A DNA stretch of 55,218 nt from a virus. Its lineage: Duplodnaviria; Caudoviricetes. The stretch covers positions 1 through 55,218 of the IMG/VR virus record IMGVR_UViG_3300023179_000132, one strand, 5' to 3'. Under the pieces are notes generated by a model. The model was not told where the DNA came from. It saw only the letters and a program-made list of their open reading frames with translations, and did not search any database. The position numbers were made by a program, and so were the translations under genes. Below, piece by piece: positions 1-55,218 of the stretch; positions within the stretch are counted from its first letter, which is position 1; every line of letters starts with the position of its first letter.

Positions 1-1
1 T

Positions 2-472
2 GTTAATCAACCTGCGGACTTTGGTGCGTTTCCCCCAGACTTTGTAAGAATACCTACAAACACAACTGCGTATGACGCAAATGCTTCAAAGCCTGGACAA
101 CCTCGCACAGTGGCCGCAGTCTATGATCCCGTAGAACAACGACTCACTGTTATGTTCTTGGATAGAACTCTGTATAATTATGAAGGTGTAACTATGACAG
201 AGTGGACAACTTTTAGAGATCATAGATCTCCCGGAGAGTACATCTTTTACACGCTAAACCAAAAAGAGCGCGGTAGAGCTGATGACAGTAGCTTTACTGA
301 AGATGATCTGGCAAAAGCACATATGATAGCTACTACAGCTCAAAGAAGAATCGCAAGACAAGGTGGTTGGAAGCCAAAGGCCAAAACTACTAGAACAGTT
401 ACTAAAAAGAAACCAGCAAGTTTCAAGCCTGCACCGGTTTGGAACCCGAACAAATTTGGAGAACTTAAATAA
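2..472 (+). CDS. KTSC-domain-like protein with basic C-terminal tail (5' truncated)
   Basis: The frame is open from position 2, upstream of the GTG at 110. YDP..QRLTVMF.D.TLYNYEGVT..EW..F....SPGEYI matches the KTSC pattern. Confidence 0.7.
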   Translation, partial: VNQPADFGAFPPDFVRIPTNTTAYDANASKPGQPRTVAAVYDPVEQRLTVMFLDRTLYNYEGVTMTEWTTFRDHRSPGEYIFYTLNQKERGRADDSSFTEDDLAKAHMIATTAQRRIARQGGWKPKAKTTRTVTKKKPASFKPAPVWNPNKFGELK

Positions 473-473
473 T

Positions 474-788
474 ATGGCGTACGAACCGAAAGAATTCAGA
501 AACTTTTATTGGCATATGATTAAATACCCAGTAAAGCCTAAAGAATTCTGGGAAAAAGCAGAGACTCAAGAAATTGACGAACCATTCCGCTACGGCAGTG
601 GCCGAGCAATACGCATACCTTTTACATCTAAGGCAGTGGTCATAGGAAAGTGGCAAAAATCTTACACTGAGAGTGAAGCATTAACCTACGCCATTAGGGG
701 TAGATATGTTGAAGATGATGAGTTAGACTGGGACGTAGTTCGATTTGGTAATGACGGGGCGGAAAACAATGCGGCGCAAAAAAATTGA
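474..788 (+). CDS. hypothetical phage protein
   Basis: ATG at 474 directly follows the previous stop, with GGAG upstream; better than the GTG at 363. Confidence 0.7.
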   Translation: MAYEPKEFRNFYWHMIKYPVKPKEFWEKAETQEIDEPFRYGSGRAIRIPFTSKAVVIGKWQKSYTESEALTYAIRGRYVEDDELDWDVVRFGNDGAENNAAQKN

Positions 789-1008
789 AAAAGAACAAAC
801 AAAGTTAGAAAAAAGAGTTGCTTCTCTAAGCACGGAAGAACTAACTAAGTGGGTAGACCAAGCCCTGTTTGCTATTGGTCGAAATGTCTCAGATTGGTCA
901 AAAACCTCAGAATATCTGTACGCAGAAGAAGCCCAGCTCGGTGCTGAGGCTTTAAGCGCTGTAATATCTGAGCTTAAGACTCGTGCCCAAGCTACTAGGA
1001 ACTTTTAA
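769..1008 (+). CDS. hypothetical helical protein upstream of the terminase
   Basis: ATG at 769; the stop overlaps the terL ATG (TAATG). Confidence 0.65.
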   Translation: MRRKKIEKEQTKLEKRVASLSTEELTKWVDQALFAIGRNVSDWSKTSEYLYAEEAQLGAEALSAVISELKTRAQATRNF

Positions 1009-2591
1009 TGTACCCAGCAGAAGATGCCGAAGAGTTTCAGTCTTTATACAGTGGCGATCCAGACTTCTTTGAAGAGGAATTTGAAGAGCCAGTAGAAGAG
1101 CTTGACGAGCTTTCTAAAGAGTTTGTTATTCAATTAGTAGACAAGATCATGCAATTTATGGATGCTCTTGTTGGGCATCCTCTTCACCCTTACCAAAAGC
1201 CTCTAGCAAAGAGAATTATTGAATCCGTAATCATAAATGACGGTGAAGAGATCACAGCCCTTGCTGCTCGTCAGTCCGGTAAGTCTGAAACCATCGCTAA
1301 CACAGTGGCTACTCTTATGGTTATCTTGCCTAAGCTTGCAAGAATGTATCCTGAGCTACTTGGTAAGTTTGGGGACGGTATTTGGGTAGGTATGTTTGCC
1401 CCTGTTCAGTCTCAGGCAGAAACTTTGTTCTCCAGAACTGTTAGTCGTCTTACTTCTGAAAGAGCTATTGAGATCCTTGGTGATCCAGAAATCGATGACA
1501 CTCCCACTAAGACTCCCGGAGTAACCCGAAACATCAAGTTGAAGAACAGTGGCTCAACTATCATGATGATGACCGCTAACCCGAGAGCTAAGATTGAGTC
1601 TAAATCTTTTCACTTAATGATCATTGATGAGTGTCAGGAAGCAGATGACTTTGTAGTTGCCAAATCTATCTCCCCGATGGGTGCGTACTACAACGCTACT
1701 ATGGTTAAAACCGGCACGCCTACAACTTCAAAAAATAACTTTTATAAGTCAATTCAATTTAATAAGCGTAGACAGACCGGAAGATCTTCTAAACAGAACC
1801 ATTTTCAATGGGACTGGAGAGATGTTTCTAGGTTTAACCCTAATTATGAAAAATTTATTAAAAAAGAGATGCTTCGTATTGGAGAAGATTCAGATGAATT
1901 TCAAATGTCATATAACTGCAAATGGTTGCTTGAACGTGGGATGTTCGTTACCTCGAATATTATGGACGATCTTGGGGATACCTCGCAAGAAATTGTAAAG
2001 AGCTGGTACAAATCACCAGTGATTGTAGGAATTGACCCGGCTCGTAAGATGGACAGCACAGTGGTCACAGTGGTCTGGGTAGACTGGGATAGGCCCGATG
2101 AGTTTGGTTTCTATGATCATAGAATTTTAAATTGGATGGAAATCCAGGGCGATGACTGGGAAGAGCAGTACTTCCAAATTGTTAACTTCTTGTCTGCATA
2201 TGACGTGCTTTCTATTGGGGTAGACTCAAATGGCGTAGGTGACGCAGTAGCCCAGCGCCTTAAGCTACTTATGCCACGAGCCCAGGTTGTTCCTCTAAGC
2301 AGTAGCCCGACTGAGCAATCTAAGAGATTTAAGCACCTTCAGGCGTTAATTCAACGCCGTATGATTGCGTGGCCTTCTCACGCAAAGACTCGCAGACTTC
2401 GTATTTGGAAACGGTTTTACCAGCAAATGGTGGATGCTGAAGTTCAATACAAAGGAGCTAACTTCACAGTGGCCGCACCTAATGAAGCTCATGCACATGA
2501 TGATTTTGTAGACTCATTGGCTATTGCATGCGCTATGACCGAAAACCTAGTCATGCCTACTGTAGAAGTTAGTTCAAACCCTTTCTTTTAA
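1008..2591 (+). CDS. terL: terminase large subunit
   Basis: Adenine-binding HPYQ, Walker A ARQSGKS, Walker B LMIIDECQ, motif III TGTP, nuclease motifs GIDPA..D and HDDFVDSLA. Confidence 0.95.
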   Translation: MYPAEDAEEFQSLYSGDPDFFEEEFEEPVEELDELSKEFVIQLVDKIMQFMDALVGHPLHPYQKPLAKRIIESVIINDGEEITALAARQSGKSETIANTVATLMVILPKLARMYPELLGKFGDGIWVGMFAPVQSQAETLFSRTVSRLTSERAIEILGDPEIDDTPTKTPGVTRNIKLKNSGSTIMMMTANPRAKIESKSFHLMIIDECQEADDFVVAKSISPMGAYYNATMVKTGTPTTSKNNFYKSIQFNKRRQTGRSSKQNHFQWDWRDVSRFNPNYEKFIKKEMLRIGEDSDEFQMSYNCKWLLERGMFVTSNIMDDLGDTSQEIVKSWYKSPVIVGIDPARKMDSTVVTVVWVDWDRPDEFGFYDHRILNWMEIQGDDWEEQYFQIVNFLSAYDVLSIGVDSNGVGDAVAQRLKLLMPRAQVVPLSSSPTEQSKRFKHLQALIQRRMIAWPSHAKTRRLRIWKRFYQQMVDAEVQYKGANFTVAAPNEAHAHDDFVDSLAIACAMTENLVMPTVEVSSNPFF

Positions 2592-2599
2592 TTTTTAAA

Positions 2600-2635
2600 G
2601 TTTAGGGCGACATTTAGTCAAATTCGTAGGAAACT
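2600..2635 (+). promoter_or_regulatory. candidate phage late promoter (repeated motif)
   Basis: GTTTA-GGGC-GACA-N17-GAAACT; AGTTTAGGGCGACAT matches 13/15 bases of the copy at 5137-5151. Confidence 0.55.
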
Positions 2636-2638
2636 CTT

Positions 2639-2654
2639 ATTGAGGATCCTCAAT
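2639..2654. promoter_or_regulatory. perfect 16-bp palindrome ATTGAGGATCCTCAAT (possible operator or 5' hairpin)
   Basis: Self-complementary; lies just downstream of the predicted -10 element. Confidence 0.45.
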
Positions 2655-2670
2655 CCATTAGGAGATATTT

Positions 2671-3075
2671 ATGGCAAGCACAATCGGTCCAGCGCCTCAG
2701 TTCCCTGAGCGTACCCCGAACTCATATGAGCGCAAGTTCAGCCCAGCTCAGCCTGGTCTGCGTGGCCCACTTCGTTTCGAAGAAGGCGTTGCAACGGATA
2801 CAGACATTCCACGTGAGTTTGAGAACGGTGCCTCACAGGGTTACATCACCCCTGTAGGTCGTCCAAACCACAACCAGAATGTATTTGAAAAGTACCCTGA
2901 AGAGACCATGTCAGAGAGAGCACACGTTGGCTCTGCAGCTTGGGTAGAAGCACCTACCTACTTGGGTAACTTCTCAGAAGGCGCATTCAGCGATCTTGCT
3001 GAATTGTCATTTGAAGAAGAATTCCGCTCAGGCGAGCACTACCATCGTCTAAATCCTTCAACGGTAGTAGACTAA
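2671..3075 (+). CDS. hypothetical protein, probably virion-associated
   Basis: AGGAG RBS, codon usage resembling the capsid gene, located between terL and portal. Confidence 0.8.
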   Translation: MASTIGPAPQFPERTPNSYERKFSPAQPGLRGPLRFEEGVATDTDIPREFENGASQGYITPVGRPNHNQNVFEKYPEETMSERAHVGSAAWVEAPTYLGNFSEGAFSDLAELSFEEEFRSGEHYHRLNPSTVVD

Positions 3076-3081
3076 TTAAGC

Positions 3082-3128
3082 AGTGGCTCCCCAGCCTCAT
3101 ACCCCTTCTCTGGGGCTGGGTAGCTACT
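3082..3128 (+). terminator. long hairpin with pyrimidine-rich loop TACCCCTTCTC (H1)
   Basis: 3082-3099 pairs with 3111-3128 (one mismatch, two G-U pairs); the U tail is weak. Confidence 0.55.
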
Positions 3129-3141
3129 CTTGAGGTAAACC

Positions 3142-3396
3142 ATGATTCCTGCAAACCCTCTTTTATATAATTCAATTTCAAGAGCAGAACGCGCAAGGCA
3201 CCACGCCTTTCGAGGAAATAATTTTGCTGCGGCTAAAGGAATTGAAGAGGAGTATGCTAGGATGGGTGGACAATTTGTTCAGTCTATTAATGATGTAGAC
3301 CCTAAGCTTAGAGACTACAGGCAAGAAGAGATAGACAGGCAAAAAAGAAAAGCCGCACAAGAAAAAAGGAAAAAGAAGAATTCGCTTCTTCTCTAA
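3142..3396 (+). CDS. hypothetical basic protein
   Basis: GAGGT RBS; fills the gap before the portal gene. Confidence 0.65.
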   Translation: MIPANPLLYNSISRAERARHHAFRGNNFAAAKGIEEEYARMGGQFVQSINDVDPKLRDYRQEEIDRQKRKAAQEKRKKKNSLLL

Positions 3397-3438
3397 TAGA
3401 GGGCAGACTATGAGACATAATATGGAAGGACGTGAGGC

Positions 3439-5130
3439 ATGAGCATTGACTTTTCGCCACCGTCCTATAGGGCAGCGTCATCCGACTTAACTATTTCCAT
3501 TTCCCCGTTGGGTCTTGTTGAACTTGCAGACGAAGAGTTTGAAGTTCACGGTCCAAGACTTAACCGTTACTCACTTAACTGGGCCATGTATCTTGGCCAC
3601 CACTGGAGCTATCGTCGTGAGATCGGCGAAACCCAGATGGTCTACAACTATTACCGTGCGTTCACGGATTACATTATTAACTTTACTTTTAGCCGCGGCG
3701 TTTCATTCCGTAGCCCTAAAGAAACAGAAGCTATTGTTCCTGACATTCTTAAGAGAGTCTGGGAAGTAGATAATAACAAGCACGCTGTTCTTTGGGAGAT
3801 TGGTCAGCAGGGCGGCGTATCAGGCGATTGCTTTGTTAAGGTCGCATATGAAGAAGCATGGCAAGACAGCACAGGAGCCGTTCATCCTGGTCGTGTAAGA
3901 ATTCTCCCCCTAAACTCATCTTTCTGTTTCCCAGAATTTCATCCACACGATCGTAACCGCCTAATTAGATTTAAGCTAAAGTATCGTTTCTGGGGAACTT
4001 CTATGGAAGGTACTCGCCAGGTATACACCTACACTGAGATCCTCACAGATGACATGATTGAGGAATATATTAATGATGAGTTAATTGACTCACGACCAAA
4101 TCCTCTTGGCGTTATTCCTGTAGTACATATTCCAAACGTTATGGTATCCGGTTCTCCTTGGGGACTTGCAGATTGCCACGACGTTATTGTTCTTAACCGT
4201 AACTATAATGAAGTTGCAACAGATATTGCAGACATCATTAACTACCACGCTGCTCCTGTTACCGTTATCACCGGCGCTAAAGCATCTAACCTTGAGAAAG
4301 GCCCTAAGAAGGTTTGGGGTGGTCTTCCTAAAGACGCTTCCGTATTTAACCTAGAAGGCGGTGGCTCAGGTCTTGCTGGCGCTATTCAATATCTAGAGCT
4401 AGTAAAGCGTGCAATGCACGAAATGATTGGTGTTCCAGAAACAGCGTTGGGACAAACCCAGGCTATTTCTAACACTTCAGGTGTTGCGCTTTCTATTACT
4501 TTCCAGCCATTGATGAATCGCTACCAGCAGAAGATTGTGCAATACGGCAAGGGCCTTGAGATTGTAAACAGCTTGGTAATGCGCACAATTGCATTTAAGG
4601 AACCAGAACTTTTTACTTGGAACCCTAACTTTAACGGACCTATAAAGCAAGACCAGTACCCACAGCTAGATCCCGCGGATCCGCTAACATACCAAACCTT
4701 TGTTACTTTCCCATCTCCGCTACCACTAGACAAGCTTATTGTCTTGAATGAAATTCAAACTATGATGAGTATGAATCTTGAAAGCCGTGAAGGTGCACTA
4801 CGTCGACTAGGCGAAGAGTTCCCGAATGAAAAGCTTGCTGAAATTCGTGCTGAACTTATTGATGACGCTAAGTCTGATGGTGCTCTTAACTTGCTTAAGG
4901 GACAGATCAACTCAGCAATTATGTCTCTTACTGGCATGATGCCTGATGGCACTCCTGCTGGTATGTCTCCTGCTGGTGGAGCGCCTGGTGAAGAAGGCGG
5001 CGCACCTGCTGGCCCTACACCGTTTGAACAACAGACCATAGCAATGTTGCAGAGTGATCTTGTTACTAAAGCATACGGAACTAAAATCCCGCAAAGGAGA
5101 GGCCCGAACGCTGACGAAAGTCACGTTTAA
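3439..5130 (+). CDS. portal protein (SPP1 gp6-like)
   Basis: 563 aa, between terL and scaffold; motifs NPLGVIPVVHIPN...WG.AD and N.SGVAL.I.F.PL are typical of this portal family. Confidence 0.9.
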   Translation: MSIDFSPPSYRAASSDLTISISPLGLVELADEEFEVHGPRLNRYSLNWAMYLGHHWSYRREIGETQMVYNYYRAFTDYIINFTFSRGVSFRSPKETEAIVPDILKRVWEVDNNKHAVLWEIGQQGGVSGDCFVKVAYEEAWQDSTGAVHPGRVRILPLNSSFCFPEFHPHDRNRLIRFKLKYRFWGTSMEGTRQVYTYTEILTDDMIEEYINDELIDSRPNPLGVIPVVHIPNVMVSGSPWGLADCHDVIVLNRNYNEVATDIADIINYHAAPVTVITGAKASNLEKGPKKVWGGLPKDASVFNLEGGGSGLAGAIQYLELVKRAMHEMIGVPETALGQTQAISNTSGVALSITFQPLMNRYQQKIVQYGKGLEIVNSLVMRTIAFKEPELFTWNPNFNGPIKQDQYPQLDPADPLTYQTFVTFPSPLPLDKLIVLNEIQTMMSMNLESREGALRRLGEEFPNEKLAEIRAELIDDAKSDGALNLLKGQINSAIMSLTGMMPDGTPAGMSPAGGAPGEEGGAPAGPTPFEQQTIAMLQSDLVTKAYGTKIPQRRGPNADESHV

Positions 5131-5137
5131 TTAAAGA

Positions 5138-5173
5138 GTTTAGGCTGACATGAATATTAATTTATGGTGGTCT
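5138..5173 (+). promoter_or_regulatory. candidate late promoter of the scaffold-capsid operon
   Basis: GTTTA-GGCT-GACA-N17-TGGTCT; the -10 is a weak match. Confidence 0.5.
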
Positions 5174-5250
5174 ATATACATAACAAATCCGCAGGTCAAT
5201 CGTGCTACTAAATTGGAAAACGACCTAACTAACACAAAGGAATAAACGCT

Positions 5251-6015
5251 ATGTCAAACATAGGAGAAAGCGACGTATTAGGCGTCGAAAATCAATTCAT
5301 TGAGCAGAATGATGAGTCTACTTCTCAAGAGGCGGCATTTGCAGAAGAAGTTGCAAAAGCTTACACAGAAGCAGATCTTCAAAAAGTTCGCGAACAGGAA
5401 AAGTCCAAGCTCTACCCTCAGATTGAATCTCTGAAGGAAGAACTTAATGTTCTTAAGCAAGATCGTGAGTCTCGTCTTGAAGAAGAGGCACGCTTGCGGG
5501 CAGAAGCTGAAGCTGAGGCTAAACGCCTTGCTGAAGAAGAAATGGATGTTCGAGAGCTACTCAGTAAGAAAGAACAAGAATTTGAAGCACGCTTAGAAGA
5601 AGAGCGTTTAGAACGCGAAAAGGCATTTGCCCTTCTTGAACGTGAGCGTCACTTCAGCGAACTTCAGACTTACCGGAATTCACGCCTTGAGCAAGAGCGT
5701 GATAATATTATTCCTGAGCTGATCGACCTAATTGCAGGAGAAACTCCTGAAGAAGTTGAGAACAGTATTGCAGGACTCAAGGAGCGTTCCGCACGCATTC
5801 TTGAATCTGCCCAGCAGGCGATGTCGTCAGCTCGGCGTGAAATGGCGGGGAGCCGTATTACGTCTCCTGCGTCAGGACCCCTGGACAACAATTCGGACCA
5901 AAAATCGTTCACGGCAGAGCAGATTGCCGCCATGTCGGTGAGTGAGTACGCCAAATACCGTGGGAAGCTACTTGGTCAAGCAGCTTCTGATCGCGGCAAG
6001 GGTCTATTCGGGTAA
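5251..6015 (+). CDS. capsid scaffolding protein
   Basis: Acidic coiled-coil protein just upstream of MCP, with the C-terminal coat-binding-type motif FTAEQIAAMSVSEYAKYR. Confidence 0.85.
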   Translation: MSNIGESDVLGVENQFIEQNDESTSQEAAFAEEVAKAYTEADLQKVREQEKSKLYPQIESLKEELNVLKQDRESRLEEEARLRAEAEAEAKRLAEEEMDVRELLSKKEQEFEARLEEERLEREKAFALLERERHFSELQTYRNSRLEQERDNIIPELIDLIAGETPEEVENSIAGLKERSARILESAQQAMSSARREMAGSRITSPASGPLDNNSDQKSFTAEQIAAMSVSEYAKYRGKLLGQAASDRGKGLFG

Positions 6016-6059
6016 TACCAAATTTAAACATTCAACTACTCTATTAAGGAGAATACGAC

Positions 6060-7172
6060 ATGGCGTCGTCCATTACCGGAACCGGAAATCTTGCCGGTTC
6101 ACCAACAGCGTATTCTGGCTCAAACAGCCAGCTAACGCAGTCAATCCAGACGATCTGGTCAAAGGAAATCCTTTTCCAGTCAATGCCAATCCTTCGCTTC
6201 GAACAGTTCGCTGTTAAGAAGACCGAACTTGGTGTTGCTCCTGGTCTCCAGATCAACTTCATGCGTTACAACAACCTTGGTGCTGCTTCAGCCCTGGTTG
6301 AAGGTGTACGTATGTCAACCAGTGCACTAACTGCACAACAGTTCTCAATCACCGTTGCTGAGCATGGCTACGCAATCGCTGTTTCTGAACTTCTACTAAA
6401 TGCTTCCTTCGATGATGTTATGGCTTCTGCTTCACGTCTTCTAGGTCGCAACATGGCGCTGTACCTTGATGGCCAGGCTCGCGATACCCTTATGGGCGCA
6501 TCTTCCGTAATCTACGGTGAAAAGCGTTCAACCACCGGTATCAACAACTGGTACGAATACGGTACAACTCCATCTGCAGCTAACCTTAACGATGGCAATA
6601 CCGCTGATGAATATGCATCACGCGTTGCTATGGATGGTGCTTACTACCTAAGCCCACACACCGTTAAAGATGCTGTGGAAACCCTTGCAACCAAGAACAT
6701 TCCAAGACTAGGCGAGACCTACGTTGCGTTCGTTCACCCACACCAGAGCCGTCGTCTACGCGACAATCCTGAATTCATTGAAGTAACGAAGTACGCCGCT
6801 CCAGGTAACTTCATGCTTGGTGAAATCGGTCGTTTGTACGACACCGTGTTCATTGAGACCACTCAGGTTCAGAAGGTAGCCGGTGGTGCTGGTACTAACT
6901 ACGTTGGTGACCAGACCTACGCAACCCCTCAGGGTGTATCAACCGGCGGTGGCTACACCACCCCAGTTACCAAGTACGGTGCAGGTAGCGCAGATCGTTA
7001 CTCAGCAATCTTCATTGGTGACAACGCTTTCGGTCACGCTATTTCACTTCCTGTGGAATTGCGCGATGGTGGTATTCTAGACTTCGGTCGTGAGCATGCT
7101 TTGGCATGGTACTCGATCTACGGTCTAGGCTTGATCACCGATCAGTCTGTAGTTATCGCAGAAACCAACTAA
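6060..7172 (+). CDS. major capsid protein (N4-gp56-like, HK97 fold)
   Basis: LRFEQFA, L.EGV, YVAFVHPHQSRRLR, GEIGRLYD..FIET and DFGRE motifs; strong AAGGAG RBS; strong codon bias. Confidence 0.95.
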   Translation: MASSITGTGNLAGSPTAYSGSNSQLTQSIQTIWSKEILFQSMPILRFEQFAVKKTELGVAPGLQINFMRYNNLGAASALVEGVRMSTSALTAQQFSITVAEHGYAIAVSELLLNASFDDVMASASRLLGRNMALYLDGQARDTLMGASSVIYGEKRSTTGINNWYEYGTTPSAANLNDGNTADEYASRVAMDGAYYLSPHTVKDAVETLATKNIPRLGETYVAFVHPHQSRRLRDNPEFIEVTKYAAPGNFMLGEIGRLYDTVFIETTQVQKVAGGAGTNYVGDQTYATPQGVSTGGGYTTPVTKYGAGSADRYSAIFIGDNAFGHAISLPVELRDGGILDFGREHALAWYSIYGLGLITDQSVVIAETN

Positions 7173-7183
7173 TCAAGACCCCC

Positions 7184-7213
7184 GAGAGGGGGCGCAAGCC
7201 CCCTCTCATCTTT
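7184..7213 (+). terminator. intrinsic terminator/hairpin after MCP
   Basis: GAGAGGGGGC-GCAA-GCCCCCTCTC, a 10-bp stem with a GNRA loop, followed by ATCTTT. Confidence 0.8.
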
Positions 7214-7250
7214 ATAACAAATATCGAGATATTCATTAGGAGAATACATC

Positions 7251-7622
7251 ATGGCTGGAAAAGCTAAAGTTGCTGACACAACAGGTCGTCAGCGCGAGCA
7301 ATTAATTAAGGAACAGGCCGAAGAACAGGCCCGTCGTTCTGAAGAAATTACTATGGCAACTGCCGTAGCTAAAGAAAAGTTGGACAATGAGGTTGTAGAT
7401 CTTTCTACCCCACAAGCAGTTCCAACAGTTATAGATGAAGTAGAAAGCGTCGGAGTAGATCTTGCCGACAACACCACCGTTATTCGTGTAGCAGAAGACC
7501 TAGACATGGTAACTATTGGTGCAGGCAACAATTACAGTTTTAAAGCTGGTCAGAAGTATCGAGTATCAAAGAGCGTAGCTCGTCACCTTCAAGATAAGGG
7601 ATACTTGTACGATCGTATTTGA
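7251..7622 (+). CDS. hypothetical head-associated protein
   Basis: AGGAG RBS; immediately follows MCP. Confidence 0.8.
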   Translation: MAGKAKVADTTGRQREQLIKEQAEEQARRSEEITMATAVAKEKLDNEVVDLSTPQAVPTVIDEVESVGVDLADNTTVIRVAEDLDMVTIGAGNNYSFKAGQKYRVSKSVARHLQDKGYLYDRI

Positions 7623-7639
7623 TCAGTTTTAGTTAGGCC

Positions 7640-7684
7640 GCCCGCATCCACGACCGCCCTCCCGTGGGTGCGGGCTTCTCTTTT
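7640..7684 (+). terminator. intrinsic terminator with anti-SD-like loop ACCGCCCTCC (H2)
   Basis: 13-bp stem (7640-7652/7663-7675), 10-nt loop, TTCTCTTTT tail. Confidence 0.75.
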
Positions 7685-7716
7685 AGGCAGATTAATTCAT
7701 TAATTGTATAGATAAT
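7681..7716 (+). promoter_or_regulatory. candidate late promoter
   Basis: TTTTA-GGCA-GATT-N17-GATAAT. Confidence 0.55.
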
Positions 7717-7748
7717 GAATTAGATAATAGTTAACAAAGGATACTTGC

Positions 7749-8882
7749 GTGGCAACTATTGCAGACCTATCAAATAGACTTAGAAATGAACTTGGTGACA
7801 TTGGTAAAACCTTTGTTGAAACCTTTTTGGGAGATGGCTCAACTAAAAGATTTACCCTTTCTCACTACCCAGTAAATGGTGCAGACCTTAAAGTTATTTC
7901 AGGAACTACGGACGTATATGCCGTAGACCCTGCCCAAGTAACTGTTAAATCGGGGTCTACAGATATCTCTAGTACGTCAACTATTGAAGAGCATACAGGC
8001 GTTTTGACCCTTGCTACAGCCCCATCTACTAGCACAATAATCACTGTAGCGGGAAGATATTACCGTTATTTTACAGACGCTGAGATTGAAAACTACATTA
8101 ATATTGCATTTACTCAGCATGCGGGCACAGAAACTAGCCCATACGGTTCTAGAGTTACTTTAGCCAATCTCCCAGTAGTTGAGGAATACCCAGTTATTCT
8201 TTTGGCGGCTACTATGGCTTTGTTTACGTTGGCTACTGATTCTGCGTATGACATTGACATCATGGCTCCAGACGGCGTCCACATCCCTAGAGCACAGCGC
8301 TATGGGCAGCTTATGGAACTTATCCAGGTTCGTAAAGAGCAGTACCGTGAACTATGTACCCTTCTAAACGTTGGCCTACATCGTATTGAAGTTGCTACAC
8401 TTCACAAGATATCTACCCGTACAAATCGTTATGTTCCTGTATACAAGCCGCAAGAATTGGACGATGCTTCTCGTCCACAGCGCCTGCACGTTCCTGTTCC
8501 AAACTATATGGATCAGACTCCAGCAACTGTGGCTACTTACGACATATTCTTATATCGTGGAGACTCTTACCAGTTAGACCTCGACTTCCCATTCAGCTTA
8601 GATGGCTACACGCTTCTATCGCAAATTCGTGCATACTCTGGGGCTCTTTTAGTACTGGCAACTTTTGTTATCACAGTTACTGACAGCGCTAACGGTAAGG
8701 CAACTTTACAGCTTACAAGTGACCAGACTAAGAATCTACCAAGTCGTGCTATCTGGGATATTCAAATAACATCAAATACAGATCCTAATTACCAGCTAAC
8801 CCACCTAAAGGGCGCGGTAATTACTGAGGATCAAGTTACAAATGTTAATAATGACCCATATGCTCCAGGGTGGCAAGGATGA
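7749..8882 (+). CDS. head-tail adaptor/neck protein with extra beta-sandwich domains
   Basis: Adaptor-like helices (LRNELGD...YFTDAEIENYI); C-terminal YRGDSY..D...GYT..SQIR...G.ATLQLTSDQT..L...WDIQ resembles BppU-type Ig-like domains. Confidence 0.7.
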   Translation: MATIADLSNRLRNELGDIGKTFVETFLGDGSTKRFTLSHYPVNGADLKVISGTTDVYAVDPAQVTVKSGSTDISSTSTIEEHTGVLTLATAPSTSTIITVAGRYYRYFTDAEIENYINIAFTQHAGTETSPYGSRVTLANLPVVEEYPVILLAATMALFTLATDSAYDIDIMAPDGVHIPRAQRYGQLMELIQVRKEQYRELCTLLNVGLHRIEVATLHKISTRTNRYVPVYKPQELDDASRPQRLHVPVPNYMDQTPATVATYDIFLYRGDSYQLDLDFPFSLDGYTLLSQIRAYSGALLVLATFVITVTDSANGKATLQLTSDQTKNLPSRAIWDIQITSNTDPNYQLTHLKGAVITEDQVTNVNNDPYAPGWQG

Positions 8883-10213
8883 CAGATACAGTTATTATTA
8901 GCCCCAACACCCCAGACACTGTAATAGTTGGTGCTGGATCCGGGGGGGCTAAAGGAGCTTCAGGCGTAGTTAATGTTAATAGTCCTATTGTTAACACCGG
9001 GAGTTTAACTTCTGCAATTTTAAGTCTTAATTCATCTAGTGCTAATACCCCAAGCTATGTAGTTCAGCGTGACGCTTCAGGTAATTTTTCTGCTGGGGCT
9101 ATTACTGCAAGCTTGTTAGGCAATGCTGCAACGGCCACAAAACTTGTTACTGCTAGAACTATTAATGGAACTCTTTTTGATGGCACAGCTAATATTAATG
9201 TAACTGCCGATCCAAATGCTCACGGTGGCACACATGTCTTGGGCTCTACTGATGTTAGTTATATAAATACCGGGCAAATAACTGCTGGAGTTCTTGGAGT
9301 TACTCGAGGCGGTACTGGGGTTACTACATCAACTGGCACGGGCTCTAATGTACTAAGCGACTCTCCTACGTTTACAGGCACTCTTGCACTCCCCTCTACT
9401 ACTTCTATTGGCAACGTTTCTGCCACAGAACTTGGGTATGTTGACGGAGTAACATCCTCGATCCAGAATCAGATTGATTCTAAAATTGCTAAAGCTGGTG
9501 GCACATTTACTGGCGCAGTCACCATTAGCGATGCTACTCAATCAACTAGCTACAGCACAGGCTCCCTAATTCTTTCTGGTGGTCTTGGAGTAGCTAAAAA
9601 CTTATATGTCCAAGGTAATGTAGACATTACTGGAAACATTAATATTAATGGTCAGATTACCGGTAGCTTGACCCAAATTGATGTAACTAACCTAAATGTT
9701 ACTGACTCTCTAATTTATTTAGGCAGCGGTAATCTTACCTCTGACTCTATTGACATTGGATTTTACGGTGCTTACCGACCTGCTGGTGATACTAGTGGCC
9801 ATAAGCATACTGGTCTTATTCGCGACCATAATGACAGCGGTATATGGAAGCTTGTGTCTGGAGGTCCTGAATCTGACTCAAATGATGTTGATTTTGGCAC
9901 TAATGATGCAAATGTTAATTTTGATCAATTAAAACTAAGATCATTCATAGTTACTGATGCAAGCACTACTCGTACAAATTTAGGACTAACTATTGGCACT
10001 AATGTACAGGCCTATAGTGCTGCTCTACAGGGAATTAGTGCTCTAGGTAATGGCACTGGCGTATTAAAGAATGCGGCAGGTACTTGGTCATACGATACAG
10101 CGATTTATGACACAATTGTATCTGCTACTGCGCCTGCGACAACAGCGAATGTTTTTTGGGTTGATACTGCTAGCACAAATACTATTGCAGCTATATTTGG
10201 AGGTACACCTTGA
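8879..10213 (+). CDS. fibre/whisker protein
   Basis: G/S/T-rich, with fibre motifs VQRDASGNFSAG.ITA, GNAATATKL.TARTING..FDGTANI, GVTRGGTG and TELGYVDGVTSSIQ.Q. The ATG overlaps the previous TGA. Confidence 0.8.
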   Translation: MTDTVIISPNTPDTVIVGAGSGGAKGASGVVNVNSPIVNTGSLTSAILSLNSSSANTPSYVVQRDASGNFSAGAITASLLGNAATATKLVTARTINGTLFDGTANINVTADPNAHGGTHVLGSTDVSYINTGQITAGVLGVTRGGTGVTTSTGTGSNVLSDSPTFTGTLALPSTTSIGNVSATELGYVDGVTSSIQNQIDSKIAKAGGTFTGAVTISDATQSTSYSTGSLILSGGLGVAKNLYVQGNVDITGNININGQITGSLTQIDVTNLNVTDSLIYLGSGNLTSDSIDIGFYGAYRPAGDTSGHKHTGLIRDHNDSGIWKLVSGGPESDSNDVDFGTNDANVNFDQLKLRSFIVTDASTTRTNLGLTIGTNVQAYSAALQGISALGNGTGVLKNAAGTWSYDTAIYDTIVSATAPATTANVFWVDTASTNTIAAIFGGTP

Positions 10214-10797
10214 GTTCTTTAAAATATTGGGACGGTACTCAATGGGTTTCCGTATCTGTGGATTCCTCTAACTACACTACAACTGTTCAGTCAAATCTAA
10301 CTGCGCATACCTCCCTAACTAATGCTGTGCATGGATCAACGTCTAGTGCTACACCAAATAGAATTGTACAAAGAGATGGTTCTGGAAACTTTAGTGCCGG
10401 AACTATTACAGCTACTTTTTCTGGAGGGTTAATTGAAACAATTTCAAGCCTCACAGGACCGGGTACAAATACGACACTTACTCTAGATGTTTCAACAGGT
10501 ACTACATTTACCGTAGCGTTTAATGGCGCAAATATTTCCGGGCTACTTTTTACTAACGTACCCATTGGCTCTACAACAATTACTTTAGTGTTTACTCAAG
10601 ATGGTACAGGTAATAAAAGCGTCACTTGGGGCGGAACCCAAGTTAATGGGTCAGCGGTAACTCCTAAATGGGCTGTTGGAGCCCCAGCTACTTTTTCAAC
10701 TGCAGCAAATGCAATTGACATAATTACTTTTGTAATTAATAGAACCGCCTCTACTACCGCTGTTTATGGATTTTCTGCGGGCAAGGCGTTTGCATAA
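10210..10797 (+). CDS. fibre-associated minor structural protein
   Basis: LKYWDGTQW, the shared VQRDGSGNFSAGTITA motif, and a C-terminal QDGTG..SVTW...KW..G...S.AANAIDI.TF module. Confidence 0.75.
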   Translation: MSSLKYWDGTQWVSVSVDSSNYTTTVQSNLTAHTSLTNAVHGSTSSATPNRIVQRDGSGNFSAGTITATFSGGLIETISSLTGPGTNTTLTLDVSTGTTFTVAFNGANISGLLFTNVPIGSTTITLVFTQDGTGNKSVTWGGTQVNGSAVTPKWAVGAPATFSTAANAIDIITFVINRTASTTAVYGFSAGKAFA

Positions 10798-11633
10798 TGT
10801 CCAGAAGATTAATAAATACTGCGGCCGGAACAGTGCAGTATCTAGTACTAAATACAGTGGGTTCAGGAACTTGGACAGTTCCTTCAACTATTGTTGGGAC
10901 TATTGAAGTATATGTTATTGGTGGAGGTGCTTCTGGAAATGAGGGGTACAGTCAAACTTCGCCAACTCCAACAGAAAACTACGCCGGAGCTGGTGGGGGT
11001 GCTGGGAGCGTTGTTTATCATAGTTCATATGCGGTTACTGCAGGGCAAAATATTTCTTACACTGTAGGAAATGGAGGAATTTATACGGGGTCTGCGCCAT
11101 CTGTGGCTGGAAGTAATAGTATTTTTGGAACAATAACTGCAAGAGGCGGCGGAAATCCCGGAAATACGGGAGGATCTGGCGGTGGTGGTTGGTACTACAG
11201 TACTTCTGCGACTGGACTCAGCACACTTTATTCGGCTGGGTCAGCTAATGCTGGTTCTGGAGGTACAGCCTCCTATGCAAATGCCGGCGTAACTCCCGCA
11301 GCAACTTCAGGTTCAGCAGGCGGCGGAGGTGGGGCTGGCTCGACTGGCTCTGTACGTAATGGTGGAGATGGGCTTTTATTAACTTGGCTTGACCTAACTA
11401 GTACAAATCTTGGGACATACGCTGCCGGTGGAGGAGCTGGAAGCTCTTTATCTCCGGCCGGGAACGGTGGTTCTGGAGGCGGAGGAAATGGCGGAATAGG
11501 AAACGCAAGCGGTACTGCAGGAACTACTTACGGAAGTGGTGGAGGAGGAGGAGGAAGGCCAAGTACAAACCGCCTTATCTCTACACCAGGAAATGGTTAT
11601 AAAGGCGCTATTATACTTAGGTATACGGCTTAA
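10797..11633 (+). CDS. glycine-rich-domain adhesin/fibre protein
   Basis: GTWTVP...EVYVIGGGASG...GGGG... ending G..G..IILRY, typical of the phage Gly-rich domain. Confidence 0.8.
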   Translation: MSRRLINTAAGTVQYLVLNTVGSGTWTVPSTIVGTIEVYVIGGGASGNEGYSQTSPTPTENYAGAGGGAGSVVYHSSYAVTAGQNISYTVGNGGIYTGSAPSVAGSNSIFGTITARGGGNPGNTGGSGGGGWYYSTSATGLSTLYSAGSANAGSGGTASYANAGVTPAATSGSAGGGGGAGSTGSVRNGGDGLLLTWLDLTSTNLGTYAAGGGAGSSLSPAGNGGSGGGGNGGIGNASGTAGTTYGSGGGGGGRPSTNRLISTPGNGYKGAIILRYTA

Positions 11634-11649
11634 AAGATAAGAGACTAAC

Positions 11650-12972
11650 ATGGCAGTTCAAACATTAATACAAGTTAGACAAGGCCCCGCAACTGGTGCA
11701 GGTTCTTGGGGTACAGTTAATCCGACTCTTTCTGTTGGAGAATTTGGCTATGATACTACCAATAACCTTTTAAAGATTGGTAATGGTGGTACTGTCTGGT
11801 CTGATTTACCGGCTTTGGGAGCAAACGCTGACCAGCTAACCACCGGAACTGTTGGGGTTGCCAGAGGAGGTACAGGCTCTAATACTTTTACGGCAGGTGT
11901 TTTATATTCTACTGGCGGCACTTCAGCTTTAGGTACTTTAAGCTATTCAGCTACTCCAACTGCAGCAAATAACCTAGTATTAACCGGAACTAACGGATCT
12001 ATTACTGCAGGTAGCGGCGGTTTTTCTACTTCAGGAACTGTAACTGGAACTATTTCCGCAGGTACTAGCAGCGTTACTGCTCAAACTATAAACGTAAATC
12101 AGGGATCTACCCCGGCAATTAACGTTAAAGCTGCTTCTACTTCTTTTTCAACTACTTTGCAAGCAACTTCAAGTCTTGCTGCTGCTAATACTGTTAACTT
12201 GCCTACTGGAAATGGTACATTAGCTTTAACGGCATCCCCAACATTTACTGGAACGGTATACCTGCCGACTGGAACTGCTACTGCTGCTCCTCTAGATTTC
12301 AATCCTGGAACTCTTTTATCCACTCCTATTTCTGGAGCAGTAGAATATGATGGTAAAGCATTTTATGGAACTACTGCCGGTACCAACGTAGGTGCTGCTG
12401 CGCGTGGGTATATACCAACAGAGTACTTTATTATTTCTACTAGCGACCTATCCTTTACTGCAAGCACTTCTTCTCAGGCATTATTTAATAATACTAATAC
12501 TAACGCGCCTTTTTCCAGCTCCGGAGCATACTTATCACTTCCAGTTGGAACTTACTTTTTTGAGTGTCAGTTATATATGACTACTATGTCTACATCTGCC
12601 GGTAACTTATCTTTTTACTTGCTAAACCCAGGCGGAGCTAATAGCACAGTTACAGGAACTGCTACAATCGGCTCTGCAAATATACATTCTGTTGGCTCAG
12701 ATACCTCTACTCCAAATACTGCTCAGGCGCAGGGCGGATCATTTTTTGCTGCAAGCTCTACAGGCGGCCTTAATGCGGTTACTTCAGGTGCAGGCACTTC
12801 ATTTTACGGAACTATTTCTGGAGTATTTAGAGTAACTGCTGCCGGCACAATTGTTCCTTCTTTTTCTACTCCTAATACTGGTACTTCCCCAGTACTAAAA
12901 GCTAATAGTTGGTTTAGGGTTAGATTAATTGGTTCAGAAACAGTTAGTTATGTAGGACCTTGGGGATCATAA
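11650..12972 (+). CDS. fibre protein with Mtd/hyaluronidase-type N-terminal domain
   Basis: IQVRQG...W..VNPTL.VGEFGYDTT.NLLKIGNG...WSDLP. Confidence 0.8.
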   Translation: MAVQTLIQVRQGPATGAGSWGTVNPTLSVGEFGYDTTNNLLKIGNGGTVWSDLPALGANADQLTTGTVGVARGGTGSNTFTAGVLYSTGGTSALGTLSYSATPTAANNLVLTGTNGSITAGSGGFSTSGTVTGTISAGTSSVTAQTINVNQGSTPAINVKAASTSFSTTLQATSSLAAANTVNLPTGNGTLALTASPTFTGTVYLPTGTATAAPLDFNPGTLLSTPISGAVEYDGKAFYGTTAGTNVGAAARGYIPTEYFIISTSDLSFTASTSSQALFNNTNTNAPFSSSGAYLSLPVGTYFFECQLYMTTMSTSAGNLSFYLLNPGGANSTVTGTATIGSANIHSVGSDTSTPNTAQAQGGSFFAASSTGGLNAVTSGAGTSFYGTISGVFRVTAAGTIVPSFSTPNTGTSPVLKANSWFRVRLIGSETVSYVGPWGS

Positions 12973-13091
12973 TGAATAAAAACCCTAATTGTCGCTCGGG
13001 ATGCAAGACTCAAGATCATGAATCTTATGGAGATTGTCTAAAAGATGCATCTATTGGCATAGATAAAACAAGTCTCCAGGTTAAAGGCTGA
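12972..13091 (+). CDS. 39-aa Cys/His microprotein (MNKNPNCRSGCKTQDHESYGDCLKDASIGIDKTSLQVKG), not in ORF track
   Basis: ATG overlaps the upstream TAA; C-x3-C-x4-H-x5-C is a potential metal site; fills the gap. Confidence 0.7.
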   Translation: MNKNPNCRSGCKTQDHESYGDCLKDASIGIDKTSLQVKG

Positions 13092-13116
13092 CCCAAAAAC
13101 TAAAAACCCTTACTAT
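13081..13116 (+). promoter_or_regulatory. candidate late promoter
   Basis: TTAAA-GGCT-GACC-N17-TACTAT. Confidence 0.55.
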
Positions 13117-13141
13117 TTAAGAGAGAAGAAAGGCCCATTTA

Positions 13142-13495
13142 ATGGCTACAACATATAAAGTATTAGGCCAAGTGGCTCCAACAGTAGGTACTTGGAGCCT
13201 TTTGTACACGGCTCCATCTGCAGGACCTGCGGTTGCATCTACTATTACTGTGTGTAATCAGTCTACAATTGCTGGTACTTATAGCATTGCTGTATTGGTT
13301 AATACAGGGACAAATACTACGTACACACCGTCAAATGTTAAGCAGTACATCACCTATTCTGCAACTATTGACCCTCTTACTACTACTTCTTTTACTTTAG
13401 GTCTAGCATTAGACGCCTATGATCAGATTGTAGTTCTTAGTGGTACAGCTGGAACTACCCTATCATTTAATGGTTTCGGTCTGGAAGTATCGTGA
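13142..13495 (+). CDS. small beta-sandwich structural protein
   Basis: MATTYKVLGQ.AP...LYT.P...VAST..VCNQ...LSFNGFG.E is typical of fibre-block proteins. Confidence 0.75.
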   Translation: MATTYKVLGQVAPTVGTWSLLYTAPSAGPAVASTITVCNQSTIAGTYSIAVLVNTGTNTTYTPSNVKQYITYSATIDPLTTTSFTLGLALDAYDQIVVLSGTAGTTLSFNGFGLEVS

Positions 13496-14073
13496 GCGTA
13501 AGAATAAACGGGGAATCCAACTCTAATCCTGCCTGGAAATCTTGGCAGCCGATAGTAGCGACTGATTTTGTTGGAGCAGACAACCAAGTTATTGGCGATG
13601 CTAGGTACCAGCAAATTGGTAAGACTGTTAGGTATAAATTATCTTTTAGCACTACTTTTGCAATGTCTGGAATTATTTGGGGCACTAACGCATTTCAGTT
13701 TAGCTTGCCTGTTCCAGCAAAACTAGATTCTTTTTACTCTAGTGGACTTAATATTACTTCTAGTATTGGAAATGTAAACATGGCTTTGAGTACCTCTGTG
13801 GCTCCAGATGGGTACACAAGCCTAGCTAGATCTACTTCATTTACGGGAATTGTATCCTTAAAGGGAACTAACGGATACACCGCGGGCGGTATTCCTACTT
13901 CTTCATCTGTTGGGGTTGTTCAAATTTTACGTACTAATACGTATACTGCTGGCTCTAGCACGGTCTCATATCTAACAAGAACAAACTTTACGGTTCTTCA
14001 AATGCCAAATGCCCAACAAGCTTTTGGTGTAGGAGATACCTGGATTATTACGGGAACTTACGAAGCTGCTTAG
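13492..14073 (+). CDS. fibre tip / receptor-binding-like protein
   Basis: W.SW.P...ARYQQIGKTV...FSLPVPA...ITGTYEAA pattern. Confidence 0.7.
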   Translation: MSVRINGESNSNPAWKSWQPIVATDFVGADNQVIGDARYQQIGKTVRYKLSFSTTFAMSGIIWGTNAFQFSLPVPAKLDSFYSSGLNITSSIGNVNMALSTSVAPDGYTSLARSTSFTGIVSLKGTNGYTAGGIPTSSSVGVVQILRTNTYTAGSSTVSYLTRTNFTVLQMPNAQQAFGVGDTWIITGTYEAA

Positions 14074-14081
14074 GAGCTTAA

Positions 14082-14591
14082 ATGAAAGCTGCAGAACCTG
14101 CTGGAAGGTTTGACATTAACTTTGAACGTAATTCAATCCTATCGGGTATTACTGAAGATCTAAGACGTCCCGTAGGGCAGGTAGTTCAATGGTGGCGCTG
14201 GGATAAAGTAGATACTGGAATTGATGATATCTACGATGTTGGCTCTAATGCGCTAGGTCGTAGATGGTACCCAGGCTTTGACGTTCCCTGTGTTAGTGCA
14301 GTTATTTATCAGGGAGCCACTCTTCAAGATGAGAGAGGTTTCTACAATACTGACGTTTTGAGAGTTACTCTTAATATGGCGGACGTAGAAAGACTATTTC
14401 CTACAATGCCTACCTCTCCTGACGACTTCTTGAGAGATCGCATTGTATTTAGAAATGAAGTGTTTAGGCCTACACATTTCTATCCTCGTGGTTTAATAAC
14501 AGATGAGTATACATTGTTTACTCTTGATGCTTCTCAGATTAACCCTGAAGAGTTAGTAAACGATCAACAATTTAGCCAATATTCGGCTTAG
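14082..14591 (+). CDS. head closure/stopper-like protein
   Basis: Position, size and DRIVFRNEVF beta-barrel-like segment; AGGAG RBS. Confidence 0.6.
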   Translation: MKAAEPAGRFDINFERNSILSGITEDLRRPVGQVVQWWRWDKVDTGIDDIYDVGSNALGRRWYPGFDVPCVSAVIYQGATLQDERGFYNTDVLRVTLNMADVERLFPTMPTSPDDFLRDRIVFRNEVFRPTHFYPRGLITDEYTLFTLDASQINPEELVNDQQFSQYSA

Positions 14592-14599
14592 GAGACAAG

Positions 14600-14782
14600 A
14601 TGGCAGAAAAGAAAAAAGCAGCTAAAAAGCATCCCGGATTTAAGGCTGTGCAAAAAGACATTGCTAAAAAAGAAGGCGTATCCGAAAAAGCTGCCGGAGC
14701 TATTCTGGCCGCATCTTCTCGCAAGGCTAGTGCTTCAGCTAAGAAGAAAAATCCTAATCTAAAGAAAGTTAAAGGGAAGTAA
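14600..14782 (+). CDS. small Lys/Ala-rich basic protein
   Basis: AGGAG RBS; about one third Lys. Confidence 0.8.
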   Translation: MAEKKKAAKKHPGFKAVQKDIAKKEGVSEKAAGAILAASSRKASASAKKKNPNLKKVKGK

Positions 14783-14982
14783 TGAACCCAAAAACTGCTC
14801 AAATTGATGGGGAAAAGCACGTAGCCTACAAAGCTAAAGACGGAGATATCCACGTAGATCACCCAGGTAAAAAGTCAGGAAAATACAAAGATATAAACCT
14901 AACTAAGAAATCTGGTGGTAAGGTTAAAACTACCCAGCAGGGTATTAAAGCTGCCAAGAACTGGCACAGAAAGAATGGTTAA
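14782..14982 (+). CDS. small Lys-rich basic protein
   Basis: TAATG coupling to the previous gene. Confidence 0.75.
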   Translation: MNPKTAQIDGEKHVAYKAKDGDIHVDHPGKKSGKYKDINLTKKSGGKVKTTQQGIKAAKNWHRKNG

Positions 14983-14988
14983 GAAATA

Positions 14989-15336
14989 ATGGCAATTTCA
15001 GTAGATCCAGTAACTGGAGCGATTAGCGGCTCTGAAAGCAAGCCTGGCGTAGCACTACCTGCTATTACCGGCGCTCTTAAGGTACTCAATGCTTCAACCC
15101 CAGTTATTATTACTACGGCAGGTTCCGAAGCCTACAATACTGTTACAGTAACTGTTCAGAATATTGACGGCTCAGCTACCGTATATTTAGGTGGATCCAA
15201 CGTAACTTCTAGCGCTTATGGCTATAAATTAACTGCGGGATCTTCTTACACTCTTACAGATATCCCTGTAAATTCAGAGCTTTATGCCATCTCTTCAGGT
15301 GCATCAAGCGTAGCCGTACTAACAATCTCACGATAA
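14989..15336 (+). CDS. small beta-rich structural/decoration-like protein
   Basis: VQN.DG..TVYLGGSNVT...YGYKL.AG pattern. Confidence 0.7.
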   Translation: MAISVDPVTGAISGSESKPGVALPAITGALKVLNASTPVIITTAGSEAYNTVTVTVQNIDGSATVYLGGSNVTSSAYGYKLTAGSSYTLTDIPVNSELYAISSGASSVAVLTISR

Positions 15337-15347
15337 GGACTATAAAT

Positions 15348-15512
15348 ATGTGCGCAACATGTGGCTGTGGAGCCCCAAAAAACAAGCATGGACAAAAAAC
15401 TCTAGCAGCTGCTAACAAGAAGTTTGCTAAGAAAACCGATACTAAATGTTCAAAGTGCGGTAAAGGCAAGTGCTCTTGTAAGACTAAAAAAGCTGCTCCA
15501 AAAAAGAAGTAG
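15348..15512 (+). CDS. 54-aa Cys/Lys-rich microprotein (MCATCGCG...CSKCGKGKCSC...), not in ORF track
   Basis: AAGGA RBS, open to TAG at 15512, 7 Cys. Confidence 0.75.
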   Translation: MCATCGCGAPKNKHGQKTLAAANKKFAKKTDTKCSKCGKGKCSCKTKKAAPKKK

Positions 15513-15547
15513 TTCACTAAGATTATTTATCAATTTAGTTGTACATT
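15512..15547 (+). promoter_or_regulatory. candidate late promoter of the tail operon
   Basis: GTTCA-CTAA-GATT-N17-TACATT. Confidence 0.5.
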
Positions 15548-15611
15548 CATAGAGATACCGGATTTATCCGGAACCTGCTGAAGTACTGCCCTCAAGAAGA
15601 GGAAAATTGCG

Positions 15612-15761
15612 ATGTTTATACTAGGTCAGAAATTAGCTCAGAAAGAAACTGAGGCTGATCGTAGAGAGTTTCTCCGAGGCGTGGCGGGCCTTGATAAATT
15701 TAACATTAAGTCTTTAGCAGCTGGCTGGATTGGCGCCTCACTGCTAAAGGGTAAAAAGTGA
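15612..15761 (+). CDS. 49-aa hypothetical protein (MFILGQKLAQKETEADRREFLRGVAG...), not in ORF track
   Basis: GAGGA RBS; the stop overlaps the next GTG (GTGA). Confidence 0.7.
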   Translation: MFILGQKLAQKETEADRREFLRGVAGLDKFNIKSLAAGWIGASLLKGKK

Positions 15762-16156
15762 CATCAGGTTCCAATTCAACAAGTATCCCAGGGTTAAGTA
15801 CCAAGACTCCTTTTACAGTTCTTGCCGTAAAACGGTCAGAAATCTTTGCTAATATTACTGCTGCAAAAGCTACTGCTGCTTTGCGTAGAAAAAGCGTTAT
15901 TGACTTTAACTGGCCCTCAAATATAGGCCGTAATCTTTCAGTAATGCACGATGGCGGATTTTTATACTATGTAACATGGCCTGATTCCCTAGACGGCGAT
16001 GTAGTAGATCTAGAACTAACGGGCCATAAAGATTATCCAAAAGCTAAGAAAAACGCTATCCACAAGTTTATTAATCAAGATTTAAACCCATCTGTTGTTG
16101 ATTATGATTTAAATATTGGATTAACAATAGACCAATTTGTAGTGGGGTTGTTTTAA
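15758..16156 (+). CDS. hypothetical neck/tail completion region protein
   Basis: Translationally coupled at both ends; lies before the tail terminator. Confidence 0.6.
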   Translation: MTSGSNSTSIPGLSTKTPFTVLAVKRSEIFANITAAKATAALRRKSVIDFNWPSNIGRNLSVMHDGGFLYYVTWPDSLDGDVVDLELTGHKDYPKAKKNAIHKFINQDLNPSVVDYDLNIGLTIDQFVVGLF

Positions 16157-16749
16157 TGACATTTATTATTAATGAAGACAAAGCCCTAAAAACCTTGCTA
16201 AAGGGCATTACCGTATCTGATGCTAAAAATCCGTCTCGCCCAGTAGGCGTATGGTTTGGCCAGCCTGATGTTGAAATTCGTGAGCAGTCTTACCCCTATA
16301 TCACCATTGATTTGGTTGACATTATGGAAGAAAGAGACCGTAATAATCGGGGAATTACACAACTTCCCTATACCCCAGAAGGCATGAATTCAAGTACTAA
16401 GTACAAAACTGAGCTACCAATACCCGTAGCTATTGACTATCAGGTGACTTCTTATGCCCGTCAGCCTCTGCATGATCGCGGCATTATTGCAGCCCTTTTA
16501 ACCAACATACTCCCATTTAGATTTGGGACCCTTGAGATTCCAGAAGACAAGACTATTCGTAGACTTGAGCTTCTTGGTTATACAAAAAGAGATATTACGG
16601 AGCAAGGCAAGCGCTTGTACGTAAATGTCTTTACAATAAGAGTTAGCTCCGAGATACTGCCAAGTACTCTTGTAGCGAACGCACCTACAATAACTACTGT
16701 AAATAAGACATTTACTAGTTATCCGAATACAAACGTACCTAACTCGTAA
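16156..16749 (+). CDS. tail terminator/completion protein
   Basis: YPYITIDL.DI.E...R...P.PVAIDYQVTSYAR; directly upstream of the sheath gene. Confidence 0.75.
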   Translation: MTFIINEDKALKTLLKGITVSDAKNPSRPVGVWFGQPDVEIREQSYPYITIDLVDIMEERDRNNRGITQLPYTPEGMNSSTKYKTELPIPVAIDYQVTSYARQPLHDRGIIAALLTNILPFRFGTLEIPEDKTIRRLELLGYTKRDITEQGKRLYVNVFTIRVSSEILPSTLVANAPTITTVNKTFTSYPNTNVPNS

Positions 16750-16798
16750 CACTAGCTGGCACTCTCAGATTAACCCCTATTAGCTAAGGAGCTAAATT

Positions 16799-18388
16799 AT
16801 GGCGAATTACAGCCTCGGACGTCCGGGCGTATTTATCCAAGAAAATGTTTTGCAGCAGGCAATTGATCAAAATGAATCATCAAATGCTGTTGCTGCTTTT
16901 GTTGGTTACTTGAAAAAAGGACCAACTACCCCTACTCTAATTAACTCATGGTCTGACTTTGTTAGACTTTATGGCGCATTAGATTTTGCAGTGCCTACAA
17001 GCATTGCTGTTTACCTATTTTTTGCAAATGGTGGTCGTGACGCATACATCCGCCGTGTTGTAACCTCAGCCGCAGCTGCAGCTAGCGTTACCCTTCAGAA
17101 CGCTAGCACCCAAAATACTGTTAGTGTTTCCGCTAAAAACGTTGGCGCTTGGGGCAATTCCTACGCGGTTGAAGTAAACGGAACTGCAAGTAACTTTGCC
17201 TTGACTGTGTATGGACCTCCTCTTAACAGCACTACTGCAAGCGCTACCAATCCTATTGAACAATTTACAGACCTAAGCATGACAAAGACTAGCTCACGCT
17301 ATTTCAAGTCAATCGTTAATTCTACGTCAAACTACATTACAGTTGACGATATTGGTACTTCAGGCGCTGCCGGAACTATTCCTGCAAATGACGGGCTACA
17401 TTCACTAACTAGCGGCGCTGATAGCGGTACCGTTGCTCCATCAGACTTTGTTGGTTCAAGCAAGGTATTTGAAGCAGCAGGTGCGTCTAGTGCTGATTTT
17501 GATTCAATTAGTGTTCCTCTAATCTTTAACCTTCCAGATGCTAGCTCAGCTTCTTGGGTAGAGACCACAGTAGGTTCAACGGTTAACAGCGTTATTAAGT
17601 ACGCTGAAGGACGTGGCGATGCGTTTGTTGTTGTTGATCCTTTGTCAACCAACACTACTGCAACTAACGCACTGTCTTTTGCGAACTCAGTAATGACCGT
17701 GGCTACTGTTGATGGTGGACAGTCAGCTATGTACTTCCCATGGGTAACTATTCCAGATACAAGCAAAGCTGTTCGCGGCGTTACTGTAAATGTTGCGCCA
17801 GGCGGAGCTGTAGTAGGCCTTTACCAGCAGAATGATGCTTCTAGAGGCGTATTCAAGACTCCAGCAGGATACGCTAGCCGTCTTACCGGTGTAGTTGGTC
17901 TAGCAGCAAAGCTAACCAATGCTGATTTAGACTCTCTAAATCAGGGTATTGCCGCTGGTACTTCAGGCGCTGCTTATCCAGTAAACGCTCTTAAGGTAAC
18001 CCCAGGAGCTGGTATTTGTGTAATGGGTGGAAGAACTCTTAGCAGCAATTCTGCTAACCGTTACATCAACATTCGTCGTAGCCTTATTTACTTAAAGAAG
18101 GAATTGACGGATCGTACCAACTTCGCAGTGTTTGAGAATAACGATGCGCTTTTGTGGAACAAGATCACCTCTGCGGTATCAAACTTCCTAAATATCTACT
18201 GGCAAAGCGGTGGCTTGCGTGGATCTTCTCCAGATCAAGCATTCTTTGTTAAGTGTGATTCAACCACAACCTCTGATGCGGACATTGCAAATGGCCGCGT
18301 CAATATTCAAGTCGGCGTTGCTCTAGAATACCCGGCAGAATTTGTACTAATCACTATCGGCCAGATTACCGGCGACGCGACGGTTTAA
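16799..18388 (+). CDS. contractile tail sheath protein
   Basis: RPGVFIQE, GPT.PTLINSW.DF...YG, FFANGG, RGVFKTPAG, YINIRR, FENND..LW, GVA.EYPAEF. Confidence 0.97.
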   Translation: MANYSLGRPGVFIQENVLQQAIDQNESSNAVAAFVGYLKKGPTTPTLINSWSDFVRLYGALDFAVPTSIAVYLFFANGGRDAYIRRVVTSAAAAASVTLQNASTQNTVSVSAKNVGAWGNSYAVEVNGTASNFALTVYGPPLNSTTASATNPIEQFTDLSMTKTSSRYFKSIVNSTSNYITVDDIGTSGAAGTIPANDGLHSLTSGADSGTVAPSDFVGSSKVFEAAGASSADFDSISVPLIFNLPDASSASWVETTVGSTVNSVIKYAEGRGDAFVVVDPLSTNTTATNALSFANSVMTVATVDGGQSAMYFPWVTIPDTSKAVRGVTVNVAPGGAVVGLYQQNDASRGVFKTPAGYASRLTGVVGLAAKLTNADLDSLNQGIAAGTSGAAYPVNALKVTPGAGICVMGGRTLSSNSANRYINIRRSLIYLKKELTDRTNFAVFENNDALLWNKITSAVSNFLNIYWQSGGLRGSSPDQAFFVKCDSTTTSDADIANGRVNIQVGVALEYPAEFVLITIGQITGDATV

Positions 18389-18402
18389 GGAGAACATAGA
18401 AA

Positions 18403-19020
18403 ATGGCTAGCCCAACAATTAACCCATTCAGTAGCGTAGCTACCGATCCAATTCGTAACTTTAGGTTCTTGGTGGAGTTTCTCCCTCATGACACCAAAAG
18501 CTCTGCGGCTGTAGATTTTCAAAAGACCATTGGTTTTACCAATGTTTCTGGCTTTGGAATTACTACACAAGCTATCCCATACCGTGAAGGTGGCTATAAC
18601 ACTACGGTTCACTACTTGCCAGGCCAGACTGCTTTTGAGCCAGTCAGCTTTACAAGAGGAACTGTATTGGGTAGCAAGCAAAATCACCAGTGGATGCGCC
18701 AGCTATTTGCCGTGGTCTCAGGCCGCACAAACGCAGGTGTAGGTCACGATTTCCGTTGCAACGTTGATGTATCGGTAATCAGCCATCCAAACCCAGCTAA
18801 TACTAAGACAAGCACTGGCGCACGCGCTACAAATCCTTACGATTTGCACGTCTCAATGCGCTTCAGACTATACAACGCTTGGATTACTAGCTTGGTGTAT
18901 GGTGACTTGAACTCGGGTGGAGAAGGCCTTATGGTTGAAGGTATGACTCTTGTGCATGAAGGCTTTGATGTCAACTACGCACCTGATTACGCCACAACCG
19001 CAGCTAAATTCACAGTCTAA
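18403..19020 (+). CDS. tail tube protein (T4 gp19-like)
   Basis: DP.RNFRFLVE, YREGG.N, PG.T.FEPV...RG, F.LYNAW, E...LVHEG. Confidence 0.93.
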   Translation: MASPTINPFSSVATDPIRNFRFLVEFLPHDTKSSAAVDFQKTIGFTNVSGFGITTQAIPYREGGYNTTVHYLPGQTAFEPVSFTRGTVLGSKQNHQWMRQLFAVVSGRTNAGVGHDFRCNVDVSVISHPNPANTKTSTGARATNPYDLHVSMRFRLYNAWITSLVYGDLNSGGEGLMVEGMTLVHEGFDVNYAPDYATTAAKFTV

Positions 19021-19045
19021 CAACTACTACTAGAGGGAATATAAA

Positions 19046-19906
19046 ATGACTCAAGATATGAATACAATTAGTGCATCAGAAAACCCAGAGCTCGCAAAAC
19101 AGCTAATCTCGGCAGCCTTATCTATGCCTCTAGAAGAGGGAGAGACTAAACCTGAGGTGTTGGAAGAAGTAGAAGAATCTTCTGCACCAAAGGTTGCTCT
19201 CCCTCCTTCTGGGGATGTAGAACTGCTAGCCGGATTGTACGACCCTTTTACTGGGGAAACTACACTCCGTGCAGAGATTAGGGAGCTTAATGGTGATGAC
19301 GAGGAAGCACTCTCAAAGATCAAAGATTACGGTCGCAGTCTTCTAGCAATTTTGCAGAGGGGCACTGTAAAGATCGGGGATACCCCTTGTACACCAGATG
19401 TTTTGGACTCACTACTCTCAGGAGACCGTGAGTATCTAATCATGAAGATTCGTTCAGTAACCTTTGGATCTACCCTTGATCTAAAAGGTGCATGTCCACA
19501 TTGCGAAGCTGAGCAAAACTTTGTGGTTGATTTAGATGAAGACGTTAAACTAGATCGCCTAAAAGATTCACAAGTTCGTTCATTCAAGGTAGATTGTAAA
19601 ATCGGTGAAGTAGCTTTTGACTTACCTGATGGTTCAGTACAAAAGAAACTAATCACATCTGTAGACAAAACACCAGCGGAGCTAGACAGCATCCTTCTTA
19701 AGGAATGTATTACTAGCATCAATGGCAGCCCAATCTTAGACCCTAACCAGGTACGTAAGTTGGGAATGCAGGATCGACGTACAATCCTAAAGGCAATCAT
19801 AGACAATAATCCTGGTCCTGACCTAAGCGCTATTTCTAAAAACTGCTTAGATTGCGGGCAGGAGGTCCCGATTCCGCTTACCCTAGCGGATTTGTTTCGA
19901 CTTTAG
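19046..19906 (+). CDS. tail assembly chaperone (T4 gp26/gp51-like, two CxxC motifs)
   Basis: IREL.G.DEE.L, LL.GDR.YL...IR..TFG, CPHC and CLDC; lies between tube and tape measure. Confidence 0.8.
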   Translation: MTQDMNTISASENPELAKQLISAALSMPLEEGETKPEVLEEVEESSAPKVALPPSGDVELLAGLYDPFTGETTLRAEIRELNGDDEEALSKIKDYGRSLLAILQRGTVKIGDTPCTPDVLDSLLSGDREYLIMKIRSVTFGSTLDLKGACPHCEAEQNFVVDLDEDVKLDRLKDSQVRSFKVDCKIGEVAFDLPDGSVQKKLITSVDKTPAELDSILLKECITSINGSPILDPNQVRKLGMQDRRTILKAIIDNNPGPDLSAISKNCLDCGQEVPIPLTLADLFRL

Positions 19907-20075
19907 GCCGGAGGTCTACCAGTACCTAGTAGAGTCTTACGAGATTCTAAGCTATACGTTTACTGGCTGGACATTATCTGAAATAAAGTCTCTGACACAT
20001 AGAGAACGCTTGATGTGGCTTAAAAAAGCCGCAGCACGATTAACTAGAGGAGACAGTAGTGGCATCACCTACTGA
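19899..20075 (+). CDS. C-terminal extension of the tail chaperone reached by a probable +1 frameshift (DFRPEVYQYLVESYEILSYTFTGWTLSEIKSLTHRERLMWLKKAAARLTRGDSSGITY)
   Basis: The frame is open 19887-20075 with no ATG/GTG/TTG before 20010; GWTLSEIK.L..RER..WL resembles gpE'/gpGT-type chaperone tails. Confidence 0.7.
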   Translation, partial: DFRPEVYQYLVESYEILSYTFTGWTLSEIKSLTHRERLMWLKKAAARLTRGDSSGITY

Positions 20076-23000
20076 CGGTCTTTTACCCCCTTCCGGGGGA
20101 GGACCTAAGAGTAATTACTCTAGTAAAAAAGTCCTGCAAGAAATCAATGCTGAAACTCTAAAGTGGAAGAAAAACCTTCTTGACGTAGAAAAAACCATGC
20201 AGCGGATCTATGCTACATGGTCAAAAATGTATGGGGGTAAGGGCAAGGTTGGGGGCACAGCAAGTGTTTCAGTAGGCTCAGGAAGCTCTGTAGCAGGTCC
20301 TGGAGGCTTTTCTGGTCTTGACTACCCTGGAGGAGGCGGGGGCGCTTCTATAAGTAACATAGGAGTCCCCGGCTTCAATCCAAAAGCCGGTGGCGGTCTG
20401 GGCATGGACATTAATGCCACATCTGAGAGAATTATGGCTCAGATGGAACAATTTAAAATTCCAAGAACTAAGCTTGATTATGGAATTTCTGTTGCAAGTG
20501 GCGTCTTAAAAGTAGGCGCTGTTGGTTACGGCATGTTGCCTAATACTATGGACGCTGTTAACCAGAGACTTATGTCTCAGGGCATTGCTACTATAACAGG
20601 TCAAAATTACCAAACTCTTATTAATCAAAGTAATGCTTTTGGCAATGGCGGCATTACTAGCGCAACTGGCATGCAAGGCGCAATGTCTATTCTAGGACAG
20701 GCTGGCGTCTTACCTACTATGAGTACCTCATACAAAAATTATATGAGCGAAATTGGTGGGCTTAGTGCTATTACAGGCATGAGCAATGAACAAGTAGCTG
20801 CAGGACAGGCAGCAATTAATAATAATAACTTTATTAGACTTGGTCTTCGTGCTCGTGATGCCCAAGGAAATCTGCGACCAGTTGGTCAACTTGCTAATGA
20901 CTTGATGCGTCGAATGTATCCAGGACAAAAGCCTACTGTAGAAAATATTATGCAAGGGTTTAGACCCGGCTCCAAAGCTTATGCAGACATTCAAGCAGCT
21001 GCTGGTGGCGACTCTAATCTAGCCAATTTGCTTACGATGACAATGGTTATGCAGGCTAAAAATAAAGGTAAGCCTTTAAATCTTACGAGCGCAAAAGATG
21101 TCATGGATAACGTGATGAAGCTTAAAGCTGATGATCCATTACGTAAGATATTAAAGGCTCAAACTAGTGAAGCAAGACTTTTACAAGCTACTGGTAAGGG
21201 GCTTACTCAAGGTTTTGGTGCTGCTATGGATACGCAAGCAGCTGTTAATAATGGATTTTCTAGACTTGCTGAAGTATTGCCCGGAGTTGTGGATAACCTT
21301 GGAAGACTAAAAGGCTTCTTGGATACCCTGCCTCAAGCTGGAAATGCTGGAGCTACTGTAGCAGGTGGATTAGCTAGTGCTGCTCATTCTGTAGGAAATG
21401 TAGTTAGTACTTACTTAGGATTAAGAATGGCTGGAAAGGCGGCCGCAGCAGCTGGTAAATTCCTAGGATTTGGGGCGGAAGCGGCGGCCGCAGGCACTGC
21501 TGCAACCGGTGCAATAGCGGCTGGAGAAGCTGCAGCTGCTACCGGAGCAGTCGCGGCTACCGGAGCAGCAGCAACTGTAGCGGGAGGAGCGGCAGCCGCA
21601 GGAGGGGCAGCGGCATCTGGAGGAGTAGCGGCAGCGGCGGGAGCAACTGCTCTTGGAGTAATGACTAAATTAAAAAGGGCGTTATTTGGCGGTGGCGGAA
21701 GACACGTAGCTGAAAAAGTAGGTGGAGGATTTCTATCTAAAGCGCTACCTATGGCAGCAGGTCTTGGAACTGTAGCAGCTATAGGTATGGGAACAAACTG
21801 GGCTGTGCCGGCACTTCGTAGATGGGGTGCTAGACACGGTATTGGGGAGCACAGTTTCCTAGATAACTTTGGAACTACCCTTGGGTATATGGGCGGGTAT
21901 GCCGCAGCAGGGGCTTCTAGATTTGGTCTTGCCGGAGCAGTAATCGGTACGGGAGTAGGGCTTGCTCGAGGTCTTGCTTATACCGTTTCAGGAATGAAGC
22001 CTAATGAAAAAACCAAGCAATTTATTAGAGAACAGCAGATGCGTGCAAAAGCTGCTACAGAGTCTAATGATTTGTACAGATGGCAAGTAGAGCATAGGGA
22101 CGAACAAGATCCTAATACTGGTGGAGACTCTGCAAGTATAAAAAGTGCTTTACGTCAAGCCGGTTTTGGTATAAAAGGTCAGGAGATTGGATTAGCAGTA
22201 GCGTTTGCCGAGTCTGGCGGTAATCCAAACGCGCATAATACAAACGCAAGCACTGGCGATAATTCTTACGGCCTATTCCAAATTAATATGATTGGTAAGA
22301 TGGGGCCTGCTCGACGTAAACAATTTGGGCTTAAATCAAATGATGACTTATTTGATCCTGTAGTTAATGCTAAAGCTGCTTACGCAATTTCTAACAAGGG
22401 AAGAGACTGGAGTCCTTGGTCTACTTACAAGTCTGGGGCATACAAGCAATACCTAAATAAGTATGAAGGCAATAGTAAAAACACCCATAGCCATGCTAAA
22501 AATAAAGTATCTTCTGCTCATGGTGGAGTGGCCGGTGGTATGGGGTCTCCTACTGATGGGCCAATTACCGCAGACTATGGACAAAAGCCTAAAAACAATA
22601 CTTACTGGAGATGGAAGGGATACCACACAGGTAGAGATTATGGCGTAAAGTCTGGCTCTACAGTAAAAGCCTTTAAAGAAGGTGTAGTAAAGTATGCTGG
22701 AAAAGGCCAAGGACTTTCTGGAGCTGGGGAGCCTTACGGAAATATTGTAGTAATTGATCATGGCGGATATCAGAGTATGTACGCCCATCTCTCTAAGAGC
22801 ATTGTAAAAGCTGGACAAACAGTGAAAGCTGGTCAGAAAATTGCATTATCTGGACAGTCTGGTAGCGGAGCTGCTGCAGGCCCTCATTTACACTTTGAAA
22901 TACGTAAAGGAAACTTCCCTAATACAAATGAAACTGATCCTCGCCCTTACCTATCTGGGGTTGCTGGAAAGGGCGGATTCCTAGAAGGAGTTAAGCACGG

Positions 23001-23358
23001 CGTTGGAAGCCTTGTAAGTGGAGTAGAGCATGCTTTGCAATCAGTTTGGCACGCAGCATATAACGTATTTAACTCTGGTACTGGCAAAGTTAGAGCCCCA
23101 GGCATGCCGGGACAACCAGGTCAGCAAGATAACGCTCTAAAAATTTCCTCTATAAATAGTAACTGGACAGACTTTTTTGGTGGGGATACGGGATCTCCTG
23201 TTGGAAGTTCTAGTAGTATTAGTTCTGGTTCAGGCGTAGTAATACATATGAATGTAACTGTGAATGGAACTAGCGCTAATGACGCTAGAAGATTTGCTAA
23301 TGATGTAAAGAACCTTCTTGAAAAAGATTTGAGAACAGCTAAAATTGGAACTTATTAG
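20059..23358 (+). CDS. tape measure protein with C-terminal lytic transglycosylase and M23 peptidase domains
   Basis: Long Ala/Gly-rich helical protein after the chaperone; AESGGNPNA...SYGLFQIN (~22200-22290); HTGRD, YAHL and HLHFE (~22620-22900). Confidence 0.92.
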   Translation: MASPTDGLLPPSGGGPKSNYSSKKVLQEINAETLKWKKNLLDVEKTMQRIYATWSKMYGGKGKVGGTASVSVGSGSSVAGPGGFSGLDYPGGGGGASISNIGVPGFNPKAGGGLGMDINATSERIMAQMEQFKIPRTKLDYGISVASGVLKVGAVGYGMLPNTMDAVNQRLMSQGIATITGQNYQTLINQSNAFGNGGITSATGMQGAMSILGQAGVLPTMSTSYKNYMSEIGGLSAITGMSNEQVAAGQAAINNNNFIRLGLRARDAQGNLRPVGQLANDLMRRMYPGQKPTVENIMQGFRPGSKAYADIQAAAGGDSNLANLLTMTMVMQAKNKGKPLNLTSAKDVMDNVMKLKADDPLRKILKAQTSEARLLQATGKGLTQGFGAAMDTQAAVNNGFSRLAEVLPGVVDNLGRLKGFLDTLPQAGNAGATVAGGLASAAHSVGNVVSTYLGLRMAGKAAAAAGKFLGFGAEAAAAGTAATGAIAAGEAAAATGAVAATGAAATVAGGAAAAGGAAASGGVAAAAGATALGVMTKLKRALFGGGGRHVAEKVGGGFLSKALPMAAGLGTVAAIGMGTNWAVPALRRWGARHGIGEHSFLDNFGTTLGYMGGYAAAGASRFGLAGAVIGTGVGLARGLAYTVSGMKPNEKTKQFIREQQMRAKAATESNDLYRWQVEHRDEQDPNTGGDSASIKSALRQAGFGIKGQEIGLAVAFAESGGNPNAHNTNASTGDNSYGLFQINMIGKMGPARRKQFGLKSNDDLFDPVVNAKAAYAISNKGRDWSPWSTYKSGAYKQYLNKYEGNSKNTHSHAKNKVSSAHGGVAGGMGSPTDGPITADYGQKPKNNTYWRWKGYHTGRDYGVKSGSTVKAFKEGVVKYAGKGQGLSGAGEPYGNIVVIDHGGYQSMYAHLSKSIVKAGQTVKAGQKIALSGQSGSGAAAGPHLHFEIRKGNFPNTNETDPRPYLSGVAGKGGFLEGVKHGVGSLVSGVEHALQSVWHAAYNVFNSGTGKVRAPGMPGQPGQQDNALKISSINSNWTDFFGGDTGSPVGSSSSISSGSGVVIHMNVTVNGTSANDARRFANDVKNLLEKDLRTAKIGTY

Positions 23359-23366
23359 GAGAGTAA

Positions 23367-24650
23367 ATGACTAATTTAGATAAACATATAGATACAGACT
23401 CCTTACTTTATAAGCAACTTTCTAAACAAGGTAAACTTGCTGCTTTAAATTCTGATGGATCTGTGGCAATTGTTGATAGAGAAGTCGGCGGCACTGGTAC
23501 GGCAAACGCAAATAAGAGACCTGTTGTGTTTATTAGACTTAAGAAAACTTCAAAAGGTGATTTGGCAGTTCTTAGTGATATACCGCCAAATACTCCTCCA
23601 GGCGCTGTTATCTATGTATCTTATGGAATTACATCTGCCGACCCACATTTAACTAAGTATGCGTTTTACTATAAAGAAAAGTTTCCTAAAAAGAAGAAGC
23701 CTAAAAAGAAGCCTAAGCCAAAACCTCCTGAGACTATTAGAGATCTATTTAAGGGAAGGCAGGGTAAGTTTAATCCTCCTCCCCATAATGTCAGTAGACC
23801 AATATCTCCAACTGCTTTTTCTGGATATCAATTAAGTGATAGCGCTAATGTTAGCGTTATTGCAGACCTGCAAAAAGCGAATAAACGTGGATATATTATT
23901 GAAGACATTGAAACAGCTATTGATAACAAAGGAAAACCAAAAACAAAAGTATCTCAACTTTGGGGATTTGAATTTATGTATAATCCTGAAACATTTACGC
24001 ACAGTGTTGGAGCTTCCCCCTATGAAATTGGTAATGCTGAAGATACGGCTGTAGGTCTTACAGGAGCTCAAAAATTAAGCCTAAGCCTACTTATAAATAG
24101 GGTTGTAGATATACCTGCATTAAAAACATTTTGGTTAGAAAAGCAAGATGTAGTAACTCCTTTTACTGGAAGAGACCCAGATTATCCACGCCCTATAACA
24201 GTAGAAGATGTAGAAGGAATTATTAAAAGAGGTACTGAGTATGACATTGACTTCTTATATAGAGTACTGAATGGTGACCCTGTATTAGGGCCTACCGCAT
24301 CAATACCTATTTCTGATTTTGGCTACCTTACTCAGTCTCCAGTATGGCTCTACATTAATGAAGATTTTAGATACAAGGTAATTATTACTGATATTAGCGT
24401 CAGTCACTATATGTTTACTGAAGATATGATTCCGGTAATGACTAACTTAACTCTTAGTATGTTCCGTATACCTGATCCATCATATGGATCGGTAGAAGAA
24501 GACGACACCTTTATTTATGATAGGTATACTGTAGATGATGGCCAGGGCGGTAGAATAGCTAAGAATCCTACTTGGGGACCACCTGCGGATACTAATAGTG
24601 CTACCACCACTCCAGGCACAGGATCTGGATGGGGATCAAGGAATCCATAA
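23367..24650 (+). CDS. tail tube initiator/baseplate protein
   Basis: GFEFMYNPE...LSLLINR and I.DISV.H.MF...M.P motifs; follows the tape measure gene. Confidence 0.65.
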   Translation: MTNLDKHIDTDSLLYKQLSKQGKLAALNSDGSVAIVDREVGGTGTANANKRPVVFIRLKKTSKGDLAVLSDIPPNTPPGAVIYVSYGITSADPHLTKYAFYYKEKFPKKKKPKKKPKPKPPETIRDLFKGRQGKFNPPPHNVSRPISPTAFSGYQLSDSANVSVIADLQKANKRGYIIEDIETAIDNKGKPKTKVSQLWGFEFMYNPETFTHSVGASPYEIGNAEDTAVGLTGAQKLSLSLLINRVVDIPALKTFWLEKQDVVTPFTGRDPDYPRPITVEDVEGIIKRGTEYDIDFLYRVLNGDPVLGPTASIPISDFGYLTQSPVWLYINEDFRYKVIITDISVSHYMFTEDMIPVMTNLTLSMFRIPDPSYGSVEEDDTFIYDRYTVDDGQGGRIAKNPTWGPPADTNSATTTPGTGSGWGSRNP

Positions 24651-24652
24651 AA

Positions 24653-24928
24653 ATGATAGATAGTAATTCTCGTTATTCAGATGGGTTTTTTAGTCAAGTT
24701 CCAAGTAGGGACGGCCTGTCCTATGACGTATACGTTTTTAGAAGATTTTACTCAGAAGGCACTTGGAAATACATTAATTATCTTTTTGCTGAAGGGGATC
24801 GGGTAGACATCCTAGCTGATGTATTTTTAGGGTCGTCTAACCGTTGGCATGAAATTATGGATATAAATCCTGAAATACCGGACCCTTTTAATATTGCACC
24901 GGGAACACTTGTTAGGATTCCTAAGTAA
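24653..24928 (+). CDS. LysM / P2 gpX-like baseplate protein
   Basis: SRY...EGDR.DILA..FLG....W.EIMDINPEI.DPF.I.PGT.VRIP. Confidence 0.88.
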   Translation: MIDSNSRYSDGFFSQVPSRDGLSYDVYVFRRFYSEGTWKYINYLFAEGDRVDILADVFLGSSNRWHEIMDINPEIPDPFNIAPGTLVRIPK

Positions 24929-25737
24929 TGTATACCCCAATTGAACGCACTCTCTATTGGGATGTAAAATTTCCTAGAACACCTAAGTTTAGAAAAACGG
25001 CTGCTCAGGCTGAGTTGCATCAGGCTGAGGGCGCTCATGATGTTTTGTCTATCCTTTTTAAAGGTGTTTTAGATAGAAATACATATGGAATTATTGAAAA
25101 AGGAGATCCTGTAGTTTTTACTTGGGGGAGCGGTAATCATAGAGAAATCTTTATTGGGTTTGTACAACTAATAGAAAAAAATTCAACTGTTAATAGAAAT
25201 ACATTTAGAATAGTATGCGTCAATAATTCTTCGGTTCTTAGAATACCAAGTAAAAAAGTATATAAAAACCATACCGCTGATAAAGTTGCTAATGTCCTAG
25301 CTAATGAACATGGGTTTGAAGGCCATATACACCCCCACCCTTATGTGCACAGCAATCTTTCTCAATCAGGGCAAACCCATTGGCAGTTACTACGTCATTT
25401 GTCTCACAAGACCGGGTATGCTCTTAGAGCTGAGAATAAAACGCTTATTTTTAAGCCTAGGAACCTTATTGTGGCTGAAAAACTAGAGCACGCGCCAGTA
25501 TTTTTTCACTTTGCTACTTTCCCTGAAGGCGTTCTTGGATTACAGACATTATTAAGTTTCACTGCTTTAGACTCTATAGAATCTCCAGGAACTAATGCTG
25601 GTGATGTTGGAATTGAACTGCATAATAATCATGGAAACAGGTATGCTTTTAATTCACGAACTGGATTACATAATTCAATTCACGCCAGTGGGCCTATAAA
25701 TACTAATCAAAATTGGGGTAAATTAAATGGATCTTGA
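24928..25737 (+). CDS. baseplate hub protein (gpD/VgrG-like), N-terminal part
   Basis: H D.L.I.F...G.PV.FTWG...F.G.V; Q.G.T.WQLL..L....GY. Confidence 0.75.
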   Translation: MYTPIERTLYWDVKFPRTPKFRKTAAQAELHQAEGAHDVLSILFKGVLDRNTYGIIEKGDPVVFTWGSGNHREIFIGFVQLIEKNSTVNRNTFRIVCVNNSSVLRIPSKKVYKNHTADKVANVLANEHGFEGHIHPHPYVHSNLSQSGQTHWQLLRHLSHKTGYALRAENKTLIFKPRNLIVAEKLEHAPVFFHFATFPEGVLGLQTLLSFTALDSIESPGTNAGDVGIELHNNHGNRYAFNSRTGLHNSIHASGPINTNQNWGKLNGS

Positions 25738-26323
25738 TAATTCAAAGCTTTCCCTAACCCATGAAGTAGTAGAGAATGCGGCAAAAGCTAATCTTATTGC
25801 TGAAGGGTATAGCGGTGGATCACAATATAAATACAAGGCCAATGCAGTTTTAATTGGCCACGCTCCACTAAGACCCTATGACCCTATATATTTAGCTGGA
25901 TTAAGAGACAATATGTCTGGGGTATGGGTTGTAATATCTGTAACCCATGTATTTAATGACAGCCTTAAATATACTATGAAAGTTCATTTGGGCTCAAACG
26001 ATATGTTGTTAAGCATAAAATATAAAAAACCAATTAAAGATGTTTCTAAGACACTGGTTAAAAAGTACCCAAAAATACTAGGGGAACAAGATAAATTATT
26101 TACTATTGCTAATAGAGACTCAAAGCAATACACGGTTAAAAATTTAAACCCTCGTATAATTAAATCTCAAACATCAGCTCCGCCGCCACCTTGGGTTAGA
26201 GATCCAGTAAAAGAGTTTATTGATAAAAAATTACCTAGCTCTTCTAAGCATGTAAATCATTATGAGCACTTTAAGCCAAATACTACTAACTCTCAAAGAC
26301 AACCACGTTGGGATACAGCATGA
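25727..26323 (+). CDS. baseplate hub protein, C-terminal part
   Basis: A.A.LIG...LRPY.PIYL.GL...MSG.W.V.SVTHVF...Y...V.LG is typical of the gpD C-terminal barrel. Confidence 0.7.
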   Translation: MDLDNSKLSLTHEVVENAAKANLIAEGYSGGSQYKYKANAVLIGHAPLRPYDPIYLAGLRDNMSGVWVVISVTHVFNDSLKYTMKVHLGSNDMLLSIKYKKPIKDVSKTLVKKYPKILGEQDKLFTIANRDSKQYTVKNLNPRIIKSQTSAPPPPWVRDPVKEFIDKKLPSSSKHVNHYEHFKPNTTNSQRQPRWDTA

Positions 26324-27069
26324 GCTATAATCTGTATTCTGATTACTCTATAGACCCTTTAAATAGGCCTAGATTTTATGGGGTATATAGAGCTAGCGTT
26401 CTAAATAATGTGGATCCAGAAGGTAAAAAAAGACTAACTTTAGTAGTGCCTCAAATTACCGGATCAGACACTATGGTTTTAGTACCTCCCTGTGTTTCTT
26501 CGGGTGCTTTAGCGGATACAAGAGTTCCTTCTATTGGAGAATCTGTTTGGGTTATATTTGAGTCTGGTGATCCCGGGTACCCACTATGGATTACGGATGC
26601 TGGCTATGCTAATCGTACATACCTTGGATATTGCGGGTCTTTTACGTCTAGCGTAAGGCAGACTAGTACTACAGGAGTATCAACAATTACTTTTGATGCA
26701 ACTCAGATATCTAATGGGGTGTCTTTAGTTAGCGGATCTCAAATTAAAGTTGCTAATGCTGGCACCTATAACTTTCAATTTGGTGGGCAAATTCACCAAA
26801 CAGTAAACGGTAGCCCTGCAATTAATATCTGGATAAGAAAAAATGGTGTAGACCTCGTACCTGGATCTACATGGCAGTTTGATTTATCTAATCAAAACCA
26901 CTTTTCTGTACCTGCATTTAGCTATATTCTTACACTTGCAGCCGGTGATTACATCGAATTTCAATGGACTTCTACTAGTACGGTATATTTGGATTATTTT
27001 GCTGAGCACACAACTGCTCCTATATACCCAGCTACCCCCTCTGCTGTAGTTAATGTAATTCAAGTATAG
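26320..27069 (+). CDS. baseplate spike (gp5/gpV OB-fold) fused to a C1q/BclA-like domain
   Basis: FYGVYRA.V.NN.DP....RL.L.VPQ...VP.IGE.VWV.FE.GDP.YP.W, followed by ITFD....NG...I.V..AGTYNFQF...IWIRKNG...L.AGDYIE. Confidence 0.8.
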   Translation: MSYNLYSDYSIDPLNRPRFYGVYRASVLNNVDPEGKKRLTLVVPQITGSDTMVLVPPCVSSGALADTRVPSIGESVWVIFESGDPGYPLWITDAGYANRTYLGYCGSFTSSVRQTSTTGVSTITFDATQISNGVSLVSGSQIKVANAGTYNFQFGGQIHQTVNGSPAINIWIRKNGVDLVPGSTWQFDLSNQNHFSVPAFSYILTLAAGDYIEFQWTSTSTVYLDYFAEHTTAPIYPATPSAVVNVIQV

Positions 27070-27130
27070 ATTTAAGAGACTCTATAACAAGGCGTAATGA
27101 TAAGATGTATAGACAGATTGGAGCTAGATT

Positions 27131-27526
27131 GTGAAAGCTATTAGCTATCCCTTTACTTTGGATACTTTTGGTAAAGTAATATCTACTGAAGATAGTAATA
27201 AAATCTATACTCATAGAGTTATGACTTTATTATCAACCTTAGTATTTGGTAGACCTATGAGATCAGACTATGGCGTTGACATGTCTAGAGCGATGTACGA
27301 ATCAGGAAATGACTTCAAGAGGGCTGTATCTTCCTCTGTAACCCGTGCAATTAGTACCTTTTTACCAATGCTAGTAATCGAAAATATAAAAGTTACATTA
27401 CCAAACTCTTCAGGAGAAGCTACTATAGATATTAGATTACGCTACCCTGATGGCACTGCCGGCTCTTTATTAGTTTCGGCAAATGAATTTAATGACGACG
27501 GAACTATAGTAGGAGATATATATTAA
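27131..27526 (+). CDS. baseplate wedge protein (T4 gp25/gpW-like)
   Basis: AISYPF....G...LLST....RPMR.DYG...AI..FLP.L.I..I.V. Confidence 0.88.
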   Translation: MKAISYPFTLDTFGKVISTEDSNKIYTHRVMTLLSTLVFGRPMRSDYGVDMSRAMYESGNDFKRAVSSSVTRAISTFLPMLVIENIKVTLPNSSGEATIDIRLRYPDGTAGSLLVSANEFNDDGTIVGDIY

Positions 27527-29265
27527 TGGCTTCAGAAGCAGACTACACTTCTCGTGACTTTGACTCACTTAGAGCTGACTTAATTAAGGTTGTACAAGAA
27601 AGAGTACCTGAATGGACTCCCGACAGTTCCTCAGACTTTACAGTAGCCCTTATAGATGCTTTTTCTTATCTTGGAGATAATATCTCTTTCTATATTGATA
27701 GAGCAATGTATGAGTCTCAAATAGCTACTGCAACTCAAAAAAACACGCTGTTAAATTTTGCAGACCTTGTTGGATATGAAGTTTCAGGCCCACAACCTGC
27801 CTATATGGCGCTTACCGTTACCAATAACACTGCAGGTAGTATAGACCTTCCTGTCGGAACTCAAGTACGAGCTCCGATCTACACAGGTGATTTTACTAAT
27901 GCATACTTTGAAACAACCAGCGCTATAACTGGCTTAGCTGCTGGAGCTAGTACCCAAGTTGTCGCTATAGAAGGAGAAACTAAGTCTGGAGGACTGGATA
28001 GTAATTCATACTTAGTTCCTTTAAAGATTGGGGATGCTCCTCAATACGCATATGAAGAGTACAAACTACCCCACAACGGAGTTATAAATGATTCACTTAG
28101 AGTATATGTAGGTGAAGGAGACTCTTTAGTTGAGTGGAAAAAAGTATCTAATCTTTATGAGTATGGGCCGTACTCTGAGGTATATACAACAAGACTAGAT
28201 GAGGATGGCTATATACACGTAGCTTTTGGCGATGACGAGTCTGGTTCTGTACCTACTGGTATTGTCTCTGCTATATATAAAGTTGGGGTAGGAGCAGCTG
28301 GAAACATTATTGCCTCAACAACACCTATAGATCCATACCCAACTTATATTCCAGGGACGTCACAATCTGCGCTTCAAACTTATGGAGTCACTGTAACAAA
28401 TAACGCAGATGCTTTTGGTGGAACTGATGGCGATACTCTTGCTTCTCTAAGGCTAAATATTAAGAATGTATTGGCTGTAAGAAATCAAGCAGTTACGGTA
28501 AAAGACTACGCTAAATTAGCGCTTAATCTTTATGGTGTAGGAAGATCTTATGTATCTTCTGCAGTAGCCTCAGCGGTTACGGTCTATATTCAACCGTATA
28601 ACGATAATTCTGCAACTCCTGGAGTTACGGTTGCATCATACACAACTTCTATTACCGGAAGCAGTGGAGCAACAACTATTACGGTTGGCTCTGCCACTAA
28701 CCTAGCTGTTGGACAAGCCGTTAATGGCACGGGTATTGGCACAGGAGCAACTGTCACAAATATTTCTGGTACTACAGTAACTCTTTCTGTAGCTAATTCT
28801 GGAGCAGTTAGTGGTACTGGAACCTTCTCTAGTACTACTCCAACTTCCTCTTGGTACACCCTTAGAGACGGAGTTTACTCTCTGTTATCTTCTCGGTCTC
28901 CACTAAATACTACGGTTCAAGTATTCCCACCGACATATGTTGATACTTATCTATCGTTGTCTTTGACTGTGGACTCTAGGTATAAAAATAGAGATGTACA
29001 GATCGAAGTGGCTAAAATGTTACTAGATACCTATATTGGATTATTTTCTTACAATAGCTACGGTTTTGGTGAAGATGTTCTTCAGTCTGACATAATTGTT
29101 AGAGCTAGATCTGTCCCCGGAGTTTTAAACGCTACGATTTCTAGACTAAACCGTACTGGAGATGTAAGCGCTGTTGGCGACGTTCCAATAAACGCCGGTG
29201 AAATTGCAATTTTGAAGTCAGATAATCTTTCAATATCGGCCAGTGGTGGCATAACGGTATCGTAG
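27526..29265 (+). CDS. baseplate J-like wedge protein
   Basis: DYTSRDFDSLR..L...PEWT...SDF, FGD...G..P, G.G.AGN, GGTD.DT...R...AVT..DY. Confidence 0.92.
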   Translation: MASEADYTSRDFDSLRADLIKVVQERVPEWTPDSSSDFTVALIDAFSYLGDNISFYIDRAMYESQIATATQKNTLLNFADLVGYEVSGPQPAYMALTVTNNTAGSIDLPVGTQVRAPIYTGDFTNAYFETTSAITGLAAGASTQVVAIEGETKSGGLDSNSYLVPLKIGDAPQYAYEEYKLPHNGVINDSLRVYVGEGDSLVEWKKVSNLYEYGPYSEVYTTRLDEDGYIHVAFGDDESGSVPTGIVSAIYKVGVGAAGNIIASTTPIDPYPTYIPGTSQSALQTYGVTVTNNADAFGGTDGDTLASLRLNIKNVLAVRNQAVTVKDYAKLALNLYGVGRSYVSSAVASAVTVYIQPYNDNSATPGVTVASYTTSITGSSGATTITVGSATNLAVGQAVNGTGIGTGATVTNISGTTVTLSVANSGAVSGTGTFSSTTPTSSWYTLRDGVYSLLSSRSPLNTTVQVFPPTYVDTYLSLSLTVDSRYKNRDVQIEVAKMLLDTYIGLFSYNSYGFGEDVLQSDIIVRARSVPGVLNATISRLNRTGDVSAVGDVPINAGEIAILKSDNLSISASGGITVS

Positions 29266-29274
29266 TTATTTAGA

Positions 29275-29310
29275 GTTTAAAAGGATTTATTCTCAATTAT
29301 CAGAGAATAT
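29275..29310 (+). promoter_or_regulatory. candidate late promoter
   Basis: GTTTA-AAAG-GATT-N17-GAATAT. Confidence 0.45.
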
Positions 29311-29348
29311 ATAAGGAGGGAACTTCCACTAATTATGGAGATTAATAA

Positions 29349-29891
29349 ATGGCTTCTACATTTCCAGCTTCTTCAGTAGATACCTTTACACAAGTTACAG
29401 ACTTGGTAAGCGTAGTAAAAGCGGCAGACATAAACCCAGTCTATGATGCGGTTACCGCCATAGAAACTACTTTAGGTACCGGCATTAACTATGCGTATTC
29501 CGGAACATCTGCGTTTGATGCTACCGCATCAAGTTTTACTAATGTAAAGCTTCGCCTTGATAATATTGAAAGAGGCTTAAAATACGGTAACTTGACGCAT
29601 AATGCGCCTAGTGGAACTGTTGCATTAACCCTAAAGAATCAATCATCTGGAAACACCTCGGATCTTCTACAAACCCAGGCTTCAGGAACTTCCACAGTGG
29701 CCTTTAAGGTTGATAAGTCTGGCATTCCTTATGTAGGTAGTAATGCCGTTTTGTATGCAGATACTGTAAACAATGCGCCATATGGCACTATTAAAAGTGA
29801 TATTTCTACTTTGCAGAGTCAATATACGGCTCTAAATGCCACTGTTAACGTGATCCAGGTTATGGATCCCCTATTTCTTGCCGGGATGTAA
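29349..29891 (+). CDS. minor tail/fibre protein
   Basis: FP.S.D.FT...D....V.A.DIN...DAV.AIE..LG is a common fibre N-terminus. Confidence 0.7.
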   Translation: MASTFPASSVDTFTQVTDLVSVVKAADINPVYDAVTAIETTLGTGINYAYSGTSAFDATASSFTNVKLRLDNIERGLKYGNLTHNAPSGTVALTLKNQSSGNTSDLLQTQASGTSTVAFKVDKSGIPYVGSNAVLYADTVNNAPYGTIKSDISTLQSQYTALNATVNVIQVMDPLFLAGM

Positions 29892-29895
29892 TACT

Positions 29896-30219
29896 ATGTC
29901 AGGATCCGCAGTAAGCTTAGCAAATGTAGCGTACACCTTTGAAATTTTGTCTGTATCGGCTGCAGCCTTTGTTGCAGTGCGGCAAATATGGAAAAGAATT
30001 GACAATCGTCAAGAAAATCTTGAAAGGACTGCTGAAAGACTTGAGGATCGACTTGAGCGTATAGAGCATCAGTTTGGTCCTAATGGTGGGGGTCTTCGGG
30101 AGGCAGTAAATAATATGTCGTCAACTGTGTCAAAAATTGACACAAAAGTAGGTAAACTAGGAGAGGATTTATCCAACCTTTCGGGTAAATTTCATCAGCA
30201 TATTATTGAAAACGATTAA
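29896..30219 (+). CDS. membrane-anchored coiled-coil protein (holin/lysis accessory candidate)
   Basis: N-terminal hydrophobic helix, QFGPNGGGLRE turn, coiled coil. Confidence 0.65.
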   Translation: MSGSAVSLANVAYTFEILSVSAAAFVAVRQIWKRIDNRQENLERTAERLEDRLERIEHQFGPNGGGLREAVNNMSSTVSKIDTKVGKLGEDLSNLSGKFHQHIIEND

Positions 30220-30241
30220 TACTCTAAGGTCGGTATACTAA

Positions 30242-33200
30242 ATGGCAAGATATAACAGCGGGTTTGTCTATAACCCGAGTACTAGTTCTGGAACTTTTTA
30301 TGGAGCTAAAGATCCAGCAACAACTGTTTTTGACGCAAATTTAACGGTATTTCAATCTGACTACAGAAAAAACAAATTAACTTGGAGCTCTGTAGATATA
30401 GATTTAACTATCTCTGGTGGAAGCCATGCTGCTACTCACTGGAAAATTGTAAAATCTCCTTCCGGCGTTCCTGACCATCCTAATTATGCTACATATGTTG
30501 TAGGGGATGCAGTTGGTACAGACGGTAAAGTTCCAAGCAGTGCCTCTGCATTCAACGGATATTATCTAGATAACGAAACTAAATATCCTGCTGGTACTGA
30601 AATTACTTATTCTTTTTGGGTTTACAACAGCGTTGATTGGTTTTTTTGTGGTTCTGCAGACTCTATAGTTGTAGAAGACTCTGCTAATACAACTCTTAAA
30701 TTAATGCAGCTACTGCCTAGTGTTTGGGTTACAGGAAAATATTCTATAGGTGGCATGGCTTCATATCCAGATACTATAGATCCAGTTACCGGTGAAAAAA
30801 CTGATTTATACAAATACCTATATAATTTTGGATTTTACTACGATAAGCTAAACCAACAAGTAGACAACCTATACAACTCTAGTAATTATCGTAAACTTCC
30901 TAGAAGATACTTAGAACTTGCTTTAATTAATCTAGGTTTTGACTACGAACCAACTTTAGGCACAAAGTACGGAAAAAGCCTATACAGATTTGGTAACATG
31001 ATTAACTCCTTAAAGGGATCTAGCCTTGGAGTAAGCACGTACATAAGATCTCTTACTCATCTTACAAATACTGTAGGTATAGGCACTAACTTAATGCTTA
31101 ACGCTGCTACATCTTCTTTTGAAGGCAACGTAGGAACTTGGGGCGGAGATACAACCTCATTTAGTATTACAAAAACTAAAGTAGCAAGCACTTATGGGTC
31201 TCCTTCTTCAGCAGTTATTACTTTGAGCTCAGACCATAATTTTAACGTTAATGATTTGGTTACTGTATCTGGAGTAAGTGCAAACGGATCTATCTATAAT
31301 GGGACTTTCGTAATTCAAAGTATTCCAAGTACCACATCATTTACCTATGTTGTTAATAGTCCTACAATTGCAGAAGTTACTGGAACCTTAGGCACAGTAA
31401 CGCACTCTATTATTTTCGCAAAAAAATATGGTGCAAGTGGTTCAGATTTATCTACGGCAGATAAACCTACATTAAAGCTGGCTGATACGGATAATATGGG
31501 CCGTGATTGGTATGGGCAAGTAGTTTTGGCAGGTACTTCTGCAACTATGACAACCTACTATAACTCTGCTAATTCTTCTAAGACTTCTCAGAGTGTGCCA
31601 GTAACCCCCGGAAATGAATACTATTTCTCAGGATACGTAAGAAGACCTACAGGAAATGCTTCCGGAACAACGTCAACGGCAGGAATACAAGCTGCTATTG
31701 AATGGTTTGATTTTCAAGGTAACTATGTAGGAAGCTCTAACTACGGTACTAAAGTCGTTACTACAACTGCAAATACGTGGTACTTGTTTGAGTCTTCTTT
31801 ATACAATGATCAAATTATTGCACCGGCTACTGCAGCATACGCAGGCATTAAGCTTTATATTTCTGGGGCTACTTCAGCAGATAAGTTTTATTTAGACAGC
31901 TTACAGTTTACTAAATTCCCAGACAATCATAATATCTCGTATAAAATGGGTCTTCCAATATACGAAGAAGCACGTACTGCAACTCTTCAAATAGACGCTG
32001 TGCGAACTAACCTTATTCGTAACCCTTCTTTTGAAGTAGACGTATCAAGCTGGGGCTATTTAAATGGCCGTCTAACACTAGATACTTCTAATTATAAAAC
32101 TGGCTCTAGTTCTTGCTTATTTACAGCTAACTCAACTACTGGAGCTGTTCACTCAGACTGGATGGTATTAGAGCCTGATTCTTGGTATACCTTTAGCGCA
32201 TATGTAAAAGGCCCAAATACAAAAACTGCAAAAGTTGGGCTAGAATTTACATTTCCTACAGGCGATAAAAATAATTCAAATACTATCACGGATGTTTCTA
32301 GAACTGCTGGCAGTTCTACAACGACAATAACTACTTCTCAAGAACACGGCTATGTTACTGGAGATCAGGTAGTAATATCAGACACTTATGACGCTACTAC
32401 GTTAGTATTAAGATCGGCAACGTCTCCAACAGCTATAGGAAGTTCTTTAGTAGATCGAATACCGGTAACTTCTACAGGAACTTATAGCGTCAGTCTTGTA
32501 GCAAAAGCTGCAACAAATATAAGTAAACCTTTTAGCGTTAATATATCTTTTTATGATAGCTCCGGCGCACCAATCTCAGGGTACGGTGTTGACTCTACTA
32601 TAACTAACTCTTGGTCAACATTTACGTTTGCTCCGTTATCACCACCAGCTGGTGCCGTCTCCGCAATAGTCTATGTTTATGTAGAAAACGGTGCTGTAGG
32701 TAATACGTTTAATATACAATCCTGCACTTTTATTTCTAATGAAGGCATAGTAACAAAAACTAAAAAAATAAATTTAACTAAGTATAAGGATGTAGCTGGA
32801 AGTACAACTAACTCTGGCATACCCTACGTATACACTTTTAATGGAACGTACATTATTACTAAAGTAAATGACACTCAATTTACAATAAGTACGTATGACA
32901 CTACTGCGTTAAGTCTTACTGGGTTAGCAGGAAAAGTAGAGCAAGTAAGTCAAACAACAATTCTTGAAGATGGGTATAGTAAGTATTTAACTACTGTTCC
33001 AAATTTAAAATACTCTAGTGAAGTCACAGTAAATCCGGATACATGGACAAGAATCTACTACACGGTTCGATCCCCTAAATATGTGCCCGATAATGGAGCT
33101 CCAATTGCTAAAGCAGTTATATCTTTTCCAAATACTTCAAGTGCGGAACAATATTGGGTTGATGCGTGCTTGCTTGAAAAGAGTAAAGTACTTGATACTT

Positions 33201-34690
33201 TCTTTAGTGGGGCTGGAGGCGCATCTCTTACTAACCCATTAACTGAAAATGCTGTTGCTCTTGTTGACTGTTTATGGGAAAAAAGAGTACGCACTAACTG
33301 GGTAGATCAGTCTACTTTTAGCGGCCTCACAACAGGCTCTGCTGCAAGTAGATGGTCAAATACTAATGCTAGCTCAACAGTCAGTGAAGATTTTTCTAAA
33401 TTTGGGTCTAAGTCTTTAAAGGTTGTAATAACAAGTACCGGGGCATATCACAATGTGTATACCATACTTAAATATCCTTCTAAAAAGACTTTAAATACGG
33501 GGTACACAGGTACAGATCTTTTCTATGGTGGAGAAACCGTAACTGCATCTGCTTATATTTATACAGCTACTGCAGGGTACTACAACATTATTCTTAGTAA
33601 TAACTCAGGAACCAATACATACGGCTCTCTTGGACACATTAGCGCAATATACAGAACTAATGTCGGACAAGCAATTGATATATCTAGTGTGGCAAGTAAC
33701 TACGGCCAATATGTTCCAGCTAATACCTGGACAAGAATTAGCCAGACATTTACATTACCTAGAAATACTTCTACATCAACTGTTGGATGTCGCCTTGGTA
33801 TAGGAGGTCCTGTTGGAACTATGTATATTGACGGAGTTCAACTAGAAGTTGGCAGAACACCCACGCCTTTTATAGATCCGGCTTTAGCATCTTCTGTAGG
33901 AAATGCTAACCCTAAAGATACCTCCTACACAATTTACTCTTCTGAAGATTATCTAAATAATTCAGGTAGAAGCTATTACTGGCCTAGACGTGAAAGTAAG
34001 TTTGTTAGATTAGGTCTAGCCGTATCAGACTATCTACCTTTAGACATGAAGAAAAAGTTTATATATGGAAAGCCACAGCCTGCTAAATGGCCGGAATCAG
34101 ATAGCTCTCTTGTGCCTAACTCTTCTTTTGAAAACGGTACTGAGGGATGGGTGCCAGTAGAAGCTACGACTACCGTGTTGTCTTACACCGGCATGGGGTC
34201 TTTATATGTGGACCCCGGAACTGGAAAAAATACTCTTTGTGGAGCGTATAGTCCTTCCTGGTTACTAGTTGGCAGTACTTCTTCAACTCCAGCTTCTTTG
34301 AGTGTAACGTCTCCTTGGACTCCTATATTTTCTCCAGGATACCGTCACTATGTGTCTATGGCTATTAAAACTGCCCCAACTAGTAGTTCAAGTTCTGATT
34401 ACAACAGCTCAAAGGGAGACTACGTTGTAACTATTACTTGGTACGGTGCCGATAAGACAACTTCTTTAGGGACATCTACCTTAAACACTTTAACCTTGAC
34501 TGGCGGAAACACAAACGGTGCTGGAAATACCTTTGGTATTTATGGAAATCGTTGGAATATTGCGGACGGGTATGTGACTCCGCCTATAGGAACTTCGTAT
34601 GCTAGAATCAACGTAGCTTTTACCCCTACAACCCCATCTGGGTATAATGCGTACTTTGTAGATAGGGTAATACTAAGAGAAACATCTTAG
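30242..34690 (+). CDS. large baseplate wedge/tail fibre protein with repeated carbohydrate-binding-like modules
   Basis: P2 gpI-like segment (L...LP..W...DLYKYL..FGF..D...KGS..G); repeats NLML.A.TSSFE, NLIRNPSFE and SLVPNSSFE...W resemble CBM4/9. Confidence 0.8.
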   Translation: MARYNSGFVYNPSTSSGTFYGAKDPATTVFDANLTVFQSDYRKNKLTWSSVDIDLTISGGSHAATHWKIVKSPSGVPDHPNYATYVVGDAVGTDGKVPSSASAFNGYYLDNETKYPAGTEITYSFWVYNSVDWFFCGSADSIVVEDSANTTLKLMQLLPSVWVTGKYSIGGMASYPDTIDPVTGEKTDLYKYLYNFGFYYDKLNQQVDNLYNSSNYRKLPRRYLELALINLGFDYEPTLGTKYGKSLYRFGNMINSLKGSSLGVSTYIRSLTHLTNTVGIGTNLMLNAATSSFEGNVGTWGGDTTSFSITKTKVASTYGSPSSAVITLSSDHNFNVNDLVTVSGVSANGSIYNGTFVIQSIPSTTSFTYVVNSPTIAEVTGTLGTVTHSIIFAKKYGASGSDLSTADKPTLKLADTDNMGRDWYGQVVLAGTSATMTTYYNSANSSKTSQSVPVTPGNEYYFSGYVRRPTGNASGTTSTAGIQAAIEWFDFQGNYVGSSNYGTKVVTTTANTWYLFESSLYNDQIIAPATAAYAGIKLYISGATSADKFYLDSLQFTKFPDNHNISYKMGLPIYEEARTATLQIDAVRTNLIRNPSFEVDVSSWGYLNGRLTLDTSNYKTGSSSCLFTANSTTGAVHSDWMVLEPDSWYTFSAYVKGPNTKTAKVGLEFTFPTGDKNNSNTITDVSRTAGSSTTTITTSQEHGYVTGDQVVISDTYDATTLVLRSATSPTAIGSSLVDRIPVTSTGTYSVSLVAKAATNISKPFSVNISFYDSSGAPISGYGVDSTITNSWSTFTFAPLSPPAGAVSAIVYVYVENGAVGNTFNIQSCTFISNEGIVTKTKKINLTKYKDVAGSTTNSGIPYVYTFNGTYIITKVNDTQFTISTYDTTALSLTGLAGKVEQVSQTTILEDGYSKYLTTVPNLKYSSEVTVNPDTWTRIYYTVRSPKYVPDNGAPIAKAVISFPNTSSAEQYWVDACLLEKSKVLDTFFSGAGGASLTNPLTENAVALVDCLWEKRVRTNWVDQSTFSGLTTGSAASRWSNTNASSTVSEDFSKFGSKSLKVVITSTGAYHNVYTILKYPSKKTLNTGYTGTDLFYGGETVTASAYIYTATAGYYNIILSNNSGTNTYGSLGHISAIYRTNVGQAIDISSVASNYGQYVPANTWTRISQTFTLPRNTSTSTVGCRLGIGGPVGTMYIDGVQLEVGRTPTPFIDPALASSVGNANPKDTSYTIYSSEDYLNNSGRSYYWPRRESKFVRLGLAVSDYLPLDMKKKFIYGKPQPAKWPESDSSLVPNSSFENGTEGWVPVEATTTVLSYTGMGSLYVDPGTGKNTLCGAYSPSWLLVGSTSSTPASLSVTSPWTPIFSPGYRHYVSMAIKTAPTSSSSSDYNSSKGDYVVTITWYGADKTTSLGTSTLNTLTLTGGNTNGAGNTFGIYGNRWNIADGYVTPPIGTSYARINVAFTPTTPSGYNAYFVDRVILRETS

Positions 34691-34704
34691 GGTATAGTGA
34701 GGGT

Positions 34705-34983
34705 ATGACAGATTTAGTAATTATCTCTTTGGCAACTGCCTTTGTATTAATAGGAGTTGAAGAACTCTTAATTTCCCTTGGAAAATGGAGGGGAGTTCTA
34801 GCGCTAGTATTATCATTAATAGGAGCAGTCTCAATTGGCACTTCCGGATGGGGTGTGTTAGTGTTCCTATCACTTGCTAGTTCCTTTGGTGGCATGACAT
34901 GTGCTATGTTAGTTAGCACCTTGATTGACTCAAGGGATCCGCGAGCAATTCGAGGCGTACCTAGGCGGGTACCGCCACTATAA
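34705..34983 (+). CDS. small three-TM membrane protein (holin candidate)
   Basis: Three hydrophobic segments and a basic tail; TATAGT-N6-ATG suggests a leaderless transcript. Confidence 0.65.
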   Translation: MTDLVIISLATAFVLIGVEELLISLGKWRGVLALVLSLIGAVSIGTSGWGVLVFLSLASSFGGMTCAMLVSTLIDSRDPRAIRGVPRRVPPL

Positions 34984-35000
34984 ATATCTAGGAGGGCTAG

Positions 35001-35909
35001 ATGATTGATCCTGCACCATTGCTGGATTCTAAACTATCGCTCCGTGCTAAAGGCATTTGGGGCCTTTACATGGCAGCAGGCAAAGCGCTTAGTGCTGCTG
35101 AAATATATCCATTAGTGCCTGAGGGCCGTGATGCGGTGCGTAAAGCTGTGCGCGAATTAATATCTGCAGGCTATGTTTCCGAGGTAAGTTTTAGGACTGA
35201 AAACGGTCAGTGGTCTTACCAGCTACAGGTTACCCAGGCCTGGTTTACCGGGGACGGATTTTCAGGCACCCTTTTATACGATACAGCTAATAGCTTAGAA
35301 GCTAATAGTACTTCAGTAGAACTTACTAACGTAAGTTCTACTAAAGTATCGGGCGTGCCGCCCGAGGAAGAGGAATATGTTGAAATGAGTTGGCCAGGAT
35401 TTGAAGATGAGCCAAAAGTACCTAAGGCAAAGATTGATGACTCAGACTCAGGAGCCATAGGCAAACTGACTGATCCCTTAGACAAAAAGGAAATGCGCAA
35501 GAAGAAATACAAAAAGACTAAGTTCAGTGCAGTTCCGGATAGCATGCTTAGGGGCTCTAGGCCAGAACAAGAGTGGACTACAAACGATTTGGTAGCAGAG
35601 TTCTACGACTTAGTGCGTGGACTAGATAGCTGGGCGCCTAGCCAAGTAAACGGCCAGCAACTAGCGTCCTGGATTAACCAAAAGGTTGGAGAAGGAATCG
35701 CTAGGTATACCGTCTTAAAAGCCATGCGCGGGTTCTTTAACGATCCGCGTTTGACAAAAGACCTAGGTGTAGGGCAACCTTTATGGCGTAGGTTCATTGC
35801 GTACTACCCAACCGTTCACGGAAAGTACGTAAATGACTTACCGGTAGAGTATGCTGATGAAGACTTCCTGAACCATCAGGAGAAGATGCTAAAGCTTTTG
35901 GAGGGCTAA
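35001..35909 (+). CDS. replication initiator-like protein (N-terminal winged HTH)
   Basis: D.KLSL.AKG.W....EGRDAVR.A.REL...GYV; directly upstream of a DnaC-like ATPase; AGGAGGG RBS. Confidence 0.75.
   Translation: MIDPAPLLDSKLSLRAKGIWGLYMAAGKALSAAEIYPLVPEGRDAVRKAVRELISAGYVSEVSFRTENGQWSYQLQVTQAWFTGDGFSGTLLYDTANSLEANSTSVELTNVSSTKVSGVPPEEEEYVEMSWPGFEDEPKVPKAKIDDSDSGAIGKLTDPLDKKEMRKKKYKKTKFSAVPDSMLRGSRPEQEWTTNDLVAEFYDLVRGLDSWAPSQVNGQQLASWINQKVGEGIARYTVLKAMRGFFNDPRLTKDLGVGQPLWRRFIAYYPTVHGKYVNDLPVEYADEDFLNHQEKMLKLLEG
35285..35348. other. candidate replication origin element inside rep: direct repeats plus 18-bp inverted repeat
   Basis: AGCTAATAG twice (35285, 35300); TACTTCAGTAGAACTTAC-TAAC-GTAAGTTCTACTAAAGTA with one mismatch. 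Confidence 0.5.
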
Positions 35910-36592
35910 TGTACGACCTATCTGATTTACGGCCATCGGTGCGCCGGCAGATAAATCTGGCTGGGATACCCCAGCGGTTTATAGGCCTGGAACTAGATGA
36001 CCTAAAGCCGTATGACGGAAATGCCCAAGCTGCAGTAGAAACTTGGATTTCCCTTGTAATTTCTGGGAAAATCATAAAGGCTCAGGGCTCAGTCAAGTGT
36101 GGCAAGGGATTACTTTTAGTCGGCAAGCCAGGACACGGGAAGACTACTCTTGCTAGTGTGGTACTGCAGGAGATCCTCCGGAAGGCTAATCCAGAAGTCT
36201 GGGGCCCACCAGAAACTTCTGTAAAAAACCCAGCACTATTTGTAGATTATCCAAAGTTGTTGCGCATTCAGCAACGATCTTGGAAAGAAGAAGATGGTTC
36301 TGATAGTTACCTAATGGAGCAGATCTACGGTGATGTACCTGGTTCCGATAACATAAGTCTGCTTGTGTTAGACGATCTTGGTAAAGAACATAGGACTGCA
36401 TCCGGGTGGGCTGAAAGCACGTTTGATGCTGTGCTAAGGTCTAGGTACAATGCAGGACTACCGACTATAGTTACAACTAATGTTCCACTTAAAAACTGGG
36501 GCGACGTTTATGGCGAAGCGATGGAAAGTTTTGCACACGAAGCGTTTGTACCCATTAATATAATTTCAACGGAGGGAGACCGCAGGAAATGA
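35909..36592 (+). CDS. DnaC/IstB-like helicase loader ATPase
   Basis: GKPGHGKTT, LLVLDDLGKE, RY...LPTIVTTN. Confidence 0.9.
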   Translation: MYDLSDLRPSVRRQINLAGIPQRFIGLELDDLKPYDGNAQAAVETWISLVISGKIIKAQGSVKCGKGLLLVGKPGHGKTTLASVVLQEILRKANPEVWGPPETSVKNPALFVDYPKLLRIQQRSWKEEDGSDSYLMEQIYGDVPGSDNISLLVLDDLGKEHRTASGWAESTFDAVLRSRYNAGLPTIVTTNVPLKNWGDVYGEAMESFAHEAFVPINIISTEGDRRK

Positions 36593-36891
36593 AGGATAGT
36601 ACAATGGCAAAGCAAGAGTGGCGTACAGTTCAATTTTTTCTATCACCAAGGGGCGTCTTTGAGGTAGAAGTTGATCTAGAAAGCGATAATGTACGTTGTA
36701 CTTGCCCGGGTTACGAAGCACGCAAAGCCTGTAAGCATGTACGCACTGTTAGCGCACGTGCAGAAAAAAATGACGGCGTGTATCCACTAAAGATCTCTTC
36801 ACGTGCTCCAGCGCACGAGAGTGCAAACGCTCTCAATTCACCAGATACGTTTCGTGAATTTGTAATTAAATACGGATACGTAGAGGTTTAG
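36589..36891 (+). CDS. SWIM zinc-finger protein
   Basis: CTCPGY....ACKH. Confidence 0.8.
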   Translation: MKDSTMAKQEWRTVQFFLSPRGVFEVEVDLESDNVRCTCPGYEARKACKHVRTVSARAEKNDGVYPLKISSRAPAHESANALNSPDTFREFVIKYGYVEV

Positions 36892-36894
36892 GGA

Positions 36895-37302
36895 ATGCAA
36901 GGAGGGGACTTAAGTAACGAAATACCTAAGAGGGTTGTAGTAACTTTAGACTGCGTTATTAACAAAGAATTAGTTACTAAAAAACTTCTTGGTGTTATTC
37001 CGCACATAACAGAAGAAATAACTTACGATCGCGGTATGCTTTCTCGTTTCTGGAATTATTCCATGGTAAACGGGTTCATACTAGAATTAGCAGGATTTGG
37101 ATTCTCTCAAAAAGAGATGGAAGAATTCATGGAAGACCTAGATAATTTAGGGACTAATCCATTTCGCTACGCAAAGGCGTATAGGGTAGTTGCAGATCTA
37201 GTGTCAGAATTGCCTTACCGTAATGAGCTAGTATGTGTAATTGACATACCGCCTCGTGCTTTACGATATGGTAGTTGGTACTACGACCTTGGGAGGGTTT
37301 AA
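36895..37302 (+). CDS. hypothetical protein
   Basis: GAGG RBS; coupled to dnaB. Confidence 0.75.
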   Translation: MQGGDLSNEIPKRVVVTLDCVINKELVTKKLLGVIPHITEEITYDRGMLSRFWNYSMVNGFILELAGFGFSQKEMEEFMEDLDNLGTNPFRYAKAYRVVADLVSELPYRNELVCVIDIPPRALRYGSWYYDLGRV

Positions 37303-38525
37303 TGGCTGCGGATAATGAACTCCGGTTAATAAGCCGTGCAATACGTACTCGGGATATAACTAGCATCCTTGAGTACGGATTACAAGATGATTGGTTCTAT
37401 GTAGAAGAGAACCGTGCTGTCTGGAAGTTTATTCGTCAACATTGGGTTAAGTACTCAGAAGTACCTACAGCTGTGACGGTCAAAGATAACTTTCCTACCT
37501 ATCGTCTTTTACAAGTCGACGACTCTATTGAGTATCTGCTTGATCAACTAGTTGAATATCGCAAGCGTCAAAAAGCAATTGAGATTGTACAAGATGCTGC
37601 AGAGGCCATAGCTTCTGGTGACCATGGCGTTGCAATTAGTTCTATGAGCGCCGGGCTTGCAAAGATTCTTGATGAGGGTCTTGGCACTACAAATGACATC
37701 AACCTTAGTAATAATCCGCTAGATCGTTACGACGAGTACCTTGCAGTAAAGACGCGCCCTAACGGTTTGATTGGTATGTCCACCGGATTTACTTTGATTG
37801 ATCAAGCTACAGCAGGGTTGCAGCCGGGCCAGCTTGTTGTGATTATTGCTCCACCAAAGACTGGTAAATCTGTGATTGCATTACAGACCGCAGTTAACTT
37901 GCACGAAGATGGCTTTGTACCTATGTTCCAGTCCTTTGAGATGAGCAACCATGAGCAACAAACTCGTCACGACGCAATGCGCTCTAACATTTCACACGCT
38001 CGCCTTACCCGCGGTGCTTTGAAGACAGACGAAGAAGCCCGCTATCAAAAGGCTCTCAAGCGTATGGAGACCATGCACAACTTCTACCTAACAGATAGCT
38101 CATCGGCAGCAACAATGTCAGGACTTGCTGCTAAGGTAGAGAAACTACAACCAGACGTAGTATTTGTGGACGGTGTGTATCTTATGATTGATGAGATTAG
38201 TGGGGAGCAAAATAATGCTCAGGCACTTACTAACATCACTCGTAACTTGAAGCGCCTAGCACAAAAGATACAAAAACCCATTGTAGTAACTACTCAGGTT
38301 CTTGAGTGGAAGATGAAGAAAGGCCGTGTCTCTGCTGGAGCCATCGGCTACTCATCATCGTTCTTCCAGGACGCTGACGTTATCCTTGCTCTAGAGCGGC
38401 AAGATCCGGAAGATGACTCATCTCGTCTATTTCGTGTCGAAGCCAGCCGTAACTGTGGCAAGGTAGAAGTAGAGTTACTTTGGGATTGGGAAAACGGAAA
38501 GTTCCAAGAATACGCAACACCATAA
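37302..38525 (+). CDS. dnaB: DnaB-like replicative helicase
   Basis: STGF..ID..T.GLQPGQL, APPKTGKS, SFEMS, VVFVDG.YLM, QDADV..AL; start at ATG 37302 after GGAGGG. Confidence 0.92.
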   Translation: MAADNELRLISRAIRTRDITSILEYGLQDDWFYVEENRAVWKFIRQHWVKYSEVPTAVTVKDNFPTYRLLQVDDSIEYLLDQLVEYRKRQKAIEIVQDAAEAIASGDHGVAISSMSAGLAKILDEGLGTTNDINLSNNPLDRYDEYLAVKTRPNGLIGMSTGFTLIDQATAGLQPGQLVVIIAPPKTGKSVIALQTAVNLHEDGFVPMFQSFEMSNHEQQTRHDAMRSNISHARLTRGALKTDEEARYQKALKRMETMHNFYLTDSSSAATMSGLAAKVEKLQPDVVFVDGVYLMIDEISGEQNNAQALTNITRNLKRLAQKIQKPIVVTTQVLEWKMKKGRVSAGAIGYSSSFFQDADVILALERQDPEDDSSRLFRVEASRNCGKVEVELLWDWENGKFQEYATP

Positions 38526-38543
38526 AAACCTAGGAGGGTTACT

Positions 38544-38792
38544 ATGCCAGAGGCACCATCATTTGACGGATCACAGCTGTGTGCTCAAACAGATCCTGAA
38601 ATATTTTTTCCACATCCATCCGATCGAGCAGGCATTGCTGCAGCAAAAGAAATCTGTAATCAATGTCCTTTTATTGAACTTTGTTTGAAGTACGCATTAA
38701 GTGAGCCTTCTATACAAGGTATCTGGGGTGGTACGACTCAGCGTCAACGCGAAACACTACGTTCAAAGCTAAGGAAGATGCAGAATGTTTAA
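38544..38792 (+). CDS. whiB: WhiB-family transcription factor
   Basis: C..TDPE.FFP...AK.IC..CP....C..YAL...GIWGG. Confidence 0.93.
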   Translation: MPEAPSFDGSQLCAQTDPEIFFPHPSDRAGIAAAKEICNQCPFIELCLKYALSEPSIQGIWGGTTQRQRETLRSKLRKMQNV

Positions 38793-38997
38793 ATTTACTC
38801 GGGAAAGCTGCTTAGATAATTGGCAGCGCACTTTGTGGGATGCTGCACAGGAAGAAATCAAAGAGCGTGTGAGGGAAATTCATAGGCCTATCAACGGGCC
38901 TGCTGATGACATTACTTGTTCAGAGTGTGCCGTTGACGAGAACAATTACCCGCAATACCCATGCTCAACAATCAAAGCGTTAGACGGTGAGCAGTAA
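38785..38997 (+). CDS. hypothetical protein (H...CxxC...YPC..IKALDGEQ)
   Basis: Overlaps its neighbours; possible Zn ligands. Confidence 0.7.
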   Translation: MFKFTRESCLDNWQRTLWDAAQEEIKERVREIHRPINGPADDITCSECAVDENNYPQYPCSTIKALDGEQ

Positions 38998-39203
38998 TGG
39001 CACAACAAAACTATACAGTTGGTGATTCATTTAAAGTTACTATACAAGACGGTACAATGACTATCCGTCATGACGGCTACGATAAAGCATTGGCTGCCAT
39101 CGAGCGAGTTCGGGAATTGTTAGCCGAACTAGAAAGTACAGGCGAAATGGTTTCGCCCTATTTAGTTGCCAAACAATTTTCTAAAGCGTTAGACGGTGAG
39201 CAG
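38974..39203 (+). repeat. 21-bp identical direct repeat AAAGCGTTAGACGGTGAGCAG (38974-38994 and 39183-39203)
   Basis: Read directly; both copies encode KALDGEQ at the ends of adjacent genes. Confidence 0.9.
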
Positions 39204-39209
39204 GAGTGA
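38997..39209 (+). CDS. hypothetical protein (AIERVREL...KALDGEQE)
   Basis: TAATG coupling; C-terminus paralogous to the upstream gene. Confidence 0.7.
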   Translation: MAQQNYTVGDSFKVTIQDGTMTIRHDGYDKALAAIERVRELLAELESTGEMVSPYLVAKQFSKALDGEQE

Positions 39210-39427
39210 GTCAGTATTGGTCATGGCTACTAGCACTAATTGGTGTTACAGGTATGTTCTTTGTAGGCAAAAAGAATATGCTGGGCTGGCTTGTTCTTCT
39301 AGTAAATGAGTGTCTGTGGATAATGTATGCACTTGTTACTAAGCAGTACGGGTTTATAGTCATGGCTTTGGCGTATGCTACTGTGTACATCAAGTCTTAT
39401 GTATCTTGGAAAAAGGAGGAGAAATGA
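39206..39427 (+). CDS. small three-helix membrane protein, PnuC-like half-transporter candidate
   Basis: W.W.L..IG..G.F..GKK...GW.......LW..YA....YG.......Y....I.SY..WK. Confidence 0.6.
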   Translation: MSQYWSWLLALIGVTGMFFVGKKNMLGWLVLLVNECLWIMYALVTKQYGFIVMALAYATVYIKSYVSWKKEEK

Positions 39428-40398
39428 TACTTACTGACGATAAAGTAAAAGCCGTCCTTGTTAATCTTAATATTGAGATTGAACGTGAACGCGGAGACGA
39501 GATAACTGCTTTATGCCCAGGGCATGAGCTTCGTACCGGCAAGGTAGATCAGAACCCATCATGGTCAATAAATACCGAGACTGGCGTACACCACTGTTTT
39601 TCTTGTGGCTATAAAGGCAATCTTTTAACTCTTGTAGCAGAACAAAAAGAGTTCTACACTGAGTGGAATCGACTAGACCTTGAGGGCGCAAAGGCCTGGT
39701 TACGTCAGCATTCAACTATTGATCTTCCTATGCTTATAAAGCAGATGCAAGAAGTTAAAGACTCTTACATTGTTATTCCAAAGCCAGTGCCAATGAGTGA
39801 AGCACGTCTTGCCTTGTTCTCTCATAGTATTCCTAAGAACGCTTTAGACTCTCGTCTATTATCGCAAGAGTCCTGCAGCAAGTACGGAGTTCTTTGGGAT
39901 ACAGAAAACAGCCGTTGGATATTGCCTATCCGCACTTGGGAAGATAATGACCTAATGGGCTGGCAAGAAAAAGGATATCGTGAGCGTTACTTTAAGAATC
40001 GCCCTACCGGTATAGCTAAGAGTAAGACGTTATTTAACAGCAAAGATACTTCCTATAACAAGCGTATGGTTGTTGTAGAAAGCCCCCTTGATGCCGTGCG
40101 GCTATACGCTGCGGGTATATCAGGAGGTGTAGCCACTTTTGGTACAGCAGTAAGTCCTGAGCAACTACACATCTTACGAAAAGCAGAAGACTTGATTTTT
40201 GCTTTTGACAATGATGATGCCGGACGTACCGCAGCTTTACGTATGCTAGACTTAAGTCGCAAGACAGGTTTTGAATGCAAGTTCTTTAACTATTCTGGGA
40301 TTGACCAGAAAGATATTGGCGGCATGATGGATAACGAGATCTATAAAGGTCTTGAAACTGCAAAACATTGCGTACTTGGCAAAGCCGCAATTCTTTAG
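39424..40398 (+). CDS. DNA primase (CHC2 zinc finger + TOPRIM)
   Basis: CPGH...CFSC; VVESPLDA; AFDNDDAG. Confidence 0.9.
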   Translation: MILTDDKVKAVLVNLNIEIERERGDEITALCPGHELRTGKVDQNPSWSINTETGVHHCFSCGYKGNLLTLVAEQKEFYTEWNRLDLEGAKAWLRQHSTIDLPMLIKQMQEVKDSYIVIPKPVPMSEARLALFSHSIPKNALDSRLLSQESCSKYGVLWDTENSRWILPIRTWEDNDLMGWQEKGYRERYFKNRPTGIAKSKTLFNSKDTSYNKRMVVVESPLDAVRLYAAGISGGVATFGTAVSPEQLHILRKAEDLIFAFDNDDAGRTAALRMLDLSRKTGFECKFFNYSGIDQKDIGGMMDNEIYKGLETAKHCVLGKAAIL

Positions 40399-40407
40399 TG
40401 AGGGTTA

Positions 40408-41967
40408 ATGTTTACAGGGAACTTACATCCATACCAGGTTGAAGCCGTAGATAAGATGTGCGCTCAGGGCCACATGCTTGTAGCTTATGACCTTGGCTTG
40501 GGTAAGACCGTGTTAACAATTGCCGCAATAGAGCGTCTACGTGAAGAGGGAAAGATAGAAGGTCCCGGGTTAGTAATTTGTCTTTCAAGTCTTAAGTACC
40601 AATGGGCTAATGCTATTGATAAGTTTACGGACTATACGTCTTTCCCTGTTGTAATCGATGGAACCCCAAAGCAACGTCAACAGCAATACTCTCAATATAA
40701 AGATTCACAAGTTGACTATATAATTATGAATTATGAGCAAGTAGTTTCTGATTGGGAATTTGTACGAAAGCTGCCTCGAGCTTTTGTTATAGCTGACGAA
40801 GCTACGGCTATTAAAAGCTTTAGGGCTAAGAGGTCTAAAGCTGTAAAGAAATTAAAGTCTCCTTATACGTTTGCTCTTACCGGAACCCCGGTAGAAAACG
40901 GTAAGCCAGAAGAACTCTTTTCAATCATGGAGTTTGTTGATCCTAATGTTTTAGGGCGCTTTGACGTATTTGAAGAACGGCACATAGTCCGCAATTATTT
41001 TGGGGGAATTGAACGGTACAAGAATCTACCGGTACTCCATGAAAAAGTATCAAAAGCATCTGTACGTAAGCGGCAGCAAGACCCAGACGTAGCTCCATAT
41101 CTTCCAGAAGCTATCAATGCTGCTCCTATCTTAATTCCTTTTGACCGACCTACTCAGGGTCTTTACAACAGTATTGTTGATGAGCTATTAGAAGATCTAG
41201 ACGAGGCCATAGCCAATTTCAGTACCCTAAGCCTATTCTCAGAGAACTATGGGGATAAAGAATCTAATGAAATTCGTGGTCGAATTATGTCTAAGCTGGT
41301 TTCCTTGCGCATGCTATGCGATCATCCATTACTTTTACAATCAAGCGCAGAACTATATAACTCAACCAAATTTGGAGTAAAAGGATCTCAGTACGCCTCA
41401 GAACTTTTAGAGCAGGGAAGGCTGCCAAAGACTATAAAAGCTCCTAAACTAGATGTATTGAAGGAGACCGTCGTTGAGTTTCTAGGCTCTAACAGCGACA
41501 ACAAGCTAGTTGTGTTTACTAGCTTTGTTTCAATGACAGAGATCATTAAGAAAGAGCTAGAAGCATTTGGGGCAAACACTTATACCGGTAAGATGAACGC
41601 TAAGGAAAAAGAGTATGCCAAAGTCGATTTTCAGACTAACCCTAATACTCGTATCCTTATTAGTTCTGACGCTGGCGGGTATGGCGTGGATCTGCCTCAG
41701 GCTAACCTACTCATTAATTACGACCTTCCGTGGAATGCGGGATTGGCTACTCAACGAAATGGCCGTATTAAAAGGGCATCTAGTACCTGGGAAAAAGTTG
41801 TAATCCAAGACCTACTTATGCTAGGGTCAATAGAAGAGCGTCAATATGAAATGCTCCAACAAAAATTGTCAGTAGCAGACGCTATTGTTGATGGTGAGGG
41901 CATTGATACTGCCGGAGGGCTAGACTTAACAGTTGGGTCACTTCGACAATTCTTGCACTCAATTTGA
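40408..41967 (+). CDS. SNF2-family helicase
   Basis: LHPYQ, DLGLGKT, ADEAT, LTGTPVEN, SDAGGYGVDL, QRNGRIKR. Confidence 0.93.
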   Translation: MFTGNLHPYQVEAVDKMCAQGHMLVAYDLGLGKTVLTIAAIERLREEGKIEGPGLVICLSSLKYQWANAIDKFTDYTSFPVVIDGTPKQRQQQYSQYKDSQVDYIIMNYEQVVSDWEFVRKLPRAFVIADEATAIKSFRAKRSKAVKKLKSPYTFALTGTPVENGKPEELFSIMEFVDPNVLGRFDVFEERHIVRNYFGGIERYKNLPVLHEKVSKASVRKRQQDPDVAPYLPEAINAAPILIPFDRPTQGLYNSIVDELLEDLDEAIANFSTLSLFSENYGDKESNEIRGRIMSKLVSLRMLCDHPLLLQSSAELYNSTKFGVKGSQYASELLEQGRLPKTIKAPKLDVLKETVVEFLGSNSDNKLVVFTSFVSMTEIIKKELEAFGANTYTGKMNAKEKEYAKVDFQTNPNTRILISSDAGGYGVDLPQANLLINYDLPWNAGLATQRNGRIKRASSTWEKVVIQDLLMLGSIEERQYEMLQQKLSVADAIVDGEGIDTAGGLDLTVGSLRQFLHSI

Positions 41968-41981
41968 TAGTAGTATAGGAT
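41953..41981 (+). promoter_or_regulatory. SigA-type promoter candidate
   Basis: TTGCAC-N17-TAGGAT upstream of the RHH gene. Confidence 0.55.
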
Positions 41982-41993
41982 GTGGAGAGGGCT

Positions 41994-42149
41994 ATGGCAC
42001 AAGGAGACTTAGTGAACAACCAGACCCCGACTAGAACAGTCAGAGTATCTGATGAGCTTTGGAACGCAGCTAAAGAAAAAGCTGCAGAAGAAGGAATCAC
42101 AGTTACTGACGTTCTAATAACTGCATTAGAAGAATTTGTAGAAAGTTAA
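41994..42149 (+). CDS. ribbon-helix-helix DNA-binding protein (51 aa), not in ORF track
   Basis: TPTRTVRVSDELWNAAKEKAAEEGITVTDVLITALEEFV; GGAGAGG RBS. A GTG start at 42012 is also possible. Confidence 0.85.
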   Translation: MAQGDLVNNQTPTRTVRVSDELWNAAKEKAAEEGITVTDVLITALEEFVES

Positions 42150-42166
42150 ACAACTAGGAGGGCAAT

Positions 42167-42616
42167 ATGCCAGAAGTAATTGGTAAAGAAGATCTGCCAA
42201 CAGCAGATGATTTCGGTGTGACTAATCTTGAATCTATGTTCAAAGAGTACGTGCACATCAAAAAGAACATTGATGATTTAACCTCACGTCAAAACATCAT
42301 CAAGAAAGAGCTTCTTTCTTTTGTAGACGCTAACGGCTTAGAAGATGATAAAGGCCACAAGTGGTTTGATATGCCTGCTTATGGCGGTTACGCCGGTATG
42401 CAGAAACAGCGTCGCGTATCTCAGACCTTAGACGAAGAAGCTGCGCAAGAACTACTTCGTGAAAAGGGATTGTCAGCACGTTGCTTCCAGCTAAAGCCAG
42501 TGCTTGATGAAGAAGAAGTTATGGCTTGTTTTTATGAAGGCTTGCTAACAGAAGAGGACATAGATACTATGTTCCCTAAGAAAGTTACAAACGCCTTTTT
42601 GCTTACTAAGGAATAG
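42167..42616 (+). CDS. hypothetical protein with N-terminal coiled coil
   Basis: AGGAGGG RBS; acidic, helical. Confidence 0.8.
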   Translation: MPEVIGKEDLPTADDFGVTNLESMFKEYVHIKKNIDDLTSRQNIIKKELLSFVDANGLEDDKGHKWFDMPAYGGYAGMQKQRRVSQTLDEEAAQELLREKGLSARCFQLKPVLDEEEVMACFYEGLLTEEDIDTMFPKKVTNAFLLTKE

Positions 42617-42620
42617 TCAT

Positions 42621-42746
42621 ATGTCATACATGAAGCGCTACCTTGAAGACAACCCACATATCTGCTGGAATTGTGACAAAGCATTTAAAGAATTACTAGA
42701 CCTAAAAGCACATCAGAGGGAGTACCACGGTGTCGAATCTAACTGA
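42621..42746 (+). CDS. 41-aa single C2H2 zinc-finger microprotein, not in ORF track
   Basis: HICWNCDKAFKELLDLKAHQREYH = C-x2-C-x3-F-x5-L-x2-H-x4-H; AAGGA RBS. Confidence 0.75.
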   Translation: MSYMKRYLEDNPHICWNCDKAFKELLDLKAHQREYHGVESN

Positions 42747-42885
42747 GGAACGCCTTATACAATTAGTCTCTGAAGGACTTAAGGCTTGGGACCCTTTGCT
42801 ATTTGCTCGCACAGAGGATAGTATGGGTGCAGCATTTATAGCCATAGACATATTTAAAAAAGCGATGGAAGGTTCTATTAAGTAA
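42730..42885 (+). CDS. 51-aa hypothetical protein, not in ORF track
   Basis: GAGGGAG RBS, GTG start, TAATG coupling to the next gene. Confidence 0.6.
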   Translation: MSNLTEERLIQLVSEGLKAWDPLLFARTEDSMGAAFIAIDIFKKAMEGSIK

Positions 42886-43361
42886 TGAGTACAGACCCAT
42901 TTGAGGATATCTTCGGATCCCTTGATGAGTTTTACCCAGGCTCTAAGAAGAAACGCCGTCCGGTAGACCCAAAGGTAGAGAGCAAAAAGAAAGCTGCAGA
43001 AGACCAAGATTCTTGGGATTCATCTCCGCAGTTGAAAACTTTACCAAATGGTACTACAGTAGAACTATTCAGCGCAGGCACTTTCGCAAGTGCGTTGGGT
43101 AGGCCACTAGTTACTATACGATTGTGGGAGCGTAAGGGATACATTCCTCGTGCCCCTTATCGACTAAAGTCGATTATAGTAAACGGTGAAAAGAAGCCGG
43201 GCTGGCGCATGTACAGCCGTGCTATGATTGAAAGTGCAATACAAAGCTTTCAATCCAGAAGCCTCCTAGAGGCTCCTCGGATTGATTGGGATCGACATAC
43301 AGACCTCTCTATGGAATTATTTGAGAGCTGGACGAAGATCCACAGCCAAGAAACCGAATAA
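42885..43361 (+). CDS. MerR-like HTH DNA-binding protein
   Basis: FS.G..A.ALGR..VTIRLWERKGYIP...G.R.YS..MI. Confidence 0.8.
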   Translation: MSTDPFEDIFGSLDEFYPGSKKKRRPVDPKVESKKKAAEDQDSWDSSPQLKTLPNGTTVELFSAGTFASALGRPLVTIRLWERKGYIPRAPYRLKSIIVNGEKKPGWRMYSRAMIESAIQSFQSRSLLEAPRIDWDRHTDLSMELFESWTKIHSQETE

Positions 43362-43400
43362 CCAAAAACGCCTTATGGCCTAACAGAAAGTAAGAAACCA

Positions 43401-44084
43401 ATGGTAAACCGCAATACAAACGTCAACTCATACCTAGATGATGAAGTTGACACCTCAGTAGCAGTTAATGACATTTTTGAAACTGAGGATGAAGACGAAG
43501 TAGCAGAACGCTCTTCTGTAGTTCAGGTTGGCTGGGCAGCAGCTAAGAAAGTTGCAGCAAAGGTCAGCAAGTCATACGCATCTGATTTTAAGTTTGAAGA
43601 AGATGTTCAACTCATTAAGTTCCTTTCAGCAGAACCTATGAGTTTCTCACAGCACTGGGTACAGCGCACAGGCAAGAAGTCTTTTGTCTGTCTAGGTACT
43701 TCACAGTGTCCTCTATGCCGTGCAGGTAACAAAGCAGAAAACAAGTTTGCTTTCTCAATTGTTAACTTGATGGAAGAAGAACCACAGGTACAGATGATGA
43801 CCGTAGGTCTTCGTCTTTGTGGTCAGTTAGAAAAGCTGAACAGCGATCCTAAGACCGGTCCTCTAGACCGTATCTTCTGGGCAGTTAGCAAGTCAGGTCA
43901 AGGCACCAAGACTAGCTACTCAATCATGCCAGTTAAGGAACGCGACCTCCCTGAAGATTGGGATCTTGACGCTTCTGAAGTAGCAGAGCTAATCCGTGAT
44001 CTACAGCCACTTGGTCCTGACGCATTACGCATGTCAACCAAGGCAGAGCTTACTGAGATTGCTCGCGAAATTCCAGAAGACTAA
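43401..44084 (+). CDS. single-stranded DNA-binding protein (gp32-like)
   Basis: IKFL...P..F.QHW....K.SFVC...CPLC, K.G.GTKT.Y, acidic termini; upstream of polA. Confidence 0.75.
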   Translation: MVNRNTNVNSYLDDEVDTSVAVNDIFETEDEDEVAERSSVVQVGWAAAKKVAAKVSKSYASDFKFEEDVQLIKFLSAEPMSFSQHWVQRTGKKSFVCLGTSQCPLCRAGNKAENKFAFSIVNLMEEEPQVQMMTVGLRLCGQLEKLNSDPKTGPLDRIFWAVSKSGQGTKTSYSIMPVKERDLPEDWDLDASEVAELIRDLQPLGPDALRMSTKAELTEIAREIPED

Positions 44085-44095
44085 GATCACATCCT

Positions 44096-44143
44096 GTAGG
44101 GTGCTAAGTCTCCCCCTCCTTGGCTTAGCACCCTACTTTCTTT
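44096..44143 (+). terminator. intrinsic terminator/attenuator with anti-SD loop TCCCCCTCCTT (H3) before polA
   Basis: 15-bp stem (44096-44110/44122-44136), TTTCTTT tail, then the AGGAG RBS of polA. Confidence 0.75.
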
Positions 44144-44154
44144 AGGAGAGCAAT

Positions 44155-46134
44155 ATGAATATTGTTATGACTTCCGACCAGCTTCAAGAAGTGGTCGATG
44201 CCTACTCACAAGTAGATGAATTTGTATTTGACGTAGAAACGTCCGGCCCACACCGTGGAGATCCACGCCAGAATGCCGTTGTATGGATTGCCCTAGCCAC
44301 AGAAGACCGGGTAGATGTTATCCCTATGGGTCACCCAAATGGTGAATATATCCGTACCGATTATCCTTTGCTGCCGTCCGCCAAGCTACGTCAGTCTAAA
44401 GGCCTTGCTCTACGCCCTCAGGACTACAGTAAGGACGAGAAAAAGGCCGTTAAGGTATTCACGGAGGCCCCAGAGCAATTAACGCCTGGAGAGGTATTTA
44501 AGGCTCTTAAACCGCTATTTACAAGCGACAAGGTAAAGGTAGGGCATAACGTAAAGTTTGACCTCCAGAGCATATCTAAGTACATAGGTGGCTTGCCTAG
44601 CCCGGCCTACGGCTGCACCCTAATTGCCTCGTTTATCCTAGATAACCAGAACCGCATAAATGGGCTTGGTCTTGACGACTGCCTAAAGCGTGAGTTTGGA
44701 TACGAGATGGTCAAGGGTGTCGGTAAGGAGATCGAAGCACACAGTTTTGACGAAGTAGCCACCTACGCTGGACTAGACGCTGAATGGACGTGGAAGCTTT
44801 GGAAGAAGTTATCCGCTCGTCTTACTGCAGACCGCATGACCAAATTATTTGCTCTTGAAATGGATGTTCTAGAGGTTATCTGCAGCATGGAGCTACGTGG
44901 CGCAGACATTGATGTTGAAGCCTTACGCGTTCTAAAGAAAGATCTTGAAGACCAACTAGAAGAAACAAAGGCAGAGATATATGTTGCTGCCGGCAAAGCA
45001 TTTAACCTTAACAGTGTGAAAGAGAAGCAGACTATTCTTTTTACTCCTAAGAAAGAGGGAGGCCGGGGACTTCGACCAAAGGTGCTAACAACCAATGGAC
45101 AGAAGAAGTATGACAACGGAGAAGAAACTTTGGTAACTGACTTCTCCGTATCAGAGCAGGCACTTACACATTTTGCCGGTAAAGATGCAGTAGTAGACGG
45201 CCTTATCAAGTACTCAGATCTAAACAAGTTGCTTACCACGTATGTAATTCCATACTTGGGCGGAGACATTACTCGCACATTAGCCGGTAAGAGCAAGGTA
45301 GTTTCTAAGAAAGCACTCTTGCTTGATGGCAGGGTACACACTGACTTTGTACAGTACGGTACAGAAACCGGTCGATTCTCTAGTCGTAATCCAAACCTAC
45401 AGAATGTACCGGCTCCACATACCGCAAACGGTAAAGCTATCCGCAATCTATTTGTAGCTCCTGAGGGACACCAACTAATCGTTGCTGACTACTCTCAGAT
45501 TGAACCACGCATTATTGCATCGTTTTCTAGCGATCGTATTATGTGCGGATCATATCTAGATGGCGGAGATATCTACACAACCGTAGGCGACACTATGGGG
45601 GTAGACCGCAAGGCCGGTAAGGTTCTAGTTCTTGCTATGGCATACGGCGTAGGCCCAGACAAGATTGCTGAGCAGATCGGCTGTACCGTAACAGAGGCAA
45701 AGGATCTGCTAGCTAACTTCTCATCTAAGTTCCAATCGGTGAATCGTTACCGCCGAACTGTTATCACTGAGAGTAGGAATCAAACTCCCATTCCATACGC
45801 AACTACGATCTTGAAGCGTCGCCGTTATCTCCCAGACTTACGGTCTTCTGAGATATGGAAGCGCTCAAGGGCAGAACGCCAAGCATTCAATACGGTTATC
45901 CAAGGATCTGCAGCAGACCTCATCAAAGTTGCAATGGTCCGGGCATACGCTATGATACCTAGTGAAGCAAACTTAATATTGACAGTTCATGATGAACTAG
46001 TAACAGTTGCCCCAGACCATCTGGTTGAAGAGACGGCTGAAGCAATACGTCAGGCCATGGAAGGCATAGACGTATTAAAAGTACCATTATTAGCAGACGT
46101 TAAAACCGTCCAGAGGTGGGGAGAAGCAAAATGA
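44155..46134 (+). CDS. polA: family A DNA polymerase (3'-5' exonuclease + polymerase)
   Basis: Exo motifs FDVET, GHNVKFD, YAGLDA; TGRFSSRNPNLQN, ADYSQIEPR, AERQAFNT.IQGSAAD..K, TVHDE. Confidence 0.96.
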   Translation: MNIVMTSDQLQEVVDAYSQVDEFVFDVETSGPHRGDPRQNAVVWIALATEDRVDVIPMGHPNGEYIRTDYPLLPSAKLRQSKGLALRPQDYSKDEKKAVKVFTEAPEQLTPGEVFKALKPLFTSDKVKVGHNVKFDLQSISKYIGGLPSPAYGCTLIASFILDNQNRINGLGLDDCLKREFGYEMVKGVGKEIEAHSFDEVATYAGLDAEWTWKLWKKLSARLTADRMTKLFALEMDVLEVICSMELRGADIDVEALRVLKKDLEDQLEETKAEIYVAAGKAFNLNSVKEKQTILFTPKKEGGRGLRPKVLTTNGQKKYDNGEETLVTDFSVSEQALTHFAGKDAVVDGLIKYSDLNKLLTTYVIPYLGGDITRTLAGKSKVVSKKALLLDGRVHTDFVQYGTETGRFSSRNPNLQNVPAPHTANGKAIRNLFVAPEGHQLIVADYSQIEPRIIASFSSDRIMCGSYLDGGDIYTTVGDTMGVDRKAGKVLVLAMAYGVGPDKIAEQIGCTVTEAKDLLANFSSKFQSVNRYRRTVITESRNQTPIPYATTILKRRRYLPDLRSSEIWKRSRAERQAFNTVIQGSAADLIKVAMVRAYAMIPSEANLILTVHDELVTVAPDHLVEETAEAIRQAMEGIDVLKVPLLADVKTVQRWGEAK

Positions 46135-46553
46135 GGCTTTTTCGTAAAAAGAAAAATAAAGAAGTAACTATAAAGACCATATCGCCAGGCGTACAGATTC
46201 GTAAGATCATTTACGATTCTGGCGTTAAGCATCCAGAACTAATTGCAGAAATGCTAGGGCTTACGCCTCTATCTATGGATGTAGCAGAAATGGAAGAGTC
46301 AGCAAGCGAGGAACGCTTAGCAAAGTTAGCACCAATCCTTCCTGTAATTGAAATGCACTCTATGATCTCAGCACAGATAAGTGCTATGACCTACTTTGCA
46401 TCAGCAATGGAAGAGGGAGAAGGAACTCCAGATGAAGAAGTGTTTGATGCAATGACTACGTTATTCAAACACGTATCATTCTCAGCTGCGGTATCTTGCA
46501 TGGCTGCTCTGGTAGACTTAAACTTAATTAAAGAAGGATACAAAAATGAGTAA
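46131..46553 (+). CDS. hypothetical protein
   Basis: ATGA overlap with the polA stop. Confidence 0.75.
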   Translation: MRLFRKKKNKEVTIKTISPGVQIRKIIYDSGVKHPELIAEMLGLTPLSMDVAEMEESASEERLAKLAPILPVIEMHSMISAQISAMTYFASAMEEGEGTPDEEVFDAMTTLFKHVSFSAAVSCMAALVDLNLIKEGYKNE

Positions 46554-46941
46554 TGATTGGTGGAGCAAGAAACTAGGAGACGCAGTACCGGCTCCGGTGT
46601 CTCGTCCTAGCGCACCTACCGGACCTATACCAAATGTCCGATACGTACCTGAGGGTGAAGTAACTAGTACCCCTGTTCAATATGATGCAAATCAAGATCA
46701 GCTTGTAACAAAAGCACAGAGTGCTCGTATGAATGATGCGTGCCCAGGATGCTACTCAGGTAACTACTTTGCACCGCAAGGTACGCAGCTAAAGCGCTGC
46801 TATGACTGTGGGTATCCTTTGCAGCAATCAGGTAGTGGTGCTGGTATGCCATCAGGTTCTGCAGGCCCATCTACTCCTGCCAAGCAAGTATCTACCGCAA
46901 ATAACTTCAACCCCTCAGTAATCGTAGACAGGATCGGATAA
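46546..46941 (+). CDS. zinc-ribbon hypothetical protein
   Basis: CPGC.SGNY...RCYDCGYP. Confidence 0.75.
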   Translation: MSNDWWSKKLGDAVPAPVSRPSAPTGPIPNVRYVPEGEVTSTPVQYDANQDQLVTKAQSARMNDACPGCYSGNYFAPQGTQLKRCYDCGYPLQQSGSGAGMPSGSAGPSTPAKQVSTANNFNPSVIVDRIG

Positions 46942-47996
46942 TGATGACTTTAAATGCAGAGGTAACAAAGATTGCTATGTTGCTTAACAAGAAGATGGGA
47001 CCTGGCACAGTAATTAGGGCCAGCGAAGCTCAGCTTCCTACACGCATCACTACCGGCTCTCTAACCTTAGATGTTGTTCTCGGTGGAGGCTGGCCTGTAA
47101 ATCAGTGGACTGAAATTATCGGAGAAGCCTCAAATGGTAAGACTGCTTTAGCACTAAAAACTGTTGCAGCCAACCAAGCTAAAGACCCAGAGTTTACAAC
47201 TGTGTGGATTGCAGCAGAGCCTTTTGACGTAGGCTACGCACAAATGTGTGGCATTGACACAGACCGTGTCTTTGTCGTTTCAACTAATATTATGGAGGAA
47301 GCATATGAAGCTGCGATTCAGTTCTGTGAATCTAAAGCTGTTGATCTTATTGTTATTGATTCTCTGCCTGCTCTAGTACCTAGTACAGAAGACGAGAAGA
47401 CTATGGATGAGGCTACCGTTGGTCGCGGAGCTTTACTTACTAACAAGTTCTTCCGCAAAGTCTCAAAGGCTACTAAGCGTTCTCTCATAGATAACGAACG
47501 TGGCATTACCTGCTTACTCATTAATCAGTTCCGTATGAAAATTGGAGTAATGCACGGAGATCCTCGTACTACGCCCGGAGGCCTAGGCAAAGATTACGCT
47601 ATGGCAATTCGCGTAGAAGTTAAGCGCGACGAGTGGTTAGAAGTAGGCGTAGGCGAAGGTAAGCGCCGATGCGGTCAAACAATTCGTGTACGTACTATTA
47701 AGAATAAGACTTTCCCACCACAGCAGACTGCATACCTAGATTTCTGGTTTGCTGATGGAGGTCCATTAAACGCCGGATCCTATGACACTGCAAAAGAGAT
47801 TATCTCTCTATCTATTATCAATGGAATTGTAGAACGTCGTGGTGGCTGGCTATACTATGGAGATAGGAAGTGGCAGGGAGCTGCTAATTTCCTTGAGTCA
47901 ATTCGTGAAGAGATTGACTTGAAAGAACAATTATCTAAAGAGGTTATGGACACTCTACGGACATCACCATTACTAAACATAGAAGACGAGGAATAA
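46941..47996 (+). CDS. recA: RecA-like recombinase
   Basis: TGSL.LD.VLGGG.P, EI.GE.SNGKT, LIVIDS..ALVP, INQ.R.KIGVM.GDP.TTPGG, KNKTFPP. Confidence 0.95.
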   Translation: MMTLNAEVTKIAMLLNKKMGPGTVIRASEAQLPTRITTGSLTLDVVLGGGWPVNQWTEIIGEASNGKTALALKTVAANQAKDPEFTTVWIAAEPFDVGYAQMCGIDTDRVFVVSTNIMEEAYEAAIQFCESKAVDLIVIDSLPALVPSTEDEKTMDEATVGRGALLTNKFFRKVSKATKRSLIDNERGITCLLINQFRMKIGVMHGDPRTTPGGLGKDYAMAIRVEVKRDEWLEVGVGEGKRRCGQTIRVRTIKNKTFPPQQTAYLDFWFADGGPLNAGSYDTAKEIISLSIINGIVERRGGWLYYGDRKWQGAANFLESIREEIDLKEQLSKEVMDTLRTSPLLNIEDEE

Positions 47997-47997
47997 C

Positions 47998-48414
47998 ATG
48001 AAACTATCACGTATCACAGGCAAACAAGCGTTCTCTCATATGAACATTTGGCGCCTAAATGAAAAGAACGGATTCCTAGGTTACTGTCACCGTACCTGTC
48101 AGAATGCCTGGGGATTGCCGGCTAGGTACGCATCAGCAATCGATGCTTGGAATCATATCCCAAAGCAGTACCGCAATACCGATCCTACTAAAGCTCCTAT
48201 TGGAGCACCACACTTCTGGGAAGGTGGAGAATACGGTCACGTAGCCCTTCAGTCAGATAAGAAGGGCTATGTAATTGGAACTGATGCTCCACGCCCTAAC
48301 TACATTGGCATTGAGCGTATTGATTTCTTTAGCAAGCACTGGGGAAAGAAGTATCTAGGATGGTCAACTGTGTACAACGATACTCATTTGCAGCTAAAGG
48401 ATATGCCTAAGTAA
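47998..48414 (+). CDS. CHAP/NlpC-like cysteine amidase (stand-alone peptidoglycan hydrolase domain)
   Basis: GYC...C..AW....Y.SAIDAW...P.GA..FW.GG.YGHVAL...I.TD...W...YLGW. Confidence 0.75.
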   Translation: MKLSRITGKQAFSHMNIWRLNEKNGFLGYCHRTCQNAWGLPARYASAIDAWNHIPKQYRNTDPTKAPIGAPHFWEGGEYGHVALQSDKKGYVIGTDAPRPNYIGIERIDFFSKHWGKKYLGWSTVYNDTHLQLKDMPK

Positions 48415-48797
48415 TGAAATCAGAAGGTCAGAAGCAATCTTTAAAGCATGAAAAGCGTTTAGAGAAAGCCCTCGGAGGACAGCGTTCCGCTGCCTCCGGG
48501 GCCTTCTGGTCTCGTAAGGGTGATGTTAGGACTCCAGACTTGTTAATCGAACACAAGTGGACGGGCAAAAAATCATTCACACTTAAGTCAGATGTACTAG
48601 AAAAGATAATCATGGAGGCCATACTTGACAGTCGTACTCCAGTCTTAGGTATACATCTAAACGGGAAAAACTACGTGCTCTTGGAGGAACACGATTTCGC
48701 AGAACTCCGAAACTATAGAATAGAGCATGAATGTACGACGACAATGAAGACGACGTCCCCTGGGCTTGGCGATACAAAGCTAAGTGTAGAGGAGTAG
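48414..48797 (+). CDS. Holliday junction resolvase-like PD-(D/E)xK nuclease
   Basis: E.RL...LGG.R..ASGA....KGDV....LLIEHK.T. Confidence 0.8.
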   Translation: MKSEGQKQSLKHEKRLEKALGGQRSAASGAFWSRKGDVRTPDLLIEHKWTGKKSFTLKSDVLEKIIMEAILDSRTPVLGIHLNGKNYVLLEEHDFAELRNYRIEHECTTTMKTTSPGLGDTKLSVEE

Positions 48798-49099
48798 ACA
48801 CCGAGATCTTCTTCCCTCCAAGGGATAAAGAGCTCTACACGGACATAGCCGATAAAGCCAAAGCTATATGCCTTGGCTTAGACGATCAACCGGCTTGCCC
48901 AGTTAGAAAAGAATGTTTGATCGAAGCTATAAAAAACGACGAACTTCATGGCATTTGGGGTGGCTTGTCACACCGTGAAAGAAATGCTATGGTTCGTAAA
49001 TATACAAATGCCGGAATGACACTAGAAGATTGGTTGGATCGCCCTAATGCCCTCAAAACCCCAAAAAATAGCAAGCAAAAACCTAAAAGCTTTTCTTGA
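48731..49099 (+). CDS. whiB: WhiB-family transcription factor (second copy)
   Basis: W...A.C.G.D.E.FFP...AK.IC-x8-CPVR.EC...A......GIWGG.S..ER. Confidence 0.88.
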   Translation: MYDDNEDDVPWAWRYKAKCRGVDTEIFFPPRDKELYTDIADKAKAICLGLDDQPACPVRKECLIEAIKNDELHGIWGGLSHRERNAMVRKYTNAGMTLEDWLDRPNALKTPKNSKQKPKSFS

Positions 49100-49910
49100 T
49101 GCTAATAAGCGTGTATCAAGGATTACAGGTCCGCTAGAACGCTACATACTTGCACGTGAGCCAGAGTTCCGTGACCAGAGTTATTTACATCCTAGCGACC
49201 TTATTAAATCTGAATGGTGTGCCCTGCACGCTTATCATCAATTAACTGGGAACTATGTAGCAACGCAAGATAAGCCAACTCTACGTACCCAGTCGATCTT
49301 TGATGAAGGCCATGCTATCCATCACAAGTGGCAGACTTGGATTAAACAGATGGGTAATCTATATGGCTTGTGGTCGCTACGAGACGGCACCACTGAATGG
49401 GGAACTAGTCTAGACGGCGATTACCGGGAAGTCCCGCTGCAGAGTAAAAAGCACAAAATTAAAGGGCACTCTGACGGCTGGGTAAAAGGATTAGGTAATG
49501 ATTTTCTCATTGAGATTAAATCAATGGGCGCTGGCACCATACGCATGGAGGCTCCAAGCATCCTAATAGGTGCTAACGGTGACCTAGAAGCTGCTTGGAG
49601 GGCAATCAAACAGCCTTTTAGGTCACATATGCTTCAAGGCCAGGTATATCTACACCTGTGTCATTTAATGGTAGAAGAGGGCCTGATAGAGTCAGCCCCA
49701 GAGTCTATAGTGTTCATATATGAACTCAAAGCTAATCAAGATTACAAAGAGTTTGAGGTTATGTACGACCCTGAGTATGTAGCCGATATCTTTGAAAATG
49801 CTCTAGACGTAGCCTGGGCAGTTGACAACAAGCGCCCACCTGCGTGTAATATTGATCCAGTTAACGGTTGCAAGCGTTGCGCCACATTTAGGGAGGACAC
49901 AAATGAGTAA
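49047..49910 (+). CDS. Cas4-like PD-(D/E)xK exonuclease
   Basis: HPS....WC, G..IH, I.GH.DG, EIKS, Q.Q.Y and C-terminal C-x7-C-x2-C (Fe-S type). Confidence 0.85.
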   Translation: MPSKPQKIASKNLKAFLDANKRVSRITGPLERYILAREPEFRDQSYLHPSDLIKSEWCALHAYHQLTGNYVATQDKPTLRTQSIFDEGHAIHHKWQTWIKQMGNLYGLWSLRDGTTEWGTSLDGDYREVPLQSKKHKIKGHSDGWVKGLGNDFLIEIKSMGAGTIRMEAPSILIGANGDLEAAWRAIKQPFRSHMLQGQVYLHLCHLMVEEGLIESAPESIVFIYELKANQDYKEFEVMYDPEYVADIFENALDVAWAVDNKRPPACNIDPVNGCKRCATFREDTNE

Positions 49911-50382
49911 TAGTGCTTACGCATTAAATTCGCTAAGTAAAAAAGGTTTTCAAATTCCAAGCAAGCCTACATATGAAGTACCTGCATTGCCCGTAGATAT
50001 CACAGAGCTTCACGATGAAGATCTTATGGAGCTGTTTGTTACCCTAACTAGTTGGACTGACTACGTAGCTCCACAAGTTGCTGTCGCAGCAATTGATGAG
50101 CGTGAGGCTGAGCGTTATGTATCTGTGCTAGAAGCTACAGCTATGGTAAACAACTGGAAGGGCGGTAGTGGTGACCGTGTAACAATCGCTAAGGCTAACA
50201 TCCTTCTAGACCCAAAGGTTGTAGAAGCTAAACAAGAACTAGACGAAAAACATGCTTACCGCAAACTAGTTGAGGTATTGCTACAGAATCTAGAGCGTGA
50301 CTCAGCATTAGTTTCTCGTGAATTAACTCGCCGCACCTCAGCTAGTGCTGTAAAGACTCGATCAGGAAAGTATTCGTTCTAA
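49903..50382 (+). CDS. helical protein, possibly a UvsY-like recombination mediator
   Basis: GGAGG RBS and ATG at 49903; coiled-coil character. The function is a guess from context. Confidence 0.6.
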   Translation: MSNSAYALNSLSKKGFQIPSKPTYEVPALPVDITELHDEDLMELFVTLTSWTDYVAPQVAVAAIDEREAERYVSVLEATAMVNNWKGGSGDRVTIAKANILLDPKVVEAKQELDEKHAYRKLVEVLLQNLERDSALVSRELTRRTSASAVKTRSGKYSF

Positions 50383-50831
50383 TGAGTAAAACGTCAGCTA
50401 ACTCATCTAATATAAAAATATCAAAGTTAAATCATGACTCTAATATTTGGAAAGGTACGAGTCGAAAGGACCATTTTACCGTGGAAATACCCGCACCTAT
50501 TATTAATAAAACAACTATAACTAAAGAACAAATAATAGAAATTGCATCTTTATTAGATAACATACTTCAAGATGCTTTAGTAATTTGTGAAGAAGACTGT
50601 TGTAAAGATCAACTTACTAAGACCGATATCAATGCAATTTCTCGTTCAATTGTAGAGGTTATAACTAAAGACCTTTTACTACCAAAGTTTGATGTTCTTG
50701 AATATCAAAAACAAATACGAGATCTACAGAAAAAATTAGCTGTTGCTGAGAGTACAAAAGACATACATAACTACACCAAACATAATACGTATAGCAGCTC
50801 TTCGTGGAATGAGAAAAAGGATCTACGATGA
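50382..50831 (+). CDS. hypothetical protein (AT-rich)
   Basis: Coupled at both ends. Confidence 0.6.
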   Translation: MSKTSANSSNIKISKLNHDSNIWKGTSRKDHFTVEIPAPIINKTTITKEQIIEIASLLDNILQDALVICEEDCCKDQLTKTDINAISRSIVEVITKDLLLPKFDVLEYQKQIRDLQKKLAVAESTKDIHNYTKHNTYSSSSWNEKKDLR

Positions 50832-51358
50832 TAATAGGTCTATCAGGATACGCACAAAGCGGCAAAGATGAAATAGCAAAGATTCTTTTGGATCAAGGAT
50901 TTGAGAGGGCTGCGTTTGCAGATACATTGCGTGAAGCATTACTAGCTTTAAATCCTATGGCTGGATACGGAGTATTTCTTAATGACGTAGTAGCTATGCT
51001 TGGTTGGGAAGACGCTAAGCGCAACTACCCAGAAGTACGTCGTTTATTGCAACGCATGGGCACAGAAGCCGGTCGTGAAATATTTGGTGCACAGATCTGG
51101 GTCAATAAAACTCTAGGCAAACTAGACCCTACAAAAAACTACATCATAACTGACGTACGGTTCCAAAATGAGGCTGACGCTATTCGTGACCTTGGTGGTC
51201 AAATGTGGCGTGTAACTCGTCCCGGCCATGGTCCTGTCAATAGTCACTCATCTGAGGTAGCCTTGGATAACTACGTGTTTGATTACGTAGTAGAAAACAA
51301 GGGGGACTTACAAGAGCTTAAGGCATTAGTACTTGCTTTAGTAAAGGTAAGGGCATGA
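50828..51358 (+). CDS. deoxynucleoside monophosphate kinase
   Basis: IIGLSGYAQSGKD, AFAD.LR, R.LLQ..GTE.GR, ITDVRF.NE, HSSE. Confidence 0.93.
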   Translation: MIIGLSGYAQSGKDEIAKILLDQGFERAAFADTLREALLALNPMAGYGVFLNDVVAMLGWEDAKRNYPEVRRLLQRMGTEAGREIFGAQIWVNKTLGKLDPTKNYIITDVRFQNEADAIRDLGGQMWRVTRPGHGPVNSHSSEVALDNYVFDYVVENKGDLQELKALVLALVKVRA

Positions 51359-51903
51359 GCACTAAATCATTTGGAGATAAGGCAATCCTTAAGGGCCAGG
51401 TCTATATTGGCATAGACCAGTCCTATACTGGGTTTGGCATTACTGCAATTGATAAGAAAGGCAACTATTACACCGAAGTCTATAAAGCAGAAGGCTCCGG
51501 TATTCAAAAGCTATGTAACATCCGTAACTATGTTGAAGATTTCTTATCAGAACATGATGTAGCAGGGATTGCCATGGAGGGATACGCATTTGGCAGGGAG
51601 TTTGGAGTAGCTCTTTCAGGAGAACTTGGAGGCATGGTCAAACTCTTATTATTTGATTTATACCCAGGAAATGATGCCGCCAGGTTCCCATTGATCGTGC
51701 AGCCAACCAGCTTAAAGAAATATATAACCGGCAGGGGAACTAAGGTCAATAAGAATCAAATACTTCTAACTGTGTATAAGAAATGGGGAGTAGAGTTCAA
51801 TGATGACAATGCCGCAGATTCCTACGGATTAGCACGAATTGCAAGGAATAAGCACGATTTTGACTACGAAAAAGAAGTTTACGATAAGTTAACAACCAAA
51901 TAA
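51355..51903 (+). CDS. ruvC: RuvC-like Holliday junction resolvase
   Basis: IGID.S.TG.G, AMEGYAF, ELGG..K, P..LKK..TG.G...K, DDN.AD...LA. Confidence 0.88.
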   Translation: MSTKSFGDKAILKGQVYIGIDQSYTGFGITAIDKKGNYYTEVYKAEGSGIQKLCNIRNYVEDFLSEHDVAGIAMEGYAFGREFGVALSGELGGMVKLLLFDLYPGNDAARFPLIVQPTSLKKYITGRGTKVNKNQILLTVYKKWGVEFNDDNAADSYGLARIARNKHDFDYEKEVYDKLTTK

Positions 51904-51958
51904 TGGTAGTGTTTTCTTAGAGGGCGCTCAACAATCGGAAAACTAAGGAATAAAAATC

Positions 51959-52246
51959 GTGAGCGAAACACAAGAAAAGCAAGAAGAAAACTACTTACGG
52001 GTAAGTGGTGGATCAAGTGCACAACAAGTTGGTTCAGCTATTGCCCACGCCCTATATGAAAGCCCAGTAGTAAAACTACGTGCGGTAGGCGCTTCGGCCG
52101 TAAATCAGGCTGTAAAAGCTATCGCAATTGCACGAGGATATGTAGCCCCTAGAGGACTAGATTTGATCTGCAAACCAGGTTTTACATCTATTGAGTCCAG
52201 AGAAGGCACCATTTCAGCAATTGTATTTACTATTACTGCAAGTTAA
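51959..52246 (+). CDS. spoVS: SpoVS-family nucleic-acid-binding protein
   Basis: LRVS..S....V..AIA......V.LRAVGA.AVNQAVKAIAIARGYVAP.G.DLICKPGF..I. Confidence 0.92.
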   Translation: MSETQEKQEENYLRVSGGSSAQQVGSAIAHALYESPVVKLRAVGASAVNQAVKAIAIARGYVAPRGLDLICKPGFTSIESREGTISAIVFTITAS

Positions 52247-52277
52247 TGCTGATAAATTAAGCCGTAAAGCTTACGGT
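52242..52277 (+). promoter_or_regulatory. candidate late-type promoter
   Basis: GTTAA-TGCT-GATA-N17-TACGGT. Confidence 0.5.
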
Positions 52278-52310
52278 TTACATATAACTCTATTCTAGAA
52301 TGAGGTAGAA

Positions 52311-52697
52311 ATGGCTAATTCGTCAAGCGACGTAGATGCAGCATTGGCCGGTATGGCCAAGACAGGTGCGCCTCGCGTACCAATGGGTACCACAGCAGTT
52401 GACTCTGCGTCATACCCATCAGCAACTGACACTGGTTCAGCAACTTTGGTTCCTAAAGGTAACTCAAAGTCTGTAGACCCAGCAGCAGGTGGTAAAGCAA
52501 ATCGTTCAAACGTGCTTTCACCAGCAGTCGGTAGAGGCCCTGAGCGTAACGGTGCTCGTTATTCAGTTTCAGTGAATACCGTAATCCCAACCGCTCCTGA
52601 AGCTTCATCTACACAGGCAAGTGGTCGTATCATCGCACCTTCGACTAATCGTAGTCGCAGCGTATTTGACGATGGTATGGGTTCGTCCTACAATTAA
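52311..52697 (+). CDS. hypothetical low-complexity (A/S/T/P/G) protein
   Basis: GAGGT RBS, capsid-like codon bias, own promoter motif and terminator. Confidence 0.75.
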   Translation: MANSSSDVDAALAGMAKTGAPRVPMGTTAVDSASYPSATDTGSATLVPKGNSKSVDPAAGGKANRSNVLSPAVGRGPERNGARYSVSVNTVIPTAPEASSTQASGRIIAPSTNRSRSVFDDGMGSSYN

Positions 52698-52721
52698 ATA
52701 ATAACTTAATACTTATAAGTG

Positions 52722-52743
52722 GGTGGCCCTCCGGGGCCACCTT
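52722..52743 (+). terminator. hairpin/terminator
   Basis: GGTGGCCC-TCCG-GGGCCACC with a UNCG loop; short U tail. Confidence 0.65.
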
Positions 52744-52772
52744 AAAATCGGGATAACAATTGGAGTATATGC

Positions 52773-53012
52773 ATGTTGGCTGAGGCCTTAAAAGAATATA
52801 AACATACTCGCGCTACACAAGTTAAGTTGTGTATTGTAGGCGGGTGGTCTTCTAAATTGTCTGAGGAAGATCAAGCAAGTTTTAAAGAAGCGTTAGAAGA
52901 TTATTCAATATCTGCCCGCTCATTATTAAATATCCTAAGCAATGTTGGTGCATCGTTTAGCCTAGAGGCTCTTCGTAAACACCGTAATCAGGAGTGCCCA
53001 TGCCAAGCTTAG
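52773..53012 (+). CDS. small helical hypothetical protein
   Basis: GGAG RBS; C-terminal HR..ECPC; overlaps the phosphoesterase gene. Confidence 0.7.
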   Translation: MLAEALKEYKHTRATQVKLCIVGGWSSKLSEEDQASFKEALEDYSISARSLLNILSNVGASFSLEALRKHRNQECPCQA

Positions 53013-54010
53013 GTTCGGAGTTAGCAAAGCTACGCAAAGAAATGCAGTTTGATGGTCCAGAATGGCCAGTAGTACAGCCTGCAAAACCTATTATAATTAA
53101 GCAGCCAGCAGCCCCTAAGAAAACCCCTGCATTAGTAGGTGGTTGGAAGACTGCAGTTGTTCTACCAGATCCACAGATCGGCTTTCGTCAGTTTGATGGC
53201 GAAGAACTAGATCCTTTCCATGATGAAGCTGCTATGAACGTAGCTCTTCAAATTCTTAATGCTGAGCAGCATGACGGTGGCGTACACCAGGTAGTTAACC
53301 TTGGTGACTATATTGATCTTCCAGCACAAGGCAAGTATGAGCAGGAAGCTGCATTTGCGTTTACTACTCAGCATGCAATTGATCGCGGTAGTTTATTTGC
53401 CGCAGAACAACGTGCCGCAGCTCCAAACGCAAAGATAGTTATCCTTGAGGGTAACCATGACCGGCGTATGCAGAAGTTTGTACAAGCCAATGCGCTATCA
53501 GCTTTTGGTCTACGCCGTGCTAATACTCCAAGCTCGTGGCCGGTAATGTCTATGCCATATCTTCTACGCCTAGAAGACTTTGACGTAGACTACATTGACG
53601 CGTATCCAGCAGGAGTCTGGTGGATTAACGACAAACTTCGGGCAATCCACGGCGATAAGGTTCGCAGCAATGGCTCAACAGCAGCTGCCTATACTAACGA
53701 TATGCCACATATCTCTACTATCTTTGGGCACATTCATCGTCAAGAGATTCAGTCAAAGACTACCTTTGACCGGGATGGTCGCATCAAGGCTATGGCTATT
53801 AGTCCCGGATGCCTATGCCGTGTAGATGGCCATGTCCCTAGTGTAAAAGGATCTGTAGATTCCAATGGCAAGCCAGTAACCTACTGGGAAAATTGGCAAC
53901 AAGGTATAGCTGTTATCCGCTATAAGGATGAAGGCTCATTCCACGTAGACCTAGTTCATATTGATGAAGGCAAAACTCTTTATAAAGGCCAAGAATTTAT
54001 CGCCAAGTAA
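53000..54010 (+). CDS. calcineurin-like metallophosphoesterase
   Basis: LPDPQ, LGD.ID, GNHD, HGD, GHIH; ATG at 53000 after AGGAG. Confidence 0.88.
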   Translation: MPSLGSELAKLRKEMQFDGPEWPVVQPAKPIIIKQPAAPKKTPALVGGWKTAVVLPDPQIGFRQFDGEELDPFHDEAAMNVALQILNAEQHDGGVHQVVNLGDYIDLPAQGKYEQEAAFAFTTQHAIDRGSLFAAEQRAAAPNAKIVILEGNHDRRMQKFVQANALSAFGLRRANTPSSWPVMSMPYLLRLEDFDVDYIDAYPAGVWWINDKLRAIHGDKVRSNGSTAAAYTNDMPHISTIFGHIHRQEIQSKTTFDRDGRIKAMAISPGCLCRVDGHVPSVKGSVDSNGKPVTYWENWQQGIAVIRYKDEGSFHVDLVHIDEGKTLYKGQEFIAK

Positions 54011-54020
54011 GTTGCATCGA

Positions 54021-54054
54021 ACAGAGGGCTCACCAGAAATGGTGGGCCCTTTGT
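54021..54054 (+). terminator. hairpin/terminator
   Basis: 15-bp stem (two G-U pairs) with a GAAA loop. Confidence 0.7.
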
Positions 54055-54090
54055 CATTACTAATGATAATAGATGTGGGAAAATAAAAGA

Positions 54091-54669
54091 ATGCAGCCAG
54101 AAGTACCTCAGTTTGATCCGAAAAAGCATGTCAAAGTATTTCGCGGATTAAGCTTAGCCACAGGTTTTGAAACTGATGTTAATTACAATCCAGACGCTAC
54201 TGATTACCACGACGGTTGTAGAATTTGTGGTGTAGAAAGTCCTTCTGATCATACAACTGGAATGCATTGGACTGACACAAAAGCCATTGCTAGCAAATTT
54301 GCTACAGGTTTTAATACCGAACTAGAAAATCCCGGAAAACTTTATGAAGGTTTTGTAGATAAATCTGATGTAATGTCTAAAGAAGAAGTGTACAATAAAA
54401 ACATACCCAAATTTTCTGGACTAGCACAAAGAATTTATGGCGATCAACCAATTTCCATAGCCCAATTGCACGGAATAAATGATTTAGCGGAAGACTCTAC
54501 AAAATATACCAATCCGGAAAGGGAAGTTCCTTTAAGAGCAGGGGCTAAGGCGTATGTAACAAAAACAACTGATTTTATACCAACGGAAGAAAACCCAAGA
54601 AAACACCACAAAGTAATAGTTAAACACCCAAAACCAATTGAAATGACAATTAAACAGGAAAAAAGTTAA
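54091..54669 (+). CDS. putative ADP-ribosyltransferase (R-x-E type)
   Basis: VFRGL...G.HWT.....A.KFA...E.EV.L..G; start could be 54073 or 54091. Confidence 0.55.
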   Translation: MQPEVPQFDPKKHVKVFRGLSLATGFETDVNYNPDATDYHDGCRICGVESPSDHTTGMHWTDTKAIASKFATGFNTELENPGKLYEGFVDKSDVMSKEEVYNKNIPKFSGLAQRIYGDQPISIAQLHGINDLAEDSTKYTNPEREVPLRAGAKAYVTKTTDFIPTEENPRKHHKVIVKHPKPIEMTIKQEKS

Positions 54670-55082
54670 TGAGTAGACCCGCAGAGTTTTGGCATGGAAC
54701 CCACGTTGCCTTAAATCCTGGGGATATTATTTCCCCTAGAAATTCTCGAGGGGGACAGTCTAATTTTGAAACCACAGATTCTTCCAAAGATCTAACTGGT
54801 TGGAATCCCGGCCATGTAGCTTACGCTACTGACTCCGTTGAAATAGCAGAATGGTACGCACAACATGCCGCTAAAAAACATGGGGAAGGAAGAGTATATA
54901 AGGTAGAGCCGGTCAATCCTTCTGATTTAGAGGAAGATAAATATGGGGGAGGCTTTGATAAGCCTGCCTATCAAAGCCCATCTGGATTCAGAGTAGTTAG
55001 TGAACATCGCTCTGGAGTATGTAGAAAGTGCTATACCTTACGGAATACTGAAGGAAAATGTACTTGTCCTGACAACTCTTAA
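54669..55082 (+). CDS. Arr (rifampin ADP-ribosyltransferase)-like protein with C-terminal Cys cluster
   Basis: FWHGT...L.PGD.I.P...SNF...Y.T.....A.W.A..A....GEGRVY.VEP...LEED...Y.S....RVV follows the Arr family layout. Confidence 0.75.
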   Translation: MSRPAEFWHGTHVALNPGDIISPRNSRGGQSNFETTDSSKDLTGWNPGHVAYATDSVEIAEWYAQHAAKKHGEGRVYKVEPVNPSDLEEDKYGGGFDKPAYQSPSGFRVVSEHRSGVCRKCYTLRNTEGKCTCPDNS

Positions 55083-55097
55083 TAATTAAAGGAAAAT
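55069..55097 (+). promoter_or_regulatory. candidate promoter for a leaderless transcript
   Basis: CTGACA-N17-GAAAAT-N6-ATG(55104). Confidence 0.5.
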
Positions 55098-55103
55098 AAG
55101 GGA

Positions 55104-55218
55104 ATGGGACTAGAATTACCAAAACTTAGCATTGCCGATCTTACTTTTAGACATAATTTTAAAGATCGTGATGGAAATCCTTCAGATAACTGGAAAAAGT
55201 ATAGATATCAAACTATAT
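55104..55218 (+). CDS. hypothetical protein (3' truncated)
   Basis: Open from ATG 55104 to the window end (MGLELPKLSIADLTFRHNFKDRDG...). Confidence 0.55.
   Translation, partial: MGLELPKLSIADLTFRHNFKDRDGNPSDNWKKYRYQTI

Follow-up and report, generated by a model that had tools for sequence, protein, structure and literature searches.

Conserved C-rich-loop hairpins at gene 3' ends in an uncultured freshwater phage and its relatives, with a possible role in pairing to G-rich ribosome-binding sites

Three C-rich-loop hairpins at gene boundaries

The window (the whole 55,218-nt stretch of DNA that was analysed) derives from an uncultured freshwater phage, and was compared with related IMG/VR phage contigs (relatives). 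Folding of the 55-kb window, together with a census of its hairpins (stem of at least 9, at least 5 G-C pairs, loop of 5-18), recovered in place the three hairpins singled out by the initial annotation, H1, H2 and H3, as stable structures with C-rich loops of 10-11 nt. All three are on the + strand, each a few nucleotides past a stop codon, namely that of a 134-aa head-module gene, of the gene following the major capsid gene, and of an SSB gene, respectively. The C motif was present in three of 15 + strand hairpins (H1-H3) and in none of 11 on the - strand, and CCCTCC occurs only five times in 55 kb, two of these being the H2 and H3 loops. A chance origin of the three C-rich loops is unlikely.

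H1 (3076-3133; full fold -32.8 kcal/mol, z -4.9) begins immediately 3' of the stop codon of the 134-aa protein gene (2671-3075, + strand, from the ORF list), which is without an assigned function and had no PHROG or Pfam match. Its inner perfect stem spans 3090-3120 with the loop UACCCCUUCUC at 3100-3110, and its outer stem overlaps the GAGG preceding the ATG at 3142. H2 (7640-7675) consists of a 13-bp stem and the loop ACCGCCCUCC (7653-7662), with an energy of -25.8 kcal/mol for the hairpin alone and -29 kcal/mol (z -3.25) for a 61-nt fold. It lies 3' of the stop codon of a 123-aa protein gene (7251-7622, + strand) located after the major capsid gene (6060-7172), and is followed by UUCUCUUUU and a 73-nt AT-rich spacer up to a GTG at 7749, with no gene start within 70 nt downstream. 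H3 (44096-44136; -27 kcal/mol, z -6.7), with a 15-bp stem and the loop UCCCCCUCCUU at 44111-44121, starts 11 nt past the stop codon of the SSB-like gene (43401-44084, + strand; PHROG 14578, E 1.3e-6), for which the RBS listing gave no Shine-Dalgarno (SD)-like site ahead of the start. Its last position is 7 nt upstream of the AGGAG in the RBS of the directly following family A DNA polymerase gene (44155-46134, + strand; PHROG 17, E 1.7e-123).

The remaining strong intergenic hairpins of the window carry tetraloops, as had been noted: GCAA in a terminator-like hairpin adjoining the 3' end of the major capsid gene (7184-7207, + strand), TCCG at 52721, and GAAA in an ordinary hairpin at 54021-54054 (+ strand), similar GAAA hairpins being present in three relatives (G003, G004 and G005). 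At the post-capsid site (7184), which serves as an internal contrast, loops were unconserved in relatives, the 49 distinct hairpins there having 28 distinct loops.

Conservation of loops and stems in related phages

For each of H1-H3, homologous hairpins were found at the equivalent gene boundary in many related IMG/VR contigs, with loops that were pyrimidine-only, C-rich and specific to the family (YACCCYUUCUC for H1, CGCCCUCC for H2 and CCUCCU(U) for H3). The comparative test proposed by the initial annotation, for stem covariation around a conserved loop, gave compensatory stems and constant loop cores in all three families. Approximately 13 distinct forms of H1 retained the loop, with compensatory changes at 11 of 13 pairs, while in an alignment of 30 distinct H2 sequences (A2) 12 of 13 pairs were compensatory around the same loop core. 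In this alignment 99.0% of cells were paired, compared to 72.9% in shuffles (none of 500 shuffles being as high), and slid controls gave 32-46%. An exact 16-mer of H2 was found in 97 IMG/VR stretches; the hairpin was formed in 103 of 111 viral occurrences, and a homologue of the 123-aa gene was located upstream in 103 of the 110 occurrences with enough upstream sequence, while a stem of at least 8 bp was formed in only one of 80 occurrences in cellular genomes. A CCUCC-loop hairpin preceded the polymerase gene in 42 of 44 DNA polymerase loci, and the 28 distinct hairpins at these loci had a mean 5'-arm identity of 0.37 with CCUCCU within every loop.

As the loop is kept while the stem varies freely across relatives, the alignments support purifying selection on the loops beyond that acting on the stems. 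H1-H3 are thus well supported by comparative sequence evidence as a new class of phage RNA motif, comprising three families of conserved sense-strand hairpins. A covariance-model search of the window hairpins against Rfam gave no family at gathering score, 6C included.

The element acts as sense RNA, since G.U pairs were tolerated on the coding strand and A.C pairs never (10 G.U and no A.C in H2 stems; 18 and none in the H3-pattern set, which overlaps with that of H2). In 965 kb of related loci, CCTCC-loop hairpins were distributed as 84 on the coding strand versus three on the other, with equal counts of the CCTCC motif itself (505 on each strand).

A conserved loop with a variable stem is the usual mark of protein-read hairpins, comparable RNA sites being lambda boxB and the T4 gp43, gp32 and RegA operators. 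The three families display this signature, each with a distinct loop sequence, and H3, between the SSB gene and the polymerase RBS, occupies the place that the polymerase operator of T4 has with respect to the SD. The loops could accordingly be operators bound by an RNA-binding protein of the phage or the host; candidates are an antitermination or processing factor, the product of the SSB gene upstream of H3, and a SpoVS/Alba-like protein (51959-52246), the gene for which is 72-84% identical across five complete relatives. SpoVS is reported to be linked to the Alba DNA/RNA-binding fold. We regard this as rather improbable: only their pyrimidine/C-run character is common to the loops, which would demand loose specificity or three proteins, and the identity of some H3 loops to 9-12 nt of the 16S tail (below) better fits a base-pairing mimic.

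H2 as a terminator-like transcript end

H2 looks like an intrinsic terminator closing the capsid block, and the proposal that it ends the capsid operon held up, in that the block finishes like a transcription unit, 25 of the 30 distinct hairpins having a T-rich tail. Sister clades carry ordinary tetraloop terminators at the same position (approximately 31 of 68 hairpins), which, with the terminator anatomy of H2, argues for a transcript-end or attenuator element. All three hairpins could be plain terminators, attenuators or 3'-stabilisers, their loops kept without any partner for folding, termination efficiency or nuclease resistance, and it fits this reading that H1-H3 follow genes whose products are likely required at higher levels than those of the genes after them. 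It is nevertheless quite unlikely to account for the data, as loops of 10-20 nt are unnecessary for termination, the other terminators of this phage have tetraloops and drifting loops, the loop cores did not vary, against changes at 11-12 of the 13 stem pairs, and T-tracts are mostly absent from the other families (present in two of 11 H1 and 11 of 28 H3 forms). The H2 loop is an added feature, selected separately from the terminator hairpin.

G-rich ribosome-binding sites of the replication module

GGAGGG precedes all six replication-side starts for which it had been reported (35001, 35909, 36589, 37302, 38544 and 42167; all + strand), and in three cases it is extended to GGAGGGC, which is exactly complementary to GCCCUCC of the H2 loop. 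These three are the RBSs at 34991-34997 (gene 35001-35909, initially annotated as rep, for which no Pfam family was found), 35900-35906 (a DnaC/IstB-like gene, 35909-36592) and 42157-42163 (gene 42167-42616, function unassigned). The others are GGAGGG at 36571-36576, 12 nt before the ATG of a SWIM-finger gene (36589-36891), GGGAGGG at 37291-37297 (a DnaB-like helicase gene, 37302-38525) and GGAGGG at 38533-38538 (a WhiB-like gene, 38544-38792). GGAGGGC is also found within genes at 41914 and 49597.

Among close relatives, GGAGGG(C) at rep, DnaB and gene 42167 was retained despite changed flanks. At rep, nine of the 15 rows having letters there (the window among them) kept GGAGGGC between flanks that differ; GGAGGG was kept at the DnaB-like gene in 16 of 23 rows (window included), other clades having GAGGGGAAGG or GAGGAG; and at gene 42167 GGAGGG was found in 14 and GGAGGGC in seven of 15 rows. 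The DnaC/IstB-like RBS was mostly GGAGGA or GGAGGG in relatives. Counted on crude gene calls of our own, G-rich SDs precede 8 of 36 replication-side and none of 38 structural genes in the window (Fisher p = 0.002), in agreement with the bias suggested in the initial annotation, but at the level of single relatives the enrichment is weak or absent (2 of 20 versus 0 of 16 in G004, 1 of 10 versus 0 of 10 in G002, and 0 of 8 versus 0 of 11 in G003). G004, the closest complete relative, has an identical H2 loop, yet GGAGGG at only one RBS; its rep RBS is GGGGGGC and that of its 42167 orthologue is GGAGGAC.

Predicted pairing between loops and ribosome-binding sites

The best predicted targets of H2 in the window were the RBSs of genes 42167, 35001 and 35909 (-15.1 to -15.4 kcal/mol), with energies lying beyond the 1st percentile of random windows on the stronger-binding side, and nine of the top ten predicted H3 targets in the window were replication-side genes. 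GGAGGG-type RBSs were the top predicted partners of H2 and H3 in the window and in three of four complete relatives tested, the rep and DnaB orthologues taking ranks 1-8 among the 162-166 RBSs of G004 and G005 and ranks 8-20 among the 152 of G001. The suggested complementarity to replication-gene RBSs thus stands as regards ranking, but median predicted binding in the window was no different for replication-side than for structural RBSs. The H1 loop had no good complementary partner anywhere in the window, and no complement of at least 9 nt to the H1 or H2 loop occurred there. When H3 loops were paired with their own as against other DnaB RBSs, DnaB having been picked post hoc, P was 0.051 with one representative per clade, and 0.006 with 11 rows, a value inflated by relatedness; co-variation of loop and RBS is borderline. 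The GCCCUCC loop and the GGAGGGC RBS co-occur in very few independent lineages. Any pyrimidine loop will pair somewhat with any purine-rich RBS.

Pairing could instead occur in cis, the loop of H3 (and H1) forming a pseudoknot with the SD of the gene 15-25 nt downstream and thereby throttling translation, or coupling the polymerase to SSB, as a terminating SSB-side ribosome would reach the hairpin base, 7-14 nt past the stop codon. The geometry invites such a reading: in 34 of the 42 loci no more than 25 nt separate H3 from the polymerase start, the outer stem of H1 already takes in some of the GAGG ahead of 3142, and in single relatives the loop faces the adjacent polymerase RBS, UACCCCUUU facing AAAGGGGUA in G007 and UCCCC facing AGGGGGA in G006, with an 11-bp duplex of -15.7 kcal/mol in L118. 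Across 25 distinct pairs, however, loops bound their own polymerase RBS no better than those of others (-7.92 versus -7.82 kcal/mol, P = 0.32), arguing against co-variation, and within the clade of the window loop and local RBS form a duplex of only 4-5 bp (-6.4 to -7.3 kcal/mol), less stable than those predicted with the distant GGAGGG RBSs. In addition, the nearest gene start is more than 70 nt from H2, a linker of 7-9 nt across a stem of 13-18 bp would on geometric grounds make a strained pseudoknot, and in L098 a tRNA gene comes after the H3-type hairpin, as other sequence does in L097 and L114, indicating that the hairpin tracks the SSB 3' end. Control in cis is unlikely on this evidence.

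Host, 16S rRNA tail and proposed mechanism

The window encodes two WhiB-like genes and its closest cultured relatives are Streptomyces phages, from which the host phylum is probably actinobacterial. Three Actinomycetota 16S 3' ends share GGATCACCTCCTTTCTA, and the H3 loops of L099, L107 and G001 contain ACCTCCTTTCTA; some H3 loops thus reproduce a 12-nt stretch of the 16S 3' tail of actinobacteria, with identity ranging from 9 to 12 nt. Given these 12-nt identities and CCUCCU in all H3 loops, the loops might be decoys that titrate a tail-binding or tail-cutting factor, for example a ribonuclease of host defence, and not mRNA-directed at all. The idea takes its cue from toxin specificities. It is very improbable, as no copy of the tail is present in the H1 and H2 loops and the H3 loop of the window itself has only CCUCCUU in common with it.

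The best explanation, which we put forward tentatively and with less than even confidence, is that the loops of these conserved sense-RNA hairpins pair in trans with G-rich SDs and lower translation. The hairpins would persist at the 3' ends of mRNAs or in processed fragments, and their exposed loops, which mimic the anti-SD core and, in certain clades, a 12-nt run of the 16S tail, would base pair with G-rich SD-type sequences in a chaperone-free, 6C-like manner. Likely partners would be the GGAGGG-class RBSs of rep, the DnaB-like helicase, the WhiB-like gene and gene 42167, and/or host mRNAs, and translation of these partners would be lowered once hairpin-bearing transcripts become abundant. 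Of the RNA-based switch envisaged in the initial annotation, selection on loop and stem, action as sense RNA, the H2 3' end and the ranking of RBSs are borne out, but the borderline co-variation, an H1 loop without a good partner in the window, the single GGAGGG RBS of G004 and the tetraloop terminators at the H2 position in sister clades are not in its favour; the loops may silence G-rich RBSs, and might do so for replication genes late in infection.

Relation to known systems

The C-rich loops of the 6C sRNA are reported to pair with the G-rich RBSs of panD and dnaB without a chaperone (PMC6486639). The phage hairpins resemble this actinobacterial sRNA (RF01066; M. tuberculosis B11) in their exposed C-rich loops, in a host phylum that is probably the same, and in the G-rich RBS of the phage's own DnaB-like gene. 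A 6C-like trans role is plausible. Unlike 6C, a stand-alone sRNA gene with two hairpins and pure C runs, they lack a covariance-model match, are single hairpins at the 3' ends of protein genes and have CCUCC-type cores containing U, their pairing being predicted.

Other C-rich unpaired motifs targeting SD regions are known in Firmicutes, in RsaE/RoxS and S. aureus RNAIII; these share the unpaired motif, but are chromosomal sRNA genes of another phylum, whereas the phage motifs are terminator loops without an Rfam match. Anti-SD sequestration in cis is known from RNA thermometers, riboswitch expression platforms and rpsO-type pseudoknots. The phage elements likewise place a CCUCC-type sequence near an SD, but it forms part of the loop on a highly stable hairpin, not of an SD-facing stem strand, and loop and own SD did not co-vary among the pairs compared. 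In T4, the gp43 operator hairpin lies by the SD, RegA is a repressor, and RegB cuts GGAG in early RBSs. Common to both phages are an early or replication gene class marked by its RBS and a hairpin immediately 5' of the DNA polymerase SD; the T4 sites are read by protein, whereas an RNA-RNA mechanism is proposed here, and the polymerase is of family A. Compared with intrinsic terminators and 3'UTR-derived sRNAs, the phage hairpins differ in a sequence-conserved loop of 10-20 nt, in that the seed would sit in the terminator loop, and in the missing T-tract of H1 and most H3 copies. H2 has the G+C-rich stem, T-tract and operon-end position of an intrinsic terminator and, as in 3'UTR-derived sRNAs, the terminator hairpin would double as the body of a regulatory RNA.

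Three hairpins with C-rich loops

Three single hairpins on the + strand, H1 (3076-3133), H2 (7640-7675) and H3 (44096-44136), were found in existence and form exactly as the initial annotation described them. They are separated by 4.5 kb and 36 kb, and each adjoins the end of a protein gene: H1 follows the gene of a 134-aa protein, H2 that of a 123-aa protein downstream of the capsid gene, and H3 lies between the genes of the SSB-like protein and the DNA polymerase. All three are far more stable than shuffled sequence, and their C-rich loops, which are predicted to be unpaired, contain pyrimidines only, except for a few A or G at the edges. The loops of H2 and H1 are C-rich words that differ from the anti-Shine-Dalgarno (anti-SD) core of the H3 loop, in which a C-run precedes CCUCCUU. 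Altogether, six strong intergenic hairpins were present in the window; the three other than H1-H3 have tetraloops, as had been claimed for the remaining terminators. The C-rich loop motif was found in 3 of 15 + strand hairpins (stem of at least 9 bp), all three being H1-H3, and in none of 11 hairpins on the - strand. CCCTCC occurs five times in the window, two of these in the loops of H1-H3.

Conservation and covariation in related phages

We hold with high confidence that H1-H3 represent three new RNA motifs whose stems covary and whose anti-SD-like loops are under selection. The window contig, from IMG/VR, is linear (55,218 bases, estimated completeness ~58%), with a G+C content of 42.9% and genes essentially all on the + strand, and it carries one module for the head and packaging (terminase, portal, major capsid protein) and one for replication (DnaC/IstB-like protein, DnaB-like helicase, primase, SNF2 helicase, SSB-like protein, family A DNA polymerase and RecA). 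Among cultured phages, those closest to it are ~113-kb Streptomyces myophages (BRock, LuckySocke, Alone3, GiJojo and pSt2308), with identities of 68% in the capsid protein and 40% in the polymerase; a megablast comparison of positions 6000-9000 with cultured phages gave no match. This kinship, together with two genes for WhiB-like transcription factors (38544-38792 and 48731-49099; Pfam Whib, E = 1e-19 and 3e-19), points to an actinobacterial host. From IMG/VR, at least 598 capsid matches were obtained, 80 of which were kept, as well as 44 polymerase loci; the genomes of complete relatives measure 93-104 kb.

Among 70 capsid loci reaching the H2 position, a hairpin was present in 68 and a GCCCTC loop in 37, the rest having mostly ordinary tetraloops (for example, TTCG). 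The stem covariation around a conserved loop that the initial annotation had envisaged was borne out for H2, with compensatory double changes at 12 of 13 base pairs and a nearly invariant loop core, CGCCCTCC, in 30 distinct sequences. In this alignment 99.0% of cells were paired, relative to 72.9% in shuffles (0 of 500 as high) and 32-46% in slid controls, a percentage that, unlike the compensatory changes, partly reflects selection, since the rows were picked for a hairpin with a CCTCC-type loop. The exact 16-mer of inner stem and loop was present in 97 IMG/VR stretches, with stems of 12-14 bp at 103 of 111 viral occurrences (23 distinct stems; some contigs counted twice). In 103 of 110 occurrences, the upstream sequence encodes a homologue of the 123-aa protein; the eight stemless viral occurrences were unrelated coding sequences. 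In 185,579 cellular genomes the 16-mer was found in 85 stretches from unrelated taxa, which is at chance level, with a stem of at least 8 bp in only 1 of 80 occurrences scanned, and these cellular occurrences gave no clue to the host. The hairpin directly 3' of the capsid gene served as an internal control, and its loops drift: 49 distinct hairpins at this position have 28 distinct loops.

In 42 of the 44 polymerase loci, the 600 nt ahead of the polymerase gene contain a CCUCC-loop hairpin, which in 34 lies within 25 nt of the gene start; the two other loci, L116 and L117 of relatives, have the loop UCUCAUCUCC. The 28 distinct H3 hairpins (stem 10-19 bp, loop 9-23 nt) were counted by a loop-anchored script that accepted perfect stems only, so that their 100% pairing is by construction. 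As had been proposed, the loop is conserved on a variable stem: CCUCCU is present in every loop, and the part of the 5' arm next to the loop has a mean identity of just 0.37. A MAFFT alignment, in which the loops were misaligned, and a model-based alignment, which gave reverse-strand matches of the near-palindromic stems, were left out of these counts. Where a gene or tRNA has been inserted (L097, L114, L122 and L098), an H3-type hairpin is still located where the upstream gene ends; in L098 (2553-2640), a tRNA gene lies directly 3' of the hairpin, between the SSB and polymerase genes. The covariation expected of H1 was likewise found, with compensatory changes at 11 of 13 pairs and YACCCYUUCUC kept in ~13 distinct forms. 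Over 965 kb of loci, 84 CCTCC-loop hairpins were on the coding strand versus 3 on the other, CCTCC and GGAGG themselves being equally frequent (505 each), and complete relatives contain just two or three such hairpins per genome, at the H1-H3 positions.

Structure in the transcript and relation to terminators

Mispairs inside the stems, scored strand-neutrally, amounted to 10 G.U versus 0 A.C on the + strand in H2 and 18 G.U versus 0 A.C in the H3-pattern set (which overlaps H2), and were ambiguous in H1 (5 G.U versus 4 A.C). The structures have therefore been selected in the sense transcript, and the same asymmetry rules out a DNA cruciform or another DNA-level site for H2 and the H3-pattern set. 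A T-rich tail (at least 5 T in the next 10 nt) follows 25 of 30 distinct forms of H2, 11 of 28 of H3 and 2 of 11 of H1, and the H2 site is occupied by plain terminators in sister clades; the hairpins are therefore read as transcript-end or attenuator structures 3' of genes for products that are probably required in excess. That they are plain terminators and nothing else seems distinctly improbable: the G+C-rich stem with a direct U-tract that is typical of intrinsic terminators was found in H2 only, the loops (9-23 nt, with conserved cores) depart from the unconstrained 3-8 nt of such terminators, and the full H1-H3 hairpins were absent from the output of a terminator scan with a loop limit of 3-8. 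The conserved loop is read as an added function, selected separately from the transcript-end role. Following H2, an AT-rich spacer (7676-7748 in the window; homologous in relative loci L002-L081) holds a recurrent CTGACTAAT/CAGATTAAT-like motif, with TAGAT ~15-17 nt after it in the relatives. This motif, which was absent from the output of a sigma-70 scan, may be a putative promoter of the next block.

Predicted pairing with G-rich ribosome-binding sites

The GGAGGG ribosome-binding sites (RBSs) that the initial annotation reported for replication genes are present, and the excess on the replication side held up, with G-rich SD sequences at 8 of 36 replication-side genes but at none of the 38 structural ones (p = 0.002; counts resting on crude gene calls). 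Duplexes of the loops with GGAGGG RBSs were predicted at -13 to -15 kcal/mol. Among the 74 RBSs of the window, the best predicted partners of H2 were those of the gene at 42167, rep (35001) and the DnaC/IstB-like gene (35909), at -15.1 to -15.4 kcal/mol, beyond the -13.9 kcal/mol that marks the 1st percentile in random windows; nine of the ten best predicted partners of H3 in the window were replication-side genes. Median predicted pairing in the window showed no difference between the replication-side and structural gene classes. A specific long target of the H1 or H2 loop was rejected as a candidate, there being no complement of at least 9 nt in the window.

In complete relatives, each genome's own loops were ranked against its own RBSs. 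The rep and DnaB orthologues had ranks 3-6 of 162 in G004 (the closest complete relative), 1-3 of 166 in G005, 8-20 of 152 in G001 and 15-99 of 150 in G003, a genome with degenerate loops and a G-rich SD in 0 of 8 replication-side orthologues. Counted over 22 DnaB loci, with the window included in the counts, GGAGGGC was found at rep in 9 of the 15 rows that have sequence there (flanks differing), and GGAGGG at DnaB in 16 of 23 rows and at gene 42167 in 14 of 15. G004 is an exception, having lost the GGAGGGC of rep and gene 42167; the view, formed from G004 alone, that these RBSs are non-conserved was overturned by the 22 DnaB loci. Clades with other H3 loops have other, still fitting DnaB RBSs (CCUCCUCUC with GAGGAG, CCUUUCUC with GGGGAAGG), and an own-against-cross comparison of H3 loop and DnaB RBS, a gene picked post hoc, gave P = 0.006 when 11 related rows were used and P = 0.051 when 7 clades had one representative each. 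Lying ahead of the polymerase gene, H3 could also exert cis control on the polymerase RBS of its own locus. Co-variation of loop and polymerase SD was not found in the corresponding comparison (own -7.92 versus cross -7.82 kcal/mol, P = 0.32), and we consider cis control unlikely.

Relation to 6C RNA and proposed mode of action

No Rfam family was found in the window at gathering score, and the actinobacterial sRNA 6C (RF01066) gave no match at E <= 1; weak matches around H2 and H3 (RatA, mir-1233 and others) were unrelated and all far below the cut-off, 6C not being among them. Whereas 6C consists of two adjacent C-loop hairpins in a stand-alone sRNA gene, H1-H3 are lone hairpins at the ends of protein genes; because of this different architecture and the lack of a match to the 6C model, they are not 6C members. 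No earlier description of such hairpins was found in the available text of the literature on phage RNA and hairpins and on anti-SD hairpin loops. By analogy, H1-H3 may act as 6C does, by pairing of their loops with G-rich RBSs; for 6C, chaperone-free binding of its C-rich loops to the G-rich RBSs of panD and dnaB is reported (PMC6486639). Such 6C-like action in trans on G-rich RBSs is, tentatively, the best single mechanism, all steps past structure and conservation being proposed ones.

H3 loops hold the anti-SD core, and in two relative loci (L099 and L107) and the genome G001 the loop is ACCUCCUUUCUA, an exact match to 12 nt at the 3' end of 16S rRNA in three Actinomycetota genomes, none of which is the host; the window's own H3 loop has CCUCCUU alone in common with the 16S tail. 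A decoy of the 16S tail is a very improbable role for the loops. An operator for a protein, with a hairpin of the boxB or gp43-operator type, would be another use of a conserved loop, and one to which we give little credence. A possible candidate binder is a SpoVS-like protein (51959-52246; Pfam SpoVS, E = 5e-26) with 72-84% identity in five complete relatives; SpoVS is linked, in the literature extracts available, to the DNA/RNA-binding Alba fold.

Returning to trans action, a wider proposal, doubtful as a whole, is that a few transcript-end hairpins of widespread, uncultured freshwater actinophages would be chaperone-free riboregulators. Their loops would imitate the anti-SD tail of the ribosome (identity up to 12 nt), would be supplied in bulk from capsid and SSB transcripts and would vie with ribosomes for G-rich RBSs of a special class, the outcome being phage replication genes silenced late in infection and/or the host 6C regulon (dnaB included) hijacked. 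If true, this would be a phage-encoded temporal switch of RNA alone, built into terminators and working via 16S rRNA tail mimicry, an RNA-only counterpart of T4 RegA/RegB, and the C-rich-loop/G-rich-RBS logic known from actinobacterial 6C RNA would hold in viruses as well. Function aside, three covarying RNA motifs without an Rfam match are defined in ~100 or more public phage contigs, and they mark gene-expression boundaries in phages of abundant, hard-to-culture freshwater Actinobacteria.

In the cultured Streptomyces phage LuckySocke (L155, OR725497.1), a hairpin is present between the SSB and polymerase genes, with a loop, AUAGAUUCUUUCUA, that lacks CCUCC. Another, at 7488-7522 between gene 20 and a tRNA-Asp gene, has a G+C-rich stem of 9 bp and a U-rich loop of 17 nt that includes CCUCCU; it is the one hairpin of this kind in the first 50 kb. 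It is a possible cultured counterpart, and LuckySocke, having this similar hairpin, is a possible bench system.

Further features of the window and its relatives

The SSB-like gene has no SD-like sequence ahead of its ATG and an A-rich leader (43375-43400), likewise in G004. Local complementarity is striking in single distant genomes: upstream of the polymerase gene in L273 (genome G007), the hairpin loop includes UACCCCUUU, all 9 nt of which are complementary to AAAGGGGUA at the polymerase RBS, just a few bases further 3'. In G006 (L272) a UCCCC loop is followed by an AGGGGGA RBS. A 100-aa SWIM zinc finger protein with the RBS GGAGGGAG is encoded at 36589-36891, between the DnaC-like and DnaB-like genes (the latter starting at 37302). 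The contig end (54669-55082) encodes a 137-aa protein in which an Arr-ms domain, like that of rifampin ADP-ribosyltransferases, was recognised (E = 2.4e-8). A GAAA-tetraloop hairpin with a CAGAGG...CCTTTG stem recurs in distant relatives (54021-54054 in the window, 3953-3984 in G004, 85827-85800 in G003 and 12964-12937 in G005) and looks like an ordinary conserved terminator.
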